Shown piece after piece: positions 1 to 64,000 of a DNA stretch of 64,000 nt; position 1 is the first letter of the stretch; each line of letters starts with the position of its first letter. Below the pieces are notes generated by a model. It was not told the origin of the DNA and ran no database searches. It saw only the letters and a list, made by a program, of their open reading frames with translations. This DNA comes from an uncultured Mycoplasmatota bacterium. GTDB lineage: Bacteria > Bacillota_I > Bacilli_A > RF39 > UBA660. The stretch covers positions 4,332 through 68,331 of the forward strand of contig CAMMJA010000002.1 of NCBI GenBank assembly GCA_946497145.1, in the 5' to 3' direction. Both the position numbers and the translations under genes were made by a program.

Positions 1-938
1 AAATAATAAAAGATGGAAAAAATAATCAAGTAGTAGTAGACCAACTAAAAAAGTTGGGGTACAAACACTTTGGCTTTACTAAAATGAACGAAACCCTACA
101 GCCAAGATGGATGTTTGTTCTAGACCTCAAAAATAAAGACAAAAATGAGATTCAAAAAAATTTTGACAGCAAAACCAAACGCATTTTAAAAAAGAATGCA
201 AAAATGTTGATCGAAGTAAGAGAACTAACCAAAGAAGAACTACCTATTTTCAAAGAAATTATGCAATCGACAAGTAATCGTAGAGAGTTCATCGATCGAC
301 CTTTATCTTACTATGAAAATATGTGGAACACATTTCATGATCAAGGATATTTAAAAATTATGGTAGCGCAACTTCCCGTTACCAAATATATCAAAACATT
401 GAAACAAGAAAAAAAGCAAATCAAACAGGAAATAGAAGAAAGAAAAGAGCGTAAAGAACACGAATCAGTCAACGAGGCCAAGTATGAATTGAAACAAAAA
501 GAAGCAACGGAAAAATGTCAGAAAATTGAAAAGCAATTAGAAGAAATGCAAGAATTAGAAAAAGAATATGGCCAAACGATCATCTTAGGCGGTATGCTTT
601 TCTTACTGTACGGAAAGGAAATTGTTTTCTTGATGGGTGGATCGTTTGAACAGTTCCTACACTTCCAATCCTCTTACAGCATTCATGAAGCCATGATCGA
701 CTATGCAATCGAAAATCATTACGACATCTACAACTTTTATGGTATTACCGGAATATTTGATGAAAGCAATCCAATGTATGGCATCTATTTTGCAAAAAAA
801 GGGTTCGGTGGCAACGTCGTAGAATTGATTGGAGAATTCGATCTTATTGTTTCTAAACCATATTATTGTCTTTATAAAGTTCTGTTTTCCCTTTACCATA
901 CCACTAAAAATTTTCTTCATCACATAAAAAAGAAATAG
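1..938 (+). CDS. FemAB-family aminoacyltransferase (peptidoglycan interpeptide bridge), 5' end outside window
   Basis: Frame of ORF 54..938 stays open to base 1. Central coiled-coil insert and C-terminal region resemble FemX/FemAB. The TTG at 54 is probably an ORF-caller artefact. Confidence 0.75.
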   Translation, partial: IIKDGKNNQVVVDQLKKLGYKHFGFTKMNETLQPRWMFVLDLKNKDKNEIQKNFDSKTKRILKKNAKMLIEVRELTKEELPIFKEIMQSTSNRREFIDRPLSYYENMWNTFHDQGYLKIMVAQLPVTKYIKTLKQEKKQIKQEIEERKERKEHESVNEAKYELKQKEATEKCQKIEKQLEEMQELEKEYGQTIILGGMLFLLYGKEIVFLMGGSFEQFLHFQSSYSIHEAMIDYAIENHYDIYNFYGITGIFDESNPMYGIYFAKKGFGGNVVELIGEFDLIVSKPYYCLYKVLFSLYHTTKNFLHHIKKK

Positions 939-943
939 AGATT

Positions 944-2623
944 CTATTTCTTTTTCTTTTTAAAACGAGCCAATACTTTGTTGATCATCTCGGCTCCAAA
1001 AACAGATTGTAACGTTTTCGATTTCATCGTCAACAACAGATAGACAATAGCGCCAATTGCTGTATACATGATTACGATTGGAATATTCATAAGTCGACTA
1101 GATGATACTGTTGGCAACACATATTGCAACAATAAAATGACAATGGCCATAACAATCGTTGCCCCCACAATATTCACAAGTTGTTTAATAGTATTTTCAT
1201 AATGTACCCCATACTTGCTCTTTAAACAGATTAAACAGATTACCAAAGATAACAAATAACCCAAAATGGAAGCCGTAATAGCACCATAGTAAGCAGGTAA
1301 ACCCATCTTGTGGAATCCATAAATAAGTGGCACATTCAAAACAATCTTTAACACAAAACCAGAAAACAAACTAATAAATACTTCCTTATAATATTTTAAA
1401 ACTTGAATGATCGTAATGGCTGCAGTAAACAAGCAAAGTACTAAAGCAACAAATACAAAATAACAAAAGGTCGATGCACCATATTCACTAGCGCCATAGA
1501 AAATCATCCAAACTGGTTTCGAAAGTAAACTAAGTCCTACTGTCATAGGAGTCGTCAAATATAACAATACTTGAAACGTCTGATTGATCTTATGATCCAC
1601 ATCTTTTTTATCTTTGGATACAAAACTTGCAGTCAAATTAGGAACCAAACTAACAATGACACCAGTTCCAATGGATGCGATGATCATATTTAATTTCAGT
1701 CCCCAAGTTGAAATCACACTCATGATACTTTCAGCATCTTTTACATCATATCCAATTCCATTCACCAAAGTTTTCACAAGAGTCACCATATCGACAGAAT
1801 TATAAAGTGTTTTAAAAATATCGATCATAATCAAAGGAAGTGCATACCAAAATAATTTATGTAAAATGGCTTTGTTAGAAATTTTTGGTTCCTTAATATC
1901 CGTATTGGATTGTTCAAATTGCTTTTTGTTATGCATTCTTTTCTCTACTAAATAAAAATACGAAACCAACGCACCGATGGTAGCGCCAAATACCGCAACA
2001 CCGACCGCCGTCGTCAACGACAAATGAAATACTTCTAGTGCTAGAAAACTACCACAAATGATGATTGCCACTCGAACCAATTGCTCTAACACTTGACTAA
2101 ATGAAGTGGGTGCAATAAATTTATGACCTTCAAAATAACCACGATAAATACTTAAAATAGGTACGATCAAAATGGCAGAAGCAATAACCCGAATGACGAA
2201 AGTAATTTGCTCTAGTGAATTTCCCCCTTGAATATCACCAATGATCAACTCAGCAATATTAGGGGCAAAAATCAATAAGATGATAAAACACAAAACCCCT
2301 AAAATAAGCGAAATTCGTTTACCCAACTGAAAAGCCCTCTTCTTAGCATTTTCGTATCCTAAAGTATGATATTCACTAATCAGTTTACTGATGGCCATAG
2401 GAATACCTGCTGAACTAATACTCAAAAATATTGCATAAATGTTGTAGGCGTACCCATACAAGGCCCCACCTTGTTCACCTATGATTTGATAAAAAGGGAT
2501 TACGTAAAGAATTCCAATTACTTTGGTTAAAACAATTCCAAGCGTAGCAATAAACGCTCCTTGCATAAAATTATTCTTTTTCATCGCTCTTTTTTTCTTC
2601 ACCACATTCACTTCCATATCCAT
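944..2623 (-). CDS. MOP-superfamily flippase (MurJ/SpoVB-like polysaccharide biosynthesis protein)
   Basis: 559 aa with about 14 predicted TM helices and a family-typical N-terminus (FMQGAFIATLGIVLTKVIG). The true start is more likely M14 at 2584. Confidence 0.8.
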   Translation of the reverse strand: MDMEVNVVKKKRAMKKNNFMQGAFIATLGIVLTKVIGILYVIPFYQIIGEQGGALYGYAYNIYAIFLSISSAGIPMAISKLISEYHTLGYENAKKRAFQLGKRISLILGVLCFIILLIFAPNIAELIIGDIQGGNSLEQITFVIRVIASAILIVPILSIYRGYFEGHKFIAPTSFSQVLEQLVRVAIIICGSFLALEVFHLSLTTAVGVAVFGATIGALVSYFYLVEKRMHNKKQFEQSNTDIKEPKISNKAILHKLFWYALPLIMIDIFKTLYNSVDMVTLVKTLVNGIGYDVKDAESIMSVISTWGLKLNMIIASIGTGVIVSLVPNLTASFVSKDKKDVDHKINQTFQVLLYLTTPMTVGLSLLSKPVWMIFYGASEYGASTFCYFVFVALVLCLFTAAITIIQVLKYYKEVFISLFSGFVLKIVLNVPLIYGFHKMGLPAYYGAITASILGYLLSLVICLICLKSKYGVHYENTIKQLVNIVGATIVMAIVILLLQYVLPTVSSSRLMNIPIVIMYTAIGAIVYLLLTMKSKTLQSVFGAEMINKVLARFKKKKK

Positions 2624-2675
2624 AATTCCGTAAACTAATCATATCATAGATTTTCTGATTTGAAAACTTTGTTTT

Positions 2676-3635
2676 TTAACCCATAATTTGTCCGCCGTTG
2701 TTGTGGATTACTTGTCCTGTTACATAACTAGAATCATCTGATGCCAAAAAAACAAAAGTAGGCGCCAACTCGTATGGCATGGCTCCACGTCGCATTGCGG
2801 CATCAGCCCCAAGAGATGGAATTTTTTCTTTTTGCCAACAAGCAGGTTGTAACGGAGTCCAAAAAAAGCCCGGAGCAATGGCATTGACTCTAATTTTTTT
2901 CTCAGCTAAATTTCGTGCCAAAGCACGCGTAAACCCTACGATTGCTCCTTTGGTAGCAACATAATCAATTAATTGCGGATCTCCAAAAAAAGTTGTGACC
3001 GACGTCATATTAATAATAGAACTATTCTCACTCATAAAAGGCAACGCTGCTTTTGTCAAATAGAACATTCCATAAACATTAACTTTCATCGTACGATCAA
3101 ACTGCTCATTGCTAATATCAGTCAATGTATCTTGTTGATATTGAACACCAGCATTATTCACCAAAACATCAATTTTTCCAAAGTTTCGAATCGTTTCTTG
3201 CACGATGTAAGAACAAAAAGCAGGATCTGTAATATCCCCAGATAAAAGCAAACAAGTTCCACCCAATTGTTCAATATACTTTTTTGTTTCCAGTGCATCG
3301 CGATGTTCATTTAAATAAGGAATGACTAAGGTTGCACCTTCTTTGGCAAAACAGATGGCTGCTGCTCTACCCAAACCACTATCTCCTCCTGTAATGATAG
3401 CCACTTTATTTTTTAGCTTACCACTTCCGATATAATTCGGATTATCAAAAACCGGTCTTGGCGTCATCAAATATTCCAAACCCGGTTGATTGGACTGTGA
3501 TTGTTCTGGTGCCATAATACGATACTTAGAATGTTTTACCCCATCCGAAAAACAGTACGTATAGCAATCAGAACCAAAGCAATAATCATATTTCATAGTT
3601 GTCCTCCTTTTCTCTATACTATATGCATAGACCAA
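2676..3635 (-). CDS. SDR-family oxidoreductase (YghA/YhdF-like)
   Basis: TGGDSGLGRA NAD(P)-binding motif, NNAG, and the QPGxExxMxPxP N-terminal signature of this subfamily. Start is uncertain and probably internal. Confidence 0.85.
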   Translation of the reverse strand: MVYAYSIEKRRTTMKYDYCFGSDCYTYCFSDGVKHSKYRIMAPEQSQSNQPGLEYLMTPRPVFDNPNYIGSGKLKNKVAIITGGDSGLGRAAAICFAKEGATLVIPYLNEHRDALETKKYIEQLGGTCLLLSGDITDPAFCSYIVQETIRNFGKIDVLVNNAGVQYQQDTLTDISNEQFDRTMKVNVYGMFYLTKAALPFMSENSSIINMTSVTTFFGDPQLIDYVATKGAIVGFTRALARNLAEKKIRVNAIAPGFFWTPLQPACWQKEKIPSLGADAAMRRGAMPYELAPTFVFLASDDSSYVTGQVIHNNGGQIMG

Positions 3636-3650
3636 AAGACGGGATAAACT

Positions 3651-3824
3651 TTATTGATGATAAATGATCATAGCAGAAAAGCAATAGATTTGCTCTTCCG
3701 AAAATACTGCTGTACTCACTTGAAATTTAATATCAATCACGTCCCCTTCTAATTCTTCTAGAAAATCGTTCACACTTTTTTCTAAATCTTTTTCATGATT
3801 TTCATCAAATACTTTTACTTTCAT
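3651..3824 (-). CDS. Cse60-family small protein
   Basis: MKVKVFDENHEKDLEKSVNDFLEE... resembles sporulation protein Cse60. Start moved to the M preceded by an SD. Confidence 0.55.
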   Translation of the reverse strand: MKVKVFDENHEKDLEKSVNDFLEELEGDVIDIKFQVSTAVFSEEQIYCFSAMIIYHQ

Positions 3825-3891
3825 TCTATCACCCACTACACTATAACCAGCCATCCATAAAAACAATGACGAAAAAAGGAAGCACGCTTCC

Positions 3892-6282
3892 TTATTTTAC
3901 TACTATATTAACAATTTTTCCTTTGATAACAATAACTTTGACAATTTGTTTTCCTTCGATATGTCTTACAACATTATCAGCTTTCAAGGCCACTTCCTTA
4001 ATTGCTTCTTCATTATCACCTAAATGTACAAGAATCGTCGCACGTACTTTTCCATTCACTTGAACCGCAATCTCTTTTTCCGTTTCCACCAATTTACTTT
4101 CATCATAACTTGGCCATGGCGCATATGCCATCGTACCATCATGCTCTAACACTGTATTCCAAAGTTCTTCACTAATATGAGGTGCAAGTGGATAAAATAA
4201 TTTTAAAAATCCCTCTAAATAAAGACGTGGTATTTTGGTTTCTTTATACATCGCATTTACCAAAATCATCATTTGACTAATAGCCGTATTAAAGTTCATA
4301 CTTTCATAATCATCAGTTACTTTCTTAACTGTCGCATGATAGATTTTTTCCAAATTTTTATTTTCTTGATCCGTAATTTCTTTTTCTTCAAACAAACGAA
4401 CGACACGATCTACAAACCGTTTTGATCCTTCTATTCCATTCGGGTCCCATGGCTTTGCTGCTTCGATTGGTCCCATAAACATCTCGTATACACGAAGGGA
4501 ATCTGCACCATACTTTTTAATCATATCATCTGGATTTACCACGTTGCCACGAGATTTGCTCATCTTTTCCCCGTTAGAGCCCAATATCATACCAGGATGA
4601 CGCAATTTGTAAAATGGTTCTTTGACTGGAACAATACCCTTATCATATAAATAATTGTTCCAAAATCTAGAATAAAGCAAATGCCCTACCGTATGTTCTG
4701 GTCCACCCATATACAAATCGACTGGCAACCAATGTTTCAACAGTTCATAGTTGGCAAGAACATCATCGTTATGAGGATCAATATAGCGTAAGAAGTACCA
4801 ACTAGATCCAGCAGACCCTGGCATTGTCGAAGTTTCTCTTTTTCCCTTCTTCCCGTTTCTTACCACGTTTACCCAATCAACTGCCTTCTCTAATGGAGCA
4901 TCGCCATTTTTACTTGGGCTATAATCTTTTAATTTTGGTAGCACCAAAGGAAGTTCAGAATCATCTAGCACCTCCATGCCATCTTCGTAGTGGATGATCG
5001 GAATTGGTTCTCCCCAATATCTTTGTCTTGCAAAGATCCACTCGCGCAATCGATAGTTGATTCTTTTTTCTCCACAATGGTTTTCTTCCAACCAAGCAAG
5101 CATCTTATCGATGGCATCTTGCTTATTAAGGCCATCTAAGAACGAAGAATTGATATGAACACCATCACCAACATATGCTTCTTGACTAATGTCGCCACCT
5201 TCTAAAACCGGAATAATTTCCAAGTTGAACTTTTTCGCAAACGCATAATCTCGTTCATCATGAGCAGGGACAGCCATAATAGCACCCGTTCCATACGTAA
5301 CCAAAACATAATCCGAAATCCAAATCGGAATTTTTTTCTGGTTGACAGGATTGATGACATAGGCACCTGTAAAGACACCTGTTTTATCTTTGTTAAGTTC
5401 TGTTCGCTCCAAATCAGATTTTGTCGCACAAAATCGAATGTATTCCTCTACTTCTTCTTTTTGTTCCTCCGTTGTGATTTTACGAACTAATTCATGTTCT
5501 GGTGACAACACACAATACGTTGCCCCAAACAAAGTGTCACATCGCGTGGTAAATACTGTAAACGTTTCTGGTGAATCAGCAACTTGAAATTTTACTTGCG
5601 CTCCAACAGATTTTCCGATCCAATTTTTCTGCATCTCCTTAGTCGATTCTGGCCAATCCAAATCTACAAGTCCATCGATTAATTTTTCGGCATAAGATGG
5701 AATATCCATAACCCATTGTTTCAGGTTTTTACGAACAACCGGATATCCACCACGTTCACTTTTTCCATCGATAATTTCATCGTTGGCAAGAACCGTTCCC
5801 AATTCTTCACACCAGTTTACCGGCATGTCAATTAATTTTGCATAACCATCTTGATAAAGTCGTTTGAAGATCCATTGGGTCCATTTATAGTATTTAGGAT
5901 CAGCAGTAGAAATTTCTTTCGTCCAATCGAATGTCAATCCAAGCATCTTCAATTGACGTTTAAACGTCTTAATGTTTTGTTCTGTAAAACCATCCGGATG
6001 ATTTCCAGTCTTAATCGCATATTGTTCCGCAGGAAGACCAAACGCATCCCATCCCATCGGATGAAGTACATTGTACCCTTGCATTCTCTTCATTCTCGCA
6101 ATCACATCGGTTGCTGTATATCCTTCAACATGCCCTACGTGAAGTCCATTGCCAGATGGATAAGGAAACATATCTAGAACATAATACTTCGGTTTCGAAA
6201 AATCCCAAACATCTGTCTCAAACGTCTTGTTTTCTTCCCAATAGTTTTGCCACTTTTCTTCTATTTTTTTAAAATCATACAT
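3892..6282 (-). CDS. leuS: leucine--tRNA ligase
   Basis: 796 aa with HVGH and KMSKS class-I motifs and a full-length LeuRS-like sequence. Confidence 0.97.
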
Positions 6283-6676
6283 CGATAACCATTCCCTTCT
6301 TTTTATAATGTAATCCTATAAAATGATACGACAACAACAAAACAGGTATCAACAACACAAAGCCCACCAACAGTTGAAGACCAGTTCCTGTCACAAAACT
6401 AACGACAGTTACGACCAAAGCCAAATCAAATGACGTAACCACCCCCATTAATTGTAACAACTTCCAATAAGTAATCTTCCCCAAATCTAGTTTGTACCGT
6501 AAAACCAAATATTGAATTTCCACAGGAAGTTTGGCTTCATCCACTTTTTTCTTGCGTTTTTTAACTTTTCCTTTGCGTTTTCTTTCTATTTTATTCAACT
6601 CTTTACGAATTGTAAAGAGGTAATAAAGCATATAAATCAAAATAAACGTAAAAACAAAGACCATCAGTTCTTTCAT
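6275..6676 (-). CDS. small lysine-rich membrane protein, function unknown
   Basis: 133 aa with an SD (AGGAGG) 5 nt upstream, an N-terminal TM, a K-rich linker and 2 C-terminal TMs. Overlaps the leuS start by 8 nt. Confidence 0.55.
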
Positions 6677-6688
6677 AAATCCTCCTAT

Positions 6689-6865
6689 AAAAAAGCCCTT
6701 ATATCAAAATATAAGGACGAATCATCGCGGTACCACCTTACTTCATAATCAATTATGCAGCTTTTCGTGATAACGGTACGACCACAATGTCTTTCTAACA
6801 ATCAAGTTCATAAATTCTCATTGTTTGTTTTCACCAACCACAAACTCTCTTCTAAATGAGAAAAT
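6689..6865 (-). promoter_or_regulatory. T-box leader RNA (Leu specifier candidate) with terminator
   Basis: Minus-sense AGAGAG stem-I start. Candidate specifier CUU (6806-6804) or UUG. T-box core AAGGUGGUACCGCG at 6739-6726. Terminator hairpin 6718-6695 followed by a U-tract. Confidence 0.8.
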
Positions 6866-6909
6866 TACTACTACTATTGTCAACATTTCACAAATATAAC
6901 ACTAGTATA

Positions 6910-9336
6910 TTAAATTTGTTCAATATATTCAAGTAATTTTAAGAACAATTTCATATGTTGTCTACTTAATCCCTGTCTACGTAACTTGCGAATTTGAATT
7001 CTTTTCTTTTTGATCGGTAAATCACCAAAAATAATTGCTGCAATCTTTTCTTTTAAATACGTTTCAATCTGCAAGTCCATAAGAATGCTGTTAATATCTT
7101 CGTTGATCAAACGAACAGCATCGATTTCTACATTTTTTCCACGACACTCCATCATCAACTTACCAATCGTAGGAATATTTTTCACTTCTACAATAGAATC
7201 GTTATCTTCTATATAAAAGTTCACATCTTCTATCAATTGATCGTTAAATGAAACGGTAACTTCTTCAAACATTTTCGTGTTACGAAAACGTATTTTATAA
7301 TCACGCGTATCTGGAACAATACCTCTTTTCCCTTCGATTGATTGAATAATCACTTTATAACTATTTTTGGTATATTGAGAATTTAACACCGTTTTTAAGT
7401 AAAAACCATCTTGGTAAAGAGAGCTTTCTCCATCGTCTTCGTACAAGATATACTGATCATTTTTCCCCGGAAAAAACATGATTTCTAACTGCTTCGGATT
7501 TCCCTTTAAATTCCACGTTGGATCATTCACAAGAGGAATAATCGCTCCACCTTGAACGAAAACTGGATAATCCTCTTCTTTAAAAAAGGAAATATATTTA
7601 TTAGGACCCGGAAATTTTTTTCCTGTTTTAAGATCGTACCAAATTCCCTTTGGAATATAAAAGGAATGTACCGTTCGATTCATGATCGGATCCTTTTTAG
7701 ACAAAATAGGGGCGACTAACATTTTACTACCAAAGTAATATTGATTGCGATATTGATTGTCATCATACACCCAAGGATTGTCGTAATAAAATGGGCGAAT
7801 GATCGGTGTTCCATTTTTATGATACAAATAACTTTCTGTGTAGAGATATGGAATCAAGCGATGACGCAAACGCAAATAATCTTCGACGACATACTGTGTT
7901 TTAATATCCCATAACCACGGCTCTTTTTTATAATAGTTTCCTCTTGCAGCATGAAATCTTAAAATAGGACTAAATACGCCTAATTGAATATAACGAATAT
8001 AAAGTTCACTTTCCTCAATTCCACCATGGTTTCCACCAATGTCATGGCTTACCCAGGAAACCCCACTATTGGCAGCCATAATATTGTAAGCAGGAAGCTT
8101 TCGAAGTGTCTGCCAACCAATTTCTGTTTTCCCTGAATACAAAACAGGATAACGGTGTGCTGCCAAATGCGCGTTGCGCGATAATAACATGCTTCGTTTG
8201 CTTCTGTTTCTACCCGAATCTAAAAATTGATAATGATTTAAAAGCCATAATGGCATACCATCTGATTCATCATAATCGTTCCAAAAGAAATCGACGCCGA
8301 GAGATTCCAAAGGATGTAAAAACAATTTCATATAAACATCTAAAAATTTAGGGTTTAGTGGATCGAACATGATGATTTTATTATCTGTAATTCCTAAGTA
8401 TTGACAAGCCATACTATAAAACTGTTCATGAGGAAACAATCCCTGTTTCGGGTTTACTTGCAAGCCCACACGAATGTTTTTATCGTGCAACTTTTGAATG
8501 GTATCTTGTGGATTGGGAAACAAAGTCGGTTGAAACGTAAAACCGGTCTTCAATTCTTTCTGATTACTTCCTTCTCGAATGTGCCAATCTTTATCTAATA
8601 AGATGACTGAAAGAGGAATATTGTGTTTTTGAAAATGATTCACGGTATCCAACAAGGTATTTTGATCATATTTTGTATTACGACTCCACCAATTACCAAG
8701 TGCGTATCTTGGAATTAAAGGAGGATAACCTGTCAATTTATAATAATCTTCTAGTGCCTGCAAGAAATCATTTTTATAACAAAAAACATAAACATCAAAA
8801 GAACCCGGCTCTCGATCTTGTAGTGTTCCATCTTCTAAAATAATCTTTTGAGGACTATCATCAAAACTAACAAAACCATCAATCGAATAAAGTCCGCGTG
8901 ACACGTCACTTTTTTTTCCCTTAGAAAGATCAAACGCACTCCCTGCTCCACCAAAGTTTCGAACTTCTGGATGACCATAGTACCAAACTTTTTCCACATC
9001 TTTATTGGTATCGTTTAACGTAATCTTAAAATACTTCTTAGGATCTAAAGAAGGTCCCTTAAAAGGTTGCTCTTTTTCATACTCCAACTTAAAGTACTTG
9101 GTATTCACTTCCAAAAAACGATCGTCTTCTTTTACTGTAAACTGCGGAAGAGGAAAGTTACGAAAGACAACCAACTGTGTCGGTGCGTTAAAAAACGTTC
9201 CAGATGGATGATATTCAAGTCGCACCAAACGCTCTGTCAAAATAGAAATACGATATCTTTTTCCACGCAAAACTACTTGAGGATTCGGTTTGGCATTGGC
9301 GTAATCAAATTGAAATTGTTTTCCCAAAGGATACAT
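6910..9336 (-). CDS. glycoside hydrolase family 31 (alpha-glucosidase/xylosidase-like)
   Basis: 808 aa. The WNDYDE-type catalytic region (FFWNDYDESDG) and HDIGG are typical of GH31. Confidence 0.88.
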   Translation of the reverse strand: MYPLGKQFQFDYANAKPNPQVVLRGKRYRISILTERLVRLEYHPSGTFFNAPTQLVVFRNFPLPQFTVKEDDRFLEVNTKYFKLEYEKEQPFKGPSLDPKKYFKITLNDTNKDVEKVWYYGHPEVRNFGGAGSAFDLSKGKKSDVSRGLYSIDGFVSFDDSPQKIILEDGTLQDREPGSFDVYVFCYKNDFLQALEDYYKLTGYPPLIPRYALGNWWSRNTKYDQNTLLDTVNHFQKHNIPLSVILLDKDWHIREGSNQKELKTGFTFQPTLFPNPQDTIQKLHDKNIRVGLQVNPKQGLFPHEQFYSMACQYLGITDNKIIMFDPLNPKFLDVYMKLFLHPLESLGVDFFWNDYDESDGMPLWLLNHYQFLDSGRNRSKRSMLLSRNAHLAAHRYPVLYSGKTEIGWQTLRKLPAYNIMAANSGVSWVSHDIGGNHGGIEESELYIRYIQLGVFSPILRFHAARGNYYKKEPWLWDIKTQYVVEDYLRLRHRLIPYLYTESYLYHKNGTPIIRPFYYDNPWVYDDNQYRNQYYFGSKMLVAPILSKKDPIMNRTVHSFYIPKGIWYDLKTGKKFPGPNKYISFFKEEDYPVFVQGGAIIPLVNDPTWNLKGNPKQLEIMFFPGKNDQYILYEDDGESSLYQDGFYLKTVLNSQYTKNSYKVIIQSIEGKRGIVPDTRDYKIRFRNTKMFEEVTVSFNDQLIEDVNFYIEDNDSIVEVKNIPTIGKLMMECRGKNVEIDAVRLINEDINSILMDLQIETYLKEKIAAIIFGDLPIKKKRIQIRKLRRQGLSRQHMKLFLKLLEYIEQI

Positions 9337-9423
9337 CTTATCACCCTCTTATTCTAGTAATAGAATATCACAAAAGCATTTTTTTTGAAAGTTTTTTCCT
9401 TCTTTTCGACAAAAAAAGAGTGG

Positions 9424-10758
9424 TTACATTCCCACCCCATAAGGTTGCGTCGTGAACAAAGGAAGAAGCTGAACAAGTGGAATATTTAAAAAACTTTCTA
9501 ACAGAGCATCTTTCTCTTCTTCAGATAAAGATTCCTGGTCAATACTATTAGAAGTATCTACCCAATCTAAAGTATCCACTTTTTGATATTCGTTTTGTAC
9601 GTTGATGGCAAACTGCATTCCAGTAATCGTAACAGTCCCCTCCATTTCTTGTCGATAACGTTCTTCTGTCTTTTCTACATTACTATCTTTTAAATAAAGT
9701 GCAAAGACATCTTGACCGACACTAGAAGATACAGAAATATCTAATACTTTACTATCAGAAGCATTTTGATACGTTCCAGATATAGTATAAACTCCCATGA
9801 TCGATCCACTCAATCGATAGGTATCCTGATCTTTTTCTATAGTAAGACGCATCATATCATTATCTTGCATCGTATAGATCAAAGTAGCAATTTCTTCATA
9901 GTATTGATACGTAATTTTAGCATCGTCTTGCTCAAATACTTGCGAAATCACTTGATTGTTTTTAAGAGCAAACTCATAAGTAAGCAAAACTTCTGAAGTA
10001 TCACTCGTATCTTGCTTAATTTGTTCTAGATAGGAAGATAATTCATCTTTCATTTCTTGTGCTTCTTGTTGTGACAAATCGCTAACAATTTGCAATGCTT
10101 TCTCGTCATTGATTATAACGTCAAGATAATCTATCATGATCTGATTTAACAACTCTTGATCTACTTTTAAACGAATCTTCTTTACCTGTAGTTCTTCGTC
10201 ATTTATCTCTAACGTTCCTTTTATTTCCTCAAAAGAATCATTCGAAATATTTTTCTTTAAACAAGGTAGTAAAAGATCAAATAAATAGTGATAATCATCT
10301 ATCAAAGATTGGTTTTCTAATGATGATAAATCGAGCGTTGTAAAATAAAATTGTTCCATCGCGTCTTGAATACGGTAATAAAATTGATCATCCTCTACAT
10401 AAAAATCGAGCCCTAATAAACGTTCTGTGGCACCGGCCAAATCAAAATTCAATTGTTGTTTATTTTCCGTTTTATCTGTTTGATAAGCAGAATCAATAGT
10501 CAACGGTTCTAGTTGCAAACTTTCATCAAAGGTTAAAACCGTTTTGCTAGTCATTTTCCATTTATCTTGTTGATCTAAGAAAGTAGTTAGTTCATTTTCT
10601 CTATTTTCTAAAGTATCAAATACCACATTCGACATTTTTTGCAAATGATCGATAAAAATTCTCTTTGGTTGTTTAAAAAACAACAATACTGCGCCAACTA
10701 CAACACAGACAAGTGCCACCCCAAGTAACAAAAGCAAGATAATTTTTTTCTTTTTCAT
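9424..10758 (-). CDS. membrane-anchored hypothetical protein
   Basis: N-terminal MKKKKIILLLLLGVALVCVV anchor followed by an acidic extracellular region. No family recognised. Confidence 0.65.
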   Translation of the reverse strand: MKKKKIILLLLLGVALVCVVVGAVLLFFKQPKRIFIDHLQKMSNVVFDTLENRENELTTFLDQQDKWKMTSKTVLTFDESLQLEPLTIDSAYQTDKTENKQQLNFDLAGATERLLGLDFYVEDDQFYYRIQDAMEQFYFTTLDLSSLENQSLIDDYHYLFDLLLPCLKKNISNDSFEEIKGTLEINDEELQVKKIRLKVDQELLNQIMIDYLDVIINDEKALQIVSDLSQQEAQEMKDELSSYLEQIKQDTSDTSEVLLTYEFALKNNQVISQVFEQDDAKITYQYYEEIATLIYTMQDNDMMRLTIEKDQDTYRLSGSIMGVYTISGTYQNASDSKVLDISVSSSVGQDVFALYLKDSNVEKTEERYRQEMEGTVTITGMQFAINVQNEYQKVDTLDWVDTSNSIDQESLSEEEKDALLESFLNIPLVQLLPLFTTQPYGVGM

Positions 10759-10769
10759 ATTCTTACTCC

Positions 10770-11897
10770 TTATTTATCTAAAAATCTTGCATAGTATTCA
10801 TCATACGTTAAATCGTTTTCAAAAATATACTCTGCGATCTCTTTTCCTACATAACGATAATGCCATGATTCGTATTTATATCCGGTAATCCGTTCTTTAT
10901 CTTTTGGATAACGCATGATAAATCCATACTTATAACTGTTTTCAAGCATCCAAGTGTATTCTTCAGATTCAGCAAAAATATTGCTGTTTTTGGAAGCCAC
11001 ATCCAAGGCGAGTCCTGTTTGATGTTCTGAATATCCTGGTAGAGCAACGTAATTATCTACATAATTTTGACCATATGCCTCTTTGTAAGTATCATATGTT
11101 TCTTGTTGATCTTGATAACTACGATAAGCAGAATTAGCCAAAATATAATACCCTTCCTCTTCGGCTGCTTGTGCCATCTCTTCAAACGCTTCGGCCGCTA
11201 CCTTTGTAAGATACTGTTCATCGTCCACAGAATACTTTTCTTGTATTTTCATCAAATCATCAGGTACATATTTTTCTCCCAATTGTCGATACTTATTGGC
11301 AAGAACTGTCTCACTGTATTCTTCAATTAAAATAGAATCAGTATAAAACTCTTTATCCAAATTTAAATTGACATACGTTACCGTATCTTCCTCATCATCG
11401 CGCTCTTCCAACTGATACGCTACATAACGATCATAGTTTTCTAACTTTGCATAATCAAACTGCATGTAATCTAATACGTCATCTACCTTCTCACGCTCAG
11501 CAAAAGCACTTACCTCTTCGTTGTTTCCATGAGAAACGATGGCTGCCACTTCTTTTACACTATATTCTTTGTCTAACAACTTATTGATATTTTTGATCAA
11601 ATTTTTTTGATCTTGATAAGGAATTTCTTCATAATCTTTCAAGTATTTTTCTTGATAATCTTTACTTTGAAATGCAGCATTTAACGTTTTATTTTCTCCT
11701 ACTTCATAGATATAAGATTGTTTCCCCTTACTTAAAATACTACTGATGGCCGCTTTATCATAGTGCAATTTCCCCAAACGATTGCCATGATAAATACGAT
11801 ATCCTACGGGAATCGAAATGGCAATGACCAAAACTATAATCACACCAATCAAAATCTTAGCAGGCCTTTTTAACTTATGCTTTTTTACAGTCTTCAT
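10770..11897 (-). CDS. D-alanyl-D-alanine carboxypeptidase (VanY/M15B family)
   Basis: SEHQTGLALD and ESWHYRYVG zinc-peptidase motifs. Start set at the ATG with AGGAGG-N4 (MKTVKKH). Confidence 0.85.
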   Translation of the reverse strand: MKTVKKHKLKRPAKILIGVIIVLVIAISIPVGYRIYHGNRLGKLHYDKAAISSILSKGKQSYIYEVGENKTLNAAFQSKDYQEKYLKDYEEIPYQDQKNLIKNINKLLDKEYSVKEVAAIVSHGNNEEVSAFAEREKVDDVLDYMQFDYAKLENYDRYVAYQLEERDDEEDTVTYVNLNLDKEFYTDSILIEEYSETVLANKYRQLGEKYVPDDLMKIQEKYSVDDEQYLTKVAAEAFEEMAQAAEEEGYYILANSAYRSYQDQQETYDTYKEAYGQNYVDNYVALPGYSEHQTGLALDVASKNSNIFAESEEYTWMLENSYKYGFIMRYPKDKERITGYKYESWHYRYVGKEIAEYIFENDLTYDEYYARFLDK

Positions 11898-11989
11898 ATT
11901 TCCTCCTACTTTATATGAATAGTATAACATATTTTTTGTTTTATGATATACTAATTTTCAGAAAGAAAAATAAGAAAGAAAGTGATATT

Positions 11990-12934
11990 ATGAATCATTC
12001 TTTTCCCTATAGTGATAGTAACAAACGTTATCACACACTAGATTATTTTTATAAACATAAATTTGCTTCGAAAGTCTTCAAAGTAAGTTTAAATGCTGGT
12101 TTTACTTGTCCTAACATCGATGGAACAGTAGGGAAAGGTGGCTGCATTTATTGTTCCAAATTAGGAAGCGGAGACTATGCCGGAAATAAAGAAAAAGATC
12201 TTGTAACCCAATTTGAAGAAATCAAACAAATGCTTCTTAAAAAATGGCCACATAGCAAGTACATCGGTTACTTTCAATCCAATACCAATACGTATGCACC
12301 CGTTCCCGTTTTAAAAGAGAAATACGAAACCATCTTAAAGTTAGAAGACGTGGTCGGTTTAAATATTGCCACCAGACCAGATGCGATCAGTGAAGAATGT
12401 TTAAACTATCTAGAAGAATTATCGCAAAAAACATATCTTACGATTGAACTTGGCCTTCAGACCATTCACGAAAAAACTTCTCAACGAATCAACCGTTGTC
12501 ACACCCTAGAATGCTTTGTTGATATGGTAAAAAAACTACGCGAAAAAAAGATCAACGTCGTCGTTCACATCATCAACGGACTTCCTTATGAAACCAAACA
12601 AGATATGCTAGAAACCGTCTCTTTTCTCAATCGTTTAGACATTCAAGGAATTAAAATACACATGTTACACATCATAAAAAATACAGCCCTTGCCCAATGG
12701 TATCAAAAAGAAAAATTTCATGTTTTAACCAAAGAAGAATACGTTGATATCGTCTGCGATCAACTAGAACTACTAAGACCCGAAATTGTGATTCATCGAA
12801 TTACCGGTGATCCTAAAATCGATGATTTAATTGAACCAACTTGGCTAATCAAAAAATTTGGTGTTTTAAACGAAATAGATAAAGAATTAGTAAAACGAAA
12901 TACATTTCAAGGAAAGAAGATAAATTATGAATAA
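11990..12934 (+). CDS. radical SAM protein (TIGR01212-like)
   Basis: The CPNIDGTVGKGGCIYC cluster motif is typical of this family. Start set at MNHSFPY. Confidence 0.82.
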   Translation: MNHSFPYSDSNKRYHTLDYFYKHKFASKVFKVSLNAGFTCPNIDGTVGKGGCIYCSKLGSGDYAGNKEKDLVTQFEEIKQMLLKKWPHSKYIGYFQSNTNTYAPVPVLKEKYETILKLEDVVGLNIATRPDAISEECLNYLEELSQKTYLTIELGLQTIHEKTSQRINRCHTLECFVDMVKKLREKKINVVVHIINGLPYETKQDMLETVSFLNRLDIQGIKIHMLHIIKNTALAQWYQKEKFHVLTKEEYVDIVCDQLELLRPEIVIHRITGDPKIDDLIEPTWLIKKFGVLNEIDKELVKRNTFQGKKINYE

Positions 12935-13535
12935 AATAATAACATCATCCATGGGAAACACCTCAATGCCAGATATAAAATTCACAATTCAAAACAAACA
13001 TCAAAAATTTGAAATTTATTACTTAGACAATCAAGATTTATATTTTACAACTTATACCAATTTAGAAAAGACCTCTTTCCAAATCGAAAGAACTGATTTT
13101 GAACTTTATCGAACCTGCCAAAACTTATTCTATCATTTACAAACGAATGATTTATTTATTAAAAGAATGCAAGAAACAAATGATGAATTTCAAAGGGAGT
13201 ATCTTACTGAAATCAATAGAATAAAATCAACACTATATAACAAAGAAAAAAAGACGGTCACTCTCATCTCATGTGAACCAATAGACACAGAAACACAAGA
13301 ATACTGTTCTCTTTCAATCATAGAGCATCAAAAATCATATGAAATGGTTTTCCACAAACCAAAAAAAACAAAAAGTTGTTCTATCAGGGTCAACACAAAT
13401 CGTAGTATTTATAAACCATTGACTGCTTTATTTACTAATTTTTATCAAGATCTCATGTTCTACAACGATAATTATCAATATTCGATTGAAGATTATATAG
13501 ATGTAGAAAATATTAAGCAATATAAAAAACTCTAA
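12927..13535 (+). CDS. hypothetical protein
   Basis: 202-aa ORF overlapping the upstream stop by 8 nt. No family recognised. Confidence 0.55.
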   Translation: MNKIITSSMGNTSMPDIKFTIQNKHQKFEIYYLDNQDLYFTTYTNLEKTSFQIERTDFELYRTCQNLFYHLQTNDLFIKRMQETNDEFQREYLTEINRIKSTLYNKEKKTVTLISCEPIDTETQEYCSLSIIEHQKSYEMVFHKPKKTKSCSIRVNTNRSIYKPLTALFTNFYQDLMFYNDNYQYSIEDYIDVENIKQYKKL

Positions 13536-13544
13536 AATAAAATT

Positions 13545-14867
13545 TCATTTAGAGTTTTCTTTTTCAACAATTTTACCATCTTCTAAAAAGGATACATTGA
13601 TCGACCAATCAGTCATTTTTTGATAAAGATTTAACTGATCATCTTTCTCTAAAGATGAAGTATAACAGTTTTTTTGTAATGCCGGATAAAAATAAAATTC
13701 ACTTGAGCCATCATCATAAAGTTGAAAACTTAAAATTCCAGTGTCAACCGTCTGATCATTGAAAATAAAGTTTCCTAAATTATAGGCGATCAACTTACCT
13801 TTATAAAATTCCATTCCCTGTAAAACATGAGCATGCGTTCCAACTACCATGTCAGCACCACTATCGATATATAATCTTCCAGTTTCCATCTGTACATCTT
13901 CTAATTCGTGCGAATTTTCCGTCCCCCAGTGAATCAATACGACAACATAGTCACTGCGTTGTTTTTCTTCTTTGATTCTTTGAACCAAAAGTGATGGATC
14001 ATAGGCACGAAATACGCCTTCCGTCGTTTCAGTCGCACCAGGCGTCATGATATATTTTTCCGCCCTCGTTGCATTCAAAAAAGAAATTTTATATCCATTG
14101 ATAATCAAATAGTGTGCACTGGCCGCTTCTTCTATGTTATTTCCTGCCCCAATGTAAGGAAGAGAATTTTCTTTTAAAGTTTTCAAAGTACTAACAAAGG
14201 CATCATGACCATAATCGTAAACATGATTGTTGGCAAGTGTCACCATGTCAACACCCATTTCTTGATATATCGAAACATGATCGGGATCTGCCAAAAACGT
14301 ATAAAGTTTATTCGCCATAGGCGTTCCATTTGTTCCAAAAGCAAATTCACTATTGGCAATTAACCAATTTAAATCTTTCATATAAGAAACCATATTTTCA
14401 TCTAAAATACCATAAATTCCCTGGTTTCTACTTTCATAATATGGCATAATATCCCAGTTGTCCGCCAAAGAAACATCACCAATGTAACCAATGGTCACAA
14501 ATTCTTCATTTCCTTTCACCATCGTAACATCGTCACGATTATCATACTCATCCTGATATAAATCTTGTAAAACGATATAAGAGTTCCCTGTTACATCATG
14601 CCAAAGATCAACATCATATGTATCATTTTTCAATGCATTAGAAATTTCTTTTAATGCATCCACTCCATAACTATCTTGCACCCACTGCAAAAAAGAAACA
14701 TCTAAGTTTGCTTGATCATACGTTAAAATTGTCTCAATCAAATTCTCTTTTTTCGAATTAAGTAAAGTACGAGAAAAACCAAAAAGCAAACATCCTACCG
14801 TCAACAAAAAAAGAATAGTAAACAGCCAAACCGATTTTTTCAATTTTCGCTTTCGAACTACTTTCAT
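13545..14867 (-). CDS. CapA-family metallophosphatase-like protein (poly-gamma-glutamate synthesis family)
   Basis: N-terminal anchor. GDVSLADNW, NNHVYDYG and GTHAHVLQG motifs are typical of CapA/PGA_cap. Confidence 0.82.
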   Translation of the reverse strand: MKVVRKRKLKKSVWLFTILFLLTVGCLLFGFSRTLLNSKKENLIETILTYDQANLDVSFLQWVQDSYGVDALKEISNALKNDTYDVDLWHDVTGNSYIVLQDLYQDEYDNRDDVTMVKGNEEFVTIGYIGDVSLADNWDIMPYYESRNQGIYGILDENMVSYMKDLNWLIANSEFAFGTNGTPMANKLYTFLADPDHVSIYQEMGVDMVTLANNHVYDYGHDAFVSTLKTLKENSLPYIGAGNNIEEAASAHYLIINGYKISFLNATRAEKYIMTPGATETTEGVFRAYDPSLLVQRIKEEKQRSDYVVVLIHWGTENSHELEDVQMETGRLYIDSGADMVVGTHAHVLQGMEFYKGKLIAYNLGNFIFNDQTVDTGILSFQLYDDGSSEFYFYPALQKNCYTSSLEKDDQLNLYQKMTDWSINVSFLEDGKIVEKENSK

Positions 14868-15028
14868 ATTGCCACGCTACTTTCCTCTTCATTGTATCAT
14901 CAGTATTTTATTTTGTAAAACAAAAAACTAGGAACAAGTCCTAGTTTTCTATGTGTCACAATGGTAATTTCCTTGTGACATTATTATATTGTCCAAAAGA
15001 AAATTCTTTATACTATTTTTTTAAATTT

Positions 15029-15451
15029 TTATTCACTTTCTTTTTCTTCTACTAACAATTTGTCATCCAAAATTTCCAACACTTTAACTTCTTTGTCTTT
15101 TACGATCTTCTTTTTGCTCGTCGCCGGCCATCTTTTTCCATCGACAAAAACTTCTCCTACTTTACGAGAAGATACATCTTGTGTTATCAATCCAATCTTT
15201 CCTACTACTTCATCTAAATCAACTGGAATAAAAACGGCTTTAGTAAATCTTTTTACAAGTGGACGCATGATGAGCAAAACCAAAATGCTCATCAAAGCAA
15301 AACTAGCAATTTGAATGAAAATATTTTCTGTCAATAAACTGACGAATGCCGCCGTTAAAGATCCAAGCGCAAACCAAATAGAAACCAAATTGATTGTGGC
15401 AATTTCTAAACCAAGCAATAAAACAAATAAGCAAATCCATACTGTAAACAT
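15029..15451 (-). CDS. NfeD-family membrane protein
   Basis: Three to four TMs followed by a C-terminal OB-like soluble domain (GEVFVDGKRWPA). Start at the ATG with a GGAAGGTGA SD. Confidence 0.78.
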   Translation of the reverse strand: MFTVWICLFVLLLGLEIATINLVSIWFALGSLTAAFVSLLTENIFIQIASFALMSILVLLIMRPLVKRFTKAVFIPVDLDEVVGKIGLITQDVSSRKVGEVFVDGKRWPATSKKKIVKDKEVKVLEILDDKLLVEEKESE

Positions 15452-15557
15452 ACTGTCACCTTCCCTATTATTATTATATGTCAAAAAATGATAAAATTCA
15501 ACAAATATCTGTCAATCTAGACAAATCGTGTTGCCACAAATTTAAAAACATATTATA

Positions 15558-16322
15558 ATGAAAGTAAGAATAGAAAGTGGTGATAGTTTGAAACCTAAGT
15601 CACGAATCATTTTAGTTTCAAGTTTAACCGTTTTAGGACTTGGCATGATAGGTAGTGGTGCATACTTAGAACTAACAACGAAACAAGAAAACACCAACAT
15701 CGAAAATGTCAATCCAGACATTCCTCTTGAACAAGAATTGACACTTACGCTAAAAGATATTACATTGCCAGTCAACAGCGCACTAAACCTAGATGTTCAA
15801 AACTATATAGAAGAACCAGTCGCCGCCAATATCTTACAAAATCTTATCTTAGATACGACTAAAGTAGATGTCAGTACAGTTGGCACTTATGAATATACGA
15901 TTACATATAAAGACCAAACGTTTACAGGAAACATTACCATTCAAGAAGAAATCGTAGAGGAAACACCCACAGAACCAGTCACACAAAGCGACATCAAATT
16001 GACATTGAACACAATTTCTTTAAAATTAGGAGAATCACTTCCAACCGATCTTAGTTATTACGTCAGTGAAACATTAAGCGATGACATCAAACAGCAAATG
16101 AAACTAGATACCTCAGATGTCATAGTCAACAAAGCCGGTTCTTATCAGTACACCATCACTTATAATGGCATGTACTATACTGGAACTATTACGATTACAG
16201 AAGATCAGCCGATCAGAAACAATAAGCAAGAAGAAACAGAAGAAGAACAAGCAAAAGAAGAAACAGACGATAACGAACAAGCAAATCAAACAGACGATTC
16301 CAACACACAAAAACAAGGATAA
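15558..16322 (+). CDS. secreted/anchored protein with two ~70-aa tandem Ig-like repeats and an acidic tail
   Basis: Internal repeat (..VGTYEYTITYKDQTFTGNITIQEE / ..AGSYQYTITYNGMYYTGTITITED). Confidence 0.65.
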   Translation: MKVRIESGDSLKPKSRIILVSSLTVLGLGMIGSGAYLELTTKQENTNIENVNPDIPLEQELTLTLKDITLPVNSALNLDVQNYIEEPVAANILQNLILDTTKVDVSTVGTYEYTITYKDQTFTGNITIQEEIVEETPTEPVTQSDIKLTLNTISLKLGESLPTDLSYYVSETLSDDIKQQMKLDTSDVIVNKAGSYQYTITYNGMYYTGTITITEDQPIRNNKQEETEEEQAKEETDDNEQANQTDDSNTQKQG

Positions 16323-16335
16323 TCATCCTTGTTTT

Positions 16336-17277
16336 TTAAAGCATATCTTTCTTTTTTAGAATGTATGCCACAACCAAAGATAGCATGAATGCAATTAGTA
16401 CAAGTAAAACAAACGACATCGGATTATCAGTAAATGGTCCTAGTGGGACGTTCATTCCCATGAAAGATGCCACCATCGTAGGAATAGATAATACAATCGT
16501 AATTCCCGCTAAAAACTTCATGACAACGTTCAAATTATTCGAAATAATTGTCGCAAACGTATCCGTCATACTACTTAAAATCTCGCTATATAAATTAGAT
16601 GTTTCAATTCCTTGATTGTTCTCGATGATCGCGTCTTCTAACAACTCCTGATCATCCACATACAAATCAATGGTATTTCCTTTTAAAATTTTTTCTAATA
16701 CAATTCCATTTGATTTTAAAGAAGTCGTAATGTAAACCAAACTTTTTTCTAATCCCATCAACTTAACCAACTCTTTATTTTTGGTCGCCTTTACCATTGC
16801 ATCTTCCGCAAGTTCCATATTTTGATTGATCACATTCAAATATTTTAAATAAGAAGTCGCAATTTTATACAACAACTGAATCATAAAACGACTTTTTTTA
16901 TACGTATAAAAATCTTTTACTTTTCCCTCTTTAAACTCATCCAACACTTCGTTTTCCTTTAAAGAAAGCGTTACAAAATATTCATCTCTAACCAAAATAA
17001 TACAAAGAGGAATCGTTTTGACCGATGCATATTGTTTTCTAGTATGAACATATGGAACATCGACAACAAACATTTTACTGTCGCTTTCTACATCTACTCT
17101 TGGTTGCTCTTCTTTATCTAATCCACGTTGTAAAAATTCTTTCGAAACTTGTAATTGCTCTGATAGCTTAGTAAGTTCTTCATCTGTTGGCATAACCATA
17201 TCGATCCAACAACCTGGCTCGATATTCGAAATAACCGAAAGTTTCCCTTCAAGATCTGTTTTGTATATTTTTACCAT
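16336..17277 (-). CDS. corA: CorA-family magnesium/cobalt transporter
   Basis: GMN motif (FMGMNVP) between two C-terminal TMs, with a typical CorA cytoplasmic domain. Confidence 0.9.
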   Translation of the reverse strand: MVKIYKTDLEGKLSVISNIEPGCWIDMVMPTDEELTKLSEQLQVSKEFLQRGLDKEEQPRVDVESDSKMFVVDVPYVHTRKQYASVKTIPLCIILVRDEYFVTLSLKENEVLDEFKEGKVKDFYTYKKSRFMIQLLYKIATSYLKYLNVINQNMELAEDAMVKATKNKELVKLMGLEKSLVYITTSLKSNGIVLEKILKGNTIDLYVDDQELLEDAIIENNQGIETSNLYSEILSSMTDTFATIISNNLNVVMKFLAGITIVLSIPTMVASFMGMNVPLGPFTDNPMSFVLLVLIAFMLSLVVAYILKKKDML

Positions 17278-17365
17278 CTACATCACCTTTTTTACAGTAT
17301 AGTATACAAAGAACAAAGTTTCAAGATCATAAAGTAAAAAAACAGAACAAAAATTGCTCTATTTC

Positions 17366-18436
17366 TCAATATCTTTTTAATTTTTTTTGATAACTCTCTT
17401 CTTTACTAGAAGGATTTTCTTTTTGCATTTGTTCTTCGATGAATCGATCAATCTCTGTATAGTCGTATAAAGGTAAAGAAGCAACGGTCTTAACGTTCTT
17501 TAATTGTTTTTCCTTTTCATCACTTGTTTGTTTTTTTTCTTCTAGTTGATCTTCTGATCGGTTTCTTTCTTGCGCAGGTATCTTTGTTGTCAAAACTTGT
17601 TTTTCTTTGCTTTCTTCTTTTCTGATCGCTAGTACTTCTGGAACCACCATAGCAATAGCAGCACTCATCATCGATGGTGCCAAAAGTGAAATGCCGCCGA
17701 CAGCAACTCCAAGCGTCGCTACTAAAGCCGTTCCCACTAATTGAATCGCCTTTTTTACCTTAGACGAAACTGGAATCTTTTCAGGAATCAACATTGTCGC
17801 CGTCGATGCAGCCATAATTCCGGCAAGAAAAGGAATACTCATACTGCCAAAACCAAAAGCCAACGTCGCAATGCCACCTACCGATTGCAACGCCATCTTC
17901 ATTTTAGCAGGATACGTAGGATTAGGTGCTTCTCCACGTTTAAAATTATGATACATTTCTTTTGCTTTTTCTAACGAATTTTTCTTTTTATCTTTATTTT
18001 CTTCTTGCTTCTTTTCTTGCTCTAATTGAAGCTGTTTTTTTCCATCTTGGTATTTTTTCTTAGCCGTAAAAATACCAACAGATAGATCGCGTGCTCCGAT
18101 TGCAAGAACCCACGCCGGCATAATTCCTTGCACGATCAAAGACAAACCAATTCCCCAATTCAATATCTTATCAGCAATCGGATCCAAGGCCTGTCCCCAT
18201 TTAGATTGTTGATGGAGTTTTCTAGCCAAAGTACCATCCACAAAGTCCGTTACAGCAGTTCCAATCGCCCACGCTGGCAAAAGCCATGGAACAGAAGAAG
18301 CAGCAGCAAAACCACCAACACTCAAGTAAGTTACCAAACCACAAGCACTAGCAATTCGCAAAAGCGTAATGCCATTGGGAACGGTCCAAAACCGATGCCA
18401 ATATTTATTTTGATCTTTCCTCTCTTCTTTTTCCAT
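17366..18436 (-). CDS. CDP-alcohol phosphatidyltransferase-family protein with a long C-terminal extension
   Basis: D-x2-DG-x2-AR...G-x3-D-x3-D motif (DFVDGTLARK...GQALDPIADK). Start set at MEKEERK with a GAGGTG SD. Confidence 0.8.
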   Translation of the reverse strand: MEKEERKDQNKYWHRFWTVPNGITLLRIASACGLVTYLSVGGFAAASSVPWLLPAWAIGTAVTDFVDGTLARKLHQQSKWGQALDPIADKILNWGIGLSLIVQGIMPAWVLAIGARDLSVGIFTAKKKYQDGKKQLQLEQEKKQEENKDKKKNSLEKAKEMYHNFKRGEAPNPTYPAKMKMALQSVGGIATLAFGFGSMSIPFLAGIMAASTATMLIPEKIPVSSKVKKAIQLVGTALVATLGVAVGGISLLAPSMMSAAIAMVVPEVLAIRKEESKEKQVLTTKIPAQERNRSEDQLEEKKQTSDEKEKQLKNVKTVASLPLYDYTEIDRFIEEQMQKENPSSKEESYQKKLKRY

Positions 18437-18548
18437 GCTACACCTCATCATTTTAATTATAGTAATGATTTTTTTAGAAAATGTCAAGTTGTTTCAAAAG
18501 TATTGTAACGAAAAACACTTTGTAGTATTCTTAAAATAGGAGGAAAAT

Positions 18549-19625
18549 ATGAAGAAAAAAATTAGAGTATTTCAATATGGATGTGGAAAAATGTCCGTGT
18601 ACACCATGCGATATGTTTACGAAAAAGGTGGGGAGATCGTCGGCGCTGTCGATATTGATCCGAACGTGATCGGTAAAGACATCGGTACGATCATCGGCTG
18701 TGAAGACAAAGGAATCATCGTAAATCCAGTCGAAAAAGCAAAAGATTTATTAAGTAATTTAAAACCAGATATTTGTATCGTAACAACGATGAGTTTATTG
18801 AACGATGTCAAAGATAGTTTGCTTTTATGTGCACAATTAGGAATCAATGCCATTACAACATGCGAAGAAGCATTCTTCTCTTGGAATTCTAATCCTAATT
18901 TGACGAAAGAAATTGATACCCTTGCGAAAGAAAACAATTGTACCATTACAGGAAGTGGTTACCAAGACATGTACTGGGGAAATTTAATTTCTAATCTTGC
19001 GGCTTCTACACATAACATTACCAAAATTAAAGGTAGTTCTAGTTACAACGTCGAAGATTATGGTATTGCCCTTGCCAAAGCACACGGTGCAGGACTTGAT
19101 CTTGAAACGTTTGAAAAAGAAGTTGCAGCAAGCGATAACATCAGTGAGGAAGCACGGGAAGAATTGATTCAAAAAGGAACGTTTCTACCATCTTACATGT
19201 GGAACGTCAATGGTTGGTTGGCTGACAAATTAGGTCTTACCATCACTCATCAAAAACAAACTTGTATTCCCAAAACACATCATGAAGACATCGTTTCTTC
19301 TACCCTTGGTATGACAATCAAAAAAGGAATGGCCACAGGAATGAGCGCCGTTGTCACCAGTGAAACCAAAGAAGGAATCATCATCGAAACAGAATGTATT
19401 GGTAAAGTATATTCCAAAGATGACTTCGATAAAAATGAGTGGAGCATTTTAGGGGAACCAAATACAACCATGATCATCAATCGTCCATCTACAGTCGAAC
19501 TAACTTGTGCAAGTGTTGTAAACCGAATACCGGATGTCATTAACAGTAAGCCAGGATTTGTTCCAACAGCGGAAATGGACGAAGCCAAATATCGGGTAAA
19601 ACCATTAGAAGAATACATAAAATAA
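18549..19625 (+). CDS. NAD(P)-dependent dehydrogenase, DapB-N/amine-dehydrogenase-like
   Basis: N-terminal Rossmann segment (IRVFQYGCGKMS) and overall similarity to the 2,4-diaminopentanoate dehydrogenase-like family, judged from memory. Confidence 0.65.
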   Translation: MKKKIRVFQYGCGKMSVYTMRYVYEKGGEIVGAVDIDPNVIGKDIGTIIGCEDKGIIVNPVEKAKDLLSNLKPDICIVTTMSLLNDVKDSLLLCAQLGINAITTCEEAFFSWNSNPNLTKEIDTLAKENNCTITGSGYQDMYWGNLISNLAASTHNITKIKGSSSYNVEDYGIALAKAHGAGLDLETFEKEVAASDNISEEAREELIQKGTFLPSYMWNVNGWLADKLGLTITHQKQTCIPKTHHEDIVSSTLGMTIKKGMATGMSAVVTSETKEGIIIETECIGKVYSKDDFDKNEWSILGEPNTTMIINRPSTVELTCASVVNRIPDVINSKPGFVPTAEMDEAKYRVKPLEEYIK

Positions 19626-19649
19626 ATAGATCTTATGATCTATTTATTT

Positions 19650-20375
19650 TTATTCTAAAACATGTTTTGCTTCTACTTCTTTATTCTGTTCATAAATGGT
19701 AAGTTTCTCGTCGCTACTACAAATTACCAACAATAATTCTTCCAAATGTTGATATCCCATATTTTCCAAACGTTTTCTTAACCATTTTTCATCTTTTCCA
19801 ATTTCTTTCAAATTTTGATACATGATATTACCATCAATCACCAAATTTGCTGTCAATCCTTGATAAGGGACTTTCATCTTCATATCGTTTGGTGTCAATG
19901 GTTTAAATTTACTTTTCGGTAGAAAACTAATTTGTCCGTTCGATTCCATAATAGCATATTCGATTTCACTTAAATCAAAGTAACCGTTTACTCTACACTC
20001 TTCCAGTAAATCATTTACATCAAAGCGTATCTTGTCCAAACCATCTCTTAATAGCTTACCATCTTGGATCACCACAATAGGAGCGCCAGTAAAAAAGCGT
20101 CTTGCCTTAATACTTTTACTAGTCAAATAAGATACCAAGATAGAAAACATTGCATAAATAACAATTGCTACAACACCACTTAACAAACTAACCTCTTTAT
20201 TGACTGCCATCTCAGCAGAGATATTTCCAATCGTAATCCCAATAATAAAATCAAAAATATTCAATTGACTAATTTGCTTTCTCCCCGTTAATTTCGTAAC
20301 TCCGAATAATAAAACAACCGAAAGAATCGTTTCTAAAATCAAAACCCAAAGGTCACTTTTCATACGCTTCACCAA
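19650..20375 (-). CDS. DUF421 (YetF-like) membrane protein
   Basis: N-terminal TMs followed by the PIVVIQDGKLLRDGL...NGQISFLPK region typical of DUF421. Confidence 0.78.
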   Translation of the reverse strand: MVKRMKSDLWVLILETILSVVLLFGVTKLTGRKQISQLNIFDFIIGITIGNISAEMAVNKEVSLLSGVVAIVIYAMFSILVSYLTSKSIKARRFFTGAPIVVIQDGKLLRDGLDKIRFDVNDLLEECRVNGYFDLSEIEYAIMESNGQISFLPKSKFKPLTPNDMKMKVPYQGLTANLVIDGNIMYQNLKEIGKDEKWLRKRLENMGYQHLEELLLVICSSDEKLTIYEQNKEVEAKHVLE

Positions 20376-20408
20376 TCATAGTATGGTAATATTTTCTAAC
20401 TTTATACT

Positions 20409-22061
20409 TTAAAATATTCCGACGATAGATCCTTCTTCCGTCAAATCAATCGCTTCAAAATTGGCATGTTTTGGTAAACCAGGCATCGTCATGATATCAC
20501 CTAACAATACCGTAATAAATCCAGCGCCACGATAAAGATAGACATCTTTAACGGTAACAGCAAAATTAGATGGTGCACCTAATTTTTTCGGATCATCCGA
20601 AATGGAATATTGTGTTTTAGCCATGCAAATAGGAAAGTTGCTCAACTGTTTCTGTTCTAACTCTTTTATTTTTTGTTTCGCTAAATCAGAATAACAAACC
20701 TCTTGGGCATGATAAATTTCTTTTGCTATGGTCTCAATTTTATGCATGATCGTTTCTTGAATCGGATAAAGTGGTTTAAAGTAAGATGGCATTTCTACCA
20801 AACGAAGCACTTCTTCAGCAAGATCAAGAGCTCCTTTTCCACCTTCTTTATAAGCCCGACTAATGCAACAAGAGATTTCTTTTTTCGCACAATAATCCAA
20901 TACGAGTTGTTGTTCTTTTTTACAATCAGTATCGTATGCATTCAAACATACCACCAGTGGAACACCAAATTTTTTTAAATTTTTCATATGAACTTCCAAA
21001 TTAGCAAGTCCTTTGGTTACTGCTTCCACATTTTCTTCCAATATTGTTTCTTTAGAAACTCCAGCATTATACTTTAATGCCTTAAGGGTCGCAACTAACA
21101 CGACACAATTGGGAGTTAAATTTCCTTCTCGACATTTAATATCAAAAAATTTTTCAGCACCTAAATCGGCACCAAAACCGGTTTCGGTAACCACATAGTC
21201 AGCAAGCGTCAGTCCCAATTTTGTCGCTACAATACTGTTACAACCATGTGCGATGTTGGCAAAAGGGCCTCCGTGAATCAACGTCGGCGTATGTTCCAAA
21301 GTTTGAACTAAATTGGGTAAAAATGCATCTTTTAACAAAACTGTCATTGCCCCTTCTATTTTTAAATCTCGAGCAAAGACAAATGTTCCATCTTTACGAT
21401 AGGCAACAATAATATTCCCCAAACGTTTCTTTAAATCTTCTAAAGAGTGAGCTAGACAAAACAATGCCATGATTTCACTTGCAGCAGTGATTGTAAAACG
21501 TTCTTTACGAGCCGTACCATTGATACTTCCTCCTAAACCAATTTCCACTTCACGCAAAGCACGATCATTTACATCAAGACAACGATGAAATAAAATGCGA
21601 TCTGGATCAATGTTCAACTCATTTCCTTGTTTGATATGATTGTCAATTGCGGCACATAATAAATTGTTACAAGAAGTAATAGCATGAAAGTCACCTGTAA
21701 AGTGTAAGTTAATATCTTCCATTGGAACTACTTGTGAATAGCCACCACCCGTTGCACCACCTTTCATTCCAAAAACAGGTCCCATGGATGGTTGACGCAA
21801 AACCAACGCTACTTTCTTTTGCAATTGTTGCAAAGCATCAGCAAGTCCAATACTAACTGTCGTTTTCCCTTCCCCATAAGGAGTAGGATTCATCGCGGTT
21901 ACTAAAATTAGTTTGCTCATTTTATTTGGAGCAATTTCTTTTTTTATTTTTGCTTTATAAGATCCATAACATTCTAGTTCATCATCTGATAAATTTAAAG
22001 AAGAAGCCACTGTTTGAATTTTTTGTTTTACATTTTGATTTGCAATTTCTAAATCGGTCAT
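20409..22061 (-). CDS. fhs: formate--tetrahydrofolate ligase
   Basis: 550 aa. PTPYGEGKTT P-loop and full-length FTHFS similarity. Confidence 0.97.
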   Translation of the reverse strand: MTDLEIANQNVKQKIQTVASSLNLSDDELECYGSYKAKIKKEIAPNKMSKLILVTAMNPTPYGEGKTTVSIGLADALQQLQKKVALVLRQPSMGPVFGMKGGATGGGYSQVVPMEDINLHFTGDFHAITSCNNLLCAAIDNHIKQGNELNIDPDRILFHRCLDVNDRALREVEIGLGGSINGTARKERFTITAASEIMALFCLAHSLEDLKKRLGNIIVAYRKDGTFVFARDLKIEGAMTVLLKDAFLPNLVQTLEHTPTLIHGGPFANIAHGCNSIVATKLGLTLADYVVTETGFGADLGAEKFFDIKCREGNLTPNCVVLVATLKALKYNAGVSKETILEENVEAVTKGLANLEVHMKNLKKFGVPLVVCLNAYDTDCKKEQQLVLDYCAKKEISCCISRAYKEGGKGALDLAEEVLRLVEMPSYFKPLYPIQETIMHKIETIAKEIYHAQEVCYSDLAKQKIKELEQKQLSNFPICMAKTQYSISDDPKKLGAPSNFAVTVKDVYLYRGAGFITVLLGDIMTMPGLPKHANFEAIDLTEEGSIVGIF

Positions 22062-22117
22062 ATTCTCACCTCGCTTTCATTATACTACAAAAAAGAGGAA
22101 AATAGAAAACGTCCCCC

Positions 22118-23968
22118 TTATTTTTTGTAGTACCAAATACGCAAAGCATTAACGACAGCCAACACAGTAACGCCGACATCCGCAAAAACTGCTAACCAAA
22201 TACCAGTAATACCAAGTGCTCCTAGTATTAAGACCAACATTTTGACTCCGATGGCTAAAATGATATTTTGCCATACTATCTTGCGAGTACGTTTTGCAAT
22301 ACTAATGGCCTCTAAAATCTTCGATGGTTGATCGTTCATAATAACCATATCACTTGCTTCGATGGCAGCATCACTACCAATACCTCCCATTGATATTCCA
22401 AGATCCGAAAGCATCAATACCGGAGCATCGTTGATACCATCACCAACAAAAGCAACCAAGTGTTTTTCATCACGTCTATTGATCAATTCTTCTACCTTTT
22501 TTACTTTATCTTGTGGTAATAAAGAGGCAGAATAATGCTGAATCCCCAATTCACTACTTACTTTGCGTACTTCTTCTTCACGGTCACCAGACAACAAATA
22601 AATATTAGAAATACCTATCTTTTTCAAAGAAGAAACCGTCTTTTGAGCATCGCTTTTCAATTGATCAGCAATCACCAAATACCCTTTGTATTTTCCATCT
22701 ACAGCAAGATAGATAATCGTACCTACTTCTTTTGGTCGATCATACACGATATCATGTTGTTTCATTAAACGTTCATTTCCCACTAAAACGTCTTGCCCTT
22801 GATACGCAATTGAAACACCGTTACCTGCAAACTCTTCTAAATTGCTAATGTCTTCTCTTTTTAATGATTTTCCATATGCATTTCGTATCGATACCGCGAT
22901 TGGATGTGTCGAATAAAATTCTGCATGGGCGGCATACTTCAGCACTTTATGCTTCGTAAATTCATTAACAGCAACTACTTTTATTACTTCAAAAGTACCT
23001 TTGGTAAGAGTCCCAGTTTTATCGAAGACAAACGTATCGACGTTGATCAACCTTTCTAAACTCTCACTTCCTTTTAACAAAATACCTCTATGTGATGCAC
23101 TTCCAATGCCACAGAAGAAACCAAGCGGAACCGAAACTACTAAAGCACAAGGACAAGAGACAACCAAAAATACTAAAGACCGATAGAACCAATCGTAAAA
23201 TTCACCATGCAAAAATAAAACAGGAACAATACAAATCAAAATAGCAAGAATCACAACAACTGGCGTATATACTTTAGCAAACTTTGTAATAAATGCTTCC
23301 GTATGTGCCTTTTTTGCTGCCGCATTTTGAATTAAATCCAATAGTTTGGCTACTGTAGACTCTTGTGCTTCTTTTAATACTTTAATCGTAAGTACACTAT
23401 TTAATACAATACTTCCACTTAATATTTCTTCGTTTTTTTCTACAGCAACAGGAACCGATTCTCCCGTCAACATCACTCGATCCACATAACCATTGCCATC
23501 GATAACAACACCATCCAGAGGTACTTTTTCCCCCGGCTTAACGACGATGATATCGCCAACTTTTACATCAAGTGGATCTACTTTCTTCAATTGGCTATCA
23601 GTTAACAAGTTGGCATAGTCGGCCCTTAAGTCCATAAGTTCCACAATCTTTTCTTTCGAGCGATCCACCGCACGATCACCAATGTATTCTCCAATTTGAT
23701 AGAACAACATGACCGCTACCGCTTCCGGATATTCCCCGATCACAAAAGCACCTACTGTTGCTACAATCATCAAAAACTTTTCATCAAAAAGATGCCTCCA
23801 CGACAAATGCTTAAAAAAACTCAAATAAACTTCAGTTGCCACAATAACATAAGCCAAAATATAGCACCCAAAAGAAATCTTTTCATAAGAATGTAAAACG
23901 AGCCCTAAAACAAAAATCAACCCTCCAATGACAATTTGCCAAAGAGAAAAATCAATCTTCTTTTTCAT
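22118..23968 (-). CDS. heavy-metal translocating P-type ATPase (Cd/Zn/Co type)
   Basis: CPC (SCPCALVVS), DKTGT and VGDGINDAP motifs. No N-terminal metal-binding domain. Confidence 0.92.
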   Translation of the reverse strand: MKKKIDFSLWQIVIGGLIFVLGLVLHSYEKISFGCYILAYVIVATEVYLSFFKHLSWRHLFDEKFLMIVATVGAFVIGEYPEAVAVMLFYQIGEYIGDRAVDRSKEKIVELMDLRADYANLLTDSQLKKVDPLDVKVGDIIVVKPGEKVPLDGVVIDGNGYVDRVMLTGESVPVAVEKNEEILSGSIVLNSVLTIKVLKEAQESTVAKLLDLIQNAAAKKAHTEAFITKFAKVYTPVVVILAILICIVPVLFLHGEFYDWFYRSLVFLVVSCPCALVVSVPLGFFCGIGSASHRGILLKGSESLERLINVDTFVFDKTGTLTKGTFEVIKVVAVNEFTKHKVLKYAAHAEFYSTHPIAVSIRNAYGKSLKREDISNLEEFAGNGVSIAYQGQDVLVGNERLMKQHDIVYDRPKEVGTIIYLAVDGKYKGYLVIADQLKSDAQKTVSSLKKIGISNIYLLSGDREEEVRKVSSELGIQHYSASLLPQDKVKKVEELINRRDEKHLVAFVGDGINDAPVLMLSDLGISMGGIGSDAAIEASDMVIMNDQPSKILEAISIAKRTRKIVWQNIILAIGVKMLVLILGALGITGIWLAVFADVGVTVLAVVNALRIWYYKK

Positions 23969-24263
23969 TTTCTTTTCCCCTTTCGTTAATATGATTTAAG
24001 CCATACTCTAAAATAATAGCGATATGGTGATCCGATAATTGGTAGTACACCTCTTTCCCCTCTTTTTTCACCTTTACCAAATTAAGTTGTCGCAGTGTCC
24101 GTAATTGATGAGAAACTGCCGACTGAGAAACTTGCGTCTTTTCGACAATTTCTCCTACGCAATAAGCATGATCTAACAATACAAATAATATTTTCAAACG
24201 TGTTTCATCAGAAAACACTTTATAAAACGTAGCCAAATCAAATAAAATATCTTCTTTTATCAT
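23952..24263 (-). CDS. ArsR/SmtB-family metalloregulator
   Basis: Winged HTH (ETRLKILFVL...SAVSHQLRTLRQ). Overlaps the ATPase start, suggesting an operon. Confidence 0.9.
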   Translation of the reverse strand: MIKEDILFDLATFYKVFSDETRLKILFVLLDHAYCVGEIVEKTQVSQSAVSHQLRTLRQLNLVKVKKEGKEVYYQLSDHHIAIILEYGLNHINERGKENEKED

Positions 24264-24277
24264 CTTATCCCTCCTTT

Positions 24278-24305
24278 ATATGAACATTTATTCATATGTT
24301 CATAT
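24278..24305. promoter_or_regulatory. ArsR-type operator (10-bp perfect inverted repeat)
   Basis: ATATGAACAT-N8-ATGTTCATAT lies 15 nt upstream of the arsR start. The TGAACA/TGTTCA half-sites are typical of SmtB/CzrA operators. Confidence 0.6.
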
Positions 24306-24496
24306 TTATTATATGATATTTTAATAGAAATTTGCAATAAAAAACAAACAAAAGATTAAATAAATACAAATATCATAAAATTTATGCTGTAAAAACACAT
24401 TTTCGTGAACGAAAGAGACGGTAATTTGACAAAATGATCATTTGGTTCTTTTTCGCAGTTATGATAAAGTGATGAAAAAAAGAAAGAAGGAAGAAA

Positions 24497-25981
24497 ATGA
24501 AAAAAATATTTTGCGTTTTATTGTTGTTCATTGGTGGTATGTTATGTTTTATTCCACGAGCACATGCACTAGAAAAATTTTACGAAGGAGAGTACATCCA
24601 CGATATTTTTATGGTAAGGGAAAATAATCGTAGACATATCTATCAAGCAGCACGATTTATCAGAAGAAACAGCGACCATCAATTTGCCTACTGCATCGAA
24701 CCCTTTTCTTTTGTAGACACTACACAAGCATACGAAAGCATGGTAAATCCCGATACGATCCCCCTAGAAACTTGGGAAAGAATATCCTTAATTGCTTACT
24801 ACGGCTATGGATATCCCAATCATAGTTCTAATAAATGGTATCCTATTACACAAATTATGATATGGAAAGCAATCGATCCCGAAAGCGACTTTTACTTTAC
24901 AGATTCCTTAGACGGCAACAAAATCGATATTTTCCAAGAAGAAATGAAGGAAATTGAATCACTCATTCAAAAGCATCAACAAAAGCCAAGTTTCCATAAT
25001 CAAACCATTACCATGGTACTAGGTACCAAAAAGACCATAACAGATCAAAATTACGTATTATCTTCTTATCACAGCGACAATTTAGATCCATCTATTACAC
25101 AAAACGATAACACATTGACTATCTATGCAAACAAAGTAGGTGAAAAAGAAATCCATTGGAGAAAAAAAGAAACGCAATACACGGTTCCTCCCCTACTTTA
25201 CTACCACCCAACTAGTCAAAACTTAATGACCGTAGGAATGGCTCCTACCAATCAAACCAATCTCAAAGTAAAAGTTATCGAAACCAATCTTATCATCAAT
25301 AAAATAGACAAAGACACCAAAACACAAGAAAGCCAAGGTGAGGCCCAATTAGAAGGAGCGATTTATGAATTATATGATCACAATCACAATCTCATCCAAA
25401 CTATAACCATACCAAAAACTAAAACCATAACCATTCCCAACTTAGATTTTGGAACCTATTATATCAAAGAAAAACAAGCAGGAATTGGTTACCAATTAGA
25501 TTCAAAACAATATTACTTTACCATAAATGAAAATACACACCATATAACTTTAAACATGGAAAACGCAGTAATCAAGAAAAAAATAGAACTATATAAAAAA
25601 TTTGGTGATCTTTCTCAAAATGAAATGCAACCGGAAGCAAACATTCCATTTGCTATTTACGATAAACAGGGAAATTTAATTACTACTCTTACTACCGATC
25701 AGAACGGCTATGCAACTACCATATTACCTTATGGGAAATATACAATAAAACAATTAAACAGCACCAACGGCTATCAAAAAGTCGACGACTTTGAAATTAT
25801 CGTCGATGAAAAGAGTGAGGATATTTTAACCTACACGTTGGATGATATCAAAATACCAGTGCCCAATACCAAAGAAAACCAAAATAATTTACAATCAGTT
25901 GTAATCATAAGTATAGCAATGACAGGACTTATTTATGCGAAAAAGAAAAAGCAAAATCGGATACACTTTATTACTCGGTAG
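24497..25981 (+). CDS. surface adhesin: putative thioester (TQxA-like) domain plus Cna-B/SpaA-type domains and a C-terminal sorting signal
   Basis: Signal peptide. AYCIEP and ITQIMIW motifs resemble the Cys-Gln thioester domain. Two GTYxIKExxAxxGY-type repeats. C-terminus is IPVPNTK followed by a hydrophobic stretch and KKKKQNR. Confidence 0.75.
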   Translation: MKKIFCVLLLFIGGMLCFIPRAHALEKFYEGEYIHDIFMVRENNRRHIYQAARFIRRNSDHQFAYCIEPFSFVDTTQAYESMVNPDTIPLETWERISLIAYYGYGYPNHSSNKWYPITQIMIWKAIDPESDFYFTDSLDGNKIDIFQEEMKEIESLIQKHQQKPSFHNQTITMVLGTKKTITDQNYVLSSYHSDNLDPSITQNDNTLTIYANKVGEKEIHWRKKETQYTVPPLLYYHPTSQNLMTVGMAPTNQTNLKVKVIETNLIINKIDKDTKTQESQGEAQLEGAIYELYDHNHNLIQTITIPKTKTITIPNLDFGTYYIKEKQAGIGYQLDSKQYYFTINENTHHITLNMENAVIKKKIELYKKFGDLSQNEMQPEANIPFAIYDKQGNLITTLTTDQNGYATTILPYGKYTIKQLNSTNGYQKVDDFEIIVDEKSEDILTYTLDDIKIPVPNTKENQNNLQSVVIISIAMTGLIYAKKKKQNRIHFITR

Positions 25982-26486
25982 TTATCTTATTATCTGCAAC
26001 ATTGTAAATCAATTTTATCCCGCCAAACAAGAAAGCATCGCAAAACAAACAGCGATCATTTCCCCAGAAAATGTGAAAACTTCTTATGCCATATTAGAAA
26101 TTCCAAAACTAGGACTTAAACAAACTTTGTTTTCTCAAGATGATCCACGTAATCATGTCGATCGAAGCGTGACCATATTAAAAGAATCTCAGTTACCCAA
26201 TCAAAAAAATTCTACTTTCATTCTAGCTGCTCATTCGGGAACAGGACCTCATGCCTATTTCAACGACATTCATAAATTACAAATAAAAGACGATATCATT
26301 GTTCATTATCAAGCAATGAAATATACCTATCAAATACAAACAAAATATGACGAAGATAAAACTGGATACATTCACTTGCCACAAACTACCAATCAAAGTC
26401 GTATTGTCCTTACCACTTGTAGTCAAAACAATCAAAAACAACTCGTCATAATTGGCGTTTTAACAAAAAAAGAAAGAGAAACTTAA
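25935..26486 (+). CDS. sortase-family transpeptidase
   Basis: LAAHSG (His) and VLTTC (Cys) motifs plus an N-terminal anchor. Overlaps the adhesin gene end. Confidence 0.8.
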
Positions 26487-28591
26487 CGTCTCTCTTTTTG
26501 TGTAAGAAATAATTGATCGTCTTTTACATCGACAACAATATCTTTTCCATAGGAAATATGGTCCATCAATATTTCTTTTGCAAGCATACTTTCTAAACTT
26601 CTACTTACAAAACGCTTTAATGGTCTTGCCCCATAATTTGGATCGTAACCGCGATTCAAAATATAATCTTTGGCTTTATCAGTTAAGATAATATGAAGAT
26701 CACGATCTTCCAAACGGTGTTCAATATCGCGAATAATCTTATCCAAAATTTTACGTACAACATCTTTGGTCAATGGTTTAAACACGATAATTTCATCGAT
26801 TCGGTTAATAAATTCCGGCCGGAATGTTTGTTGTAATTCCTTCATAACCAAATCCTTATTTCCCTCTAAGATATGATCGCTTCCTAAATTAGAAGTCATG
26901 ATGATAATGGTATTTTTAAAGTCAACCGTACGACCATTGGAATCCGTTACACGTCCATCGTCCAAAATCTGTAACAACAAATTCAAAACTTCAGGATGGG
27001 CTTTTTCAATTTCATCAAACAAAACGATACTATAAGGATTTCGACGAACCGCCTCCGTTAATTGTCCACCTTCTTCATATCCTACATATCCAGGAGGAGA
27101 TCCAATCAAACGAGAAACACTGAATTTTTCCATGTATTCGCTCATATCAATACGTACCATATGTTTTTCATCGTCGAACAATTCATAAGCCAAACTGCGG
27201 GCTACTTCCGTTTTTCCAACACCGGTTGGTCCTAAGAAAATGAAAGAGCCGATTGGTCTATTTGGATCTTTGATACCACTACGTGCTTTCATAATAGCAT
27301 CGCTTACTAAATGAAGTGCCTCTTCTTGTCCAATGACACGTTTTCCCAAATTTTCTTCGAGATGTAACAGCTTTTCCCGCTCTCCACTCATCAACTTACT
27401 AAGTGGAATATTGGTCCATTTCGAAATGATATTGGCAATTGATTCTTCCGTAACCGTATCACTCAAGATTTTGTTCTTCTCAATGGCTTGTAATTCTTGC
27501 AATTCCTTTTCTAACTTTGGAATATCACCGTGACGAAGTTTTGCAGCTCTCTCTAAATCATAGACATTTTCGGCTTGTTCCAATTGAAATCTGGCCTTTT
27601 CAATGTCTTGCTTTTTCGATTTAATTTGATCGTTCACTTGTTTTTCTTTTTCCCAAGCATCTTTTAAGATCTTTTCTTGTTCTTTTAACTTTTGTAGCGA
27701 TTCATCGATTTCTTCTTTACGTTTCTTCGATAATTGATCGGTTTCTTTCTTGATTGCTTGTCTTTCGATTTCTAGTTGCATAATCTCGCGAGTCAACGTA
27801 TCAAGTTCAATTGGAACGGAGTCCATTTGTACTCGAATCGTAGCGCAGGCCTCATCGACCAAGTCGATGGCCTTATCTGGCAAATAACGATCTGTAATAT
27901 AACGATTTGATAATGTTGCAGCTGCAATTAACGCTTTATCTTGAATTGATACTCCATGATGAATTTCAAAACGCTCTTTCAAGCCACGTAAAATGGTCAC
28001 CGTATCCATAACTGTTGGTTCGCTAACTTTAATCTTTTGAAATCTTCGCTCCAGTGCACCATCTTTTTCGATATACTTACGATATTCATTCAGTGTCGTC
28101 GCACCGATCACATGGATCTCACCACGCGCTAACATCGGTTTCAAAATATTGGATGTATCCATTGCTCCTTCCATATTTCCTGATCCAACAATGGTATGAA
28201 TTTCATCAATAAACATGATGATTTCGCCTTCACTTTTCTTAATTTCGTTCAATACGTTCTTCAACCGTTCCTCGAATTCACCACGATACTTAGCACCAGC
28301 AATCAAACTAGCCATATCAAGTTCCCATATCTCTTTATTTTTTAAACTGTTAGGAACATCACCTTTCACAATACGCTGCGCCAAGCCCTCGACAATGGCT
28401 GTTTTACCAACACCTGGTTCTCCGATTAACACCGGATTATTCTTCGTTTTACGCGATAAAATTCTGGTAATACTACGAATTTCTTCATCGCGCCCAATGA
28501 CCGGATCAATTTTTCCATTTTTTACGGCCTCGTTGATGTTGCGACCATATTTTTCTAACACATTTTCTTCTTCTTGATTATTTTGATACAT
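26483..28591 (-). CDS. clpB: ClpB-type AAA+ disaggregase lacking the N-terminal domain
   Basis: 702 aa starting at the position equivalent to about residue 150 of full-length ClpB. Two Walker A motifs ([16 protein letters not shown]) and a coiled-coil M-domain. Confidence 0.92.
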
Positions 28592-28635
28592 ACTATCACC
28601 TCTTTCTCTAAATCATTTCTTATTATACTCCTTTT

Positions 28636-28662
28636 TTAGCACTTGTCAATAAGGAGTGCTAA
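28636..28662. promoter_or_regulatory. CIRCE (HrcA operator) upstream of clpB
   Basis: TTAGCACTT-N9-GAGTGCTAA against the consensus TTAGCACTC-N9-GAGTGCTAA, located 45 nt upstream of the clpB ATG. Confidence 0.8.
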
Positions 28663-28697
28663 AATTTGCTAGAAAAAACAGTATTCTACCATACTGC

Positions 28698-30005
28698 CTA
28701 TTTTTCTTGTAACAATTCTAATGCTTGCTGCAATTGATTATCAGTATCATCCATCGGATTATCATAATAAGCATCAGCCATTTCTACTTCTGCATCTGGC
28801 TCGACACCCACTTCGTCAATACAAGTTCCATTTGGTGTCAACCATCTTTGCGTCGTATATTTAATCGTTGCTCCACTTTTTAATTCAAATGCTTGCTGAA
28901 CAGTTCCTTTTCCATATGTTGTTTCTCCTACTAAAGTAGCCCCATAGACCTCTTTCATAGCAGCAGCCAAGATCTCAGAAGCAGAAGCGCTAGTATGATT
29001 CATGAGAACAACAACCGGATAAGTTCTTTTTTCTTTCGTCCAATCATAAGTCGGTTCTTTGATTCCTTTGGTTTCAATCTGATACAAAACCTTTCCCTTC
29101 TCAATCATGAGCGAAAGCATTTCTGATACTTGTGTCAAATGCCCCCCTGGATTGTCCCTCACATCAATAATCAACGAATCGATCTTCTCTTTTTCTAGAT
29201 TTTCCAAAGCCGTTTTAAATTGTTTCGATGTATTGGCCGCAAAAATGTCAATATCCAAATAACCAATTTTTTTGTTATTACGCTCATAAACATGTGAATT
29301 AACCGAAGTGAGTTCTACTTTTTCTCGAACGACAACAACATCTTTAATTTCCTCATTTCGTTTTACTTGAATCGTAACATTCGTATTGGCCTTTCCCTTA
29401 ATCAAACCAGAAATATCAGAAAGTGATAAACCAGATACAGATTTTCCATCCACTTGTTGGATAACATCTCCTACCACAAGTCCTGCCTTCATCGCTGGAG
29501 AATCTTCAAACAAATACGATACACTTGCCTGATTATCTTTTAAAGTAATTTCAGCACCAATACCAACATAACTACCTTCTACTTTTTCGTTGAATGCTTC
29601 ACTTTCTACTTCATCCATATAGACAGAATGACTATCGTTTAAATATTCGATCATACCTTTAATACCAGCATCCAATAACTCTTCTTTGTCAAGATCTTGA
29701 TAATAATTTTCTGAAATATCGTAGTATGTCTGCACAAATTCTTGTAAATCTTCCGGAACAGCATCGCTTATCGAGTCATCATTTCGTGCTTCTTTTGTAT
29801 AAGTAACTGCACTTCCAATCAATGCACCAAACAAGATGGCAATCACCATGATGATAATAACTTCTAAAACGTTGAAGCCAGCACGTTTTTCGACAATTAC
29901 TTCACGAATCGTTTCCTCATCTTGTTTTTTCTCTTCTTGTTTCTCTTGATTAGAAGAATTTACTCGTTTTCTTTTTGTTTTTTTTTCTTCATCGATCTCT
30001 TTCAT
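28698..30005 (-). CDS. S41-family C-terminal processing peptidase
   Basis: TM anchor, PDZ region (GLVVGDVIQQVDG), and catalytic TSASASEI and GKGTVQ motifs. Confidence 0.9.
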   Translation of the reverse strand: MKEIDEEKKTKRKRVNSSNQEKQEEKKQDEETIREVIVEKRAGFNVLEVIIIMVIAILFGALIGSAVTYTKEARNDDSISDAVPEDLQEFVQTYYDISENYYQDLDKEELLDAGIKGMIEYLNDSHSVYMDEVESEAFNEKVEGSYVGIGAEITLKDNQASVSYLFEDSPAMKAGLVVGDVIQQVDGKSVSGLSLSDISGLIKGKANTNVTIQVKRNEEIKDVVVVREKVELTSVNSHVYERNNKKIGYLDIDIFAANTSKQFKTALENLEKEKIDSLIIDVRDNPGGHLTQVSEMLSLMIEKGKVLYQIETKGIKEPTYDWTKEKRTYPVVVLMNHTSASASEILAAAMKEVYGATLVGETTYGKGTVQQAFELKSGATIKYTTQRWLTPNGTCIDEVGVEPDAEVEMADAYYDNPMDDTDNQLQQALELLQEK

Positions 30006-30105
30006 ATTACACCTCGATTATGATATCATTATAATCATATCATAATTCGACTAAAAATAGAATGCAAAATAACAAAACCAGGACATTTTATCACAAAATT
30101 GTCAC

Positions 30106-30132
30106 TAAAAAAGCACTTGCTTTTCAAGTACT
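30106..30132 (-). terminator. rho-independent terminator downstream of tRNA-Asn
   Basis: Minus sense AGUACUUG-AAAAG-CAAGUGCU followed by a U6 tract. Confidence 0.55.
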
Positions 30133-30185
30133 CTTTTCTCAACAAGCATTCCTTATCAATCAAGAACTTTGCTGTTAATTCAACA

Positions 30186-30262
30186 TGGCGCCTCAACTAG
30201 GACTTGAACCTAGGACCCCTTGATTAACAGTCAAGTGCTCTAACCAACTGAGCTATTAAGGC
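30186..30262 (-). tRNA. tRNA-Asn (GUU)
   Basis: Minus-sense cloverleaf GCCTTAA...CTGTTAA...GGTTCAAGTCC...TTGAGGCGCCA with anticodon loop CU-GUU-AA and an encoded CCA. Confidence 0.9.
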
Positions 30263-30285
30263 AAATCTCAAATGAGATATTTTTA

Positions 30286-30840
30286 TTATTGCCCAAATTG
30301 ATTAAAATATTCTGTGATTGCCTCTTTTCCTTCATAAACAACAGAAACTTGATGATTAACAAAGTGAATCAAAGCCGGTTCACTAATTTTTAAATCAAGT
30401 GCACGAGATACGTATAAATTGCTTCCTTCTGTTGCACGATACATTTGATTAAGTGCATTTGTCATATCAACACGATAGTATGGTAGTGCATTTTCTTTAC
30501 TTTGATAAACGCTAAGTAACGTATCGTAAAGTCCTGCATCTACTCCATCTGTATAATAAAACAACACCAAATAAGATTCTTCTGCTTGATCAAAACTCTC
30601 TCCTGCCAAAATTTCTTCATACTGAATCGTCGTTTCTGTTTCATCTTGATCGTCTTTTCCAAATTGAATCTTGCCTGTTGCAAGTGCTGTAAAGAAATAA
30701 ACGGCTGCTAAAACAAACAAGACAATTACCGTAATCAAAATCACATTTTTCAATTCAGGTGAGTACGCTGTTGTAATTTTTGGTTGTTTCTTTTTGTTTA
30801 CTTTTTTCTTTTGTATCTGTTTTTTTGCCATTACATTCAC
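30286..30840 (-). CDS. membrane-anchored hypothetical protein
   Basis: K-rich N-terminus, one TM, then a soluble domain. No family recognised. Start may be M4. Confidence 0.6.
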   Translation of the reverse strand: MNVMAKKQIQKKKVNKKKQPKITTAYSPELKNVILITVIVLFVLAAVYFFTALATGKIQFGKDDQDETETTIQYEEILAGESFDQAEESYLVLFYYTDGVDAGLYDTLLSVYQSKENALPYYRVDMTNALNQMYRATEGSNLYVSRALDLKISEPALIHFVNHQVSVVYEGKEAITEYFNQFGQ

Positions 30841-30887
30841 CGCCTAATTAAAATTATAGCATACAAAAAAAATAAACACAACCGTGT

Positions 30888-31886
30888 TTATTTCATCGTC
30901 GGTATTACGTTGATAGATTGTGCGATTTCGATTAACTCTAGTTGATTCATCACATCACTCACCAAATAATATTCAATTCCATTGGAAGTCCAAGTAAGAG
31001 AATTATCTGTCAACGCACCGACTGTATCTACTAACATGTATGGTTCACCATAAGTTGGGATAATCGTAAATTCATCTTCTTTGCTTACTGTCTCTTCCAC
31101 CAATAAAAATGGTTTTTCTCCGTCAAATGACATAATCACTCTTTCTCCATCTGTTTTTTCTACCACATCTTGATCTGCTAATTTGGTTCCACTAGGAATA
31201 TATAATGGATAAATTACATCTTCAATACTGCTCGTTTCTTTCACTTCTTCTTCAATGGAAGCCGACTTCATAATTTCATCTAATATAAAATAGTTATCAT
31301 CAAAACTTGGATTCATGTCAATACTATGAAAGGTCATCTTCATTTGTGGAACATCCGTATCATCTAACACTTCAATCGTTTGAAACTTCAAATCTTTATC
31401 CATCGTAATTTTTTGTTTTACTAACTTACGATTATTTGGGTAATTGACGCTGGTAACAAAGGTATACGTTTTGCCTTCTTCTTTAAATGTTCTACTATCG
31501 TCGTTTTTAATATCATTTAATATTGATTGTAACAAATAAATTTGTGAATTATTGTATGGCCAATCACTTTGAAATTTAAAACTTTTGTTTAATGATGGTG
31601 TCAAAACATAAACTCCGTCACTATTTTTCAAAATAATTTGTTCATGGTTATTGGCTTTATTTTTTAAACTTACTTTATACATATCTTTTTGTTTATAGGC
31701 AACTGTCACATCATAATGATAACTATCATCGTTATTGATGATTTCTAGTTCGCCTTCTAACTGATATGCTTTCGCATTTTCGATATTTTTCGTCAAATCT
31801 TTGACAATATCACTTTCTGAATACTTGCCACATCCTGTAAAGCAACAGACCAATAATAGTATACCCAAAATTAGATATTTTTTCAT
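30888..31886 (-). CDS. lipoprotein (LolA-like/DUF4367-like fold suspected)
   Basis: Lipobox LLVCCFTGCG. Start set at MKKYLILG. Confidence 0.7.
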   Translation of the reverse strand: MKKYLILGILLLVCCFTGCGKYSESDIVKDLTKNIENAKAYQLEGELEIINNDDSYHYDVTVAYKQKDMYKVSLKNKANNHEQIILKNSDGVYVLTPSLNKSFKFQSDWPYNNSQIYLLQSILNDIKNDDSRTFKEEGKTYTFVTSVNYPNNRKLVKQKITMDKDLKFQTIEVLDDTDVPQMKMTFHSIDMNPSFDDNYFILDEIMKSASIEEEVKETSSIEDVIYPLYIPSGTKLADQDVVEKTDGERVIMSFDGEKPFLLVEETVSKEDEFTIIPTYGEPYMLVDTVGALTDNSLTWTSNGIEYYLVSDVMNQLELIEIAQSINVIPTMK

Positions 31887-32005
31887 TCTTTCACCCCATA
31901 AATTTATTTTCATTTAATTATATGGTTACAATAATTGAATATTCATGAATAATTTACATAAATTTGTTTATCCTATTAGTGAGTAGAAAAAAAGGAGGAA
32001 TAAGA

Positions 32006-32209
32006 ATGCAAACTTTACAAAAGATCGCATTGATTTTAGTAATCATTGGAGCAATCAACTGGGGACTTGTTGGTCTATTTAAATTTGACTTAGTCGCAGC
32101 CCTATTTGGTGATGCAGAAAACATTGTTGCTAGAGTAATCTATGTCTTAATTGGTATTTGCGGTATCATCAACGTTGGCTTACTATTTGATGATTTAGAT
32201 GGCAAATAA
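32006..32209 (+). CDS. DUF378-family small membrane protein
   Basis: GAINWGLVG motif. SD is AAAGGAGG-N7-ATG. Confidence 0.8.
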   Translation: MQTLQKIALILVIIGAINWGLVGLFKFDLVAALFGDAENIVARVIYVLIGICGIINVGLLFDDLDGK

Positions 32210-32289
32210 AAACATGCACTTAGCTCCTCCTAGGAGCTTTTGTTTTGCCAAAGAAAAACCAATTGATAAACATTCAATTGGTTTTTTGT

Positions 32290-33648
32290 TTATTTTTCAA
32301 CAATACGAATTTTAACTTTTTTGGTCTTTGGTGTGTAAGTCAGGCGAAGATCATTTCCTTCTACTTGAACTTCCACTTCGTATTCACCAACACCATAATC
32401 TTTCAAGTCAATAAACGCTTTAATCGTCGAAACATCTAAAGCATCAATAACACTTTGACTTCCATTTACGATGACATCGATCATACTATCGTTTTCTGTC
32501 AAGGCCTGTACTTTCAAATTGCTATCTAAGTTTTCTGTACTAATGTTGATATCTGTAAATTCTTTAGTAGATAATGTATCAACAGTAAGTTTTACGACGA
32601 TCGTCTTTGTACTAATATCGCGAATACCTTTTGGCTTGTCAATATTGATATGGAATTCTTTGTCTTCCTCTAAACCTTGGACATCAATTTCTACTGGAAT
32701 GTATTCTAGTGCATTAACCGTTTCCTCATCACCATAAACAACGACACTTGAAACATTGGTTGTCAATGATTTAATGGACTTACCAAAGGCAAGTTCTCCT
32801 TGCGGAACTACTTTGATTGGAACTTCTTTGTTTGGTGATGTAATCACAATCTTCGCTTCAACCGTACCTGGTACAATTTCTACATCGACTACTTTTCCTT
32901 CTGTATCATATGCTACAAGTGGCACATCTTTTAATGTTAATTCCCCGGCTTTTGGATTGCTGATATTATTAACATCAACCAATGCTTTGACGGTTGCTAC
33001 CTGTTTTAACTTATAATCAGCACCTTTAATAATCGCATCTGTACGATCTAGTTCAACACTCTTAATATAAAGTTTAGAATCCAAACTATCTCGATGTAAA
33101 ACATCAACATCCAACGTTCTCGTCTCTGAAACTTTCTCATAAATCGTAATGGACGCCGTAGATGGATCCAACTTATAATCTAAAGACGTAATTTGTTGCG
33201 AATACTTTAAATCAACTTGATGATGACCTGGTTTCAATCCCGTAAGATCGACAGAAACTGATTTATCCGGTGCTTGTTTGGCTAAGAAAATATGTCTTTT
33301 CTTACCAATCAGCGTAATATCCACCGTTTCTGGAAGTCCTTCTACTACGTACGCTTCTTCGTTGTAAATCGCTGTTACTTTCTGATTGTACAACACTTCT
33401 GCATATTGATCCACCAACATGTTCGACTCATTATCGATGATAAAAAACACTGCAAAAGCAAAAATTAACGACAATACAATCAAACTTTGTTTTTTACTGA
33501 TAAACTTTTCAATTCCTCTTCCGTTGTTATGGAAGAAATCCGTTATCTTTAAAATACCTTTGGTAATTGGTGTAATCAACCACTTGTCAAAGAACGAAAG
33601 TATACTTTGAAATATCTTAATTATTTTCTTCATATATCTCTTCCTCAT
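32290..33648 (-). CDS. cdaR: YbbR-domain protein (CdaR-like regulator of CdaA)
   Basis: N-terminal TM plus repeated YbbR-like beta domains. Overlaps the cdaA end. Confidence 0.82.
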   Translation of the reverse strand: MRKRYMKKIIKIFQSILSFFDKWLITPITKGILKITDFFHNNGRGIEKFISKKQSLIVLSLIFAFAVFFIIDNESNMLVDQYAEVLYNQKVTAIYNEEAYVVEGLPETVDITLIGKKRHIFLAKQAPDKSVSVDLTGLKPGHHQVDLKYSQQITSLDYKLDPSTASITIYEKVSETRTLDVDVLHRDSLDSKLYIKSVELDRTDAIIKGADYKLKQVATVKALVDVNNISNPKAGELTLKDVPLVAYDTEGKVVDVEIVPGTVEAKIVITSPNKEVPIKVVPQGELAFGKSIKSLTTNVSSVVVYGDEETVNALEYIPVEIDVQGLEEDKEFHINIDKPKGIRDISTKTIVVKLTVDTLSTKEFTDINISTENLDSNLKVQALTENDSMIDVIVNGSQSVIDALDVSTIKAFIDLKDYGVGEYEVEVQVEGNDLRLTYTPKTKKVKIRIVEK

Positions 33649-34447
33649 CTATTTCATCTTCAAAATCGCTATCTTGTTTTGGTCGTAATTCATCAATTAA
33701 CATCATTCTAACGTCATCTAATGACAAGTTGTAGAACAATTCTCCCTTAACAGCAATGGAAATGCGTCCAGTTTCTTCTGATACCACCAAAGCAATCGCA
33801 TCCGATTCTTCCGCAATACCAAGGGCAGCACGATGACGTGTTCCCAAACGTCGATTGGCTTTTGCATTGTTGCTAGTTGGAAATACAGCCCCAGCACAAG
33901 TAATTCGATCGCCTTGAATGATCACACCTCCATCGTGAAGAGGATTTTTAGGAAAGAAGATAGAAATTAACAATTCACTAGATAAATCAGCATATAACTT
34001 CTTGGCTTTTTCAATATAATTGTTTAAACTTACATCACGTTCAATGACAATCAACGCACCAATTCTCGTTTTGCGTAAATAATCCATGGCTTGTACGATT
34101 TCATATACCAATCGCTCACGTTCATCAACAGTCAACACTTTGTGACGACCAAGCAACTGACTACGTCCCAGTTGCTCCAAAATCGAACGAATTTCGGGTT
34201 GAAAAATAATAATCAAAGCAAGTGGTCCCCACATGATGACATATTCTAACAGCAAACCAATTGTCACAAACCCAAACCAGTCACTTACCAATTTTAACAA
34301 TATAACAATTGCAACTCCCTTAAACAAAAGAGTCAGTTTTACATTATTACGAATATTTTTTAAAATATAGTAGAAAATTAACCAAACGAGCGATACGTCG
34401 ATCAATTTTTGAATAATCGAAATTACAGAACTTAAAGTTATGGTCAT
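33617..34447 (-). CDS. cdaA: diadenylate cyclase CdaA
   Basis: Three N-terminal TMs. DAC-domain motifs LHDGGVII and GTRHRAALG. Confidence 0.93.
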   Translation of the reverse strand: MTITLSSVISIIQKLIDVSLVWLIFYYILKNIRNNVKLTLLFKGVAIVILLKLVSDWFGFVTIGLLLEYVIMWGPLALIIIFQPEIRSILEQLGRSQLLGRHKVLTVDERERLVYEIVQAMDYLRKTRIGALIVIERDVSLNNYIEKAKKLYADLSSELLISIFFPKNPLHDGGVIIQGDRITCAGAVFPTSNNAKANRRLGTRHRAALGIAEESDAIALVVSEETGRISIAVKGELFYNLSLDDVRMMLIDELRPKQDSDFEDEIDEEEIYEENN

Positions 34448-34519
34448 ATCATATCTCCTTCAAATTTAAACTTGCATACTTATTAGTATATCAAAAAAAT
34501 AACATCATGGCAAATTACT

Positions 34520-35005
34520 TTATAAAACATCTGACTGATCAACACTTGGACTTGCTGGTGTAATTTCCGGAATAACTGGACTACTTGTAGTTGGTGTTAC
34601 AGGAGTATTTTGCACAGGTGGTGCTTGATTTACCACAGGCCTTACTTGACTAACTGGTGGTGGAGCCACAGTTGACGGTTGCATAACAGTAGCAGATACA
34701 TTAGGACTAGATACCCCTACCCTCATTTGTGGAGCCGAACTAGGTGATGCGGTTACATTCTGCGGTTGCGCTACACTTGGCTGTACCTGTGCCTGCACCT
34801 GTGGTGTTACCGGCTCTTTTACAGGTGATGTTTCCATATTAGTGTTTGCCTTCGCATATTGTTCCATTTTTTTCTTGCGTATAATTGATCTTTCAGCCAA
34901 AAAACCAATACACGCAAAAAATAGGATCACCGCTATTATCACAACGATAATATAAGTAGTTCCACTCAATGTCTCTGTAAAAAACGTTAGTACTTTTTCC
35001 ATCAC
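34520..35005 (-). CDS. membrane-anchored proline/valine-rich protein
   Basis: One TM followed by a low-complexity P/V/Q/S-rich tail. Confidence 0.55.
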   Translation of the reverse strand: MMEKVLTFFTETLSGTTYIIVVIIAVILFFACIGFLAERSIIRKKKMEQYAKANTNMETSPVKEPVTPQVQAQVQPSVAQPQNVTASPSSAPQMRVGVSSPNVSATVMQPSTVAPPPVSQVRPVVNQAPPVQNTPVTPTTSSPVIPEITPASPSVDQSDVL

Positions 35006-35100
35006 AACACCTTCTATTCTATGCTACTATCATAACATTTTCACCACTAGATTTCAATAAAATTTTATGTAAATATATCTCACACACTTTCTTACATCAT

Positions 35101-35946
35101 TTATAAAAGACAATACTTGATTATTTTCAATACCGTTTCTACGATAAACATAATCGGCAAAATTTGGAAAACGCCATAGCAGAAATATTTCACCATCTTT
35201 TTATTCTTAAAAGTGGTAAAAAACAACTTTCTAATTTTACTTATCATATCAAAGCGTGTAATAAAAATAGTAAATAATATTACACCCAATAAATTCAATA
35301 GAATATCATCTATATCAAATGAGCCAACCCAAGTAATTTCTTGCAACAATTCAATGATCAAAACCATAGGAGCAATAGCCAATAATTGTTTTCCAATATG
35401 ATCATATTTTTTGTTTTTAAGCATTAACAAAAAAGACAATGGAACTAACATAACAATATTTCCAAAAATATTATATATAATACTTCTTAGGGAAGCATGA
35501 TTGGTAAAATATAACGATATGGTATGAAAGGGAATAAAAGAATCACGATAAATACTAAAAATTCTCTTAAAATCAAAAGATAAACTTGGTCTGCCAATGA
35601 AAAAAGTAATACTAATCAATAAAAGTATATATAAACCTATATAAATATCGATATTGCGTCTATAAGTTTTTTCATGATCGTCAATCAAACCAAAACTAAA
35701 GCATAAAAAAGACAAAGAAAGTATTAATATAACGGCTTTCATCGAACTCATACTATATCGAAAAAGAGGATTGGCAATCGATAAAACAAAAAGGAACAGC
35801 AATACGGTCAAACCAACTAAAAATTCAGTGTAAATTTTAAGTTTATTATGCTGCTTCTTGATTAGTTGAAAAACACAATAAACAAATAGTAGCAAAACTC
35901 CTAAGCACAAAAAATAAAAATTCATCTTTTTCTTCCTTTCATACAA
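35101..35946 (-). CDS. VanZ-like polytopic membrane protein
   Basis: A C-terminal VanZ-like segment (NIFGNIVMLVPLSFLL...DIDDILLNLLGVILF) follows additional N-terminal TMs. Confidence 0.68.
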   Translation of the reverse strand: MYERKKKMNFYFLCLGVLLLFVYCVFQLIKKQHNKLKIYTEFLVGLTVLLFLFVLSIANPLFRYSMSSMKAVILILSLSFLCFSFGLIDDHEKTYRRNIDIYIGLYILLLISITFFIGRPSLSFDFKRIFSIYRDSFIPFHTISLYFTNHASLRSIIYNIFGNIVMLVPLSFLLMLKNKKYDHIGKQLLAIAPMVLIIELLQEITWVGSFDIDDILLNLLGVILFTIFITRFDMISKIRKLFFTTFKNKKMVKYFCYGVFQILPIMFIVETVLKIIKYCLL

Positions 35947-36041
35947 TCATTACTTCTATCGATTATTATAACACAATAAAACACCAACATTTCTGTTAGT
36001 GTTATCATTTCACGAAAATAAATTTCGAGTAATAATCAAAC

Positions 36042-36117
36042 TGGTGCTGGAAACAAGACTTGAACTTGCGACCTATCGCTTACGAGACGATTGCTCTACC
36101 GACTGAGCTATTCCAGC
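36042..36117 (-). tRNA. tRNA-Thr (CGU)
   Basis: Minus sense GCTGGAATAGCTCAGTCGGTAGAGC...CT-CGT-AA...GGTCGCAAGTTCAAGTCTTGTTTCCAGCACCA. Confidence 0.9.
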
Positions 36118-36171
36118 AATAATAATTTCACCAATGTAAAATTATTATACCATATTTTTTTATTTTCGCAA

Positions 36172-36783
36172 TTATTTTATTACATTATTAAAAATTTGAC
36201 TTGCATTTGTAAAATCTGCGATCATCTTAAAATTATCAAGATACAATCCCTTTTCATTTTTATAGTTCAAATAATAAGCATGCTCCCACATATCAATATT
36301 AAAAAGTGGAACATATCCCAAAGATAGTGGTGTATCTTGATTTGCTACATTGATAACATCTAACACACCATTGTTTTTCAATACCAAGAAAGTATAACCA
36401 GATCCCTTCAATTTCATAGCGTGCTCTTTCAATACATTCCAAAACTGATCATAACTACCAAATGTTGCTTCCAAATGATTTTTTAAAGCACCCATAGGTT
36501 TCTGCCCTTGTTTAGGATTCATACTCTTCCAATACAAATTGTGATTTAAAACCCCACCTAAATTATATCGAATATCTTCTTGATCTTCGATCGGAAATTC
36601 GTTAATATGATAAAGCAATTCCCCCAAACTATAACGATAGTCATAATGATTTTTTTGAAGCAATGCATTTAATTGATTCAAATAATTTTGCTCATGCTTA
36701 TGATAGTGTAACCCCATAGTATGTGTATCAATATAGGGCTCTAAATCTTGAAATAAATAAGGTAATGTTGGTAATTGATACAT
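36172..36783 (-). CDS. sodA: Fe/Mn superoxide dismutase
   Basis: HYHKHEQNY and DMWEHAYY metal-ligand motifs. Confidence 0.93.
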   Translation of the reverse strand: MYQLPTLPYLFQDLEPYIDTHTMGLHYHKHEQNYLNQLNALLQKNHYDYRYSLGELLYHINEFPIEDQEDIRYNLGGVLNHNLYWKSMNPKQGQKPMGALKNHLEATFGSYDQFWNVLKEHAMKLKGSGYTFLVLKNNGVLDVINVANQDTPLSLGYVPLFNIDMWEHAYYLNYKNEKGLYLDNFKMIADFTNASQIFNNVIK

Positions 36784-36822
36784 AATATTCCTCCCTTATC
36801 ATGTTATGACAAAGAGAAAAGA

Positions 36823-37770
36823 TTATGATTTCTTAGTCATTCCCTTCTTGGCTTTACGAAGACCATAGACAAGGGCCTTCTGAACCCCAACCGTTTGAAT
36901 CCCTTTCCATATTTGTTTTAAATTTTCTTTCTTGCTAGCAGCAATAAAATATTGTTCAAGCGCTTCCGTAACTTCTAAAGAACTATTCTCATCTAACGTA
37001 TAACTTTCTAACAACTTTTGTATGTCCAAAGGCAAAATAGAAAAATCTTTTTGAATCTGTTCATAATTTACCCCAAACGAAGAAGACATCCCACGTTGAT
37101 AATAGTTGTAATTCACTTCTTCATAATCTTGATAGAAATATTCCAATTGTCCATCGACAATATTTTTAATTTTATTAGGATCTTCACAATGCAATTTCAT
37201 ACGCAAATCCCCCAAATAAGAAAAGGAACAAATACGCATCATCAAATCGTATAAATTATGTTTCTCTTTGGGTAACATCAATAATGCCTCCATCAATGTT
37301 TTTTGGTGTTCATAGACCAAAGCCCGGTAAATTTCATCGTCCCTACATTGTACAAGTTCCACCACTTTTTGAAGACGAAAAGGTACAAAAAGAGACTTGT
37401 TTTCATAAATAGATTTTAAAAATTGTTGCTTAGAAATAAAGCCCCGTTTGATCGTCTCTCCTTGAAAAGAATCGTTCGTAAAATAGACGATCGGAGCACC
37501 TCTTTCTAACTGTTTTAAGGAAGCATTTCGAAAAAAGCGCAACGTAGATGGAGTAAAATTTTCAGGGTGTTGAATCATATGTTCCACAATCGTTTCTTCC
37601 AAATCGTCTACTACTTCAATCAAATCAATTTGTTTTTTATCTTTACAACTACTGTTCTGTTGAGGAATGGCACCAGAGCCGTAAGCAATAGTAGCCAAAA
37701 CTGTAGGATGACAATTTTCATATTCTAAAATCAAGTTTCTCTTTTCAACAGGCATTCTCCCTTGAAACAT
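36823..37770 (-). CDS. Tam41/Mmp37-like protein (mitochondrial-type phosphatidate cytidylyltransferase family)
   Basis: AYGSGAIPQQ...IDLIEVVDD...HPENF resembles the Tam41 N-terminal nucleotidyltransferase region, recognised from memory. Confidence 0.6.
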   Translation of the reverse strand: MFQGRMPVEKRNLILEYENCHPTVLATIAYGSGAIPQQNSSCKDKKQIDLIEVVDDLEETIVEHMIQHPENFTPSTLRFFRNASLKQLERGAPIVYFTNDSFQGETIKRGFISKQQFLKSIYENKSLFVPFRLQKVVELVQCRDDEIYRALVYEHQKTLMEALLMLPKEKHNLYDLMMRICSFSYLGDLRMKLHCEDPNKIKNIVDGQLEYFYQDYEEVNYNYYQRGMSSSFGVNYEQIQKDFSILPLDIQKLLESYTLDENSSLEVTEALEQYFIAASKKENLKQIWKGIQTVGVQKALVYGLRKAKKGMTKKS

Positions 37771-37960
37771 TTTAACACCCCCATATTTATTATTATAACA
37801 TACGCTAGTTTGGTAAAAAATAATATTGACACTTTTATAACAGATGAAGCAAAATTTTACTAATTAGTATACTCAACTTATCGTTGAGTTGCATTCAACT
37901 GCTTCTCTCTTGTTTTTTCAAATGATCCACGCTAAAATAATATTAGAAAGAAGGAAGTAT

Positions 37961-38662
37961 ATGAAAAAAAACAAAGCAAATACTATTTATAAAATAACAA
38001 TTGTGATACTAGCAATTGCACTAACAGGAAGTATAATATGGAATATTACAACGTTGCAAAGTAAAGAAAAGAAACTACCTACACCAGAAGTATCAGAAGG
38101 ACTCAGAGGAACCTTTGGAATCGATAAAAATATCAACGAAGCAACCATTGATGATTATCTTAACCGTGAAGATTCCGTTTATCGCGACATGCGTATGTTG
38201 AAAGATCCGGGCAATTACGAAGCCATTGGAGGAGATTCTTACCTTTCTGGCTTTATCAAGGGCTTTGAAGTAATTCCATACCCTTTATTAGTCAATGTTA
38301 CAGGTCTTCCTGAAGAAGTGGGACAGACCTATACAGGAGAAACACTATTTACACAGACAGAAGACGGATCTTATCAAGCAAATTACGAGGAATCTTTAGA
38401 AATTTTAGAATACTATTTTCCGAAAGACAAAAACATCTTTTTAATGTGTGGCGGCGGTGGTTATGCCGGTATGACCAAAGACATGCTTGTATCTTTGGGC
38501 TGGGATGAAAATAAAATTTACAATGTTGGTGGCTATTGGTACTATGAAGGAACAAACCAAATAATCGTTAAAAACACTTCAAGAGAAGAAGTATCCTACG
38601 ATTTTTGGAAAGTACCATATCATAACATTGACTTTACTATTTTACACAAGGTGAACGCATGA
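37961..38662 (+). CDS. membrane-anchored rhodanese-like domain protein
   Basis: TM anchor. Rhodanese-like layout ending in IFLMCGGGGYAG...VGGYWYY. The active-site loop lacks the usual Arg. Confidence 0.55.
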   Translation: MKKNKANTIYKITIVILAIALTGSIIWNITTLQSKEKKLPTPEVSEGLRGTFGIDKNINEATIDDYLNREDSVYRDMRMLKDPGNYEAIGGDSYLSGFIKGFEVIPYPLLVNVTGLPEEVGQTYTGETLFTQTEDGSYQANYEESLEILEYYFPKDKNIFLMCGGGGYAGMTKDMLVSLGWDENKIYNVGGYWYYEGTNQIIVKNTSREEVSYDFWKVPYHNIDFTILHKVNA

Positions 38663-39135
38663 AACATAAGCCATTCCTTTTTCTATTCATTTTACTAATC
38701 ATTATTATTGTATCTTTCTTCTTTATTGTTCCAAAATTTATCAACAAACAAATCGATCCCTTTTATTTAGAGGAAGAATATTATAACTCAAGTTCTTTAG
38801 AGGAAATTGACATCGATTCGTTAAAAACCATGCTCGATGAGAAAAAAAATTTTGCTGTGTTTGTTTACCAACCTATGTGTGTCACGTCACAAGAATTTAA
38901 CGATGTACTAAATGAATTTCAACAAAAACACCAAATAACCTTTTATAAGATATCCTTTTCTGCTCTAACCAAAGCCAATATGGCTGATCCAATCAAATAC
39001 TATCCATCCTTTATTATTTATAAAGAAGGAAAATCAGTTGATTTTCTAGAAGCCGATAAAGAAGAGGATACCAAGTATTATCAAAACGTCGAGGACTTCG
39101 AAGATTGGTTCATGCAATATGTATTACTAAAATAA
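38659..39135 (+). CDS. membrane-anchored thioredoxin-fold protein (CxxS)
   Basis: ATGA overlap with the upstream gene. FAVFVYQPMCVTSQEF...YPSFIIYKEGK resembles a thioredoxin fold with a CVTS motif. Confidence 0.55.
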   Translation: MKHKPFLFLFILLIIIIVSFFFIVPKFINKQIDPFYLEEEYYNSSSLEEIDIDSLKTMLDEKKNFAVFVYQPMCVTSQEFNDVLNEFQQKHQITFYKISFSALTKANMADPIKYYPSFIIYKEGKSVDFLEADKEEDTKYYQNVEDFEDWFMQYVLLK

Positions 39136-39170
39136 ATCAAGATTATCAAATGGATAATCTTTTTTTATAC

Positions 39171-39208
39171 TTGACATTCTGTTATAACTGTTATAATATA
39201 ATTATAAC
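39171..39208 (+). promoter_or_regulatory. promoter with repeated GTTATAAC-type operator half-sites
   Basis: TTGACA at 39171-39176 and TATAAT at 39192-39197 (a short 15-nt spacer). Repeats GTTATAAC, GTTATAAT and ATTATAAC overlap the promoter. Confidence 0.5.
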
Positions 39209-39223
39209 AAGAGAGGCGATTTT

Positions 39224-39604
39224 ATGAACATCATTATTAGTAACAACAGTGATATTCCTATTTTTAAGCAATTAAAAAACGAAATAAAAGAGATTATCTT
39301 CCATAATGAATTGCAAGAACAAGATCCTCTTCCCTCTGTTAGAGTCCTAGCCAACGATTTAAAAATCAGTTTCTTAACTGTCAAAAGGGCTTACGACGAA
39401 CTAGAAGAAGAGGGCTTCATTCGAACCATTCCTGGGAAAGGTAGTTTTGTTGCTCCCAAAAACTTAAATTTAATCAAAGAAGAAAAATTAAAAGAAATTC
39501 AACAATTGATAGAAACCATTTACGACATTTCCAAAATATCCAACATTTCTAATCAAGAAATAAAGGAATTGTTTGAAATTATCTTTGAGGAGGAAAACAA
39601 ATGA
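39224..39604 (+). CDS. GntR-family (YtrA-subfamily) transcriptional regulator
   Basis: LPSVRVLANDLKISFLTVKRAYDELEEEGFI wHTH with a short C-terminus. Confidence 0.9.
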   Translation: MNIIISNNSDIPIFKQLKNEIKEIIFHNELQEQDPLPSVRVLANDLKISFLTVKRAYDELEEEGFIRTIPGKGSFVAPKNLNLIKEEKLKEIQQLIETIYDISKISNISNQEIKELFEIIFEEENK

Positions 39605-40461
39605 CAAATGCGATTGATTTAAAAAAAGTATCAAAATATTATCCGGATTTCAAGTTACAAAATATTAACTTTTCGGTTCCAAAAGGTGCGATCGTCGGTT
39701 TAATTGGCGAAAACGGCGCTGGAAAAACAACCACCATCAAATCCATTTTAAATATAATCAAAATAGAAGGTAACATTACTGTTTTAGGGAAAGATCACAA
39801 AGACAAAGAAAAGGAAATCAAACAAGAATTAGGCGTTGTTCTAGATGATAGTTTCTTATCCGAATATTTGACGGCCAAAGCAATCAATTCTATTATGAAA
39901 AAATTTTATCATAATTGGAAGGAAGATCAATACTATTCTTACTTGAAAAAATTTAAAATCCCACTACATAAGTTGATCAAAGATTTCTCTAGTGGTATGA
40001 AGATGAAATTAAAAATTATAACTGCCATCTCACATCAACCCCAAATTTTAATACTCGACGAACCAACCAGTGGCCTAGACCCGATTGTCCGAAATGAAAT
40101 CTTAGAAATGTTTAGAACGTATATTTTAGAAGATGAAACCCGTTCTATTTTGATCTCTTCTCACATTACAACCGATTTAGAACAAATTGCTGATTATATT
40201 GTTTTTATTCATGAAGGAAAAATTTTATTTGATCTTCCAACCTCACAATTACTCGAAAATTACGGAATCATAAAATGTAAAGAACAAGATTTTCATATGA
40301 TAGAAAAAAACGATTACCTTCATTACAAAAAAGAAAAGTATCAATATGAAGTGTTAGTAGACAATAAATATGAAATACAAAAAAAGTATAAACTCAAAAC
40401 AATCGATAAACCAACCATTGAAGAAATCATGTTGTTTTATGTGAAAGGAGAAAAAGAATGA
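39601..40461 (+). CDS. ABC transporter ATP-binding protein
   Basis: Walker A GENGAGKTT, signature SSGMKMK, Walker B ILILDEP. Confidence 0.92.
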   Translation: MTNAIDLKKVSKYYPDFKLQNINFSVPKGAIVGLIGENGAGKTTTIKSILNIIKIEGNITVLGKDHKDKEKEIKQELGVVLDDSFLSEYLTAKAINSIMKKFYHNWKEDQYYSYLKKFKIPLHKLIKDFSSGMKMKLKIITAISHQPQILILDEPTSGLDPIVRNEILEMFRTYILEDETRSILISSHITTDLEQIADYIVFIHEGKILFDLPTSQLLENYGIIKCKEQDFHMIEKNDYLHYKKEKYQYEVLVDNKYEIQKKYKLKTIDKPTIEEIMLFYVKGEKE

Positions 40462-41129
40462 AAGGTCTAATTAAAAAAGATTTACTCAATCTAGCAAGTT
40501 ATAAAACCACCCTGTTGATCCTTATTATCTTCTGTTCCATCGGCATTATCGGAACAGAATCGGTTACCATTGCTCCCATCGTAATTGCAACTATCATAGG
40601 TATGATTGCACTTTCTACCTTTAATTACGACGAATCATCAAAAGCCGATAAATTCATTCTAACTCTTCCTTTGACCAGAAAAGAAATTGTCACATCTAAA
40701 TACGTTTTAGCAATTGGATCTATCATTATAGGAGGCCTATTTGGAATTATTCTTACGATAATTCTAACAAATTTTATAAACATCATAAGACCAAATGACT
40801 TGATAACTATCGATTATAAAAGTTTATGCATTACAACATTATGTGGCATGTTTGGCATTGCGCTCATTCAATCAATCCAAATACCAAGCATTTATAAGTG
40901 GGGTGCTGAAAAAGGAAGAATTCAGATGTTTATCTTACTGTTTATCATTATTCTTGCTATTTTAGGAATTTCTTTTTTCTTTACCAAATTTGGTTTTCAA
41001 ATAGAAGAACAACAAATTGAATCTTTTCTAAATCAATTTGGAGTTTGGATCATAAGTATTTTAATGCTTCTAATGTATCTGATCTCTTATCATATTTCAT
41101 ATAAAATTTTTTCGAAAAAAGATTATTAA
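40458..41129 (+). CDS. ABC-2-type permease
   Basis: Six TMs. Translationally coupled to the ATPase gene. Confidence 0.75.
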   Translation: MKGLIKKDLLNLASYKTTLLILIIFCSIGIIGTESVTIAPIVIATIIGMIALSTFNYDESSKADKFILTLPLTRKEIVTSKYVLAIGSIIIGGLFGIILTIILTNFINIIRPNDLITIDYKSLCITTLCGMFGIALIQSIQIPSIYKWGAEKGRIQMFILLFIIILAILGISFFFTKFGFQIEEQQIESFLNQFGVWIISILMLLMYLISYHISYKIFSKKDY

Positions 41130-41230
41130 AAAGTATGTTTCTTGAGATATGTTCACAGAAACATACTTTTTTAGACAAAAAAACTAATATCTGTTTTTAT
41201 ATTTCTGTTTGGCAATAAGTGTATATCGAT

Positions 41231-41467
41231 TTATAAAATCACCTTTGGCTTGTGTATAAGCATCTCGATCATGTTATATTTTATTGGTTTTAAAAATGAA
41301 AAAGTCCTCTCCTTTTCCTCCAAATACCAAATATTCCAATCGTCATTATGACTAGTTAAATAAATGGGAAACAGTTGCCACAATTCTTGTAATGACAAAT
41401 TGGCATGTGCAAAAAATAGAATATTTGTTAAAATAAAATAGAAGGTAGGTAGTAGTATGAAGTACAA
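41231..41467 (-). pseudogene. possible GrpB-family gene fragment
   Basis: LQELWQLFPIYLTSHNDDWNIWYLEEKE resembles a GrpB N-terminus. Truncated after about 78 codons, with no credible native start. Overlaps the neighbouring gene start. Confidence 0.3.
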
Positions 41468-42086
41468 AGATTATTTAAACAAGGATCATAATTTTGATAA
41501 AAGCACGATGTTAGGTATATGTTGCTTAATTGTAGTAATAGCAGGAATGTTCGGCTGGCTGTATGAATTTATATTTTACTATTTTAATAGTGGAATGAAA
41601 GAATTTTATTGGCGTGGTGGAAACTTTCTACCTTGGATCAATATCTACGCCATAGGCGCAGTAATCATTTATCTTTTCACTTACAAAAAAAGAAAAAATC
41701 CTCTCTTTGTATTCTCTATTAGCGTCATTGCAAGTGGGATATTAGAATACATAGGGGGATGGTTCATGGAACACATCATGCATATAAAATGTTGGGACTA
41801 TTCGAAAGAGATCTTAAGTTTTGGTAATATTGATGGATACGTTTGTTTAAGAAGCGTCTTAATATTTGGACTATCTAGTTTGTTGCTTATGTATGTCATT
41901 GTTCCATTGTGTTTTAAACTTGCGAAAAAGATGAAAAAGAAACACTTTTTAATATTAAGTTATACGATTTGTGCAATCTTCTTACTCGATGAATTTTATA
42001 ATCTAATACTTGCACGTATTTTATCTTTACCTAGAGCATCCGAAATATATAAACAATTAGGATTTTCTTATCAATACTTTACATAG
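41457..42086 (+). CDS. polytopic membrane protein (DUF1113 / putative ABC-transporter type IV family)
   Basis: Five to six TMs. GWLYEFIFYYF and CWDYS motifs are reminiscent of this family. Confidence 0.65.
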   Translation: MKYKDYLNKDHNFDKSTMLGICCLIVVIAGMFGWLYEFIFYYFNSGMKEFYWRGGNFLPWINIYAIGAVIIYLFTYKKRKNPLFVFSISVIASGILEYIGGWFMEHIMHIKCWDYSKEILSFGNIDGYVCLRSVLIFGLSSLLLMYVIVPLCFKLAKKMKKKHFLILSYTICAIFLLDEFYNLILARILSLPRASEIYKQLGFSYQYFT

Positions 42087-42095
42087 TTTTTAAAT

Positions 42096-42767
42096 TTATT
42101 TCTCTAAAGATAATTCATAACTACGATCTATCAATTGATAAATTTTCTCTATCTTCACTGTATCATCTAGTTTTATGGTAATCCAACTATGTTTGTTCAT
42201 ATGGTATCCTGTAAAGATTTGTTCATGATCTACTATTTCCGTTATATGCTCTTTTGGATATCTCAAATCAATGATTTCAACAGTGTCATCAGATTCTATT
42301 CCTAATTTACTTTTGGGTATTACAAGCAACACACCATACCACTTATTATTACTCTTATTTCTCCAAATTGCATTATTCGGAAATTTCTTCCACAAATATT
42401 CTAAATCATCATTGTACTTTTCTTTCACATATTGAATGACTTTTTTCGCCTGATTACTTCTAAATACATCAATTATCGTACATGTTTCAATAATATCATG
42501 CAAAATAGTTTCGTATTCTTCTTTTATTTTACTAACAAAATCTCCTTTTGCATCTTCAATATCGGCAAGTATATACTCATCTTTCGTTGCTAGATCCAAC
42601 ACTTTAGATATCTGTTTTATTTTTGATATTTCTATTATAACTCTAAAATTATTCTCAACAATATCTTTTTCAAAAACATAGACATTCTTTTTGGATACAA
42701 AACCATATTTTAACAACTTATCATACTCTATTTTTCTGTTTTCAAACACTTTTTTAAGATTACGCAT
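42096..42767 (-). CDS. MmcQ/YjbR-family DNA-binding protein with an N-terminal extension
   Basis: The C-terminal region WRNKSNNKWYGVLLVI...GYHMNKHSWITIKLD is typical of YjbR. Confidence 0.78.
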   Translation of the reverse strand: MRNLKKVFENRKIEYDKLLKYGFVSKKNVYVFEKDIVENNFRVIIEISKIKQISKVLDLATKDEYILADIEDAKGDFVSKIKEEYETILHDIIETCTIIDVFRSNQAKKVIQYVKEKYNDDLEYLWKKFPNNAIWRNKSNNKWYGVLLVIPKSKLGIESDDTVEIIDLRYPKEHITEIVDHEQIFTGYHMNKHSWITIKLDDTVKIEKIYQLIDRSYELSLEK

Positions 42768-43252
42768 AAAAACACATCCTTATTGTACTTTTTAATAAAT
42801 ACTTAAATAATATGATATTTTGTTTATCTAAATTTAATCATATTATATCCTGTCATATAAAGTTATTCCATATTTTTTTAATAACTTTTAAAAAGTTAAT
42901 TCATGATTTTATATTTATTATATGAAAACTCAAAGTATCAAACAATTGATACCACTAAAAAAGTTATCTATAACTTTTACCAAAGATTATAATCTATCAC
43001 TGCTCACATTATAAAACTTTTGTTGCTATTTGTGAACAGATTTTATAAAATAATATAATGATCTGAACGAAAACTCGTAATTAAAAAACTAATATTAGTA
43101 TTTTTTTGAAGTTTTGTCTTTTTATTTACCATAAACCAAAAAGTACATTCTTCCAATTTTGAAATAATAAATTTATAATTGAAGTGTCAAAGAAAAAGAA
43201 CATTCACTCTTTGAATTTGGAAAAAGATTATGTGATATGAGGTGAAGAGAGT

Positions 43253-43699
43253 ATGCAAGAAATCAAAAAGGAAAAGAGAAATGAAAAGTTAATTCAAAAA
43301 CTATTAATTGTATGGGAAAGTTCTGTAAGAGCAACACATCAATTTCTATCAAATGAAGAAATTTTAGAAATTAAAAAATATGTACCTGAAGCATTAAACA
43401 GTATATCTCATTTAATTATCGAAACTGATGAAAATAGAAATCCTATTGCATTTATGGGGATTGAAGATAATAAACTTGAAATGTTATTTGTGACTTCTGA
43501 ATGCAGAGGGAAAGGTATTGGTAAAAACATGCTTTTACACGGAATAGAAATCTATGGTATAAATAATCTTTCCGTGAACGAAGATAATCCTCAAGCAAAG
43601 GGCTTTTATGAATACATGGGATTTAAGGTTTACGGAAGAAATGAATTGGATGATCAAGGAAAACCTTATCCAGTTTTATATATGAAATTAGAAAAGTAA
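43253..43699 (+). CDS. GNAT-family N-acetyltransferase
   Basis: The acetyl-CoA motif RGKGIGKNML is typical of GNAT. Confidence 0.88.
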   Translation: MQEIKKEKRNEKLIQKLLIVWESSVRATHQFLSNEEILEIKKYVPEALNSISHLIIETDENRNPIAFMGIEDNKLEMLFVTSECRGKGIGKNMLLHGIEIYGINNLSVNEDNPQAKGFYEYMGFKVYGRNELDDQGKPYPVLYMKLEK

Positions 43700-43958
43700 A
43701 TTACAATTTATAGAAGAAATCAACTTTAATTGGTTGATCTTTTTTATATAAAAAAATAAATACATTATCCAATGCATTTACTAGTTAAATAATCAAAAGA
43801 AATATTAATTTGTGAATTATGTATATAGTATTATAATCATTTCGTATATAAGATAATAAAATTATAAATTTAGATACTTTCATTTTTAAATCTTGATAGA
43901 TGAAAACAAAGTTCGCCTATTTTATATTTTTACCAAAAAGTGAAAATAACAATCAAAT

Positions 43959-43975
43959 TGGTGGAGCTGAGGAGA
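43959..43975 (-). other. tRNA 3'-end-like fragment (candidate att core)
   Basis: TGG-T-GGAGCTG-AGGAG has the CCA/discriminator/acceptor/T-stem layout seen in the two intact minus-strand tRNAs of the window. It lacks a T-loop and the rest of a tRNA. Confidence 0.3.
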
Positions 43976-44072
43976 AACAAAAGAACAATTTCTATTGTTA
44001 TTAAAACACTTGTAATATAAGAATTTATCGTTTTTTATTATCGCTCATAATTATATGTTTTTAAAAAAATCA

Positions 44073-44246
44073 CTAGTAATTATTGTCGTAAAAAAATAAT
44101 AAATCTTTGCTCAAAATAAAATTACTACCATCTATTGAATAAGAATATCGACCATCCCCTATCCTTATTATAATAGAACTACACTCTAAATCAAAATCTC
44201 TTTTAAACTGATCCAATTTTTTACCATACAAAATATATCCTTTCAT
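44073..44246 (-). CDS. small hypothetical protein (57 aa), below the ORF-track cutoff
   Basis: GAAAGGAGGAAACA-ATG then MKGYILYGKKLDQFKRDFDLECSSIIIRIGDGRYSYSIDGSNFILSKDLLFFYDNNY, translated by hand. Confidence 0.45.
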   Translation of the reverse strand: MKGYILYGKKLDQFKRDFDLECSSIIIRIGDGRYSYSIDGSNFILSKDLLFFYDNNY

Positions 44247-44428
44247 TGTTTCCTCCTTTCACCTAAAAAATAGCACAAAGAAAGAATGCATGCAAATAGG
44301 CATTTTTTTCAATTGTAGATATATATGTATTTAGTTTTTATGATTTGTTCGAAACAATTTTAAAAAATTCATAACTAAAATTACTTAAAAACAAAAAATG
44401 CTACCCGAAGGTAATTGTTTTTTTGAAT

Positions 44429-44533
44429 AAAAAAACGGGACTTAAAGTCCCTCAGGCATTAGTGCCTTAACACGGCAACTCAGTAATGAGGTACCGTGCC
44501 CGAAAACGAATCTAAAAATCTTTTAACGTTTTC
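44429..44533 (-). ncRNA. candidate ~105-nt sRNA with its own promoter and terminator
   Basis: Minus-sense promoter TTGACA (44567-44562), 16-nt spacer, TGaTACAAT (44548-44540). Four hairpins at 44533-44502, 44498-44471, 44466-44455 and 44451-44437, followed by a U7 tract. Confidence 0.4.
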
Positions 44534-44598
44534 AACACTATTGTATCAAAAATTAATAAAATGTCAATAAAAAATTTTTTTATTTTTTCAAAAAAGTA

Positions 44599-44628
44599 TT
44601 GACAACTACCTAGGTAGTATAGTATAAT
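44599..44628 (+). promoter_or_regulatory. sigma-A-type promoter with a palindromic spacer
   Basis: TTGACA at 44599-44604, 18-nt spacer, TATAAT at 44623-44628. The spacer contains the 14-bp palindrome ACTACCTAGGTAGT (44605-44618). Confidence 0.55.
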
Positions 44629-44657
44629 GAATGTGTAATTAAGGAAGGAGGCAATAA

Positions 44658-45152
44658 ATGGAGAAAAAGAAAAAATTGTCTGAGAAGTCGAAATACGATA
44701 TGAATTTAAGAAAGAAGCTAGAAAAAAAACAATTTAACACAGATTTAAGCAAAACAGATTATGAGGAATTAAATAATTTATTGAATAATTTCGAATTAAG
44801 TAAAGCGTTATTTATTAGAATTTCAACAAACAATTTAAAGAAAGGATTGATTAAAATGAGAAAATGTGATGAAATTAGAGACTACCTAAAAGGAAAAGAA
44901 ATAGAAATTGAATACGATGAGCGCGAAGATTTCGAATTGGGCAATTATTCTGCTCAATCCGAAGAGGATACGATCGAATTAGAAGACGGATATTTGTTTT
45001 ACATCGTAAATGCGGATGTAACTAAATGCCATATCGACATAGACAAAAGAACCGACCCAAACGACGTAGACGATAAATTTATAGATGACTCGTTTTTTGA
45101 TGGTTATTTTACTTATAACACGTTATGCAAATTGTTGGATTTAATTAAATAA
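44658..45152 (+). CDS. hypothetical protein with an N-terminal ribbon-helix-helix-like segment and an acidic C-terminal domain
   Basis: AAGGAAGGAGG SD. KKQFNTDLSKTDYEELNNLLNNFELSKALFIRISTNNL fits an RHH/MobC-like beta-alpha-alpha pattern. Opposite orientation to the late operon. Confidence 0.65.
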   Translation: MEKKKKLSEKSKYDMNLRKKLEKKQFNTDLSKTDYEELNNLLNNFELSKALFIRISTNNLKKGLIKMRKCDEIRDYLKGKEIEIEYDEREDFELGNYSAQSEEDTIELEDGYLFYIVNADVTKCHIDIDKRTDPNDVDDKFIDDSFFDGYFTYNTLCKLLDLIK

Positions 45153-45184
45153 AAAAAGGCGTTCCTTTTTGGGAACGCTTTTTA
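45151..45184. terminator. bidirectional rho-independent terminator
   Basis: A7-GCGTTCC-TTTTTG-GGAACGC-T5 between convergent genes. Confidence 0.7.
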
Positions 45185-46015
45185 ATTGCTTTCTAAATTG
45201 TCAATTCGAGATTTTAATTCATTGATGGCGTTTACCAATGACGTCTTGTCGGTTGTTTGCAAAGAACTTAATGCGGTTTTCCCTGTATATCCAGTAAGTT
45301 CCTTGTACATATTATTAGCGCCTTTACCATTGAATAAATTATTTGAGGCAATGGTATATACATCTGTACCGTCACCGATAGTGTTAATTTTCCAACTGCT
45401 ATATCGTGTGGCATTAAAGGCAGTTTCTCTGTGAATTATAGACATTTCTTGGTACTGCCCGTTAATCTGCGAACCGCTCGGCATAAATATGATTTGTGCA
45501 GGCATAATATTACTTGGATAACTTCTAGCACCATCATAAATAAATAATAAAAATTTTAAATATGCTAAGTTAGTTGGGTAATTTTTCAAATCTGATATTT
45601 TTGTTGCTTGAATAAAATAAATGCCTGGCTCTTTCAAATCGTCCAAATCAACAGGGGTTTCAGGAGTTGCGTTTATTACTGTAATACCACTTCCTCCAGT
45701 TGCTTGTAGAATACCAGTTAGAGGATCAATTTCTAATCCTTCGCCAACTTTAATTCCACCTAACACCTCAGAACTAGCAATTGGTAATTCATACGAAGCG
45801 CCTGGTTCACCTTGTGGACCTGGAGGACCGTCTTTGCCTTGTGGCCCCATAATGTTTCTTGTTTCTGGGTTTTCTAGCCCTTTATCGTTAGTCCACGAAA
45901 TGTTTCCTTCCAAATCGACATTTGGAATAAACGTTGCACCACTCAATAATTGAGTTGGCCCTGCGTTAATGCCTAACTTTTTTGGAACAGAAACATTTAA
46001 TTTAATTTCGCTCAT
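45182..46015 (-). CDS. tail-fibre-like protein with a short collagen-like repeat
   Basis: GPQGKDGPPGPQGEPG G-X-Y run. AAGGAGG-N9-ATG (MSEIKLNV). Confidence 0.78.
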   Translation of the reverse strand: MSEIKLNVSVPKKLGINAGPTQLLSGATFIPNVDLEGNISWTNDKGLENPETRNIMGPQGKDGPPGPQGEPGASYELPIASSEVLGGIKVGEGLEIDPLTGILQATGGSGITVINATPETPVDLDDLKEPGIYFIQATKISDLKNYPTNLAYLKFLLFIYDGARSYPSNIMPAQIIFMPSGSQINGQYQEMSIIHRETAFNATRYSSWKINTIGDGTDVYTIASNNLFNGKGANNMYKELTGYTGKTALSSLQTTDKTSLVNAINELKSRIDNLESN

Positions 46016-46319
46016 ATATTCCATCCTCCTTAATCGAAACGTCAAGTTGAGTGGTACTAACTACACCTAGATTTGTAGTTAACTCAAACTCTAAAATATA
46101 GTCGCCACTAGATAATTTCCCTGTTTTTTCTGGTGGAATCTCAACTTGAACTGTCGTTTGTTCCTGTGGAATAGTAATGATATTTTCATATATATATTCT
46201 CGATCATATACTGTTTTCATTAGTGCCACTTTTAACACATCATCTTTTTGAAACGAATACTCGCCCGCATCAATATTTAATAAGATTGTATCTCCTCTAA
46301 AATAATTAAAACCATCCAT
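46002..46319 (-). CDS. phage hypothetical protein
   Basis: 105 aa with SD AGAGAGG-N8-ATG. Lies immediately downstream of the endolysin. Confidence 0.68.
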   Translation of the reverse strand: MDGFNYFRGDTILLNIDAGEYSFQKDDVLKVALMKTVYDREYIYENIITIPQEQTTVQVEIPPEKTGKLSSGDYILEFELTTNLGVVSTTQLDVSIKEDGIYERN

Positions 46320-46321
46320 TT

Positions 46322-47326
46322 TTAATTACCTCTCTTCCAATATAATTTATCATTTTCAATTAAACCAACAATTTTATAATCTTTGGCCTCTTTGCATTCA
46401 AAGATCAATTTCGGTTGATCTTTCAACTGTTCTTCTAGATTCGTAATTTGACCTTGTAATGTTGCCTCATTCGCCTTAAACTGTTCGATTTGAGCATTTT
46501 GCTCTTGAATTTCTTTTTCTTTTTCCTCTAATTGTTTTTGCAGTTCTGCTATCATTACCGGATCTTCCTCCTCCTTTTTCGGATAATTGATTGTCCAATT
46601 TTCTGCTGTGGCTATCCACATTTTTTGGCCTATTTGCAACCATAAATATCCATCCTGCTCAGCAGTGTTTGTATAATTATAGATTCCCTTTTTTATATAC
46701 CCTAAAATTTCTCCATTTGGTGTCTTACGACATCTCAATTCATCGGCTATAACTTCTACTTGATTTACGTTTTCGTCTCTAGAAACAGGAGTTCCTACCG
46801 TTTTCGGAACATATTTCCAGTTCAAACCACCGTTATTGATTACGTGATACGTTTCATCTAGCCAAAGACAATCTTCTGGTTTTTTTCCATTATTGATTGT
46901 CCAAATCTGATTTGAATTTTGATACCACCCATTACCAGTAAATTTACCTTGTCCACATTCAATATGAACATGTGTAGCATATGTTCCTATTTTTCCAAGA
47001 CCTTTACTGCCTTCTTCATAAAACCGTTCTCCCTGCTTTATTTCTTTACCTACCCATAAGTCAGAGACGTCATTGTCATGAAGCAACATCATACACATAT
47101 AGTCTTGCGTTCCATCAGAATATAACACTGGGTTCAAAGACTCAATCCACACCTCGTTTGCGTCTAAAGTATATATTCTTTTGACAACACAATCGAACGG
47201 AGCGATAAGATAATCAATACCTGTATCGCTTCCTCCGTCATCAATGGCATACGTGCCAGCATGACTACCTGAACCATAACCTTGAGTAATCTTCATGTAA
47301 GGCATTGGGTACATCGCTCTTTGCAT
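46322..47326 (-). CDS. endolysin: M23 peptidase plus SH3-like domain plus C-terminal coiled coil
   Basis: M23-like GSHAGTYAIDDGG...ATHVHIE. SH3-like ELRCRKTPNGEILGYIKKG...WIA. Follows the holin gene. Confidence 0.85.
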   Translation of the reverse strand: MQRAMYPMPYMKITQGYGSGSHAGTYAIDDGGSDTGIDYLIAPFDCVVKRIYTLDANEVWIESLNPVLYSDGTQDYMCMMLLHDNDVSDLWVGKEIKQGERFYEEGSKGLGKIGTYATHVHIECGQGKFTGNGWYQNSNQIWTINNGKKPEDCLWLDETYHVINNGGLNWKYVPKTVGTPVSRDENVNQVEVIADELRCRKTPNGEILGYIKKGIYNYTNTAEQDGYLWLQIGQKMWIATAENWTINYPKKEEEDPVMIAELQKQLEEKEKEIQEQNAQIEQFKANEATLQGQITNLEEQLKDQPKLIFECKEAKDYKIVGLIENDKLYWKRGN

Positions 47327-47649
47327 TATCTTTTCACCACGATTTCTTCCAATTCTTCTTGCTTAGTGATCATTTCAGAGTATGGTTTTAGTTTACCCTC
47401 TAATGATTTATAAAGAGTATCTGCTCCAATAAAAGAAAACACTCCTACCCATAACGAATTAAACAAATTCACGTCTGTAAAAGCCAAACAAAAAAGGACT
47501 CCTAGTCCCATATTTACAATAAAACTGTATAACCCAATCCACTTGCTTGACTTGAACATCCCTTTTGTTTTTTGGACAAATGCACAAGTAACTACCCCTA
47601 GTGCTACTGCGACAATCAAAAGTTGTTGCAACAATTCTATATTTAACAT
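47326..47649 (-). CDS. holin
   Basis: 107 aa with three TMs and a charged C-terminus. AAGGAGG-N7-ATG. Its stop overlaps the endolysin start. Confidence 0.75.
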   Translation of the reverse strand: MLNIELLQQLLIVAVALGVVTCAFVQKTKGMFKSSKWIGLYSFIVNMGLGVLFCLAFTDVNLFNSLWVGVFSFIGADTLYKSLEGKLKPYSEMITKQEELEEIVVKR

Positions 47650-47661
47650 ATTTATTCCTCC

Positions 47662-48066
47662 TTAATTTAAACCAATTTTAGCTAAAACAAAAGCAATAAT
47701 TGCTCCCACAATGGCTGTTAAAACATAACTCGTAACTTTTTTCCACTTTTCTGAATTTGCGACAATCGTTTCTTGTTCGACTTTCGCGTCTAATTTTTCT
47801 AACTTTTTCTCGTTTTCGACCACTTTTTCTTTTAGTGCTAAGATCTCTTTTTCTTGAGCGTTGGTGCTTCTTATAATGGCTTCTTTGAAATTAGAAACGA
47901 CTGTTTTTAATTCTTCTGAGATGTTTTTCATTTCGTTAATGAAAACACTTAAAGATTTATCCAACTCATAAACTTGATTCTTATCTTTTTCCCTGTATTC
48001 CTCTAACAACGCAACTCTTTTTTCTAAACGCTTTATTTCATTTGAATTTACCTCACATTTTTCCAT
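47662..48066 (-). CDS. XhlA-like lysis-module protein (coiled coil plus C-terminal TM)
   Basis: Architecture and position match xhlA of PBSX-type lysis cassettes. AGGAG-N7-ATG (MEKCEV). Confidence 0.55.
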   Translation of the reverse strand: MEKCEVNSNEIKRLEKRVALLEEYREKDKNQVYELDKSLSVFINEMKNISEELKTVVSNFKEAIIRSTNAQEKEILALKEKVVENEKKLEKLDAKVEQETIVANSEKWKKVTSYVLTAIVGAIIAFVLAKIGLN

Positions 48067-48076
48067 ATTTCGACTC

Positions 48077-49225
48077 CTATTCATATATCGCTGTCACACT
48101 GACATTTGTCCAATAAGTGTCATGAACGATTGTTGCTGCGTTTGTGATCGCGTATATTGATAGATTAACCAATTCGTCCACTCCAGAACCCAAAAATGAA
48201 ACAGATTGATCCCAACGCGTTTGCCTTGCCGTCGCGTTGATGTTATGGTTTTCTTGATTGTAAGCCAAATAAGAACTAAATTCGGCATTATCAATTTGCA
48301 TGCCAATATTTATGATAAAAAATTTCACTCTTGAAGAAATTTTAATTTTACCACTTTCTAGAAACACCAATTCGTTTTCTTCATCGCTTTGGCTATCAAA
48401 AGTAATTGCGCTAGTTGCGTTTGCGTTACAAGTTTGATTTGATCCTTTAGTAAAAATGTTTTTTGTGAATTTATAATTGCCAATCAATTCAATTGCAGAA
48501 TTAACAGCGTCTACACTTGGGGCGTTTGTTGTTGATGAAGTCGCTAAACTATTTACAACTTCCCCGGTTTCTAACTCTGTTGATTTAACGGCCTTGATAA
48601 TATAATTAACTCCTATTGATGGTTGAGTTACATTAAACGGTTGGCTTCCTCCTTCATAAGCAACTAATAAATCGTTATACTCAGGAGATGCGTCAACACT
48701 CGTTCCTGCCATACCTCCATATCTACCGTTTGCACCTTCGCCAGTATATCTTACTTTATGACTATGGTTTGCCACCTCTTCAACTGTTTGCTCATGTTCA
48801 AACTCCCCGACAACATCGCCTAATGTTATCGTAACCTCTTTTTCATTTTTATCAGTATAAGTGCCTACACCGATGGCAACCAAGCCAGCTCTATTTGGTG
48901 TTCTGAAACTATTTGATGGTGTATCTTCTTTATTGAATCTATCACCACAAAATGTATATAAATCAGGATAATCCGCTTTTAAGTATTCATGATCAGTCCA
49001 TAGCCAAGTACCATCCGTTGGCAAAGTATCACTATGCCACTCGATCACGGTTCCGATGGGTATGCCAGATCCTTTACTACTTCCACCACCTGTAGAAATA
49101 CGTTCTGCTCCATAGTCCATATATGTATTGCCCGTTTCTTTTACATATAAAAGTTGGCCATCTTGAATTTGAACATTTTGTGCTTCTTCTTCTGTTGCTA
49201 CTCTTTTAAAAAAAACTTTTGCCCT
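48077..49225 (-). CDS. tail fibre with a phage tail-collar domain
   Basis: IGTVIEWHS...YPDLY...FRTPNRAG...GGSQPFNVTQPSIGVNYIIKA is typical of the tail-collar domain. Start uncertain: GGGAGG-N9-AGG at 49225, or upstream ATGs inside the preceding gene. Confidence 0.82.
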   Translation of the reverse strand, partial: RAKVFFKRVATEEEAQNVQIQDGQLLYVKETGNTYMDYGAERISTGGGSSKGSGIPIGTVIEWHSDTLPTDGTWLWTDHEYLKADYPDLYTFCGDRFNKEDTPSNSFRTPNRAGLVAIGVGTYTDKNEKEVTITLGDVVGEFEHEQTVEEVANHSHKVRYTGEGANGRYGGMAGTSVDASPEYNDLLVAYEGGSQPFNVTQPSIGVNYIIKAVKSTELETGEVVNSLATSSTTNAPSVDAVNSAIELIGNYKFTKNIFTKGSNQTCNANATSAITFDSQSDEENELVFLESGKIKISSRVKFFIINIGMQIDNAEFSSYLAYNQENHNINATARQTRWDQSVSFLGSGVDELVNLSIYAITNAATIVHDTYWTNVSVTAIYE

Positions 49226-49646
49226 AAATAAATTCCTCCCATTCTTCGTCACTTGTTTCATTCCAATTGATATTACTTTGAATATTCCACAAGTCGCCTT
49301 CATAATTCAAATTATTTTCTAATAAGGTTAAATTGTTAATCCATCGGTTTATATCTGAATAATCAAATGATTTTAACGGGTGATCAAATTCGTTTTTCAA
49401 CCAAATTTTATCAGGAATATATCCATTTGGTCGAAAAAAATAAAAGCTCATCGCGGAAATAGCTTTTTCAATATGATCAACCAACTGGATATAGACGAAA
49501 TCATTTAATGACCATGTATGTTTTTCATACACTGGTAATTCAGCAGTAATATCTCTAATTTGTTGGTTTAAAGTATCTATCTTGTTTTCGATAGTATTCA
49601 AATCTTGATAGCTCAAATAATTTGTTTCGTTATACTCTCTAATCAT
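49224..49646 (-). CDS. phage hypothetical protein
   Basis: 140 aa with AAAGGAG-N9-ATG. Lies between the tail-tip and fibre genes. Confidence 0.68.
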   Translation of the reverse strand: MIREYNETNYLSYQDLNTIENKIDTLNQQIRDITAELPVYEKHTWSLNDFVYIQLVDHIEKAISAMSFYFFRPNGYIPDKIWLKNEFDHPLKSFDYSDINRWINNLTLLENNLNYEGDLWNIQSNINWNETSDEEWEEFI

Positions 49647-52125
49647 TCAGAGTTACTCCTTTCAAACTTCCAGATAATCCTCCATCGAACTTCAACGTTT
49701 GTTCAGTAATTATAATATTACTAAAACCATATCTGGTCTCTAATTGTATTATATCTGTAATTTGTAGCGAAGGATCTCCGTTATACTCAATGTCGGCCAC
49801 ATAAAGACCATAGTAATCAAAAATAAATTTTGCAACTCTATTCATATCTGTTAAAGTTCTAATATACGGATTGCTAATAGAGATACTATCACCTTCAGCG
49901 ACTAAAGGATTACTTATAACCGTTTTTGTAGTCGTTTCTTCATATGTATAACCTTTTACAACCAATTCTATACTATCTTTCGTTGAAGAAAAGTATGTAA
50001 ATTTCAATCTATAGTAATTTTTTTCAATCAACGACAAATTACTTTCTGATATAACTGCTCCATCAATAGAAATTTGTAAGCTATTAAAATCGGTAGGTCT
50101 AGAATACGAGATATCAACATTATATTCATATCTGTATTCTTCTCCACTAGAAGTATATACAGTTACTTTTTTCCCTGATATAGTATCTTTAAAAACTTCT
50201 TCTTGTTCTGTTTTTTTGTTAGACATTGTTGTATTTTCAAAGACTACTTCCTTAACTAGATTTCTATTTGTCATCTTAGGATAATTCTTTTGACAGTTTA
50301 AATATAGTGTATCATATACTTCGGTTACAATATAATTTACAGAAACTGGCCCTTGAACCAAATTAGGAGTATACTTTCTTTCTGGATAAACCATAGAATT
50401 ACAAAAAATTGCCAATGACTGAATTTGCTCTGTATTGTTTTTAAAATTAGAATAACTATTATTAACCGTTCCATCGTATAATAAATTACATTTTGATTGT
50501 GCAAAAGACAATGACATTCTAGTCAAATCTTGCAACAAATCTTTAGCGTCATAGTTTCCGTTGTTAACTACTGTATATTGGCTACTATTTAATGGGCCAT
50601 CGGCTTTTAATCCAACAGTAGAATCGTTGCTGGTATAACTCGAGTAATTAAAAACTCCAAGCGGAACAAATTCATCGGCACAGTTTTTGAGCGAAATATA
50701 AGGTAAAAATTTTGTATTTTTATCTAACAATTTCAACAATGAATTTGGATTTATTTCATCAAACATACCATCGTAGTTGTTAAGATTCATTGAAAATGTG
50801 TTGTTTGGCATTTCTAAAGAAATGTTATCAACTTGTTCTGTTACAGAAAAATCTATAAGTCTTCGTCCTTCGTACAAGTAGGTAAAACCATTATCTATTT
50901 TATATATTTTTATTCTGTGGTCGTTACTCCATGACAATACATCGATTGTCATTTCTGCAATGTAATCATAGCCGTCACGAATATCTTCAAATTGAATATT
51001 ACAGATAGTTTCCGTATTGTTTCTTACTTTGATAGTTTCATCGTAATAATCTTCCAAACCATATTTTACATGTTTTATTACTACGTCAAAATTTTGGGCA
51101 TATCCATCTTGAAAATAAATAGTACACCCAAAAACACCATTATTACTAAAAATACCAATATCGTCACTTGCTGTTAATTTTTGTTTTATAACAACACTAT
51201 CCGTATCAAATGCTCCTATGTATCCTGCGTTTGGATTGACGAACGGAACGAATTTATAATTCAAATTCCCAACGACTGTTGCGTTTCTTCCATTAACAAT
51301 ATCTTCTATTTCGTTGCTTTCGGTTTGGAACAAATAATGTGAAACCAAGTTTTCTGTCATAACAATACCCGCACGTAGATATTCTTGATATATCATATTT
51401 GCAACTCCATAATATCGAGAATCGACAACATCATATACTGCCAACTCACTTATATTGAAATTGTTTGATACATCATTACCAAAAGTGATATTATTGATAT
51501 TCCCTGTATAATTACCGTTAACACAAACTGGTTGATTGACTCCTCCAACATTAACAGTAAAAATACTGTTTTCTGTTGTAGGATAGACACTAGCATACGC
51601 TCTATATCTAGTATTTAATTTTAAAATTTGAGGTTCGCCGTTTTGCATTTCATCTTCGCCATTAACAGTTGATTTGCTATATAAAGATCCATCCGTATTC
51701 ATTCCTACTTCAAATGAATAATTATCTCCACTAGCCGTAAAAAGAACGGACTGCTTGTAATCTGTAAACTCGATATCAAAAAGTAAGATCAACCCATCTT
51801 TTATATCAAGACTATATGAAATTTCCAAATGATTATTTCCAAAAACAAGAGCATAATTGTTATTTCTTGTTGGATCGTTTGGCAAAATAAAAGAACCATC
51901 TAATAAAAAACGTTGCGGTTCCAAAGTGGCATAATTTATAAAACACGGATCAGAAGAAAACACACTATCAGAATTAGTGATACTTGTTTCCTTTTCTCCA
52001 GTAATACCGACCAAGTTATTTCTGACATTGATTTCACTACCTCTATATAATGCTTTTACGCAACCTTTGATTTCACGATTTCTTGCTTTTATTGACTCTT
52101 TAAACTCTTTGCTTATATCGATCAT
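49639..52125 (-). CDS. tail-tip/baseplate structural protein (Tal position)
   Basis: About 828 aa, downstream of the tape measure and small tail protein. GAGGTG-N4-ATG (MIDISKEF). Confidence 0.78.
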   Translation of the reverse strand: MIDISKEFKESIKARNREIKGCVKALYRGSEINVRNNLVGITGEKETSITNSDSVFSSDPCFINYATLEPQRFLLDGSFILPNDPTRNNNYALVFGNNHLEISYSLDIKDGLILLFDIEFTDYKQSVLFTASGDNYSFEVGMNTDGSLYSKSTVNGEDEMQNGEPQILKLNTRYRAYASVYPTTENSIFTVNVGGVNQPVCVNGNYTGNINNITFGNDVSNNFNISELAVYDVVDSRYYGVANMIYQEYLRAGIVMTENLVSHYLFQTESNEIEDIVNGRNATVVGNLNYKFVPFVNPNAGYIGAFDTDSVVIKQKLTASDDIGIFSNNGVFGCTIYFQDGYAQNFDVVIKHVKYGLEDYYDETIKVRNNTETICNIQFEDIRDGYDYIAEMTIDVLSWSNDHRIKIYKIDNGFTYLYEGRRLIDFSVTEQVDNISLEMPNNTFSMNLNNYDGMFDEINPNSLLKLLDKNTKFLPYISLKNCADEFVPLGVFNYSSYTSNDSTVGLKADGPLNSSQYTVVNNGNYDAKDLLQDLTRMSLSFAQSKCNLLYDGTVNNSYSNFKNNTEQIQSLAIFCNSMVYPERKYTPNLVQGPVSVNYIVTEVYDTLYLNCQKNYPKMTNRNLVKEVVFENTTMSNKKTEQEEVFKDTISGKKVTVYTSSGEEYRYEYNVDISYSRPTDFNSLQISIDGAVISESNLSLIEKNYYRLKFTYFSSTKDSIELVVKGYTYEETTTKTVISNPLVAEGDSISISNPYIRTLTDMNRVAKFIFDYYGLYVADIEYNGDPSLQITDIIQLETRYGFSNIIITEQTLKFDGGLSGSLKGVTLND

Positions 52126-52126
52126 A

Positions 52127-52504
52127 TTACACCTCAATAAAATTCATGGTAACATCTGTTCTTAACACAATCTTATAAGTAACAGGATCCATCTTCTTAG
52201 ATTTACCATCTAAAGGACCACCATAAACTTCTTTTATTACTCGATTACCATAATTGTCTGTAAACTTTAATTGAAACGAATTTTGATCATACAACATTTG
52301 TAACAATGCCATTTCTTCATCGTTTAGCGCATTCCAACCGCATACAACCTTTGCACGGTTTCTTCTTACTATGTCTCGGTGTAGGTATCCTAATGAATCA
52401 ATAAAACTATTCTCTAAATGCGTGTAAGTTGGAGAATAATTTTCAGGAGAAGGAGTTGGTAAATTAAACCATCCTCCTCCAATATTTGCTTCTAATAATG
52501 CCCT
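52127..52504 (-). CDS. small tail protein (distal-tail-protein position); no canonical start
   Basis: Frame is open from 52516. Protein-like sequence runs 64 codons upstream of the first ATG (52312). AAGGAGG-N7-AGG at 52504. Confidence 0.65.
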   Translation of the reverse strand, partial: RALLEANIGGGWFNLPTPSPENYSPTYTHLENSFIDSLGYLHRDIVRRNRAKVVCGWNALNDEEMALLQMLYDQNSFQLKFTDNYGNRVIKEVYGGPLDGKSKKMDPVTYKIVLRTDVTMNFIEV

Positions 52505-52505
52505 A

Positions 52506-54467
52506 TTATACCCTCCTTATAACTGTTGATTTTCCAAGTCGATGACCTTCTTCTTCAAAATCTGGATACGTTGCTCTAGCAAATTCACGACCATTTATTT
52601 CTAAAATAATATCACCAGTATCACGACTTTCCGTTTGAATATATGGCAAAATATCCATCATAGCGTCAGTAAAAGTTTGACGCATAATATTTTGAGGAGA
52701 AACAATTTCAGGGTTACTAGAGGCACCCGGGTACTCTCCAAATTGTCCGAATGTAGGTTTATAAGCAACCGTTCCCGAAGCAAAACGTGCTCCACCACCA
52801 CCGCCACCAAATGAGCCACCAACAAATGTTTGTAATTTTCTCGTAAAAAGTCCAAGCCAATTATCAATCCTTTTTGTGCTTATTTCTGATGGAGTTATAT
52901 CCATCTCAGCTTCGATCTGTGTTCTAAATTTTTTCCCGCTTACACTTTCAATTCTGCTTACCATATCATCAATTTTATCCTTTTGTTCCTGAGTATAACG
53001 AGTTCCATCTTTCAAGTCATCTAAATAGTGATTGTATTCTTCTGCAGCTCTATCAGAAAGCCAATTTATTCTTTCTTGATTATCACCGGCTTCTTCCATT
53101 TGCGATAATATACTATCAAATGTTTTTTCTCTTATCGACATTCTTTCCTCATCCTGTTTGTTAATTTGATCCAATAATTCCTTATATTCTTTTATTTGTG
53201 ATACTAATTTGGCAATGCCGAGTGCCTCAATAAGTAACAAAGCAGTTACTATTCCATACAATCCATAACTTCCGCCTGATACACCTAAAAGACTTGCAAT
53301 TGATCCTATTGCACTTCCTACTTTCCAACCAACAAACACGGTAGCTCCTAAACCAGCAATAGTTAATAATACCTCTTTATTTTCTACACACCAATTCCAT
53401 AAATCTTTCAATTTAAGGGCTACATCTTCTATCCATTGTTTCACATTTGGATCTAATTCAATGTTTGCAAGATCAGAAAACGGATTATCTACTTTTTCAT
53501 CAGCGAAACCTCCTAAATTGTCCATTGATAAGTTAGTGATTTCATCTAATGACGTAAGTTGTTTATTTAATTCTTTTGTCGCTTGAGTCGTTCCTTTAAT
53601 ACTTTTAGTTGCCTTATTACTAGCTCTAGCAATATAGTCAATACCAGTAAATGCTTTGACAAAAACATTTACATAACCGATCAACTTCGAAATTAGGTTA
53701 GTAATAAATGTCAATACTGGCTCTAACATAGCACCGAAGCTTACCCAGTTGTTCGTTATTTTATTACTTAACTCTGTGTCATAACTTAAATAAGAACTTG
53801 CAGCTCTAGAAACAACTCTCCAAATGGACTGTATTCCAAACAAAGATAGTGCAAACCTTTTTACACTCGCTATGGATCTATCAAAACCATTTCTAATTCC
53901 TTCAGTCATATTTTGGAAAACGTTTTTTGTATCATTGGCAGACTTTTTAATATCTTTAATAGAAGACGATGCCTTTTTTATATATGTTTTATCTCCTACT
54001 TGGAATGGTTTCCCTTCGGGAATTTTTCCTATACTAGACCATGTATTGATGTATTCTTTGGTTTCATTTGCCACTTTTTTAGTTTCTTCTTTTGTTTTTG
54101 CTGTACTAGAATAAATTTTATTATATGCCTCTTGAACCTTTTGTAATGCAGTAGATAATTGGTCCATACGCTGACTTTCTTTTAAATACGTATCATCTGC
54201 GCCAGCATTATTGTAAATTTTAACTCCAGTATCGGTAGTCCATTGTCCACCTGTCGGCATTTTATACAAAACGTCTCTCTGTTCATCAATTTTTTTCTTT
54301 AAAAAAGAAAAGCTTTTTTGAAATCCAGAAGTATCTATTTTAGGTTTTATGACTGTAGAATCCTCTACCTCTTCTTTAACTCCCTTTACAATATTTTTTA
54401 CCTTATTAGCAGAGCTCTTCAATTTGGAGGTCAAATATTCTAATTCTATGCCATATTTCTCATTCCT
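52506..54467 (-). CDS. tape measure protein
   Basis: About 650 aa of coiled-coil, TM-like and G-rich segments, following the G/G-T chaperone genes. Start is either the TTG at 54434 (no SD) or GAGGG-N7-AGG at 54467. Confidence 0.85.
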   Translation of the reverse strand, partial: RNEKYGIELEYLTSKLKSSANKVKNIVKGVKEEVEDSTVIKPKIDTSGFQKSFSFLKKKIDEQRDVLYKMPTGGQWTTDTGVKIYNNAGADDTYLKESQRMDQLSTALQKVQEAYNKIYSSTAKTKEETKKVANETKEYINTWSSIGKIPEGKPFQVGDKTYIKKASSSIKDIKKSANDTKNVFQNMTEGIRNGFDRSIASVKRFALSLFGIQSIWRVVSRAASSYLSYDTELSNKITNNWVSFGAMLEPVLTFITNLISKLIGYVNVFVKAFTGIDYIARASNKATKSIKGTTQATKELNKQLTSLDEITNLSMDNLGGFADEKVDNPFSDLANIELDPNVKQWIEDVALKLKDLWNWCVENKEVLLTIAGLGATVFVGWKVGSAIGSIASLLGVSGGSYGLYGIVTALLLIEALGIAKLVSQIKEYKELLDQINKQDEERMSIREKTFDSILSQMEEAGDNQERINWLSDRAAEEYNHYLDDLKDGTRYTQEQKDKIDDMVSRIESVSGKKFRTQIEAEMDITPSEISTKRIDNWLGLFTRKLQTFVGGSFGGGGGGARFASGTVAYKPTFGQFGEYPGASSNPEIVSPQNIMRQTFTDAMMDILPYIQTESRDTGDIILEINGREFARATYPDFEEEGHRLGKSTVIRRV

Positions 54468-54834
54468 ATATTATCCCTCTCTTCTTTGCCTTTTCTATTA
54501 AAAAATCAGGCATTTTATATCTTTTTTTAGGCGGATACAGCTCAGGGCTTGCCTCTTCTGGAGTTTTAGGAAACTTATCACTAAATACTCTCCCTATTAA
54601 CACTGCATGCTTCCACAATTCGTAAGCCAATCCTTTGTTATAATTTTCTATGGTATTGATTAGTTCAAAAAGTGTCATATCATACATGTTTTCATACAAC
54701 AAACCTCTTTGCAACCCCAACTTATATAGTTGCTCTATAAAACTTCTAACGCCTCGTTCACTTTCGATAATATCTTCTCTTGAGCATGTTGTTTCATCTC
54801 TTTGGTCTGTTCTACATGCTCTTTTTTCAAAAAA
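54466..54834 (-). CDS. tail assembly chaperone T extension (-1 frameshift product G-T)
   Basis: The -1 frame is open from the slippery site through ORF 54466..54720. Confidence 0.7.
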   Translation of the reverse strand, partial: FFEKRACRTDQRDETTCSREDIIESERGVRSFIEQLYKLGLQRGLLYENMYDMTLFELINTIENYNKGLAYELWKHAVLIGRVFSDKFPKTPEEASPELYPPKKRYKMPDFLIEKAKKRGII

Positions 54835-55115
54835 CCCGAAATTACAAGCACCTCATAAATAATGTTGTTAATGATTTCATCTAGAGAATATTTTTCCAAT
54901 AAGTTATCCATTAAAGTAGTTGCTTCGTCTTTAGAAAATGTTTTGTTCGTTCCGCGAACACAATACATTAACAAAGTAGTAACAGATTTAATAGAATAAT
55001 CCTCAATAAAATCTAGTAACTTTGTATGATTTTTTTCCTCTAATTCAATAGCGTTACTTGTCGTTAATCTTAATTGATAACTTTTTTCAGCTATATCTAA
55101 TTCATAATATTTCAT
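54735..55115 (-). CDS. tail assembly chaperone G
   Basis: 126 aa between the major tail and tape measure genes. GAAGGAG-N7-ATG. Confidence 0.8.
   Translation of the reverse strand: MKYYELDIAEKSYQLRLTTSNAIELEEKNHTKLLDFIEDYSIKSVTTLLMYCVRGTNKTFSKDEATTLMDNLLEKYSLDEIINNIIYEVLVISGFLKKEHVEQTKEMKQHAQEKILSKVNEALEVL
54828..54834 (-). promoter_or_regulatory. -1 programmed frameshift slippery heptamer U_UUU_UUG
   Basis: Minus sense GGT_TTT_TTG_AAA_AAA in the 0-frame of gene G. The position near the 3' end of G is canonical for tail chaperone frameshifting. Confidence 0.65.
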
Positions 55116-55134
55116 ATTTCTTCTCCTTCATAAT

Positions 55135-55163
55135 AAAAAAGGGGCATAGTTGCCTATGACCCT
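55135..55163 (-). terminator. terminator after the major tail gene
   Basis: Minus sense GGG-U-CAUAG-GCAA-CUAUG-CCC(C) followed by U6. Overlaps the stop codon. Confidence 0.65.
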
Positions 55164-55615
55164 ATTGGTATTGTTTTTTCTGGTTCTCCAATTGGATTTA
55201 ACGTCATGCTAAATCCTAGCAAATCGCCAGTACTTCCACCTTTGATCATAGTAGTAACTTTACTTTTAAATGAAATTGTAATTCCGTTTGAGTAAGTTAA
55301 CTTCCAAAATACTGGTGTATCGTCATCTTCTAAATCACTGGCTAATTTAATGTTAGATTCAGCAGTCGGATCTTCCATGTTAAATTCAAAAGTATATTTT
55401 TGTACATCTTGTAAACCTGGAATGGAAGTTTTATATTTTTTGTTATCCATGGTTGTGGTTTCTATGTCCTCTGGTTCACTTCCGATGTCCGGAACCTGTG
55501 TGATTCCCTTTATTTGAGTATATTGTCCATCTGACGTTGAGCTATATTCTAGTTTAGTACCAGAAAATGAATGATAATTTAATTGTTCTTCCCTATTTGA
55601 TTCCTCCTTAAACAA
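55154..55615 (-). CDS. major tail protein (TP901-1/phi13-like)
   Basis: IKGITQVPDIGSEPEDIETTTMDNKKYKTSIPGL resembles this family. The TTG at 55615 lies upstream of the SD. The alternative start is AAGGAGG-N8-AGG at 55594. Confidence 0.85.
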   Translation of the reverse strand: MFKEESNREEQLNYHSFSGTKLEYSSTSDGQYTQIKGITQVPDIGSEPEDIETTTMDNKKYKTSIPGLQDVQKYTFEFNMEDPTAESNIKLASDLEDDDTPVFWKLTYSNGITISFKSKVTTMIKGGSTGDLLGFSMTLNPIGEPEKTIPIGS

Positions 55616-55979
55616 TAAAAGTATTATTTATTTGATTGTAAATTCCATAACCTGTAACACGAATCTTTCTAACACCATTATCTACAGAAACATCGTTATA
55701 ACTGGTTTTGAAATTTATTTCCTTTAATTTTTTTTGAATATCGTATCTTGCTTTATCAATAATAGATAAAGTATTCTCCTCTGATAATTCTTTTCTTTTT
55801 ACATATCCAATAATGCTAACTCGCATTGTGTAATTTTTATCAAGATCACTGTCTTGGTAATCTTCTTGTGTCGTAAAACTAAAGTAAGTTGTTTCTTCCT
55901 CAAGGATATCATCTGGCATTTCAGGGGTAACTTCGATATTCTCGATTTCTTCTAATTTTCCTTGAATAAATTCTCTCAT
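55608..55979 (-). CDS. tail completion/terminator-like protein
   Basis: Called from position and size (123 aa). AAGGAGG-N7-ATG. Confidence 0.65.
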   Translation of the reverse strand: MREFIQGKLEEIENIEVTPEMPDDILEEETTYFSFTTQEDYQDSDLDKNYTMRVSIIGYVKRKELSEENTLSIIDKARYDIQKKLKEINFKTSYNDVSVDNGVRKIRVTGYGIYNQINNTFIV

Positions 55980-56482
55980 TTTATTACCTCCTTTAACGCC
56001 TTACCTGTATTTTTTTTATAGTTGTTGATATTTTTATTTAGTGCTGGACGAAAATGTGGTTTAGCTGGTTGAGCGTAAGCGACATAGAACTCATTACCGT
56101 TTATTACTATTTTTCTCCCTATTGCACGATTTACAGATTTAACAGGCACAAACCAATACTGATACCCACTTTCGATAAACGTTTTAGTATGTCCAATATG
56201 TGGCTCTAAAGCATAAATACCTGTACCATTTTCTATCATGCGTCCAACAGCATATCCATCGCTAGTCAAATCAGTATATACCGAAGTTTTTATGCTATCA
56301 CTGTTCACTTCTGTGTCGCTTATTTTTATACTAGAGATATACTCACCACTTTTAGCAGGTGCATATTGTATAACATCCTCCCATATTTGTTTAGCTGTCT
56401 CTCGTTGAGATTCAACTAGTTGCTTTGGTAAGGTGTCAATTATTTTCGACACATCTATAACCATCTTTTCAAATGATTTCAT
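55976..56482 (-). CDS. HK97 gp10-family head-tail joining protein
   Basis: APAKSGEYISSIK...ENGTGIYA...KPHFRPAL is typical of HK97 gp10. Confidence 0.78.
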   Translation of the reverse strand: MKSFEKMVIDVSKIIDTLPKQLVESQRETAKQIWEDVIQYAPAKSGEYISSIKISDTEVNSDSIKTSVYTDLTSDGYAVGRMIENGTGIYALEPHIGHTKTFIESGYQYWFVPVKSVNRAIGRKIVINGNEFYVAYAQPAKPHFRPALNKNINNYKKNTGKALKEVIK

Positions 56483-56811
56483 ATTCGCTCGATATCCACT
56501 CTGCTATCTGTAACGGAAATGATTTTATAAATCACTCCATTAACAAATATAAAATACTTGCTAACATTATCTTTTTTGTTATTAACTTTGGTTAATAAAA
56601 ATTTTTCTAAATCTTTTAGTGGACTCGAAATGCGTTTTACATTAACCAAATTTGATCCATAAATACTCGCTGACACCTCATCGTTTAAATATTGCGACTG
56701 TACCTTATATTTTTGAATAAGAGTATATTCAGCAACAACTCTCGCGCCATTAGGATCTTTGGAATAATTGGCCTTTTTTAATTCTACGGTTTCTAAATAT
56801 CTAAGTAACCT
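56479..56811 (-). CDS. head closure/head-tail adaptor protein (SPP1 gp16-like); no canonical start
   Basis: Protein-like frame is open from 56817 and the only canonical start is a GTG at 56676. AGG at 56811 overlaps the upstream TAG. Confidence 0.6.
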   Translation of the reverse strand, partial: RLLRYLETVELKKANYSKDPNGARVVAEYTLIQKYKVQSQYLNDEVSASIYGSNLVNVKRISSPLKDLEKFLLTKVNNKKDNVSKYFIFVNGVIYKIISVTDSRVDIERI

Positions 56812-57124
56812 AAAAGATCACTCGCTTCCCATTTTTGATAATATTATTTCGCATTTTTTCTATGTTATCTTCAAAAGAAATACTATGACCACTTTCAGAA
56901 ATGGAACTGGAACCTTCAGCACCTCTTCGTAAATACTCAGCAATAACACATTGACTGATCTCTGGTTCTAAAGCAGATAAACTCTTTCTATTAGAAATAG
57001 ATAAAGCCACGCTAGATACGTTATCAATAATTTCTCGCAAAGTATCAACATCGTCTCGATAATTGTCGGCTAAATTACGAGTTACATTGTCTAAAATCTT
57101 TCTTTTGATTTCATCTTCTGTCAT
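56810..57124 (-). CDS. head-tail connector (gp6/gp15-like)
   Basis: 104 aa in the position after the capsid gene. DNVSSVALSIS...AEYLRRGAEG is connector-like. Confidence 0.72.
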   Translation of the reverse strand: MTEDEIKRKILDNVTRNLADNYRDDVDTLREIIDNVSSVALSISNRKSLSALEPEISQCVIAEYLRRGAEGSSSISESGHSISFEDNIEKMRNNIIKNGKRVIF

Positions 57125-57144
57125 ACAACACCTACTTTCTTACT

Positions 57145-57174
57145 AACAAAAGAAAGGATTACTATTAGTAATCC
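57145..57174 (-). terminator. terminator after the capsid unit
   Basis: Minus sense GGAUUACU-AAU-AGUAAUCC followed by UUUCUUUUGUU. Confidence 0.6.
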
Positions 57175-57315
57175 CTATTTCTTGTTAGTTTTTTTAGTCG
57201 AAACAACTTTCTCTACTATTTCTTGATAAGCATTGCTTTTGATCATTTGCTTTAAAGTGAATTGATTGGTTACAAATAAGATCGCACCAGTCTCAATACA
57301 TTTAAATTTTTTCAT
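57175..57315 (-). CDS. small phage ORF (46 aa), below the track cutoff
   Basis: AAGGAAG-N8-ATG then MKKFKCIETGAILFVTNQFTLKQMIKSNAYQEIVEKVVSTKKTNKK, translated by hand. Confidence 0.4.
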   Translation of the reverse strand: MKKFKCIETGAILFVTNQFTLKQMIKSNAYQEIVEKVVSTKKTNKK

Positions 57316-57339
57316 AGTTTGTTCTTCCTTTCGTCTTTA

Positions 57340-58329
57340 TTAAGCATCGGCTCTAGTATAGTATGTCTCAGTACTGTCAAACTCCGCGCTAGATGGAACT
57401 TGTGTATATACACCAAAATCATAAGTGTAATAAGTAGTTCCTGAAGCAAATTCTTCGATTTCCGCTTTGGTGTAAACATAATCACAGTCATACAAAATAA
57501 CTTCTGGAACTAATGCTTGACCGCCTGAGTATGCAAATAATTCAAGTGCAATAGCGTCGTCAAATGGAATTTTTTCAGCATCATATTCGCTTAAATAATT
57601 TGGCAATGCAATTGCTTCTTCTTTTAACATAACCATGGCTGGTACATCGCTAGGCATACGGTTTGATTCATATGTGATCACTGACTGATACATACCAATT
57701 GCTCCATTTGATGGTACAGTTCCGTTAGGTAGACTATCTAAATAATCTTTCAATTCAGTTTTGTAAGTAGTGTTAACTACTAATGCTAACAAATCTTCAT
57801 CTACGCCATCAATGAAATCGTTATTGGTCACTTTGGCTGTACTGATCAATCTGTCAACAATCTTTTTAACTGTATCTCCAGATCCTCTAGCAACTTGAAT
57901 ACCTGCATCACGTGCAATTCGAAAGAATTTTCTATCATAATAAGTTTTGATGACATCTTTGGCGTTTTTACTTCTCTTTTGTGCCATACCATCAATACCA
58001 TATAGTTTTAGATCCTTTTCTTGTAATTCTTCGATGATTTCTTTGTCATCATCAATATTTACAGTTACAGGTTTAGCTTTTACTTGGTTTCCTTTGCCTT
58101 GTGCTCTAGCCGTTCCCTTGTCTTGTAACTTAGCATTAGCAAATCTTTTATATTCTACACTACCAGTAGTAGGATCCCCGCTACCATTCTTCGCTTTCAA
58201 TGCCTCGCTAACACATCCTGATTGAATATTTTCAATCACTCCGTCTAATGTTTCTGCTAAATTATCCATAACATCTGGTGTTAGATAATCAGCAATGTTT
58301 AATGAACTTTGTCTTGCCCTATCAATCAT
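57340..58329 (-). CDS. major capsid protein
   Basis: 329 aa following the scaffold gene. The ATG at 58329 abuts the SD with zero spacing. In-frame AGG at 58320 sits 9 nt after the SD. Confidence 0.86.
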   Translation of the reverse strand: MIDRARQSSLNIADYLTPDVMDNLAETLDGVIENIQSGCVSEALKAKNGSGDPTTGSVEYKRFANAKLQDKGTARAQGKGNQVKAKPVTVNIDDDKEIIEELQEKDLKLYGIDGMAQKRSKNAKDVIKTYYDRKFFRIARDAGIQVARGSGDTVKKIVDRLISTAKVTNNDFIDGVDEDLLALVVNTTYKTELKDYLDSLPNGTVPSNGAIGMYQSVITYESNRMPSDVPAMVMLKEEAIALPNYLSEYDAEKIPFDDAIALELFAYSGGQALVPEVILYDCDYVYTKAEIEEFASGTTYYTYDFGVYTQVPSSAEFDSTETYYTRADA

Positions 58330-58348
58330 CTCCTTTTATTTTTGGCAA

Positions 58349-58864
58349 TTAAATACTTGTTCTTGATACTCGGTTTTTTGCACGAGTATTGTTCATTACA
58401 TTTTTAGGACTTGGTTCTTTTAATCGCTCGTTAACTCTTTTTTCTACTGCCTTATCAAAACTTGTTTTAATTGTTTTTAAAGAATTATTTAAGTCTTCGG
58501 CTGTAATAGATCTAAAGTTAATCAAGTCAACTAAAGAAACGTCCAATTCTGTTTCTTGTGCAATCTTAACTGCTTGCTCTTTCAATTCATAAGCATTCAA
58601 CTTAGCGATTGCTTCTTCTTTTTCTTTTCGATCTTTTTCGGCTTGATATTTTAGCTTTTCTTCCGCCTTCATATTAGCCATCTTTTCTGCTTCTGTTCTT
58701 TGCTCTTCTTGTTCTTTTAACAATTCTTCTCGAATCTTTTGCTTTTCAGAAGCCACTATCTTGTTCAATTCGTCACGAGTAAAAGTTTTTTCTTCTTTCT
58801 TCGTTTCTGTTTGAACATTTTCTGCTGTTGCGGTAGCAGTTACCATACTTTCGTTATTTTCCAT
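58349..58864 (-). CDS. scaffolding protein
   Basis: 171 aa, highly charged coiled coil (DUF4355-like). AAGGAGG-N6-ATG. Confidence 0.85.
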   Translation of the reverse strand: MENNESMVTATATAENVQTETKKEEKTFTRDELNKIVASEKQKIREELLKEQEEQRTEAEKMANMKAEEKLKYQAEKDRKEKEEAIAKLNAYELKEQAVKIAQETELDVSLVDLINFRSITAEDLNNSLKTIKTSFDKAVEKRVNERLKEPSPKNVMNNTRAKNRVSRTSI

Positions 58865-58928
58865 AACTTTCCTCCTTAACTTTTACGGTGTTATAACCAA
58901 ACATTCAATCCGTTACGGTGGATTAGAC

Positions 58929-59158
58929 CAAAATAAAAGAACGATTTCTCGCTCTGGTGCTATTTATAAGCACTGTACCAATAGCATACCGTTGACTGGT
59001 CGAATGGGGAGTTCCACTCGATTCCCATAGGATTCTATACTTAAAGCTCCACCTAACTTGCCTTTATATGTACACTTGGCGTTCTATCGTCATAGAACAG
59101 TTTAAGGTACCTATCCGGGCGTATATGCTATCAGTACACTACCTATAAAAGTAGTGTA
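58929..59158 (-). ncRNA. candidate structured RNA (~230 nt), class unknown
   Basis: ORF-free gap in a densely packed operon. My hand count gives about 40% GC. 5' hairpin at 59158-59135. A 15-bp helix pairs 59137-59123 with 58989-58975. Internal hairpins. The 3' GAAA-tetraloop stem (58955-58938) is followed by UUUAUUUU. Confidence 0.5.
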
Positions 59159-59170
59159 AACAAAAAGATA

Positions 59171-59332
59171 CTACTTATTTTTAGTATCTTTCTTTGCTTT
59201 TTCATCTATAAACTTTCTAAACTCCTCGATATTTTTTTTATCTTTTTCAGTGAAAGGAACTTTAATTTTCAGCGGTTTAACATCCTGATATTCTGTCCAT
59301 CGCGGATCTTGAAATAGTTCTTTTTCTTTCAT
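59171..59332 (-). CDS. small phage ORF (53 aa), below the track cutoff
   Basis: ATGA overlap with the minor head protein stop. MKEKELFQDPRWTEYQDVKPLKIKVPFTEKDKKNIEEFRKFIDEKAKKDTKNK, translated by hand. Confidence 0.5.
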   Translation of the reverse strand: MKEKELFQDPRWTEYQDVKPLKIKVPFTEKDKKNIEEFRKFIDEKAKKDTKNK

Positions 59333-60804
59333 TCTAACTCCTCTATCAGAAAATAATGTTTATCGCCTTTGGTATAATAATCTCTTGTAATAAACTTCAT
59401 ACCATATTGATATAGAACTTCTGCCTCATTTGACATTTGATTATATTCTAACATGTTTCTAGCTTTTTTGCTACCTTTTACATAAAAGAAAACATTTGCT
59501 TTGGAATTATATCCTGGTTTTAAAGAATACGCTTCAAAAGATTTTGCCTCATATACTTCTCCGACTGGATGTTGTGAAATAACAGTCTGTAATGCATGAT
59601 TATCTACCTGCAAAACTCTTGTGATAAATTCATCATTTTTGGAATTGTAGAAAGGTTGCTTATTTAGCGCTGTATATAAGTTTTTAACTAATCTTCTTTC
59701 TTTTCGATTTAATCTTTCTCCTCTATACATTTTTCTATTGATATCATAGAAATCGGCACTCTCCCATTTATTAATAGCGCTTTTTTCATTCCAATTCATA
59801 AGACTTTTATTTAACTTATCCCTAGTCATATCTAATTGATATGTTACTGTGCTTCTACACCAGTGAAAGTGATTGTTGATTGGTGGTAAATTCGCGCCTG
59901 CAACAAGACCAAATATTTTATAATTTACAATTCGTCCATCATCGTAACTATATCGTTGAAAAGTGTTCCAATCGTTCACAGAAAAAACTTGCTCGTCAAG
60001 CGATCTGCACATTTCCGTAGTTCTCTGATCTATTTCTGCTATAAATCTTACCTTGGCATTTTTGTCAACTTTTTTATAACCTTCCACCAAAGCATTGTTT
60101 ACTAATGATGTTACTTGTAGTTCTAAATCCCCACTAATTTTATCACCGTTAATATTCAAGTAACGTTTCCTTTGAGCATTTAAAATTGAGTCGTATATTG
60201 TTTTGTCGACAACCGGTTTACGGTCTTGTTGAATATCTATAACTGCTTGGCGATAAATTTGATCAGCATTGCTTAACATTGTAGCTTCAACATAATCATT
60301 CCAAATGTATCCCTTAGGATTAGGAAGTGCAAGCAACGATAACAACAAATAGTTAGGTAATCTACTAGGTTTCGATCTGTCGTTAGTTGCTCGATACACT
60401 TCTTCCTGCCCTTGTGCATATTTTGTATTTGCTACCTCATTAAACAATTTGTTTTCGTACTTATCTAGTTTAGAATGGTTTTTCACATAGGTTTTGTAAA
60501 TCAATAAGTGTAATATTTCAAAATTTTTTACTCTACTCCTATTATGAATAGAATTTGCTAAATACTTGAAATATCCACTTAACAATCCGTCATCAGACCA
60601 TTCTTCAATCAATAAATCGATTTTTTTCTTTTGTTCTGATGCGGCATATTGAAAAATATTATCTTTGTTTATATCCAGCGAATCAAAAATTGCTTGAATA
60701 TCATTTTTTAACCGTTGATTTAGTTTTATATATTTCGTTTTAAACTGTTTTAGTAACTTGTCAGTGTCATTCCATCTCGTTTGTAGTATCTGCTCTCTCG
60801 TCAT
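59329..60804 (-). CDS. minor head protein (SPP1 gp7/Mu F-like) fused to a C-terminal ADP-ribosyltransferase domain
   Basis: Central NxHxxCRS-type motif (PINNHFHWCRST). The C-terminus carries YDINRKMYRG, ITRV, SFEAYS and NEAEV, matching an R / S-x-S / E-x-E layout. Confidence 0.85.
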   Translation of the reverse strand: MTREQILQTRWNDTDKLLKQFKTKYIKLNQRLKNDIQAIFDSLDINKDNIFQYAASEQKKKIDLLIEEWSDDGLLSGYFKYLANSIHNRSRVKNFEILHLLIYKTYVKNHSKLDKYENKLFNEVANTKYAQGQEEVYRATNDRSKPSRLPNYLLLSLLALPNPKGYIWNDYVEATMLSNADQIYRQAVIDIQQDRKPVVDKTIYDSILNAQRKRYLNINGDKISGDLELQVTSLVNNALVEGYKKVDKNAKVRFIAEIDQRTTEMCRSLDEQVFSVNDWNTFQRYSYDDGRIVNYKIFGLVAGANLPPINNHFHWCRSTVTYQLDMTRDKLNKSLMNWNEKSAINKWESADFYDINRKMYRGERLNRKERRLVKNLYTALNKQPFYNSKNDEFITRVLQVDNHALQTVISQHPVGEVYEAKSFEAYSLKPGYNSKANVFFYVKGSKKARNMLEYNQMSNEAEVLYQYGMKFITRDYYTKGDKHYFLIEELE

Positions 60805-62284
60805 CTACTTCTTCCTCTTTTTCAGCATTTGTATTATCTCCAAACTTTTGAGTTCTTTCCAAGTTTTTATTAAAATTCTCGTCTGTTTCCTCGTCTCTTA
60901 ACGCTATTTCACTTTCGCTGTCCAGCTCGTACGGCAAATGATCAATCACTGTTTTATCGCTTAATAGGCCACGTAGTTTTAACCAGCCATCAATAATTTC
61001 TTGATTATTCTGTGGCAAATTACGAGTTAGGATAATTTCAATATCTCTAAAATCATACTTAGTATTCTTTTTAGTATTTATTCTATCTACAATATTTTCC
61101 CACATTCTTAACAATTCTTTTTTGAACAATTTATCTGCTTGAATCAATACTTGCTCTAAAGGGAAAAATTTCTTTTCTAAGGCGCTTGAATTATCGGCAT
61201 TAGTAAAACCTTGATCTGTTACGTTTGGTACCCCAGAAATCATAAGAGCCATATCTAAACACGTCTTTTTGTGATTTTCGCTGGCTGTATCATTGACATT
61301 CTTGATTATCCAGTCTATATCGCCATCACTTTTATCAGGTGTATAAAACACCTTTGCATTTAATATTAAATTATCTTCTTCTATTCTAGCGGGATTTTGA
61401 ATCATTTTTACATTTCCAAATTCGTCAACAACAATATTTCCGTTTTCGTCTCTTTCTTCTATCATCACTTCATTTTGAGGTTTATAACCGATTACTTTTA
61501 ATTTTGCATCGTCGTTGTATTGAAAAGTATTAGCGTTATTTCGAATAACTTGTTCGTACTTATCTATCAAAGTAATAACATTTTCAAATATTCCTATGTT
61601 ATCAGGGTTTTCAACTACTAAAGCAGGAATAAGCAACCATTTAACATCTTGCCTTTCGTCCTCTAATTCCTTAAAATTTTCCGATTGTAGTTTTTCATTA
61701 ACATAGTATCTTTTAAAATCTTCAGTAATCAATTCAACTTTATTCACAGCATTTCCGTTTGCATCAGTTTCTTCCCAACTTCTTAATACTCCAATCAATT
61801 GTCTTGGAGTTGAATAATCCCAAATACCAATCGTGTTCAATGCACTAGTATGTGCATATACGATCTCGTTGTCACTATTTTCATAAAGCAAACCATATCC
61901 TGCTCGCATTATTAAGTAATCCTTGGCTACATCATAAAAAAAACTAGAATTATCATTGTAGTCTTTAATATAATCTAAAATCACTTGAAATGAATCGGCG
62001 TCGTTATTTTCTCCAAATATTTTATCAAAAAATTTTTGTATAATATTTCTTTTTATCTCGTTTTCTTCTTTCTTTACTTTATAAACAGGATCTTTACCTG
62101 CAAAATAACCGCAGGCAATATTGGAAATGTAATATTCAAGAGCGATTTTAACGTCACTTAAATCTTTTTTTCTAGTATATCTGTTATATAATTCTTTTCG
62201 CTCATTCCATTCTTTTTCTGCTTCATTCAATAATTGAGAAATATTTTCTTCTTTTTCTATATATTCTTTTGTATATTGTAACCT
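60767..62284 (-). CDS. portal protein (SPP1 gp6-like); no canonical start near the SD
   Basis: Portal-like sequence. Frame is open from 62302. AAGGAGG (62299-62293)-N8-AGG at 62284. The first canonical start is a TTG at 62230 without an SD. Confidence 0.86.
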   Translation of the reverse strand, partial: RLQYTKEYIEKEENISQLLNEAEKEWNERKELYNRYTRKKDLSDVKIALEYYISNIACGYFAGKDPVYKVKKEENEIKRNIIQKFFDKIFGENNDADSFQVILDYIKDYNDNSSFFYDVAKDYLIMRAGYGLLYENSDNEIVYAHTSALNTIGIWDYSTPRQLIGVLRSWEETDANGNAVNKVELITEDFKRYYVNEKLQSENFKELEDERQDVKWLLIPALVVENPDNIGIFENVITLIDKYEQVIRNNANTFQYNDDAKLKVIGYKPQNEVMIEERDENGNIVVDEFGNVKMIQNPARIEEDNLILNAKVFYTPDKSDGDIDWIIKNVNDTASENHKKTCLDMALMISGVPNVTDQGFTNADNSSALEKKFFPLEQVLIQADKLFKKELLRMWENIVDRINTKKNTKYDFRDIEIILTRNLPQNNQEIIDGWLKLRGLLSDKTVIDHLPYELDSESEIALRDEETDENFNKNLERTQKFGDNTNAEKEEEVDDERADTTNEME

Positions 62285-62297
62285 ACTATTCTCCTCC

Positions 62298-63707
62298 TTA
62301 AATTATTTTGGTGTATCCAAAACTCATGGTATTAGGATTGCTATTTTCGTAAACGCCTGTTGTACAATCGGGTGCATCATCATGTTCATTTTTTCCTTCA
62401 CGTTGATATTTTTTCATCGACTTTGCATATTCAGGCCATCTCGTTTCCCAATCAATGGGGAAAAAAACATTGTTCATAACTCCTGTACTGTTGGACAAGA
62501 TTCTAGCTTGTTTATTTTCCGATTGATGAAACCAATCTATTTTTGTATGATGATTCTTCCTTTCTTTCAACTCTCTGGTAACATTCCTAGCAAATCCACG
62601 ACCGCCGTTATTAGATTCAATTTTTGCGTAACCAACACGATCTTTAGTTAACATATCAGCAACCGCTGGTTCTGTAATTTCCATTGGGTCCTTTGTAAAA
62701 ATAATATCTATAACGTATTTTTGATTATTAAAGGAAACTCCATAATTCATTGAACATAAATAATCATCTCCTTCATCAGCCGTATCTGTATAGTTCATTA
62801 TATATTTAAAAGGTGGAACTTTCTCATACTGATATGTCATAAATTTACTGTACAAACGTCCTTTTACGTCAATTGGCTCTTGTTGATAATTGGCTTCAAC
62901 AATATCCTTATTCATATTTTTTATTTTGATGTCATAATCTTTGCGTGATAAAATTTCTTCACATAACATAGTTCCGTCTTCTTGTAACGCTTTATGTTTA
63001 ATTATCCTGACTAAATCACCAAATTCTTCTATAATTTTTCCTGCCAAATCGTTTGTAGCCCATCGAGTCATAAAAACAATAACTTTCCAATTTCCTTCCA
63101 GACGAGAAAGCATAGTGTTATTAAACCAATCCCAAATTTTCTCTAATGTTCGCTCGTTGTATACTTCTTCAGCACTTTTAATAACATCATCAATTATCAA
63201 TATATTAGCACCAAATCCAGTAGCCGTTCCTCCCGGAGATGTAGCCAAATAATTTTTTTGTTTACTTCCTCTTAATGCCCATAAGTTAGCGCTTGCCTCT
63301 CCATACTTGATCATAGTTTCAGGAAATATATCGTTATACACCAATCTAGTTTTATCAATCTTTATTTCGGATATCGTATCTCTAACTTGCCTTGCAAACA
63401 TAGTAGACAAGATTTCATTATATGATCCCGTCATAATCTTTAATTCTTTATTTTTTCCAAATAACCATTCACAAGTATTTTTACTAGTAAAACTCTTCCC
63501 GTGACGTGGTGGCTCATTTAAAATTAAAAATTTATGATTCATATCATTTTCAATAAAATCTTGTATTTCTTCACATATATTTTTTAGATATATCCTGTCA
63601 TCTTTATAAAAAGTAGGATATCTTAATCGGCAATAGTCATATAAATTTCTTCGTGCTAATTCTTTTTTTGCTTCAATCTGTATATATTTAGGTATTTTAC
63701 TTTCCAT
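62298..63707 (-). CDS. terminase large subunit
   Basis: Walker-A-like PPRHGKS, IIDD Walker B and a C-terminal nuclease region, in the position between terS and portal. Confidence 0.92.
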   Translation of the reverse strand: MESKIPKYIQIEAKKELARRNLYDYCRLRYPTFYKDDRIYLKNICEEIQDFIENDMNHKFLILNEPPRHGKSFTSKNTCEWLFGKNKELKIMTGSYNEILSTMFARQVRDTISEIKIDKTRLVYNDIFPETMIKYGEASANLWALRGSKQKNYLATSPGGTATGFGANILIIDDVIKSAEEVYNERTLEKIWDWFNNTMLSRLEGNWKVIVFMTRWATNDLAGKIIEEFGDLVRIIKHKALQEDGTMLCEEILSRKDYDIKIKNMNKDIVEANYQQEPIDVKGRLYSKFMTYQYEKVPPFKYIMNYTDTADEGDDYLCSMNYGVSFNNQKYVIDIIFTKDPMEITEPAVADMLTKDRVGYAKIESNNGGRGFARNVTRELKERKNHHTKIDWFHQSENKQARILSNSTGVMNNVFFPIDWETRWPEYAKSMKKYQREGKNEHDDAPDCTTGVYENSNPNTMSFGYTKII

Positions 63708-64000
63708 TAGCCAATCTTCTCAATTCTTCCTCATTCAAATTAGCATATGGATTAGATATGTTCCCGCTATGACTAAATTCTTGTTTGTCTTCCCAACCGA
63801 AGTTATTTTTCAAATTAAAAATAACACCTGTTGCATTAGGAAAAAATAATCTTTCTTCTGCGAATTTTTCGACTCTATTGCGGGCTTTTTTTATCGTGAG
63901 GAAAAATTTATCATCTTTGGAATAATTTAATAACGATTTTCTGTCCATATCCAAAGCCAACGCTAAACCACTCATTGTATATGGCATATGTTTTTCGTCG
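63697..64000 (-). CDS. terminase small subunit (may extend beyond the window)
   Basis: The HTH-like GLALALDMDRKSLLNY...IKKARNRVEKFAEERL is typical of terS. The frame is open to the window end. Confidence 0.75.
   Translation of the reverse strand, partial: DEKHMPYTMSGLALALDMDRKSLLNYSKDDKFFLTIKKARNRVEKFAEERLFFPNATGVIFNLKNNFGWEDKQEFSHSGNISNPYANLNEEELRRLANGK

Follow-up and report, generated by a model that had tools for sequence, protein, structure and literature searches.

A phage-encoded initiator-like tRNA(CCU) as the probable reader of AGG start codons in virion genes of phages from uncultured low-GC Bacillota

Introduction

What starts the translation of virion genes whose reading frames carry AGG where ATG should stand? 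The question is raised by a prophage in a 64,000-nucleotide stretch of DNA from an uncultured Mycoplasmatota bacterium, referred to here as the window. This prophage is one of a small clade of siphovirus-like phages from uncultured low-GC Bacillota. A preliminary description had listed seven late genes in which a Shine-Dalgarno sequence (SD) is followed by AGG at the distance of a start codon, and had offered either a deliberately weak near-cognate start or dependence on a phage factor, for example an initiator-like tRNA(CCU), encoded beyond the window. As far as we are aware, every natural start codon so far described in bacteria, whether AUG, GUG, UUG or a rarer near-cognate, relies on one and the same initiator tRNA, whose anticodon is CAU. 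A literature search, mostly outside subscription journals, found neither natural AGG starts nor a phage initiator tRNA with an anticodon other than CAU.

Results

All seven sites were found where the preliminary description had placed them, each in the start slot of a prophage late gene on the minus strand (Table 1). An SD was present 7-9 nt 5' of the AGG at 6 of the 7 sites, with a match of 6 or 7 bases at 4 of those 6; the exception was head closure, where the SD is weak. At head closure, tape measure and fibre, the AGG overlaps an upstream stop as TAGG; the TAG belongs to the head-tail adaptor gene (TTTTAGG), the frameshifted chaperone product and the gene preceding the fibre, respectively. 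The portal, capsid and major tail AGG sites have no overlap with an upstream stop.

Table 1. Late genes with AGG in the start slot, and the terminase small subunit gene at the window end
Feature	Coordinates	Strand	SD	Spacer	AGG	Remarks
Portal, SPP1-type	60767..62299	-	AAGGAGG 62299-62293	N8	62284-62282	505 aa from AGG
Major capsid	57340..58335	-	AAGGAG 58335-58330	N9	58320-58318	
Head closure	56479..56823	-	weak		56811-56809	110 aa
Major tail protein	55154..55609	-	AAGGAGG 55609-55603	N8	55594-55592	146 aa, phrog_158
Tape measure	52506..54479	-	GAGGG 54479-54475	N7	54467-54465	653 aa
Small tail-region protein	52127..52518	-	AAGGAGG 52518-52512	N7	52504-52502	125 aa, phrog_1194
Tail fibre	48077..49240	-	GGGAGG 49240-49235	N9	49225-49223	382 aa
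terS, 3' part	63697..64000	-				Cut by window end; marker for the expected upstream tRNA(UAU)-tRNA(CCU) pair

No in-frame canonical start lies between the upstream TAA and the AGG of the portal gene, and the next one is a TTG 18 codons downstream, at which the product as called (P0001, 487 aa) begins. The next candidates are a GTG 45 codons downstream for head closure, a TTG at 54434 for tape measure and an ATG 64 codons downstream for the small tail protein. Canonical codons also occur in frame near the capsid, major tail and fibre AGG and could conceivably serve as starts, but they are poorly spaced from the SD: the capsid ATG at 58329 abuts it, and the major tail TTG at 55615 sits 5' of it. 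For the fibre, the SD-N9-AGG geometry stood as described earlier, but in-frame ATG, ATG and GTG codons do exist upstream (49303, 49261 and 49252), all of them within the preceding gene.

AGG was the start slot of 7 of 21 late genes and of 0 of 30 host genes, whereas it forms about 0.2% of internal codons; the binomial P was approximately 1e-14 with codon frequency as the null and 7e-9 with trinucleotide frequency. A crude pattern scan for GGAG-N5-11-TAGG gave 9 matches compared to 3.9 expected. This enrichment is weak, and the strength of the case for AGG starts therefore comes from ORF position and conservation, not from the motif count. The late ORFs were uninterrupted under table 11, with no in-frame stops.

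The AGG slot was kept in five related phage contigs (L006-L010) at 75-98% nucleotide identity, in which the flanking bases and SD sequences vary. The portal AGG was conserved in all five with different flanks, and the major capsid AGG in L006-L009, with the SD-abutting ATG changed to GTG in L007-L009. Head closure and major tail retained it in L006, L007 and L009; tape measure (with altered flanks) and the small tail protein retained it in L006 and L009. The base at -1 was T at all seven window sites, as had been stated, but the rule failed in some relatives, where A precedes the major tail AGG of L007 and C precedes the AGG of minor capsid 2 in L011, L014, L015 and L016, members of a second phage group considered below.

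More distant relatives show what stands in the slot otherwise. As the preliminary description had suggested could be checked, ATG was present at the aligned codon in L003/L004 for portal, head closure (as TAATG in L003) and major tail (shown for L003). Portal starts of L001/L002 lie 3-5 codons upstream, and the major capsid homologue of L001 has an ATG 2-3 codons upstream of the aligned AGG codon. For the fibre, at least 10 homologues from a representative-protein search match residue 2 to residue 2; in the seven that were aligned, Met coincides with the AGG, and the N-terminus reads MAKV.F.R.. in five and MTKVLFKR in two. Likewise, positions 8-124 of the 125 in the PHROG profile phrog_1194 correspond to residues 7-123 of the small tail protein, numbered from the codon after AGG, an alignment that fits a predicted start at AGG. 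In GenBank phages, tblastn with the fibre was uninformative about the N-terminus, and megablast with the late region had no match. These data agree with the earlier view that AGG sits in the slot of ATG, since the ATG or Met of homologues falls on it or within a few codons.

A tRNA with the anticodon CCU is located just upstream of terS in 5 of 5 related contigs (L006-L010), whichever terminase module they carry, and has a tRNA(UAU) as its neighbor in the window's clade. No tRNA(CCU) was present within the 64-kb window, which ends inside terS. However, window positions 63984-59777 are collinear with L009 positions 8307-12511 at 77% nucleotide identity, and in that contig the tRNA(CCU) occupies 8106-8180, ahead of a terS start at 8211. 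By this collinearity, the tRNA(CCU) of the window prophage would be expected approximately 110-185 nt past base 64000, at about 64110-64185, and we infer that this very prophage carries it. The CCU tRNA that had been postulated outside the window was thus found in relatives, with initiator features.

The 1:72 position was a C1xA72 mismatch in all five distinct CCU tRNA sequences (11 loci), as it is in E. coli metZWV; a mismatch here had been foreseen. G2:C71 and C3:G70, which are formylase determinants, and the A73 discriminator were invariant in the alignment. In E. coli, these four features direct formylation and bar the tRNA from elongation. The cloverleaf was backed by 10 pairs with compensatory changes. 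In a 12-member tRNA comparison panel, all other tRNAs were standard at 1:72 (ten Watson-Crick and one G:U). A20, the arginine identity element, was absent, with D-loops AGUGGUA and AGUUCGGUA placing U at position 20. An elongator tRNA-Arg(CCU) would have a Watson-Crick 1:72 pair and A20; the phage tRNA(CCU) has neither.

The three consecutive G-C pairs foreseen for the anticodon stem were absent, and G30:C40 alone was kept. The stem reads A29:U41, G30:C40, U31:G39 in L006-L012 and L014-L016, and G:C/G:C/U:G in L013. Anticodon stems of the au/GC/gu form are found in some natural initiators, with G30 as the base that is critical (PMC5389676); the 31:39 pair of the phage tRNA is U:G, not the naturally reported G:U. 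The 11:24 pair was A:U in L006, L011, L012 and L014-L016 and U:A in L007-L010 and L013. The anticodon loop was CUCCUAA, or CCCCUAA in L006 (C33 instead of U33). The tRNA of the window's clade (type A) was 71-73% identical to E. coli tRNAfMet and gave no blastn match in E. coli genomes.

A pattern scan of IMG/VR with the tRNA alone returned six contigs, five of which come from phages of an unrelated group that has a P22-type coat and Phage_min_cap2. Along its full length, the tRNA of this second group (type B) shares 84% identity with the E. coli initiator genes, which were its sole matches there (median of four places per genome). In 4 of the 5 contigs, portal, minor capsid 2 and a small ORF adjacent to the tRNA each have a conserved SD-N6-9-AGG, as does the coat in two of those four; all of these genes are downstream of the tRNA and share its strand. 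In the fifth contig, whose locus is short, an AGG start was seen at the small ORF alone. The type B phages lack the UAU tRNA. L013 carries tRNA(CCU) on a locus too short to judge AGG starts.

Altogether, the initiator-stem tRNA(CCU) and SD-AGG starts occur together in ten relative loci of two lineages. AGG-slot starts were found in none of seven tRNA-less relatives (L001-L005, L020 and L021), so that AGG starts were confined to contigs with tRNA(CCU) among those compared. Searches of IMG/VR with an exact 40-nt tRNA pattern, or with a CGCGGGG/CCCCGCAA acceptor plus the CCU anticodon, gave no match, and an anticodon-arm scan gave just five contigs, all already found. The few matches indicate that the system is rare in IMG/VR.

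Discussion

We conclude that a phage-encoded initiator tRNA(CCU) probably reads AGG as the start codon of virion genes, and we put the probability of this reading at roughly 0.8. The clade would have moved the start codon of its main virion genes from AUG to AGG together with a dedicated initiator tRNA, which appears to be derived from bacterial tRNAfMet. Because the tRNA gene heads the late block of packaging and structural genes, its transcription would coincide with, or slightly precede, that of the late mRNAs. The 30S subunit would be placed by the ordinary SD 7-9 nt upstream, or by termination-reinitiation at the TAGG overlaps, and the charged tRNA(CCU) would pair cognately with AGG in the P site. 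Inside genes, AGG would go on being decoded as arginine by the elongator tRNAs of the host. In effect the phage would have a private initiation channel, and efficient translation of the seven virion genes would require the phage tRNA.

MetRS is normally strongly dependent on the CAU anticodon. The tRNA(CCU) is presumably aminoacylated nonetheless, more likely with Met than with Arg, and would then be formylated and used in the P site. An engineered E. coli i-tRNA(CCU) with AGG gave the largest fold-change in 5 of the 6 strains described and the second largest in the sixth, at 35- to 402-fold (bioRxiv 10.64898/2026.04.16.719103).

A first alternative, which we consider improbable, is that AGG is a weak near-cognate start for the host tRNAfMet(CAU) and that tRNA(CCU) is a rare-codon Arg elongator like the neighboring tRNA-Ile(UAU). 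AGG is one position from AUG, ARAGORN labels the tRNA Arg(CCT), the adjoining tRNA(TAT) would complete a classic rare-codon pair, and phage genes do hold internal AGG (26 per 10,000 codons, with 16 per 10,000 in host genes). However, the phage tRNA has C1xA72, G2:C71, C3:G70 and A73 and lacks A20; the other panel tRNAs all have a standard 1:72 pair, the type B tRNA resembles E. coli initiator genes and no others, and the UAU partner is missing from type B phages. AGG is among the weakest near-cognate starts in bacteria, and a weak start is implausible for capsid and tail tube proteins. The strict co-occurrence of AGG starts with tRNA(CCU) also disfavors the deliberately weak near-cognate start that had been offered as an option.

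It is very unlikely that there is no start at AGG at all, the frame being fused to the upstream protein by frameshift or readthrough, or entered by codon-independent termination-reinitiation. The three TAGG overlaps and the near lack of an SD at head closure would fit such events. However, the other six sites have a well-spaced SD, four of them with a 6- or 7-base match, and portal, capsid and major tail are free of overlap. The AGG triplet is also invariant where neighboring bases change, and both the CCU initiator-like tRNA and the second phage group would be left unexplained.

Reassignment of AGG as a second Met codon, in host or phage, has a precedent in the gut Bacilli of UBA7642, whose tRNA(CCU) also has A73, G2:C71 and C3:G70 and lacks A20 (PMC8629427). 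Internal AGG codons make this reading highly implausible here. In phage genes, they align with AGA, CGC, AAA or AAG in relatives, and the relatives had an Arg or Lys codon at 9 of the 10 tested phage positions-by-relative groups. In the host, an S41 protease AGG aligns with the invariant Arg of IDVRGNPGG in B. subtilis CtpB. The earlier claim that AGG means Arg in elongation is borne out by both. AGG is also rare, at 16-26 per 10,000 codons compared to 209-235 per 10,000 in the reassigned clade. Two host ORFs of 813 and 556 codons have none, and the sole AGG of the leuS frame sits upstream of the leuS start, in line with the earlier remark that AGG is missing from large host genes. Reassignment to Met was rejected on the alignment of internal AGG with Arg/Lys and on its rarity. 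The nearest match of the host LeuS was 77% identical.

There is a negligible chance that the sites reflect errors of sequencing or assembly, or start codons knocked out in a dead prophage. Although the loci come from metagenome assemblies alone, some at low coverage (5-8x), the same AGGs recur at 75-98% nucleotide identity in at least four assemblies made independently from different samples, the second lineage shows AGG starts too, and the coding sequences are evidently under constraint. Chance, moreover, cannot produce seven identical T-to-G changes restricted to start codons. We also rejected a systematic sequencing or methylation artefact at CATA/TATG: elsewhere in the prophage T-ATG starts are intact, and the independent assemblies are in agreement.

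Returning to initiation by the phage tRNA(CCU), we consider it likely that the whole amounts to natural orthogonal initiation, in which a phage initiator tRNA(CCU) and a private AGG start make virion synthesis phage-dependent, AGG remains Arg internally, the system has arisen in or spread to at least two unrelated structural modules, and standard gene callers miss it. The purpose could be temporal gating, insulation or priority of late translation. If this is true, a second initiator, encoded by a virus and differing in anticodon, would represent a new kind of natural deviation from the standard code, acting at initiation and not at sense or stop codons, and the phage would possess a switch tying virion protein synthesis to its own tRNA. 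Possible uses of such a switch include timing, silence during lysogeny, precedence over host mRNAs, and freedom from the initiator pool of the host. There is a practical side as well, in that gene callers shorten or miss AGG-start genes: the portal is 18 codons short, and head closure is not called in L006/L007 and is truncated in L009. Synthetic biology could also take the tRNA(CCU)/AGG pair, already tested by evolution, as a ready part for orthogonal initiation.

Among known systems, the closest to the phage tRNA(CCU) in structure is bacterial tRNAfMet (E. coli metZWV/metY), which shares C1xA72, G2:C71, C3:G70, A73 and an encoded CCA. A11:U24 is shared with L006 and the type B copies, and the type B copies also share the D-arm pattern, variable loop and T-loop, in keeping with their full-length identity of 84%. 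Unlike tRNAfMet, the phage tRNA has the anticodon CCU instead of CAU, an au/GC/ug stem instead of three G-C pairs, and A:U at 4:69, and it is phage-encoded at the head of the late genes.

Engineered orthogonal initiators, of which the amber initiator tRNA is one, resemble the phage system in that changing the initiator anticodon moves the start codon. The identical AGG/CCU pair has been best or near-best in E. coli (bioRxiv 10.64898/2026.04.16.719103). However, these are laboratory constructs on an E. coli tRNA with the 3GC stem intact, whereas the phage tRNA is natural, has evolved in phages and is tied to a defined set of virion genes.

The AGG-to-Met change in UBA7642 (Shulgina and Eddy 2021, PMC8629427) is similar in codon, anticodon, gut habitat and low-GC Bacillota host, as well as in the tRNA features given above; start codons are not discussed in that paper. 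UBA7642 has an elongator change affecting all AGG codons genome-wide, whereas in the phage internal AGG is Arg and the initiation slot alone is affected.

Suppressor tRNAs of crAss-like and Lak phages recode stop codons in late genes, so that TAG or TGA is read as an amino acid. The AGG system likewise has a phage tRNA by which a codon concentrated in late or structural genes would be decoded differently, with a possible gating effect on translation of those genes. However, stop-codon recoding acts at termination or elongation, and the AGG system would act at initiation, with no in-frame stops and with sense anticodons.

Finally, phage rare-codon tRNAs (Arg-CCU/UCU and Ile-UAU) share the anticodon, and the tRNA(UAU) neighbor in the window's clade adds to the likeness. 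In contrast to them, tRNA(CCU) has an initiator-type acceptor stem and no A20, and its presence tracks AGG starts, not the load of internal AGG codons.

AGG at the start of late genes

On the minus strand, approximately 45,000-64,000 of the window is occupied by the late genes of a prophage of siphovirus type; the remaining window is host DNA of a bacterium with 32% GC. The late genes are ordered terS (cut by the window end), terL, portal, minor head protein, scaffold, capsid, connector proteins, tail tube, chaperone, tape measure, tail and fibre genes, and lysis genes. GC content falls to 24.6% at 42001-44000, a stretch flanked by the host GNAT/YjbR genes and the prophage's lysis end, which may be an attachment-site region or the prophage boundary.

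The preliminary description had named seven late genes in which AGG, normally an Arg codon, follows a Shine-Dalgarno (SD) motif at the place of a start codon. All of these sites were read in the sequence, their geometry was computed, and each was as described. The AGG overlaps the upstream stop as TAGG in head closure, tape measure, and fibre.

Proposed AGG start sites of the prophage late genes (window positions)
Gene	AGG first base	Strand	SD and spacer	Nearest canonical in-frame codons
Portal	62284	minus	AAGGAGG-N8	none upstream; TTG 18 codons downstream
Capsid	58320	minus	AAGGAG-N9	ATG 58329, touching SD
Head closure	56811	minus	weak SD	GTG 45 codons downstream
Major tail	55594	minus	AAGGAGG-N8	TTG 55615, upstream of SD
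Tape measure	54467	minus	GAGGG-N7	TTG 54434
Small tail protein	52504	minus	AAGGAGG-N7	ATG 64 codons downstream
Fibre	49225	minus	GGGAGG-N9	ATG 49303, ATG 49261, GTG 49252

AGG occupied the start slot in 7 of 21 late genes and 0 of 30 host genes (binomial P ~1e-14). The rarity of AGG outside start slots, noted before from a manual scan, was borne out by counting, with 16 per 10,000 internal codons in host genes and 26 in phage genes of the window. The AGG-site pattern was only weakly enriched in a plain motif count, and the argument is therefore carried by position and conservation. The AGG genes encode the main building blocks of the virion; terminase, scaffold, chaperone, and lysis genes retain ATG. 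The tail assembly chaperone gene (54735-55115, minus strand) contains an in-frame canonical -1 frameshift heptamer, T TTT TTG, at 54828-54834, and its -1 ORF ends at TAG 54468-54466, a stop that overlaps the AGG start of tape measure.

Comparison of N-termini with relatives

Phage contigs were retrieved for close relatives, namely L006, with a portal 98% identical to that of the window, L007 and L008 (82% identical), and L009 and L010, which have the portal cluster of L007/L008 and the terminase module of the window. Throughout this set, AGG was the aligned codon in portal, capsid, head closure, and major tail, and L006 and L009 had it in tape measure and the small protein as well. The SD, the spacer, and the codons after AGG vary among the window and the relatives with AGG. 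Among more distant relatives, which lack the trait, the aligned codon is ATG in L003 and L004 (portal, head closure as TAATG, and major tail), and L001 and L002 have an ATG start 2-5 codons upstream of it. The PHROG family of the small protein fits the AGG start. The fibre gene was beyond the reach of all relative contigs, and homologues were taken from an exhaustive profile search instead. Many of these align residue 2 to residue 2, and in the seven that were aligned Met falls on the AGG of the window (five MAKV.F.R.. and two MTKVLFKR, compared to [AGG]AKVFFKRV). These alignments with homologues, a check the preliminary description had proposed, agree with its placing of AGG in the ATG slot: as judged from them, the stretch from each AGG up to the canonical start that follows encodes conserved protein, and AGG lies at the predicted N-termini in the place of the relatives' ATG.

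In the portal protein search, P0001 (487 aa) was the source protein itself, called from the downstream TTG; two close relatives were likewise truncated, and hundreds of 60-65% relatives had longer N-termini. Automatic gene calls were wrong for the AGG-start genes in L006, L007, L009, and the search proteins P0001-P0003. Portal calls began 18-33 codons inside, at a TTG or Met, or else at a GTG belonging to the SD, head closure was uncalled or truncated, and major tail, tape measure, and the small protein were truncated. A 78% identical fibre homologue, P0242, has the called N-terminus MNK...IRTSMLQS..., unlike the MAKVFF type of its family, and may be a further mis-called start in an AGG-start relative.

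A CCU tRNA upstream of terS

ARAGORN detected only tRNA-Asn and tRNA-Thr in the window. In every related contig spanning the region, tRNA(UAU) and tRNA(CCU) are located directly upstream of terS, the latter with the sequence CGCAGGGUAGUGUAGUGGUAACAUUUCAGUCUCCUAAGCUGAAGAUUGACGGUUCGAUUCCGUCCCCUGCAACCA in L007-L010. Its first base is C, opposite A72, followed by G2:C71, C3:G70, and A73. At position 20 it has U instead of A20, the arginine identity element, and its anticodon loop, CUCCUAA, corresponds to that of tRNAfMet with C in place of A35. When CCU tRNAs were aligned with the E. coli tRNAfMet genes metZWV, the cloverleaf was 94% paired, ten pairs had compensatory changes, and 1:72 was never a standard pair. 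C1xA72 was found in the comparison panel only in the CCU tRNAs, E. coli tRNAfMet, and a tRNA of another phage scaffold (L018); all others had a standard pair. The preliminary description had suggested an initiator-like CCU tRNA outside the window with three G-C pairs in the anticodon stem. Such a tRNA with C1xA72 is present in the related contigs, but its anticodon stem is A:U / G:C / U:G and not three G-C pairs. Initiators with au/GC/gu stems occur in nature, with G30 reported as the critical base (PMC5389676).

Because window and L009 are collinear over 63984-59777 (window positions), the prophage's own CCU tRNA would be expected at ~64,110-64,185, just past the window end. The tRNA pair occurs with both terminase modules, Terminase_3 (L006-L008) and the 469-aa TerL (L009, L010). 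A mosaic breakpoint is located at window ~62333 (minus) versus L006 5213, with homology to L006-L008 beginning ~35 nt before the terL stop; upstream of it, the window and L009/L010 carry the 469-aa TerL and a GP3_package terS, and L006-L008 a 419-aa Terminase_3 module.

The tRNA(UAU) has a normal U1:A72 and precedes the CCU tRNA by 3-4 nt (L006 3353-3428, L007 8150-8226, L009 8026-8102). Since it is absent from the second phage group (below), it is probably an ordinary AUA-decoding elongator outside the start system. In the CCU tRNA of L006 (3433-3507) position 33 is C (loop CCCCUAA), in contrast to the U33 of every other copy, a base that is near-universal in tRNAs; this C33 could be a true variant or an error (contig coverage ~5.7x).

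A second phage group with the tRNA and AGG starts

If the tRNA and AGG starts are linked, genomes found through the tRNA should turn out to have AGG starts. A pattern of initiator acceptor stem plus CCU loop was searched over 2.9 million IMG/VR contigs and matched 6. Five of these (L011, L012, L014-L016) come from another group of phages, one that has a P22-type coat and Phage_min_cap2. Their tRNA is 77 nt, has 84% full-length identity to E. coli initiator genes, and matched a median of four places per E. coli genome; the match inspected was three tandem tRNA-Met genes next to amiC, which we take to be metZWV. Four of the five contigs have SD-N6-9-AGG on portal, minor capsid 2, and a small ORF just after the tRNA, with no canonical alternative; L012 is too short and shows the first ORF only. 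The coat is also AGG-started in two of those four, and L015 has two further AGG-start genes. These starts are kept between contigs and all lie on the same strand downstream of the tRNA, and for minor capsid 2 and coat the Pfam profile starts at the AGG. Seven relatives that lack the tRNA (L001-L005, L020, L021) have canonical starts only, L020 and L021 with the same TerL type as the window.

L018 (2871-2947; GenBank MT835577.1, a human faecal phage scaffold) has another type of altered initiator, a tRNA that shares 93.5% identity with E. coli tRNAfMet and has C1xA72, an intact 3GC stem, and anticodon CAA (cognate UUG) in the loop CUCAAAA. This tRNA suggests that phage initiators with non-CAU anticodons may be a wider phenomenon. 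In E. coli strain 510016 (L017 301-377), the third metZWV copy has the anticodon stem TCAGG...CCCGA with A29 opposite C41, differing from the G29:C41 pair of E. coli tRNAfMet.

Interpretation and alternatives

These findings are most simply explained by a phage-supplied initiator tRNA whose anticodon is cognate to AGG. The 30S subunit would be positioned by the SD or by the stop/start overlap, the CCU tRNA, carrying Met or Arg and perhaps formylated, would pair with AGG in the P site, and internal AGG would still be read as Arg by host elongator tRNAs. Redirection of initiation by initiator tRNAs with mutant anticodons is established in the laboratory. An engineered CCU/AGG pair in E. coli gave the largest fold-change, 35- to 402-fold, in 5 of the 6 strains described, and in Nissle 1917 the second largest, with a raw signal above that of AUG (bioRxiv 10.64898/2026.04.16.719103). 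Work cited in PMC8629427, as summarized there, makes position 35 the anticodon change least damaging for MetRS, which may explain the choice of AGG. The tRNA heads the late block and AGG marks the main virion genes, with ATG on terminase, scaffold, chaperone, and lysis genes, an arrangement suggesting that the synthesis of virion proteins is gated, insulated, or given priority.

Alternatively, host tRNAfMet could read AGG as a near-cognate start and the CCU tRNA be an ordinary Arg tRNA; neither the initiator features of the tRNA nor its strict co-occurrence with AGG starts fits such a reading. Reinitiation without a start codon, or fusion, leaves the SD sites and the invariant AGG unexplained. 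Reassignment of AGG to Met, as described in gut Bacilli (PMC8629427), was considered first. However, AGG is the dominant Met codon there and rare in the window, and the alignments contradict reassignment: phage internal AGG aligns with AGA, CGC, AAA, or AAG in relatives, and one host AGG with a conserved Arg, that of IDVRGNPGG in B. subtilis CtpB, a protease of solved structure. The idea was rejected on these alignments and on AGG rarity, and AGG is Arg in elongation, as had been proposed from a single host site. Artefact or decay is excluded by the independent assemblies and the second lineage.

Neither a natural AGG start system nor a phage initiator tRNA with an anticodon other than CAU turned up in full-text searches of a limited literature collection. 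Within the literature covered, we rate the proposed AGG start with a CCU initiator tRNA as new as a natural system. The nearest known systems are engineered initiator pairs, which are laboratory-made, and AGG-to-Met reassignment, which involves an elongator.

Follow-up and report, generated by a model that had tools for sequence, protein, structure and literature searches.

The head-closure (stopper) gene of a prophage residing in 64,000 nucleotides of DNA from an uncultured Mycoplasmatota bacterium (the window hereafter) has no canonical start codon near its head. Judging from comparisons with related phages, it is probably an ordinary, separate gene which, like other late genes of the same phage, starts at an AGG codon served by a phage-encoded, initiator-type tRNA with a CCU anticodon. 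The features of interest are listed in Table 1.

Table 1. Features of the prophage in the window, in the order in which they are found along the minus strand
Feature	Position	Strand	Description	Orthologous AGG in the sister phage
Small terminase (TerS) gene, 3' part	63697..64000	-	window ends at residue 28; aligned to TerS of L119	
Portal gene	60767..62284	-	AGG start 62284-62282 (GGAGG + 8 nt + AGG); 505 codons; phrog_64	458 (L001)
Major capsid gene	57340..58320	-	AGG start 58320-58318	4342 (L001)
Head-tail adaptor gene (gp6 / SPP1 gp15-like)	56810..57124	-	ATG start; 104 aa; ends ...KNGKRVIF-TAG	
Extended Shine-Dalgarno (SD) of the closure gene, GGGAAGCGAGTGATC	56816..56830	-	within the final adaptor codons; four U's between element and AGG	
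AGG start codon of the closure gene	56809..56811	-	shares two bases with the adaptor TAG (UAGG)	
Head-closure/stopper gene	56479..56811	-	110 codons from AGG; TGA stop overlaps the ATG of the next gene (ATGA)	
Major tail protein gene	55154..55594	-	AGG start 55594-55592 (AAGGAGG + 8 nt + AGG)	7098 (L001)
Tape-measure gene	52506..54467	-	AGG start 54467-54465; UAGG overlap with the TAG of the tail-chaperone frameshift ORF	8223 (L001)
125-codon gene 3' of the tape measure (phrog_1194)	52127..52504	-	AGG start 52504-52502	9943 (L001)
Tail protein gene, 382 codons	48077..49225	-	AGG start 49225-49223; UAGG overlap with the TAG of the upstream gene	17226 (L119)

The adaptor-closure junction

The adaptor gene, whose product matches PF05135 (E 2.6e-5) and phrog_132 (E 1.5e-12), ends GTG ATC TTT TAG, the TAG stop being located at 56812-56810. 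The closure gene lies in the +1 frame relative to it. This frame is closed at the 5' side by a TGA (56820-56818), continues as TCT TTT AGG TTA CTT AGA... (SFRLLRYLETVELKK...), being already open two codons 5' of the AGG, and runs to the TGA at 56481-56479. Its first ATG, GTG or TTG is the GTG at 56676, 45 codons in, from which a product of 65 aa would be made. The absence of a canonical start near the head of the gene, reported in the first-pass annotation, is confirmed, the GTG being the sole canonical start; the range given there (56676-56817) is correct, with the AGG itself at 56811-56809.

The 45 codons upstream of the GTG have homologues in the N-terminal part of a protein family with at least 375 members of about 109 aa, and are therefore not the product of chance or error. 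The AGG aligns with the ATG start in 34 of 34 homologues, and in about 33 related loci its place is taken by an ordinary start, mostly in the context TTT TAATG. The junction recurs in independent assemblies. One Logan contig (P0001) is 100% identical to the window; the same TTTTAGG junction is present in a sister phage, retrieved as another Logan contig (L001), the two phages sharing 75% protein identity over the 110 codons from the AGG and differing in the C-terminal codons of the adaptor by synonymous changes only. Conservation of UUUUAGG, which had been proposed as a check, holds for the sister phage, but not for the related loci with an ordinary start. Searches of the INPHARED collection by blastn and tblastn found no close relatives of the phage in GenBank, and a degenerate pattern of the TTTTAGG junction retrieved from IMG/VR and GTDB genomes only two chance matches, in a glutamine amidotransferase-like gene and a cyanobacterial spacer. 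In the collections searched, this phage lineage is represented by just two genomes.

Across the 45 codons, pN and pS between window and sister phage are 0.24 and 0.75, respectively, synonymous sites being saturated, while pN exceeds pS in both other frames of the same segment. By this measure purifying selection acts on the "orphan" codons. Internal starts differ between the two phages: the window GTG is ATA in the sister phage, the TTG of the latter is TTA in the window, and no internal canonical or near-cognate start is common to the two. The closure protein has no significant match in Pfam. Its AlphaFold model (pLDDT 87.5) includes, as the first two long strands, residues 7-41, which are encoded 5' of the GTG, and the best Foldseek match in PDB is the SPP1 gp16 stopper (7z4w; E 6.4e-4, TM 0.51), followed by other phage stoppers. 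The gene order, adaptor, closure and phrog_5 neck protein, was also established, and the fold supports the name of head-closure gene initially assigned.

A broken gene, translated into the 65-aa product from the GTG or not at all, with the 45 codons left as a relic in a decaying prophage, would agree with the fragments of 65 and 69 aa given by gene callers (P0002, P0003). Purifying selection acting on the 45 codons since the lineages split, at saturated dS, the lack of internal starts common to both phages, the contribution of residues 7-41 to the stopper fold, and a structural module intact in its remainder make this highly improbable.

The frame also contains an ATG, four codons 5' of the closing TGA, that had been regarded as useful only if the TGA were read through. 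Initiation at this ATG with read-through, either by code 4 (TGA = Trp) or by suppression, fits the product (MGSEW...) given by a gene caller on the 589-nt P0001 contig, and a host which is among Mollicutes-like Bacilli. It has next to no chance of being correct, and was rejected. TGA is the stop of 7 of 39 host genes and 3 of 22 phage genes (10 of 61, the closure gene included), tryptophan is encoded by TGG in 184 of 184 instances, and the codons between ATG and AGG change non-synonymously between window and sister phage, but synonymously when read in the adaptor frame.

The extended SD preceding the AGG forms with a Firmicute-type 16S 3' tail a duplex of -15.1 kcal/mol, a value in the top 0.24% of the 24-nt windows of the phage sense strand. 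The equivalent element in the sister phage reaches -12.9, and values of -4 to -12.3 were obtained at the same place in relatives starting with ATG. The SD is thus stronger than in relatives, and its strength, being compatible with both models, does not tell frameshifting from initiation. The complement to the anti-SD ends directly at TTT, the spacing being 0, or 5 nt if measured from the base pairing C1535; the spacing of a prfB-like stimulator is 3.

AGG codons at the head of late genes

A strong SD, followed at 7-9 nt by AGG, heads seven late genes of the prophage, namely those for portal, major capsid, closure, major tail and tape-measure proteins, and two more tail genes. Orthologous AGG codons head six of the seven genes in L001 and all seven in L119, which covers more of the same contig. 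In the portal gene the first canonical start lies 18 codons 3' of the AGG, and in the phrog_1194 gene it lies 64 codons in; in the major tail gene of the sister phage, the next one is 48 codons on. The capsid gene has an ATG three codons 5' of the AGG, falling within the SD (GGAGATGATT). Relatives of the capsid gene begin ATG-GCA-AGA (MARQ.SLNI), those of the major tail gene with the ATG of MEEE.NYH, and those of the tape-measure gene with the ATG of MNEKYGIELE, and in each case the ATG is aligned to the AGG of the window. AGG with its SD is a conserved arrangement, limited to late genes of the phage, and takes the position of the ATG of the relatives.

The codon following a strong SD was counted in long ORFs. 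On the phage strand of the window AGG and ATG were found seven times each, although AGG makes up just 0.38% of the phage codons; in L001 AGG was found five times and ATG twice. AGG was never found in this position on either host strand in the window, nor in 31 related phage loci (147 kb), in which ATG was counted 104 times. Internal AGG codons align with AGA, CGC or AAG in the orthologue. In the host, usage per 10,000 codons is 261 for ATG and 17 for AGG, one AGG encoding the conserved Arg of an S41 peptidase. As judged from the aligned codons, internal AGG specifies arginine. Reassignment of AGG to methionine, in host or phage, was accordingly rejected, internal AGG being aligned with Arg and Lys codons and its usage being low.

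The first-pass annotation had left two readings open, a start at AGG with stop-start coupling at TAGG and an RF2-like +1 frameshift. The former is supported by the 34 aligned ATG codons of the homologues and the seven heads with SD and AGG. The latter, according to which tRNA-Phe would slip on UUU_U at a slow UAG, stimulated by the SD as in prfB, to yield a 214-aa adaptor-closure fusion, is not supported, and we regard it as very unlikely. As a shifty stop UUU_UAG_G is perfect: it lies in the right frame, is kept in the sister phage, allows tRNA-Phe to re-pair, and has an SD-like element just 5' of it; in its sequence and in this element the junction is similar to the shifty stops of prfB (RF2) and of the Listeria phage tsh gene (CCC_UGA). 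Some low-GC bacteria have a prfB with TTT_TGA and tRNA-Phe (PMC12421855), and +1 shifts at CCC_UGA are used by Listeria phage tail genes (PMC5009743). Yet SD and AGG are found at six other genes lacking an upstream frame or a slippery codon, in which a shift is impossible, the preceding DNA being intergenic or reading ATA_TAG_G or ATT_TAG_G. Recurrence of the signal at gene heads where no shift can occur argues for a start site, not a shift site. Moreover, the TTT is ancestral, relatives reading TTT TAATG, and what relatives conserve at the junction is the start, not the shift site. No conserved downstream RNA structure was found (consensus fold -4.35 kcal/mol, no covariation). None of the 120 family members listed, ranging from 108 to 135 aa, is fused to an adaptor, and the C-terminus of the SPP1 adaptor must be free, because it inserts in the portal clip (PMC9701221).

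tRNAs with a CCU anticodon

In the sister phage (L119), a tRNA(UAU)-tRNA(CCU) pair is located at 2474-2550 and 2554-2628, the CCU tRNA being 30 nt 5' of TerS, and AGG starts are found exclusively 3' of it. The tRNA was detected in two samples (L119/L135 and L136). It features C1xA72, G2:C71, C3:G70, A73, the loop CU-CCU-AA, and no A20. In relatives whose TerL is 77% and 70% identical, the site 5' of TerS is devoid of tRNA genes and AGG starts are absent; the loci of more distant relatives end short of the terminase genes. A tRNA scan of the 42.5-64 kb interval of the window found none; the site expected for the pair is about 114-190 nt past base 64000, just outside the window, and the window prophage presumably carries a matching CCU tRNA there.

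Phage-borne tRNA-Arg(CCU) elongators are common, hence the assignment as initiator rests on features of the acceptor end and on similarity to initiators. C1xA72, A73, G2:C71 and C3:G70 are present in 10 of 10 aligned CCU tRNAs, while positions 1 and 72 are paired in three CAU elongators from the same loci. The L119-type tRNA has U11:A24 instead of A11:U24, and its D arm is diverged. Classical bacterial initiators are marked by three consecutive G:C pairs in the anticodon stem (29:41, 30:40, 31:39); the phage CCU tRNAs have A29:U41, G30:C40 and U31.G39 instead, whereas the three pairs are retained by the chromosomal CCU copies of Neobacillus and Parcubacteria. By its acceptor end the tRNA(CCU) of the sister phage is of the initiator type, while charging with methionine, formylation and use in initiation are putative.

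tRNAs with the same anticodon were found in a second, unrelated group of gut phages, represented by six IMG/VR contigs and two prophages in gut MAGs. The tRNA of this group (L120/L124 type) combines A11:U24 with a TTCAAAT T-loop. Aligned along its entire length, it shares 84.4% identity with the E. coli tRNA-Met gene between argG and rimP, namely the initiator metY. Early genes use ATG, whereas portal, major head and neck genes lying 3' of the tRNA use SD and AGG, and the N-termini of the AGG-started genes agree with the starts of PHROG profiles. Some temperate phages of low-GC gut Firmicutes probably feature a natural orthogonal initiation channel, in which the tRNA would have changed from CAU to CCU and the starts of portal, capsid, neck and tail genes from AUG to AGG, virion proteins being made efficiently only if the tRNA is expressed. 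The channel would have arisen or spread in at least two unrelated phage groups, and would be invisible to present-day gene callers and tRNA annotators.

Alternatively, AGG may be read inefficiently by the host initiator tRNA(CAU), with the aid of the SD and of reinitiation at UAGG, no dedicated tRNA being involved. Few SDs on the strand are as strong as that of the closure gene, no tRNA is visible within the window, and the weak AUU and AUA starts of S. aureus and B. subtilis also come with extended SDs (PMC13009471). At infC, cvfC1 and ccpN, such SDs pair to the GAUCAC part of 16S RNA, as at the closure gene; these starts, however, are weakly read by the normal initiator and down-tune expression (PMC13009471), whereas AGG has a mismatch at the middle position and heads the genes of those virion proteins that are made in the greatest amounts. 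Codons of the class of AGG initiate in E. coli at about 0.01-1% of AUG (bioRxiv 10.1101/063800), a level hard to reconcile with AGG heading the major capsid and major tail genes, as hundreds of copies of their products are required. The matching tRNA is present in the sister phage, which has six AGG heads in common with the window, and relatives without the tRNA have no AGG starts. Reading by the host initiator is on these grounds considered unlikely.

Initiation at AGG by the phage tRNA would proceed as follows. The extended SD in the last codons of the adaptor gene would position the ribosome at UAGG, where the phage-encoded initiator-type tRNA, probably charged with (formyl)methionine, would pair through its CCU anticodon with AGG to begin the closure protein. 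Host elongator tRNAs would go on decoding internal AGG as arginine, and the UAGG overlap would couple translation of the closure gene to termination of the adaptor. As at least seven late genes are headed by SD and AGG, efficient translation of virion genes would depend on the initiator tRNA of the phage.

Comparison with known systems and significance

Apart from engineered systems, the literature searches yielded no earlier description of natural AGG starts or of phage CCU initiators. Among orthogonal initiation pairs engineered in E. coli, i-tRNA(CCU) with AGG was the strongest in the majority of the strains tested (bioRxiv 10.64898/2026.04.16.719103). Engineered i-tRNA anticodon mutants (Jaschke lab; also NAR 2025, PMC11744186) resemble the proposed phage system in having a CCU initiator body, AGG at normal SD spacing, and a code otherwise unchanged. 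The engineered pairs are man-made, whereas the phage pair is natural and tied to late structural genes; furthermore, the natural phage tRNAs have one anticodon-stem G:C pair, against three in the engineered initiators.

In a clade of uncultivated gut Bacilli (RFN20, genus UBA7642) AGG has changed from Arg to Met, and is decoded by a Met-type tRNA(CCU) (Shulgina & Eddy 2021, PMC8629427). Codon and anticodon are the same as in the phages, the tRNA similarly has A73, G2:C71, C3:G70 and no A20, and both systems are found in low-GC gut Bacilli. In UBA7642, however, internal Met is predominantly encoded by AGG (209-235 per 10,000), and the tRNA is an elongator derived from tRNA-Arg (PMC8629427). In the phage system AGG within genes stands for Arg and is seldom used (17 per 10,000 in the host); it has a special role at starts only, and the tRNA has C1xA72.

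A partial parallel is provided by phages which recode stop codons. Late genes of crAss-like and Lak phages are reportedly stop-recoded, and served by phage suppressor tRNAs. In both cases a tRNA of the phage's own is needed for a subset of mostly late or structural genes, and the tRNA gene lies at a module boundary. In stop-recoding phages, however, an in-frame stop is read in elongation; here the start codon is altered, and elongation is untouched.

If the proposed reading is true, this would be the first example in nature of a start codon that has been reassigned and has an initiator tRNA of its own. To our knowledge, natural code variation has so far concerned stop or sense codons read in elongation, and private start codons have hitherto been synthetic-biology constructs only. 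For the closure gene itself, an apparent frameshift candidate would become an ordinary stopper gene, translated separately. Annotation would be affected too, capsid, tail, tape-measure and neck genes of such phages being systematically mis-called, cut to 65-97 aa or begun within the SD, and the key CCU tRNA being labelled tRNA-Arg. The phages would also offer ready-made orthogonal initiator tRNAs for the engineering of Firmicutes.

The AGG starts could serve the timing or the insulation of late-gene translation. Were the reading correct, a phage tRNA would gate the translation of late genes, adding a layer of control; such gating might set the timing of late genes, keep them silent in the lysogen, insulate their translation from host shut-off or from defences that target tRNAs, or guard against being exploited by other elements.

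The adaptor-closure junction

The head-closure (stopper) gene lies in the +1 frame relative to the gene of the head-tail adaptor. This frame is closed upstream by a TGA (56820-56818), then reads TCT TTT AGG TTA CTT AGA TAT TTA GAA... (SFRLLRYLETVELKK...), and ends at a TGA (56481-56479) overlapping the ATG of the next gene. The first ATG, GTG or TTG in frame is the GTG at 56676, 45 codons past the AGG. The anatomy reported by the first-pass annotation (TTT TAG G junction, TGA-closed frame, 45 codons to the GTG) is confirmed at each position.

The closure protein family has 375 database matches; among those listed, proteins measure 108-135 aa, mostly ~109 aa. Met occupies the column of the window AGG in all 34 aligned members, N-termini being of the M(Q/L)LRYL... 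type. The AlphaFold model of the closure protein (pLDDT 87.5) has matches in the SPP1 stopper gp16 (7z4w) and further phage stoppers; its first two long strands consist of residues 7-41, which are encoded ahead of the GTG. The sister phage L001 (a 44.8-kb Logan contig) has the same junction (GTG ATT TTT TAG G), and its protein is 75% identical from the AGG onward. Over the 45 codons, pS is 0.75 (synonymous sites are saturated) and pN 0.24 between the two phages; in the other two frames pN exceeds pS. Internal canonical starts differ, the window GTG being ATA in L001, and the L001 TTG being TTA in the window. Family homology, model and pN/pS in both phages indicate that the closure N-terminus is translated in both lineages, and that the junction is old. 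N-terminal conservation and selection in both lineages exclude errors of sequencing, recent pseudogene formation and a product of 65 aa from the GTG.

Conservation of the junction among relatives, a point raised at first pass, holds for L001, which keeps TTTTAGG, but not for ~33 other related loci (IMG/VR, GTDB genomes, metagenomes), which have an ordinary start at the AGG position, mostly in a TTT TAATG stop-start overlap. In two retrieved loci (L009 and L022) adaptor and closure share one frame and are split by a single TAA (TTT TAA ATG), read-through of which would join them. A distant relative (L016) features ATT-ATA at the ATG of the others (KK-I-I-LRFLE), no canonical start being found upstream; this looks like a separate non-canonical AUU/AUA start within the same family.

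The window comprises bacterial chromosome (leuS, clpB, fhs and others, with two tRNA genes listed in the table) and a prophage from about 43 kb on, the lysis/tail end of which adjoins host genes near 43-45 kb. The host belongs to the low-GC gut Bacilli and is uncultured, its LeuS being at most 76% identical to that of any GTDB species representative. TGA terminates 10 of 61 genes and every Trp codon is TGG, results which rule out the read-through of TGA from an in-frame upstream ATG. On the same grounds a public gene call was rejected: P0001, a 589-nt Logan contig identical to the window, had been translated with TGA as Trp under code 4 (MGSEWSFRLL...ERIWNHLKRWL). On short contigs, the automatic choice of a genetic code is led astray by the absent canonical start.

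AGG heads of late genes

The closure AGG is preceded by the Shine-Dalgarno (SD) sequence GGGAAGCGAGUGAUC, which ends directly at the TTT and is an unusually strong complement of the 16S 3' tail (-15.1 kcal/mol, within the top 0.24% for the strand). UUU_UAG_G is a formally perfect shifty stop, at which a programmed +1 shift would fuse adaptor and closure; precedents are prfB, which in some low-GC bacteria has TTT_TGA (PMC12421855), and CCC_UGA in Listeria phage tail genes (PMC5009743). Conserved RNA structures were searched for downstream of the junction, and none was found. Junction sequence and SD by themselves did not separate frameshift from AGG start, and the neighbouring genes were decisive.

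Judged from sequence, at least seven late genes, closure among them, appear to be AGG-initiated (see table). Three of the seven heads are UAGG stop-start overlaps, and the remaining four follow intergenic SDs. The two overlaps other than closure read ATA_TAG_G and ATT_TAG_G, at which +1 re-pairing is impossible. Since SD plus AGG recurs at six other late genes, none of which allows a shift, the closure junction is best read as a start site. Moreover, the C-terminus of the SPP1 adaptor must insert into the portal clip (PMC9701221), and none of 120 family matches listed is a fused adaptor-closure protein. The RF2-like slip considered at first pass is hence very improbable, while its other reading, an AGG start, is upheld by the seven heads and the homologues' Met aligned to AGG. 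The closure gene is predicted to start at AGG 56811-56809, behind the extended SD and in UAGG overlap with the adaptor stop; the TTT at the junction would be the adaptor's final Phe codon, kept by descent as in relatives with TTT TAATG.

Coordinates of the features discussed (window positions unless a locus is named)
Feature	Location	Strand	Remarks
Head-tail adaptor gene, 104 aa	57124..56810	minus	PF05135, phrog_132; ends GTG ATC TTT TAG
Portal	AGG first base 62284	minus	SD + AGG
Major capsid	AGG first base 58320	minus	SD + AGG
Capsid start region	58318-58329; L001 4333-4344		
Closure	AGG first base 56811	minus	SD + AGG, UAGG overlap
Major tail	AGG first base 55594	minus	AAGGAGG + 8 nt + AGG
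Tape measure	AGG first base 54467	minus	SD + AGG, UAGG overlap with upstream ORF stop
125-codon gene after tape measure	AGG first base 52504	minus	SD + AGG
382-codon tail protein	AGG first base 49225	minus	SD + AGG
Chaperone -1 frameshift site	54828-54834	minus	T_TTT_TTG + A run
Sequence identical to P0001	about 56470-56835		
Host tRNA-Asn(GTT)	30186-30262		
Host tRNA-Thr(CGT)	36042-36117		
L009 / L022 junction	about 2990-3005		
L016 closure start region	about 2990-3010		IMGVR_UViG_3300031555_001485
Sister-phage tRNA(UAU)	L119 2474-2550; L135 9263-9339; L136 1226-1302		3 nt upstream of tRNA(CCU)
Nine-tRNA array	L122 1934-3164		IMGVR_UViG_3300021387_001663
Chromosomal tRNA(CCU)	L131 73-148		Neobacillus piezotolerans NZ_QNQT01000019.1
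Chromosomal tRNA(CCU)	L126 41-115		Parcubacteria MAG
Chromosomal tRNA(CCU)	L130 140-216		Alphaproteobacteria MAG

Codons found in frame 5-20 nt downstream of a strong SD were counted by strand, in long ORFs only. AGG and ATG score 7 each on the sense strand of the window phage, where AGG makes up 0.38% of codons, 5 and 2 in L001; AGG scores 0 on both host strands, and likewise in 31 related phages (147 kb; 0 vs. 104 ATG). Orthologous AGGs were found for six of the seven heads in L001, for the seventh in L119, a longer excerpt of the same contig. Capsid, tail and tape-measure AGGs align with the ATG of relatives (MARQ.SLNI, MEEE.NYH, MNEKYGIELE). In both phages the SD of the major tail gene, spaced as in the table, is followed by AGG and a conserved EEQLNYHSF...; no canonical start is common to the two genes, and the L001 gene had been called at 97 aa. 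The capsid start picked by gene callers (ATG in the window, GTG in L001) sits within the SD (GGAGATGATT / GGAGAGTGATT), and the three "codons" from there to the AGG lack conservation at the protein level (MID vs. VII). The base preceding AGG is T in all window heads and in 6/7 of the sister phage; a possible reason is that U(-1) pairs with A37 in the initiator loop, another that overlaps with TAG stops are simply convenient. The 126-aa tail-assembly-chaperone gene has, in register near its end, a canonical -1 frameshift site, from which the -1 frame is open to the stop of an 84-aa ORF (extending to 54466) overlapping the tape-measure AGG.

Opposite the internal AGG codons of the phage genes the orthologue has AGA, CGC or AAG; in the host, AGG occurs 17 times per 10,000 codons (vs. 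261 for ATG), once at a conserved Arg. Arginine-like alignment and rarity rule out a reassignment of AGG to Met as in RFN20 Bacilli (PMC8629427). With the normal initiator, such codons start at about 0.01-1% of AUG in E. coli (bioRxiv 10.1101/063800), a level which would be implausibly low for capsid and tail-tube genes.

CCU initiator-type tRNAs

The sister phage (L119/L135, and L136 from a second sample) carries genes for tRNA(UAU) and tRNA(CCU), 30 nt ahead of that for the small terminase. The tRNA(CCU), labelled tRNA-Arg by ARAGORN, has a C1xA72 mismatch, G2:C71, C3:G70 and A73, lacks A20, an arginine identity element, and its anticodon loop (CU-CCU-AA) is that of the initiator with A35 changed to C. 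The 1:72 mismatch and the acceptor pairs are hallmarks of bacterial initiator tRNA and Met identity. They are partly restated in PMC8629427. Acceptor end, loop and absence of A20 point to an initiator. The tRNA(UAU) reads AUA (Ile); its acceptor end is paired in the normal way, and it is probably a standard elongator that supplements the tRNA pool of an AT-rich phage. In the sister phage ATG starts every early gene as well as the two terminase genes, AGG heads being found only downstream of the tRNA(CCU). The window stops within the small terminase gene, at residue 28, and the equivalent tRNA position falls about 114-190 nt beyond base 64000; no tRNA genes were found between 42.5 and 64 kb. 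Relatives of the window phage by TerL (77% and 70% identity) have neither a tRNA at that position nor AGG starts.

A pattern search for an initiator-type acceptor end with a CCU anticodon loop retrieved 6 IMG/VR contigs and 6 GTDB genomes. Five viral contigs and two gut-MAG prophages form one group, unrelated to the window phage, whose tRNA(CCU) (A11:U24, TTCAAAT T-loop) shares 84.4% full-length identity with the E. coli initiator gene metY, the tRNA-Met gene located between argG and rimP. Upstream of this tRNA early genes all have ATG; downstream, SD plus AGG heads portal, major head protein, a tail-completion protein and others, with N-termini coinciding with PHROG profile starts. The viral contig L122 has a nine-tRNA array including a CCU initiator-type tRNA of the sister-phage subtype. 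All phage CCU tRNAs deviate genuinely from the family definition in the anticodon stem, having A29:U41, G30:C40 and U31.G39 in contrast to the three G:C pairs of classical initiators. The chromosomal CCU tRNAs, of initiator type with CCU replacing CAU, keep the classical stem (three G:C pairs in L131 and L126, two in L130) and sit in tRNA clusters, not in obvious prophages; they may initiate at AGG, be spare copies that have mutated, or be variants due to assembly.

The full-text literature, coverage of which is incomplete, yielded no account of AGG as a natural start codon or of phage initiator tRNAs with CCU, so that an earlier description may exist elsewhere. Among natural systems, the closest analogue is late-gene stop-codon recoding, in which phages supply their own suppressor tRNAs. 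Laboratory work has established that an initiator tRNA whose anticodon is altered can start translation at the matching codon, and the engineered E. coli i-tRNA(CCU)/AGG pair reached the highest expression in the majority of strains tested (bioRxiv 10.64898/2026.04.16.719103). The decoder of AGG is most likely a putative phage-encoded CCU initiator-type tRNA, present in the sister phage and in the second group, and presumed for the window prophage.

Follow-up and report, generated by a model that had tools for sequence, protein, structure and literature searches.

A very probable uncatalogued family of modular RNAs in late transcripts of phages from uncultured gut Bacillota

What lies in the gap ahead of the scaffold gene in this phage head-gene module? 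The window, by which we mean the whole stretch of 64,000 nt that was analysed, contains an ORF-free gap of 306 nt (58865-59170) between a 53-aa ORF (59171-59332) and the gene for a head scaffolding protein (58349..58864, minus strand; Pfam DUF4355, 3e-16; phrog_172, 3e-29). The 53-aa ORF sits between the element in this gap and an upstream minor-head or head-morphogenesis-like gene (59329..60804, minus strand; phrog_595, phrog_241 and phrog_115). An SPP1-type portal and a large terminase are encoded upstream of the latter, according to Pfam and PHROG matches. The preliminary description had proposed an ORF-free, GC-enriched RNA at this site. No ORF of 30 aa or more occurs inside 58880-59170, and the GC enrichment is present at a modest level (0.41 for 58900-59099, compared with 0.29-0.31 in the upstream gene and about 0.345 in the scaffold gene). 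Neither ROOL nor a tRNA adjoins the copy in the window. Relative to the closest capsid relatives, the element is an insertion. The 5' UTR of the scaffold gene (58865..58929, minus strand) contains a hairpin (AAUCCACCGUAACGGAUU, 58924-58907) and a ribosome binding site (AAGGAGG, 58877-58871). By homology, it is part of the phage backbone and lies outside the RNA family, because it matches the UTR of phages that are devoid of the element (L001-L003). For the reasons detailed below, we consider it very likely that the stretch is a member of an uncatalogued modular RNA family, whose members form part of late transcripts in phages and prophages of the siphovirus type from uncultured gut Bacillota.

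Searches against known RNAs agree with the earlier view that no catalogued family is present. At the gathering threshold, Rfam 15 reported only two tRNAs for the whole window, both located elsewhere. In the region 58700-59400, only three chance-level matches (13.6-17.7 bits) were obtained at E <= 10, and ARAGORN found no tRNA or tmRNA genes. Rfam scans of the elements from relatives gave no family match. When INPHARED was searched by blastn with the intergenic region, the 4-kb head module and the family consensus, only a 32-nt chance-level match was returned. Full-text literature searches with the motif sequences and related concepts retrieved no description of the element.

A structured RNA on the gene strand had been proposed, and this is supported by folding statistics as well as by covariation among relatives. 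The minus (gene) strand folds with -88.1 kcal/mol (z = -3.5), a value equalled by none of 100 shuffles, and the plus strand of the same stretch has z = -2.5. The strand argument drawn from G-U pairs also holds at the family level, where 77 wobble cells are found compared with 12 A·C cells. This excess of wobble pairs over A·C mismatches shows that the gene strand is the one read as RNA; 95.1% of the cells are paired when read in sense and 88.7% when read in antisense. Units are co-oriented with the flanking genes in 53 of 55 cases, and none has the opposite orientation.

Comparison of the relatives indicates that the window stretch is a conserved carrier of about 70 nt with a 133-nt insert ("cargo") at the tip of a stem. 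The conserved unit is only this carrier (hairpin P1, clamp and hairpin P3), rather than a single RNA of about 230 nt as initially described. About 65 distinct relatives were found in uncultured phages and prophages of gut Bacillota. A scan with a P1 pattern returned 59 stretches from IMG/VR and 62 from GTDB, with 55 parsed as distinct, and a scan with the 3' arm added 10 more. Covariance model R1 splits the window copy (the 133-nt cargo is not bridged), and two nhmmer half-models were used instead. Among the non-redundant downstream ORFs, at least 21 of 36 code for scaffold proteins, which belong to three PHROG families. Other units are located in the late-operon leader, between the gene for a late regulator (with a promoter) and terS, and two phages (L182 and L187) have units in both contexts. 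The distance from P3 to the start codon of the scaffold gene or terS is 5-110 nt. Tandem arrays of units with differing cargos exist. Some units adjoin tRNAs (L182, L116, L054, L187 and L211) or are found directly beside ROOL (L200 and L246), in each case in the same orientation; these neighbours are RNAs that also require processing, an observation on the side of a processing role for the units.

The carrier very probably has two mutually exclusive folds, each with covariation support. Fold I consists of three abutting hairpins, P1-P2-P3, with P1 formed by CACUAC/GUAGUG, P2 being the clamp that closes the cargo, and P3 formed by AGUGCU/AGCACU. In the window, P1 (ACACUAC-UUUUAUAG-GUAGUGU; 59136..59157, minus strand) coincides with the 5' hairpin of the preliminary description, and P3 (AGUGCU-UAUAAAU-AGCACC) is found at 58956..58974 (minus strand). 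The closing pair of P1 covaries (CG 33, UA 6, UG 2) and the remaining P1 pairs are invariant; 7-bp variants of P1 (e.g., CACUAUC/GAUAGUG) have matched insertions. Covariation in P3 (alignment A2) is seen at positions 58-72 (GC 29, AU 11), 59-71 (CG 32, UA 4) and 60-70 (UA 19, UG 7, CG 6). The proposed 15-bp long-range helix (59137-59123 with 58989-58975) was confirmed and covaries strongly across relatives. For fold I as a whole, 95.1% of the cells are paired and compensatory changes occur in 14 of 25 pairs, which none of 500 shuffles equalled; slid controls are 17-55% paired.

In fold II, the loop and 3' strand of P1 pair with the 5' strand and loop of P3, extending P2. The result is one continuous duplex of about 27 positions with an invariant G·G mismatch. 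Its 5' arm (UUUAUAGGUAGUGUACUGAUAGCAUAU; 59123..59149, minus strand) runs from the loop of P1 through its 3' strand into the 5' strand of the clamp, and its 3' arm (GUAUGCUAUUGGUACAGUGCUUAUAAA; 58963..58989, minus strand) runs from the 3' strand of the clamp through the 5' strand of P3 into the P3 loop. This second fold had been overlooked: the long helix is extended at the expense of the 5' hairpin in the minimum-free-energy structure. In alignment A5 (52 distinct sequences), the 26 pairs are 95.4% paired, again unequalled in 500 shuffles, and 17 of them have changes on both sides. Gapless pairing per position is 91-100%, except for the one invariant G·G, and it is gapless in all 55 members regardless of loop lengths. 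Control values are 28-56% for slid partners and 30-50% for whole-register shifts. In the window, the two folds are nearly isoenergetic (-64.0 and -67.1 kcal/mol, a gap of about 3 kcal/mol).

Direct covariation is limited in the central stem-on-stem part of fold II, because most positions there are invariant. Invariant carrier positions include ACUA/UAGU in P1, UA/UA at the clamp base and the G·G mismatch. The complementarity between the P1 and P3 loops amounts to 5.50 bp for own pairs and 4.72 ± 0.13 bp for permuted ones (none of 5000 permutations reached the observed value). Taken alone, the covariation would fit intramolecular fold II and intermolecular loop-loop pairing alike. An initial reading as an intramolecular P1-P3 kiss in fold I was superseded by the gapless long duplex. 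Several other readings of the carrier were rejected. CUGAUGA was considered as a C box, a K-turn or a hammerhead core, but every base of it forms a Watson-Crick pair in the clamp, and the sequence in the window is CUGAUAG. P1 and P3 do not qualify as mimics of anticodon stems, their loops being variable and without a consistent anticodon. For a leader peptide, the AUG ahead of P1 is missing in the window, L010 and L016.

The cargo in the window (58990..59122, minus strand) is a structured insert at the tip of P2. Judging from its distribution, these central 133 nt are a lineage-specific insert: the cargo is missing from the closest capsid relatives (86% MCP identity), and it is also present in two phages with different flanking genes. 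Homologues of the cargo are found in L258 (from a clamp-specific metagenome scan) and L280 (from the 3'-arm scan). When two cargo strings were used in exact-pattern scans, the outcome was either no match or a single chance match in a coding sequence. An RNAalifold analysis of the three sequences gave 51 pairs, 13 of them compensatory. The cargo contains the hairpin GUUCUAU-GACG-AUAGAAC, a 15-nt loop (AAGUGUACAUAUAAA; identical in L280, with two positions differing in L258) and the hairpin UCGAGUGG-AACUCC-CCAUUCGA. From the nested helices proposed earlier, GUUCUAU-GACG-AUAGAAC thus stands with covariation, while the others lack covariation support. In place of the AUGGG...CCCAU helix, the covarying element is the 3' hairpin just named. 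The proposed GGUGGA/UCCACC pseudoknot has to be dropped, as its 3' partner belongs to the scaffold-UTR hairpin that is also found in relatives without the element, and the pairing is absent in the closest relative with the same cargo, where the 5' partner is GGUGAG.

Across the family, cargo length varies from about 8 nt to more than 900 nt. Where the cargo measures from about 300 to more than 900 nt, a long stretch separates the two arms of the duplex while the RNA is being transcribed, an observation that weighs against a processing role. Cargos include structured RNAs, ORFs with a ribosome binding site (L207, L234 and L248b) and a gene with its own promoter (L232). Some recur, L043 resembling L178 and L129 resembling L194. 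The cargo of L130 has a hammerhead-like core and is the only one giving weak hammerhead matches (E = 0.44 and 1.2); the cargo in the window contains no hammerhead CUGAUGA...GAAA core with three stems. Near-empty units with a cargo of 8-11 nt (L039, the abundant L016 family and L200) are still conserved with compensatory changes, and it can be argued from this conservation that the carrier has a function of its own. The statistical folding signal stems from the conserved carrier, because the window cargo folded alone is not significantly stable (z = -1.6) and the minimal member L039 reaches z = -6.4. The minimum-free-energy structure of L039 is fold II.

As had been claimed, the element lies at the entry to the scaffold-capsid genes with a terminator-like hairpin on either side. 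The three hairpins in question are present: an upstream one with a U-tract (59189-59158), one with a GAAA loop (58955-58930), and one after the capsid gene (57176-57154). The upstream hairpin, T1 (59158..59189, minus strand), is AGAUACUA-AAAAUAAG-UAGUAUCU followed by UUUUGUUU and overlaps the stop codon of the 53-aa ORF. A conserved version of T1, AGCACUC-AAAAAUA-GAGUGCU-UUUAUUAUG, is common to many relatives. The GAAA-loop hairpin, T2 (58930..58955, minus strand), is AGAGCGA-GAAA-UCGUUCU followed by UUUAUUUU; its apex (AUAGAAAUAU) is conserved in relatives and its stems covary. Both combine a stem-loop with a U-tract and are therefore candidate intrinsic terminators. T2 was called by a terminator scan (58955-58938), and T1 with its UUUUGUUU was read from the sequence, being under the scan threshold of three G-C pairs. 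In the family, a terminator-like hairpin lies up to 70 nt upstream in 21 of 56 units and up to 130 nt downstream in 39 of 56. Three further candidates were rejected. In some relatives, the stems of T1 and P3 resemble swapped strands, which might suggest alternative pairing; these stems show no covariation, and no such resemblance is seen in L010, L190, L207 or the window. A boxA-like UGUUCUUU, found in T2 and also ahead of ROOL in L200, lacks conservation among the different versions of T2. The scan reported no promoter in the interval from T1 to P1, and a hand-checked TTAGCA-N17-TTTATT would truncate P1.

Our preferred reading, which we put forward tentatively, is that the cassette is a cis-acting processing and stabilisation ("punctuation") element of the late transcript. 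Among the roles considered in the preliminary description, the cis processing element is thus favoured, and antitermination is retained as a lower-rated rival. The long duplex would form in the primary transcript. With its 27 positions and 26 pairs (95.4% paired), it is longer than the at least 20 bp, or about two helical turns, that RNase III requires. Host RNase III may then cut the duplex about halfway along, where P1, P2 and P3 meet, and the cargo would be freed as a stem-closed RNA. The flanks would refold, P1 into a 3'-terminal hairpin on the upstream (portal and minor-head) RNA and P3 into a 5'-terminal hairpin on the downstream (scaffold-capsid) RNA. Such end hairpins could shield the products from 3' exonucleases and RNase J1, and with protected ends, the upstream and downstream halves of the late operon would be independent of each other in stability. 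The tip of the stem would be a safe harbour for inserts, because an insert at this site would leave the processing function undisturbed, and the conserved arms may serve as homology arms for the exchange of RNAs or genes. We infer the nuclease, the cut position and the protection by P1 and P3 by analogy to rRNA processing stalks, to the RNase III sites of T7 and SP82 and to the 5'-hairpin stabilisers of Bacillota. Some points weigh against the processing role. RNase III demands little primary sequence, and the many invariant carrier positions fit recognition by a specific protein or by RNA polymerase. Also, the flanking hairpins T1 and T2 would fit a transcription-level role as well as end protection.

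Known systems share individual features with this processing role. In RNase III stalks (16S/23S rRNA stems, T7 R1.1-type sites, SP82), complementary flanks likewise form a long duplex around the released RNA, the sites likewise lie between cistrons of a polycistronic transcript, and the products keep terminal hairpins that affect stability, as proposed here for an inferred cleavage. We know of no case among them where the flanks refold into two dedicated covarying hairpins such as P1 and P3. In contrast to these stalks, the carrier sequence is highly conserved across unrelated phages while the cargo is interchangeable. The intervening sequences (IVS) of 23S rRNA are likewise variable, sporadic inserts at the tip of a conserved helix, some with an ORF. 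They are tolerated since the helix base is preserved, and RNase III excises the IVS. Here, however, the host RNA is a small phage element, and among its inserts are structured RNAs that are conserved, as well as genes equipped with a promoter of their own. In the mRNA stabilisers of Bacillota (cggR-gapA processing, ermC and aprE leaders), a terminal hairpin of the processed mRNA also lies just before a highly expressed gene, but these are single hairpins and have no family-wide sequence, second fold or cargo.

It is possible, if rather unlikely, that the carrier is instead a cis-acting antitermination or attenuation switch at the level of transcription. In a first version, a put-like fold of the nascent RNA would render RNA polymerase terminator-resistant; in a second, the carrier would be a 1:2 / 2:3 / 3:4 attenuator with fold II sequestering the 5' strand of P3. 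Either version would let late transcription pass T2 and later terminators of the head operon. The gene order in the leader context resembles lambda Q-PR'-tR': a late-regulator gene, direct repeats with an extended -10, the leader, the element, an intrinsic terminator and terS (in some cases preceded by a tRNA). The frequent downstream hairpins would suit a switch, as would a second copy in mid-operon, which precedes T2, the scaffold gene and the terminator after the capsid gene. A switch needs folds that exclude each other, as the two folds of the carrier do, some leader members (L043, L096 and L163) have a U-run directly after P3, and the strong conservation of primary sequence suits recognition by RNA polymerase or a host factor. 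However, P3 has no U-tract in the window and in most scaffold-context members, T2 being a separate hairpin; in an attenuator, the alternative helix is a terminator with an immediate U-run, whereas P3 of the window continues with AGAGCGA... No alternative pairing between T2 and the carrier was found. T1 lies upstream of the element and is hence passed by unmodified polymerase, and several members (L162, L173 and L242) have no terminator ahead of the next gene. Tandem arrays with differing cargos, and cargos of such length, are ill-suited to a co-transcriptional fold that binds polymerase. Like HK022 put and EAR, the element is a stem-loop RNA between promoter and terminators (as found in leader-context relatives), more than one copy per phage is possible, and an intercistronic site is possible as for EAR. 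The carrier is unlike put, though, in sequence and structure, with three helices compared to two in put, a cargo and a two-fold design that are unmatched, T1 upstream, and no Rfam match.

Similarly doubtful is a stand-alone small RNA that serves its cargo (a decoy, a ribozyme or a trans-acting domain), with the carrier being only a stabilising scaffold. The loops of P1 and P3 might then pair between molecules to form dimers or rings, as in phi29 pRNA or ROOL/GOLLD. Such an RNA would account for cargo families that are themselves conserved (the window cargo, L043/L178 and L129/L194), for different cargos in tandem arrays, for units embedded among tRNA and ROOL genes, and for the bracketing by terminators. 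The covarying complementarity of the P1 and P3 loops points in the same direction, and the zero-length linkers probably make an intramolecular P1-P3 kiss sterically difficult. Against this, the units with 8-11 nt of cargo are conserved anyway, no promoter was seen in scaffold-context members, and some cargos are protein genes. Moreover, in all 55 members the pairing of the loops continues that of the clamp without a gap, as expected for an intramolecular helix and not needed for kissing loops. Compared with phi29 pRNA, the carrier is topologically a circular permutation of a three-helix junction with two arms that have complementary, covarying loops, and it is likewise encoded beside portal and terminase genes. 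The covarying complementarity between arms is found here too, but in register with a continuous helix, and the equivalent of helix A is hypervariable. The genomes are of the siphovirus type, with terS/terL and an SPP1-type portal, whereas phi29-like genomes have protein-primed replication and no terS. The pRNA model (RF00044) gave no match in the Rfam scans of the window. With ROOL/GOLLD and phage tRNA islands, the units share a genomic niche, but they are much smaller and not homologous.

We regard as speculative, and not probable, a further reading in which the carrier is an RNA-level cassette platform, a conserved, self-insulating two-state stem with which phages would take up, swap and express small structured RNAs. 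Ribozyme-like modules, hairpin modules resembling tRNA T-arms, the conserved 133-nt domain of the window and even small genes would be among the cargos. The platform would correspond in function to an integron or moron slot while acting via RNA structure, and its units might assemble by P1/P3 loop pairing into multimers beside ROOL/GOLLD-type RNAs.

Least likely by far is a DNA-level element with an incidental RNA fold, in which the 27-bp inverted repeat would represent the ends of a miniature transposon or moron cassette, or a ssDNA hairpin recombination site: inverted repeats do surround a highly variable cargo (genes included), one cargo is found between unrelated flanks, and the element is an insertion by comparison with the nearest capsid relatives, but the excess of G·U over A·C on the transcribed strand is at odds with the equal classes expected from dsDNA repeats, covariation of P1 and P3 uses sequence beyond the inverted repeat, no transposase or recombinase is among the cargos seen, target-site duplications are absent (no direct repeats of the kind expected for a MITE abut the arms in the sequences read), and orientation strictly follows transcription; a ssDNA mechanism retains a small probability.

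If the family proves to be what we take it for, many uncultured phages of gut Bacillota have, in their late operons, a dedicated RNA device for punctuation, which could set the relative stability of packaging and scaffold/capsid mRNAs. To our knowledge, the control of this stoichiometry is largely unknown for such phages. Strong covariation for both folds makes the minimal unit of 70 nt a two-state RNA that can be probed directly. The conserved arms ease the finding of dozens of unrelated small structured cargo RNAs, among them the conserved domain in the window and the hammerhead-like module, none of them in Rfam. If the cassette platform reading is true, these cargos would be a large unexplored pool of trans-acting phage RNAs, e.g., anti-defence decoys. 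By position, the units provide a link to ROOL RNA and phage tRNA islands, the expression and processing of which are, as far as we know, not understood. For engineered phages, this natural, insulated place for insertions ahead of the scaffold gene could help in deciding where to put a payload.

All head genes in the window are encoded on the minus strand. The large terminase (62298-63707; phrog_30251, 1.5e-166) is followed by an SPP1-type portal (60767-62230; PF05133, 4e-46), a minor-head or morphogenesis-like protein with PHROG matches (59329-60804) and a 53-aa ORF belonging to no family (59171-59332). Beyond a gap of 306 nt without ORF (58865-59170) lie the genes for a DUF4355 scaffold protein (58349-58864; Pfam and PHROG), the major capsid protein (57340-58329), assigned by its position and its relatives and with no match in Pfam or PHROG, and a head-tail adaptor (56810-57124; Pfam and PHROG). 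Judged from the ORF layout, prophage structural genes seem to span roughly 45000-64000. Two tRNA genes (30189-30262 and 36045-36117, minus strand; 73.2 and 71.8 bits) lie in a region of the window resembling host chromosome. A bidirectional terminator-like hairpin (AGGGAUUACUAAUAGUAAUCCUU, 57154-57176) lies between the capsid and head-tail adaptor genes. It precedes the downstream structural genes, so that their expression requires transcriptional read-through at this site.

The gap had been singled out in a preliminary description as ORF-free, GC-enriched and without a recognizable riboswitch, ribozyme, tRNA, tmRNA or group I/II intron signature. It indeed contains no ORF of at least 30 aa, its GC content peaks at 0.41 (vs 0.29-0.35 in the surroundings), and Rfam 15 yields no match at gathering thresholds and three chance-level matches at E <= 10. 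ARAGORN found nothing in the region, and no similar DNA was found among INPHARED phages. The sense strand folds at -88.1 kcal/mol (z = -3.5; 0/100 shuffles as good), the antisense strand with z = -2.5.

The preliminary description placed a single RNA candidate of about 230 nt in the gap. These 230 nt consist of two things instead. In relatives first obtained via the scaffold and capsid proteins, similarity to the gap is confined to its two ends; their gaps have the same architecture (5' hairpin, stem, second hairpin, terminator) but are shorter, and the central 133 nt of the window are missing. We refer to the conserved part as the carrier and to the insert at the tip of its central stem (the clamp) as the cargo. 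A pattern scan built on the 5' hairpin and the clamp matched 59 IMG/VR and 62 GTDB stretches; about 4 of 39 distinct IMG/VR segments are chance matches, and, judged by the presence of the 3' arm, roughly half of the GTDB matches seem to be so as well. From these two scans, 55 distinct members were parsed, and a scan for the 3' arm added 10 more. The conserved arms are present in every member. Named hosts are uncultured gut Bacilli, 'Tenericutes' UMGS bins, Mycoplasma sp. CAG:956, Ca. Fimihabitans, Ca. Coprosoma, Scatovivens and some Clostridia MAGs. The median unit length is 142 nt. No second copy was found in the window, which stops at 64000, within terS.

The carrier is conserved and has two mutually exclusive folds, both of which covary among the homologous intergenic regions, the comparison that the preliminary description had proposed. 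In fold I, three hairpins abut without linkers: P1 (CACUAC-loop-GUAGUG), P2 (the clamp) and P3 (AGUGCU-loop-AGCACU). In the cargo-trimmed alignment (41 sequences), 95.1% of cells are paired, and 14/25 pairs have changes on both sides, spread over 121 cells; 0/500 shuffles reach these values, and slid controls are 17-55% paired. In P3, covariation is seen at three pairs; in P1, it is seen at the closing pair and in 7-bp variants whose insertions match each other. The loops of P1 and P3 are mutually complementary and covary (canonically UUUAUA with UAUAAA; variants UUAAUA/UAUUAA, AUUUA/UAAAU, UUUAUG/CAUAAG and CUAAUU/AAUUAG), with 5.50 bp for own pairs vs 4.72 ± 0.13 for permuted ones (0/5000 permutations as high). 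In fold II, counted without gaps outward from the clamp base, the loop and 3' strand of P1 pair with the 5' strand and loop of P3. This register is continuous across 13 positions in 55/55 members; pairing per position is 91-100%, except for one invariant G·G mismatch, vs 30-50% in shifted registers. Over its full length of 26 pairs, the helix is 95.4% paired (ungapped alignment, 52 sequences) and has 17 compensatory pairs over 148 cells, matched by 0/500 shuffles. Loop-length variation always lies past its end. In the window, fold II has -67.1 and fold I -64.0 kcal/mol; fold II is the minimum-free-energy structure of the minimal member, L039 (z = -6.4).

The carrier tolerates any insert at the stem tip. 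The clamp strands enclose as little as about 8 nt in L039, the L016 family and L200, up to about 300 nt in others, and more than 900 nt in L232. Cargos fall into several unrelated families, some recurring across different phages. The cargo of the window is missing from its closest capsid relatives and occurs in L258 (81% identical over 247 nt, with hardly any difference in the first two-thirds) and, diverged, in L280, both with other flanking genes. The consensus of these three sequences has 51 pairs, 13 of them compensatory, which marks the insert as a true RNA domain under conservation, although its stability by itself is unremarkable (z = -1.6). In a long-range helix, AUAG[G/C/A] with [C/G/U]CUAU, one position is taken by Watson-Crick pairs of three kinds. 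Further elements are the short helices ACCU/AGGU and AACU/AGUU, a GCC/GGC helix capped by a 15-nt loop (AAGUGUACAUAUAAA in both the window and L280, two differences in L258) and the hairpin UCGAGUGG-AACUCC-CCAUUCGA. The hairpin GUUCUAU-GACG-AUAGAAC, proposed earlier, is part of this consensus, which supports other helices in place of AUGGG...CCCAU and CUUAAA/UUUAAG. The GGUGGA/UCCACC pseudoknot is rejected.

A motif in which GGUUAGG pairs with GGGCUAAC(U/C), or GUGGUUAG with CUAACC, recurs in L229, L168 (second unit), L201, L038, L163, L273 and L281, which suggests a second widespread cargo family. In L207, L234 and L248b (the second unit of L248), an 83-aa ORF with its RBS lies inside the clamp; it has no Pfam or PHROG match. 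In L232 (2625-3573), the cargo holds a TATAAT-type promoter together with the gene that it serves, and the C-terminal part of the ORF looks amidase-like by eye. Hairpins resembling tRNA T-arms were seen by eye in L163b, L056 and L196; ARAGORN found no tRNA in these stretches. The L130 cargo (9756-9837) has a compact hammerhead-like core (CACGU-CUGAUGA-GAUUU..AAAUC-GAAA-CAC..GUG-UA/ACGUG), with weak Rfam matches (Hammerhead_3, E = 0.44; RAGATH-1-hammerhead, E = 1.2).

Units have fixed positions in late transcripts, and flanking terminators are frequent: terminator-like hairpins occur downstream within 130 nt in 39/56 units and upstream within 70 nt in 21/56. Head scaffolding proteins, belonging to three PHROG families, are encoded by at least 21 of the 36 non-redundant ORFs that lie downstream; the remainder are terS, terL, HNH endonucleases and HTH/sigma-like proteins. 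Other units lie in the late-operon leader. Upstream of these are the gene of a phrog_36 regulator, two 7-bp direct repeats accompanied by tandem extended -10 boxes, and a hairpin of the leader; downstream, an intrinsic terminator is followed by terS. Both placements occur in one phage, L182 (regulator, unit 1, terS, terL, portal, minor head, tRNA-Pro, tRNA-Gly, unit 2, scaffold); L187 is similar. Tandem units with differing cargos are common (L043, L057, L163, L178, L168, L130).

Putative late promoters of common design were seen in L182 (725-765), L187 (7905-7850, minus strand) and upstream of the L043, L096, L163 and L200 units. Directly downstream of the phrog_36 regulator gene, two 7-bp direct repeats of phage-specific sequence (ATGTCCG, ATGGCAC, TTGTCCG, ATGACCA, AGTGAAC) precede tandem extended -10 boxes (TGTTATAAT-N-TGTATAAT). 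The layout is similar to lambdoid Q/PR' regions, where the second -10-like element induces a pause.

The scaffold 5' UTR has its own conserved hairpin, AAUCCACCG(U/C)AACGGAUU (window 58907-58924; L001 2445-2465). Phages with a Zn-ribbon ORF where the RNA unit would be have this hairpin too, so that this intergenic slot accepts different inserts. Terminators before scaffold genes have a conserved apex, AUAGAAAUAU (GAAA tetraloop), and covarying stems. Such hairpins were seen in the window (58955-58930), L158, L161, L174, L129, L136, L200 (about 1958-1935) and L001 (about 2375-2400). Often the tail UUUUAUUAUG comes next, as it does after the terminator-like hairpin upstream of the window unit (59158-59189). 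Their conservation exceeds the needs of a generic terminator.

Units also abut tRNA genes and ROOL RNA (RF03087). The tRNA genes immediately beside units (Pro, Gly, Phe, Met, Ile, Glu, Thr, Lys; some within the minor-head/scaffold intergenic region) are found at L182 6627-6783, L116 5317-5473, L054 2271-3111, L187 7471-7544 and L211 7217-7290. ROOL has the orientation of the adjoining units in L200 (1996-2583, minus strand, 184.8 bits) and L246 (5042-5650, 167.7 bits). In L200, a unit, a degenerate unit, ROOL and a GAAA-loop terminator follow each other, ROOL lying within the late-operon leader; in L246, two tRNAs precede ROOL, and the unit follows after 12 nt.

We tentatively favor an RNase III processing-and-stabilization cassette. 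A duplex of 27 positions is the kind of substrate that bacterial RNase III cuts near the middle (rRNA stalks, T7 and SP82 sites). In fold II, such a cut would fall at the P1/P2/P3 boundary, and each flank would retain exactly the sequence for refolding, with P1 then forming a 3' end and P3 a 5' end. This refolding is the only reason that we can see why selection would keep both folds. A self-cleaving cargo could stand in for the nuclease. However, the primary sequence of the carrier is more conserved than RNase III would require, and terminators on both sides of the unit would suit an antitermination or attenuation switch equally well, a reading that we consider rather unlikely. The same doubt applies to an RNA acting in trans by presenting its cargo or by oligomerizing.

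The preliminary description had assigned the RNA to the gene strand. Across the family, 77 wobble cells stand against 12 A·C cells, pairing falls to 88.7% if the other strand is read, and 53/55 units are oriented as their flanking genes (0 opposite). The element is therefore an RNA of the gene strand, and selection on the carrier acts on the sense strand. The wobble asymmetry and the covariation outside the inverted repeat make a DNA-level element highly improbable.

The element is outside every catalogued RNA family. Full-text literature searches with motif sequences and concepts returned no prior description, and it may be among the unnamed candidates of large surveys of phage RNAs such as PMC10690425. 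In its presumed working, the element comes closest to a combination of RNase III processing stalks with end-hairpin stabilizers; in tolerating inserts, it is reminiscent of the intervening sequences of rRNA. A more unusual nature, as an RNA-level cassette platform or as an RNA that assembles, is rather unlikely but has a real chance. A processing cassette would account for the persistence of empty carriers and for the placement of units where the late transcript begins (its 5' end) and between the genes of low-copy proteins (portal, minor-head) and those of high-copy ones (scaffold, capsid). It would also explain why units accompany tRNAs and ROOL, RNAs that themselves need processing.
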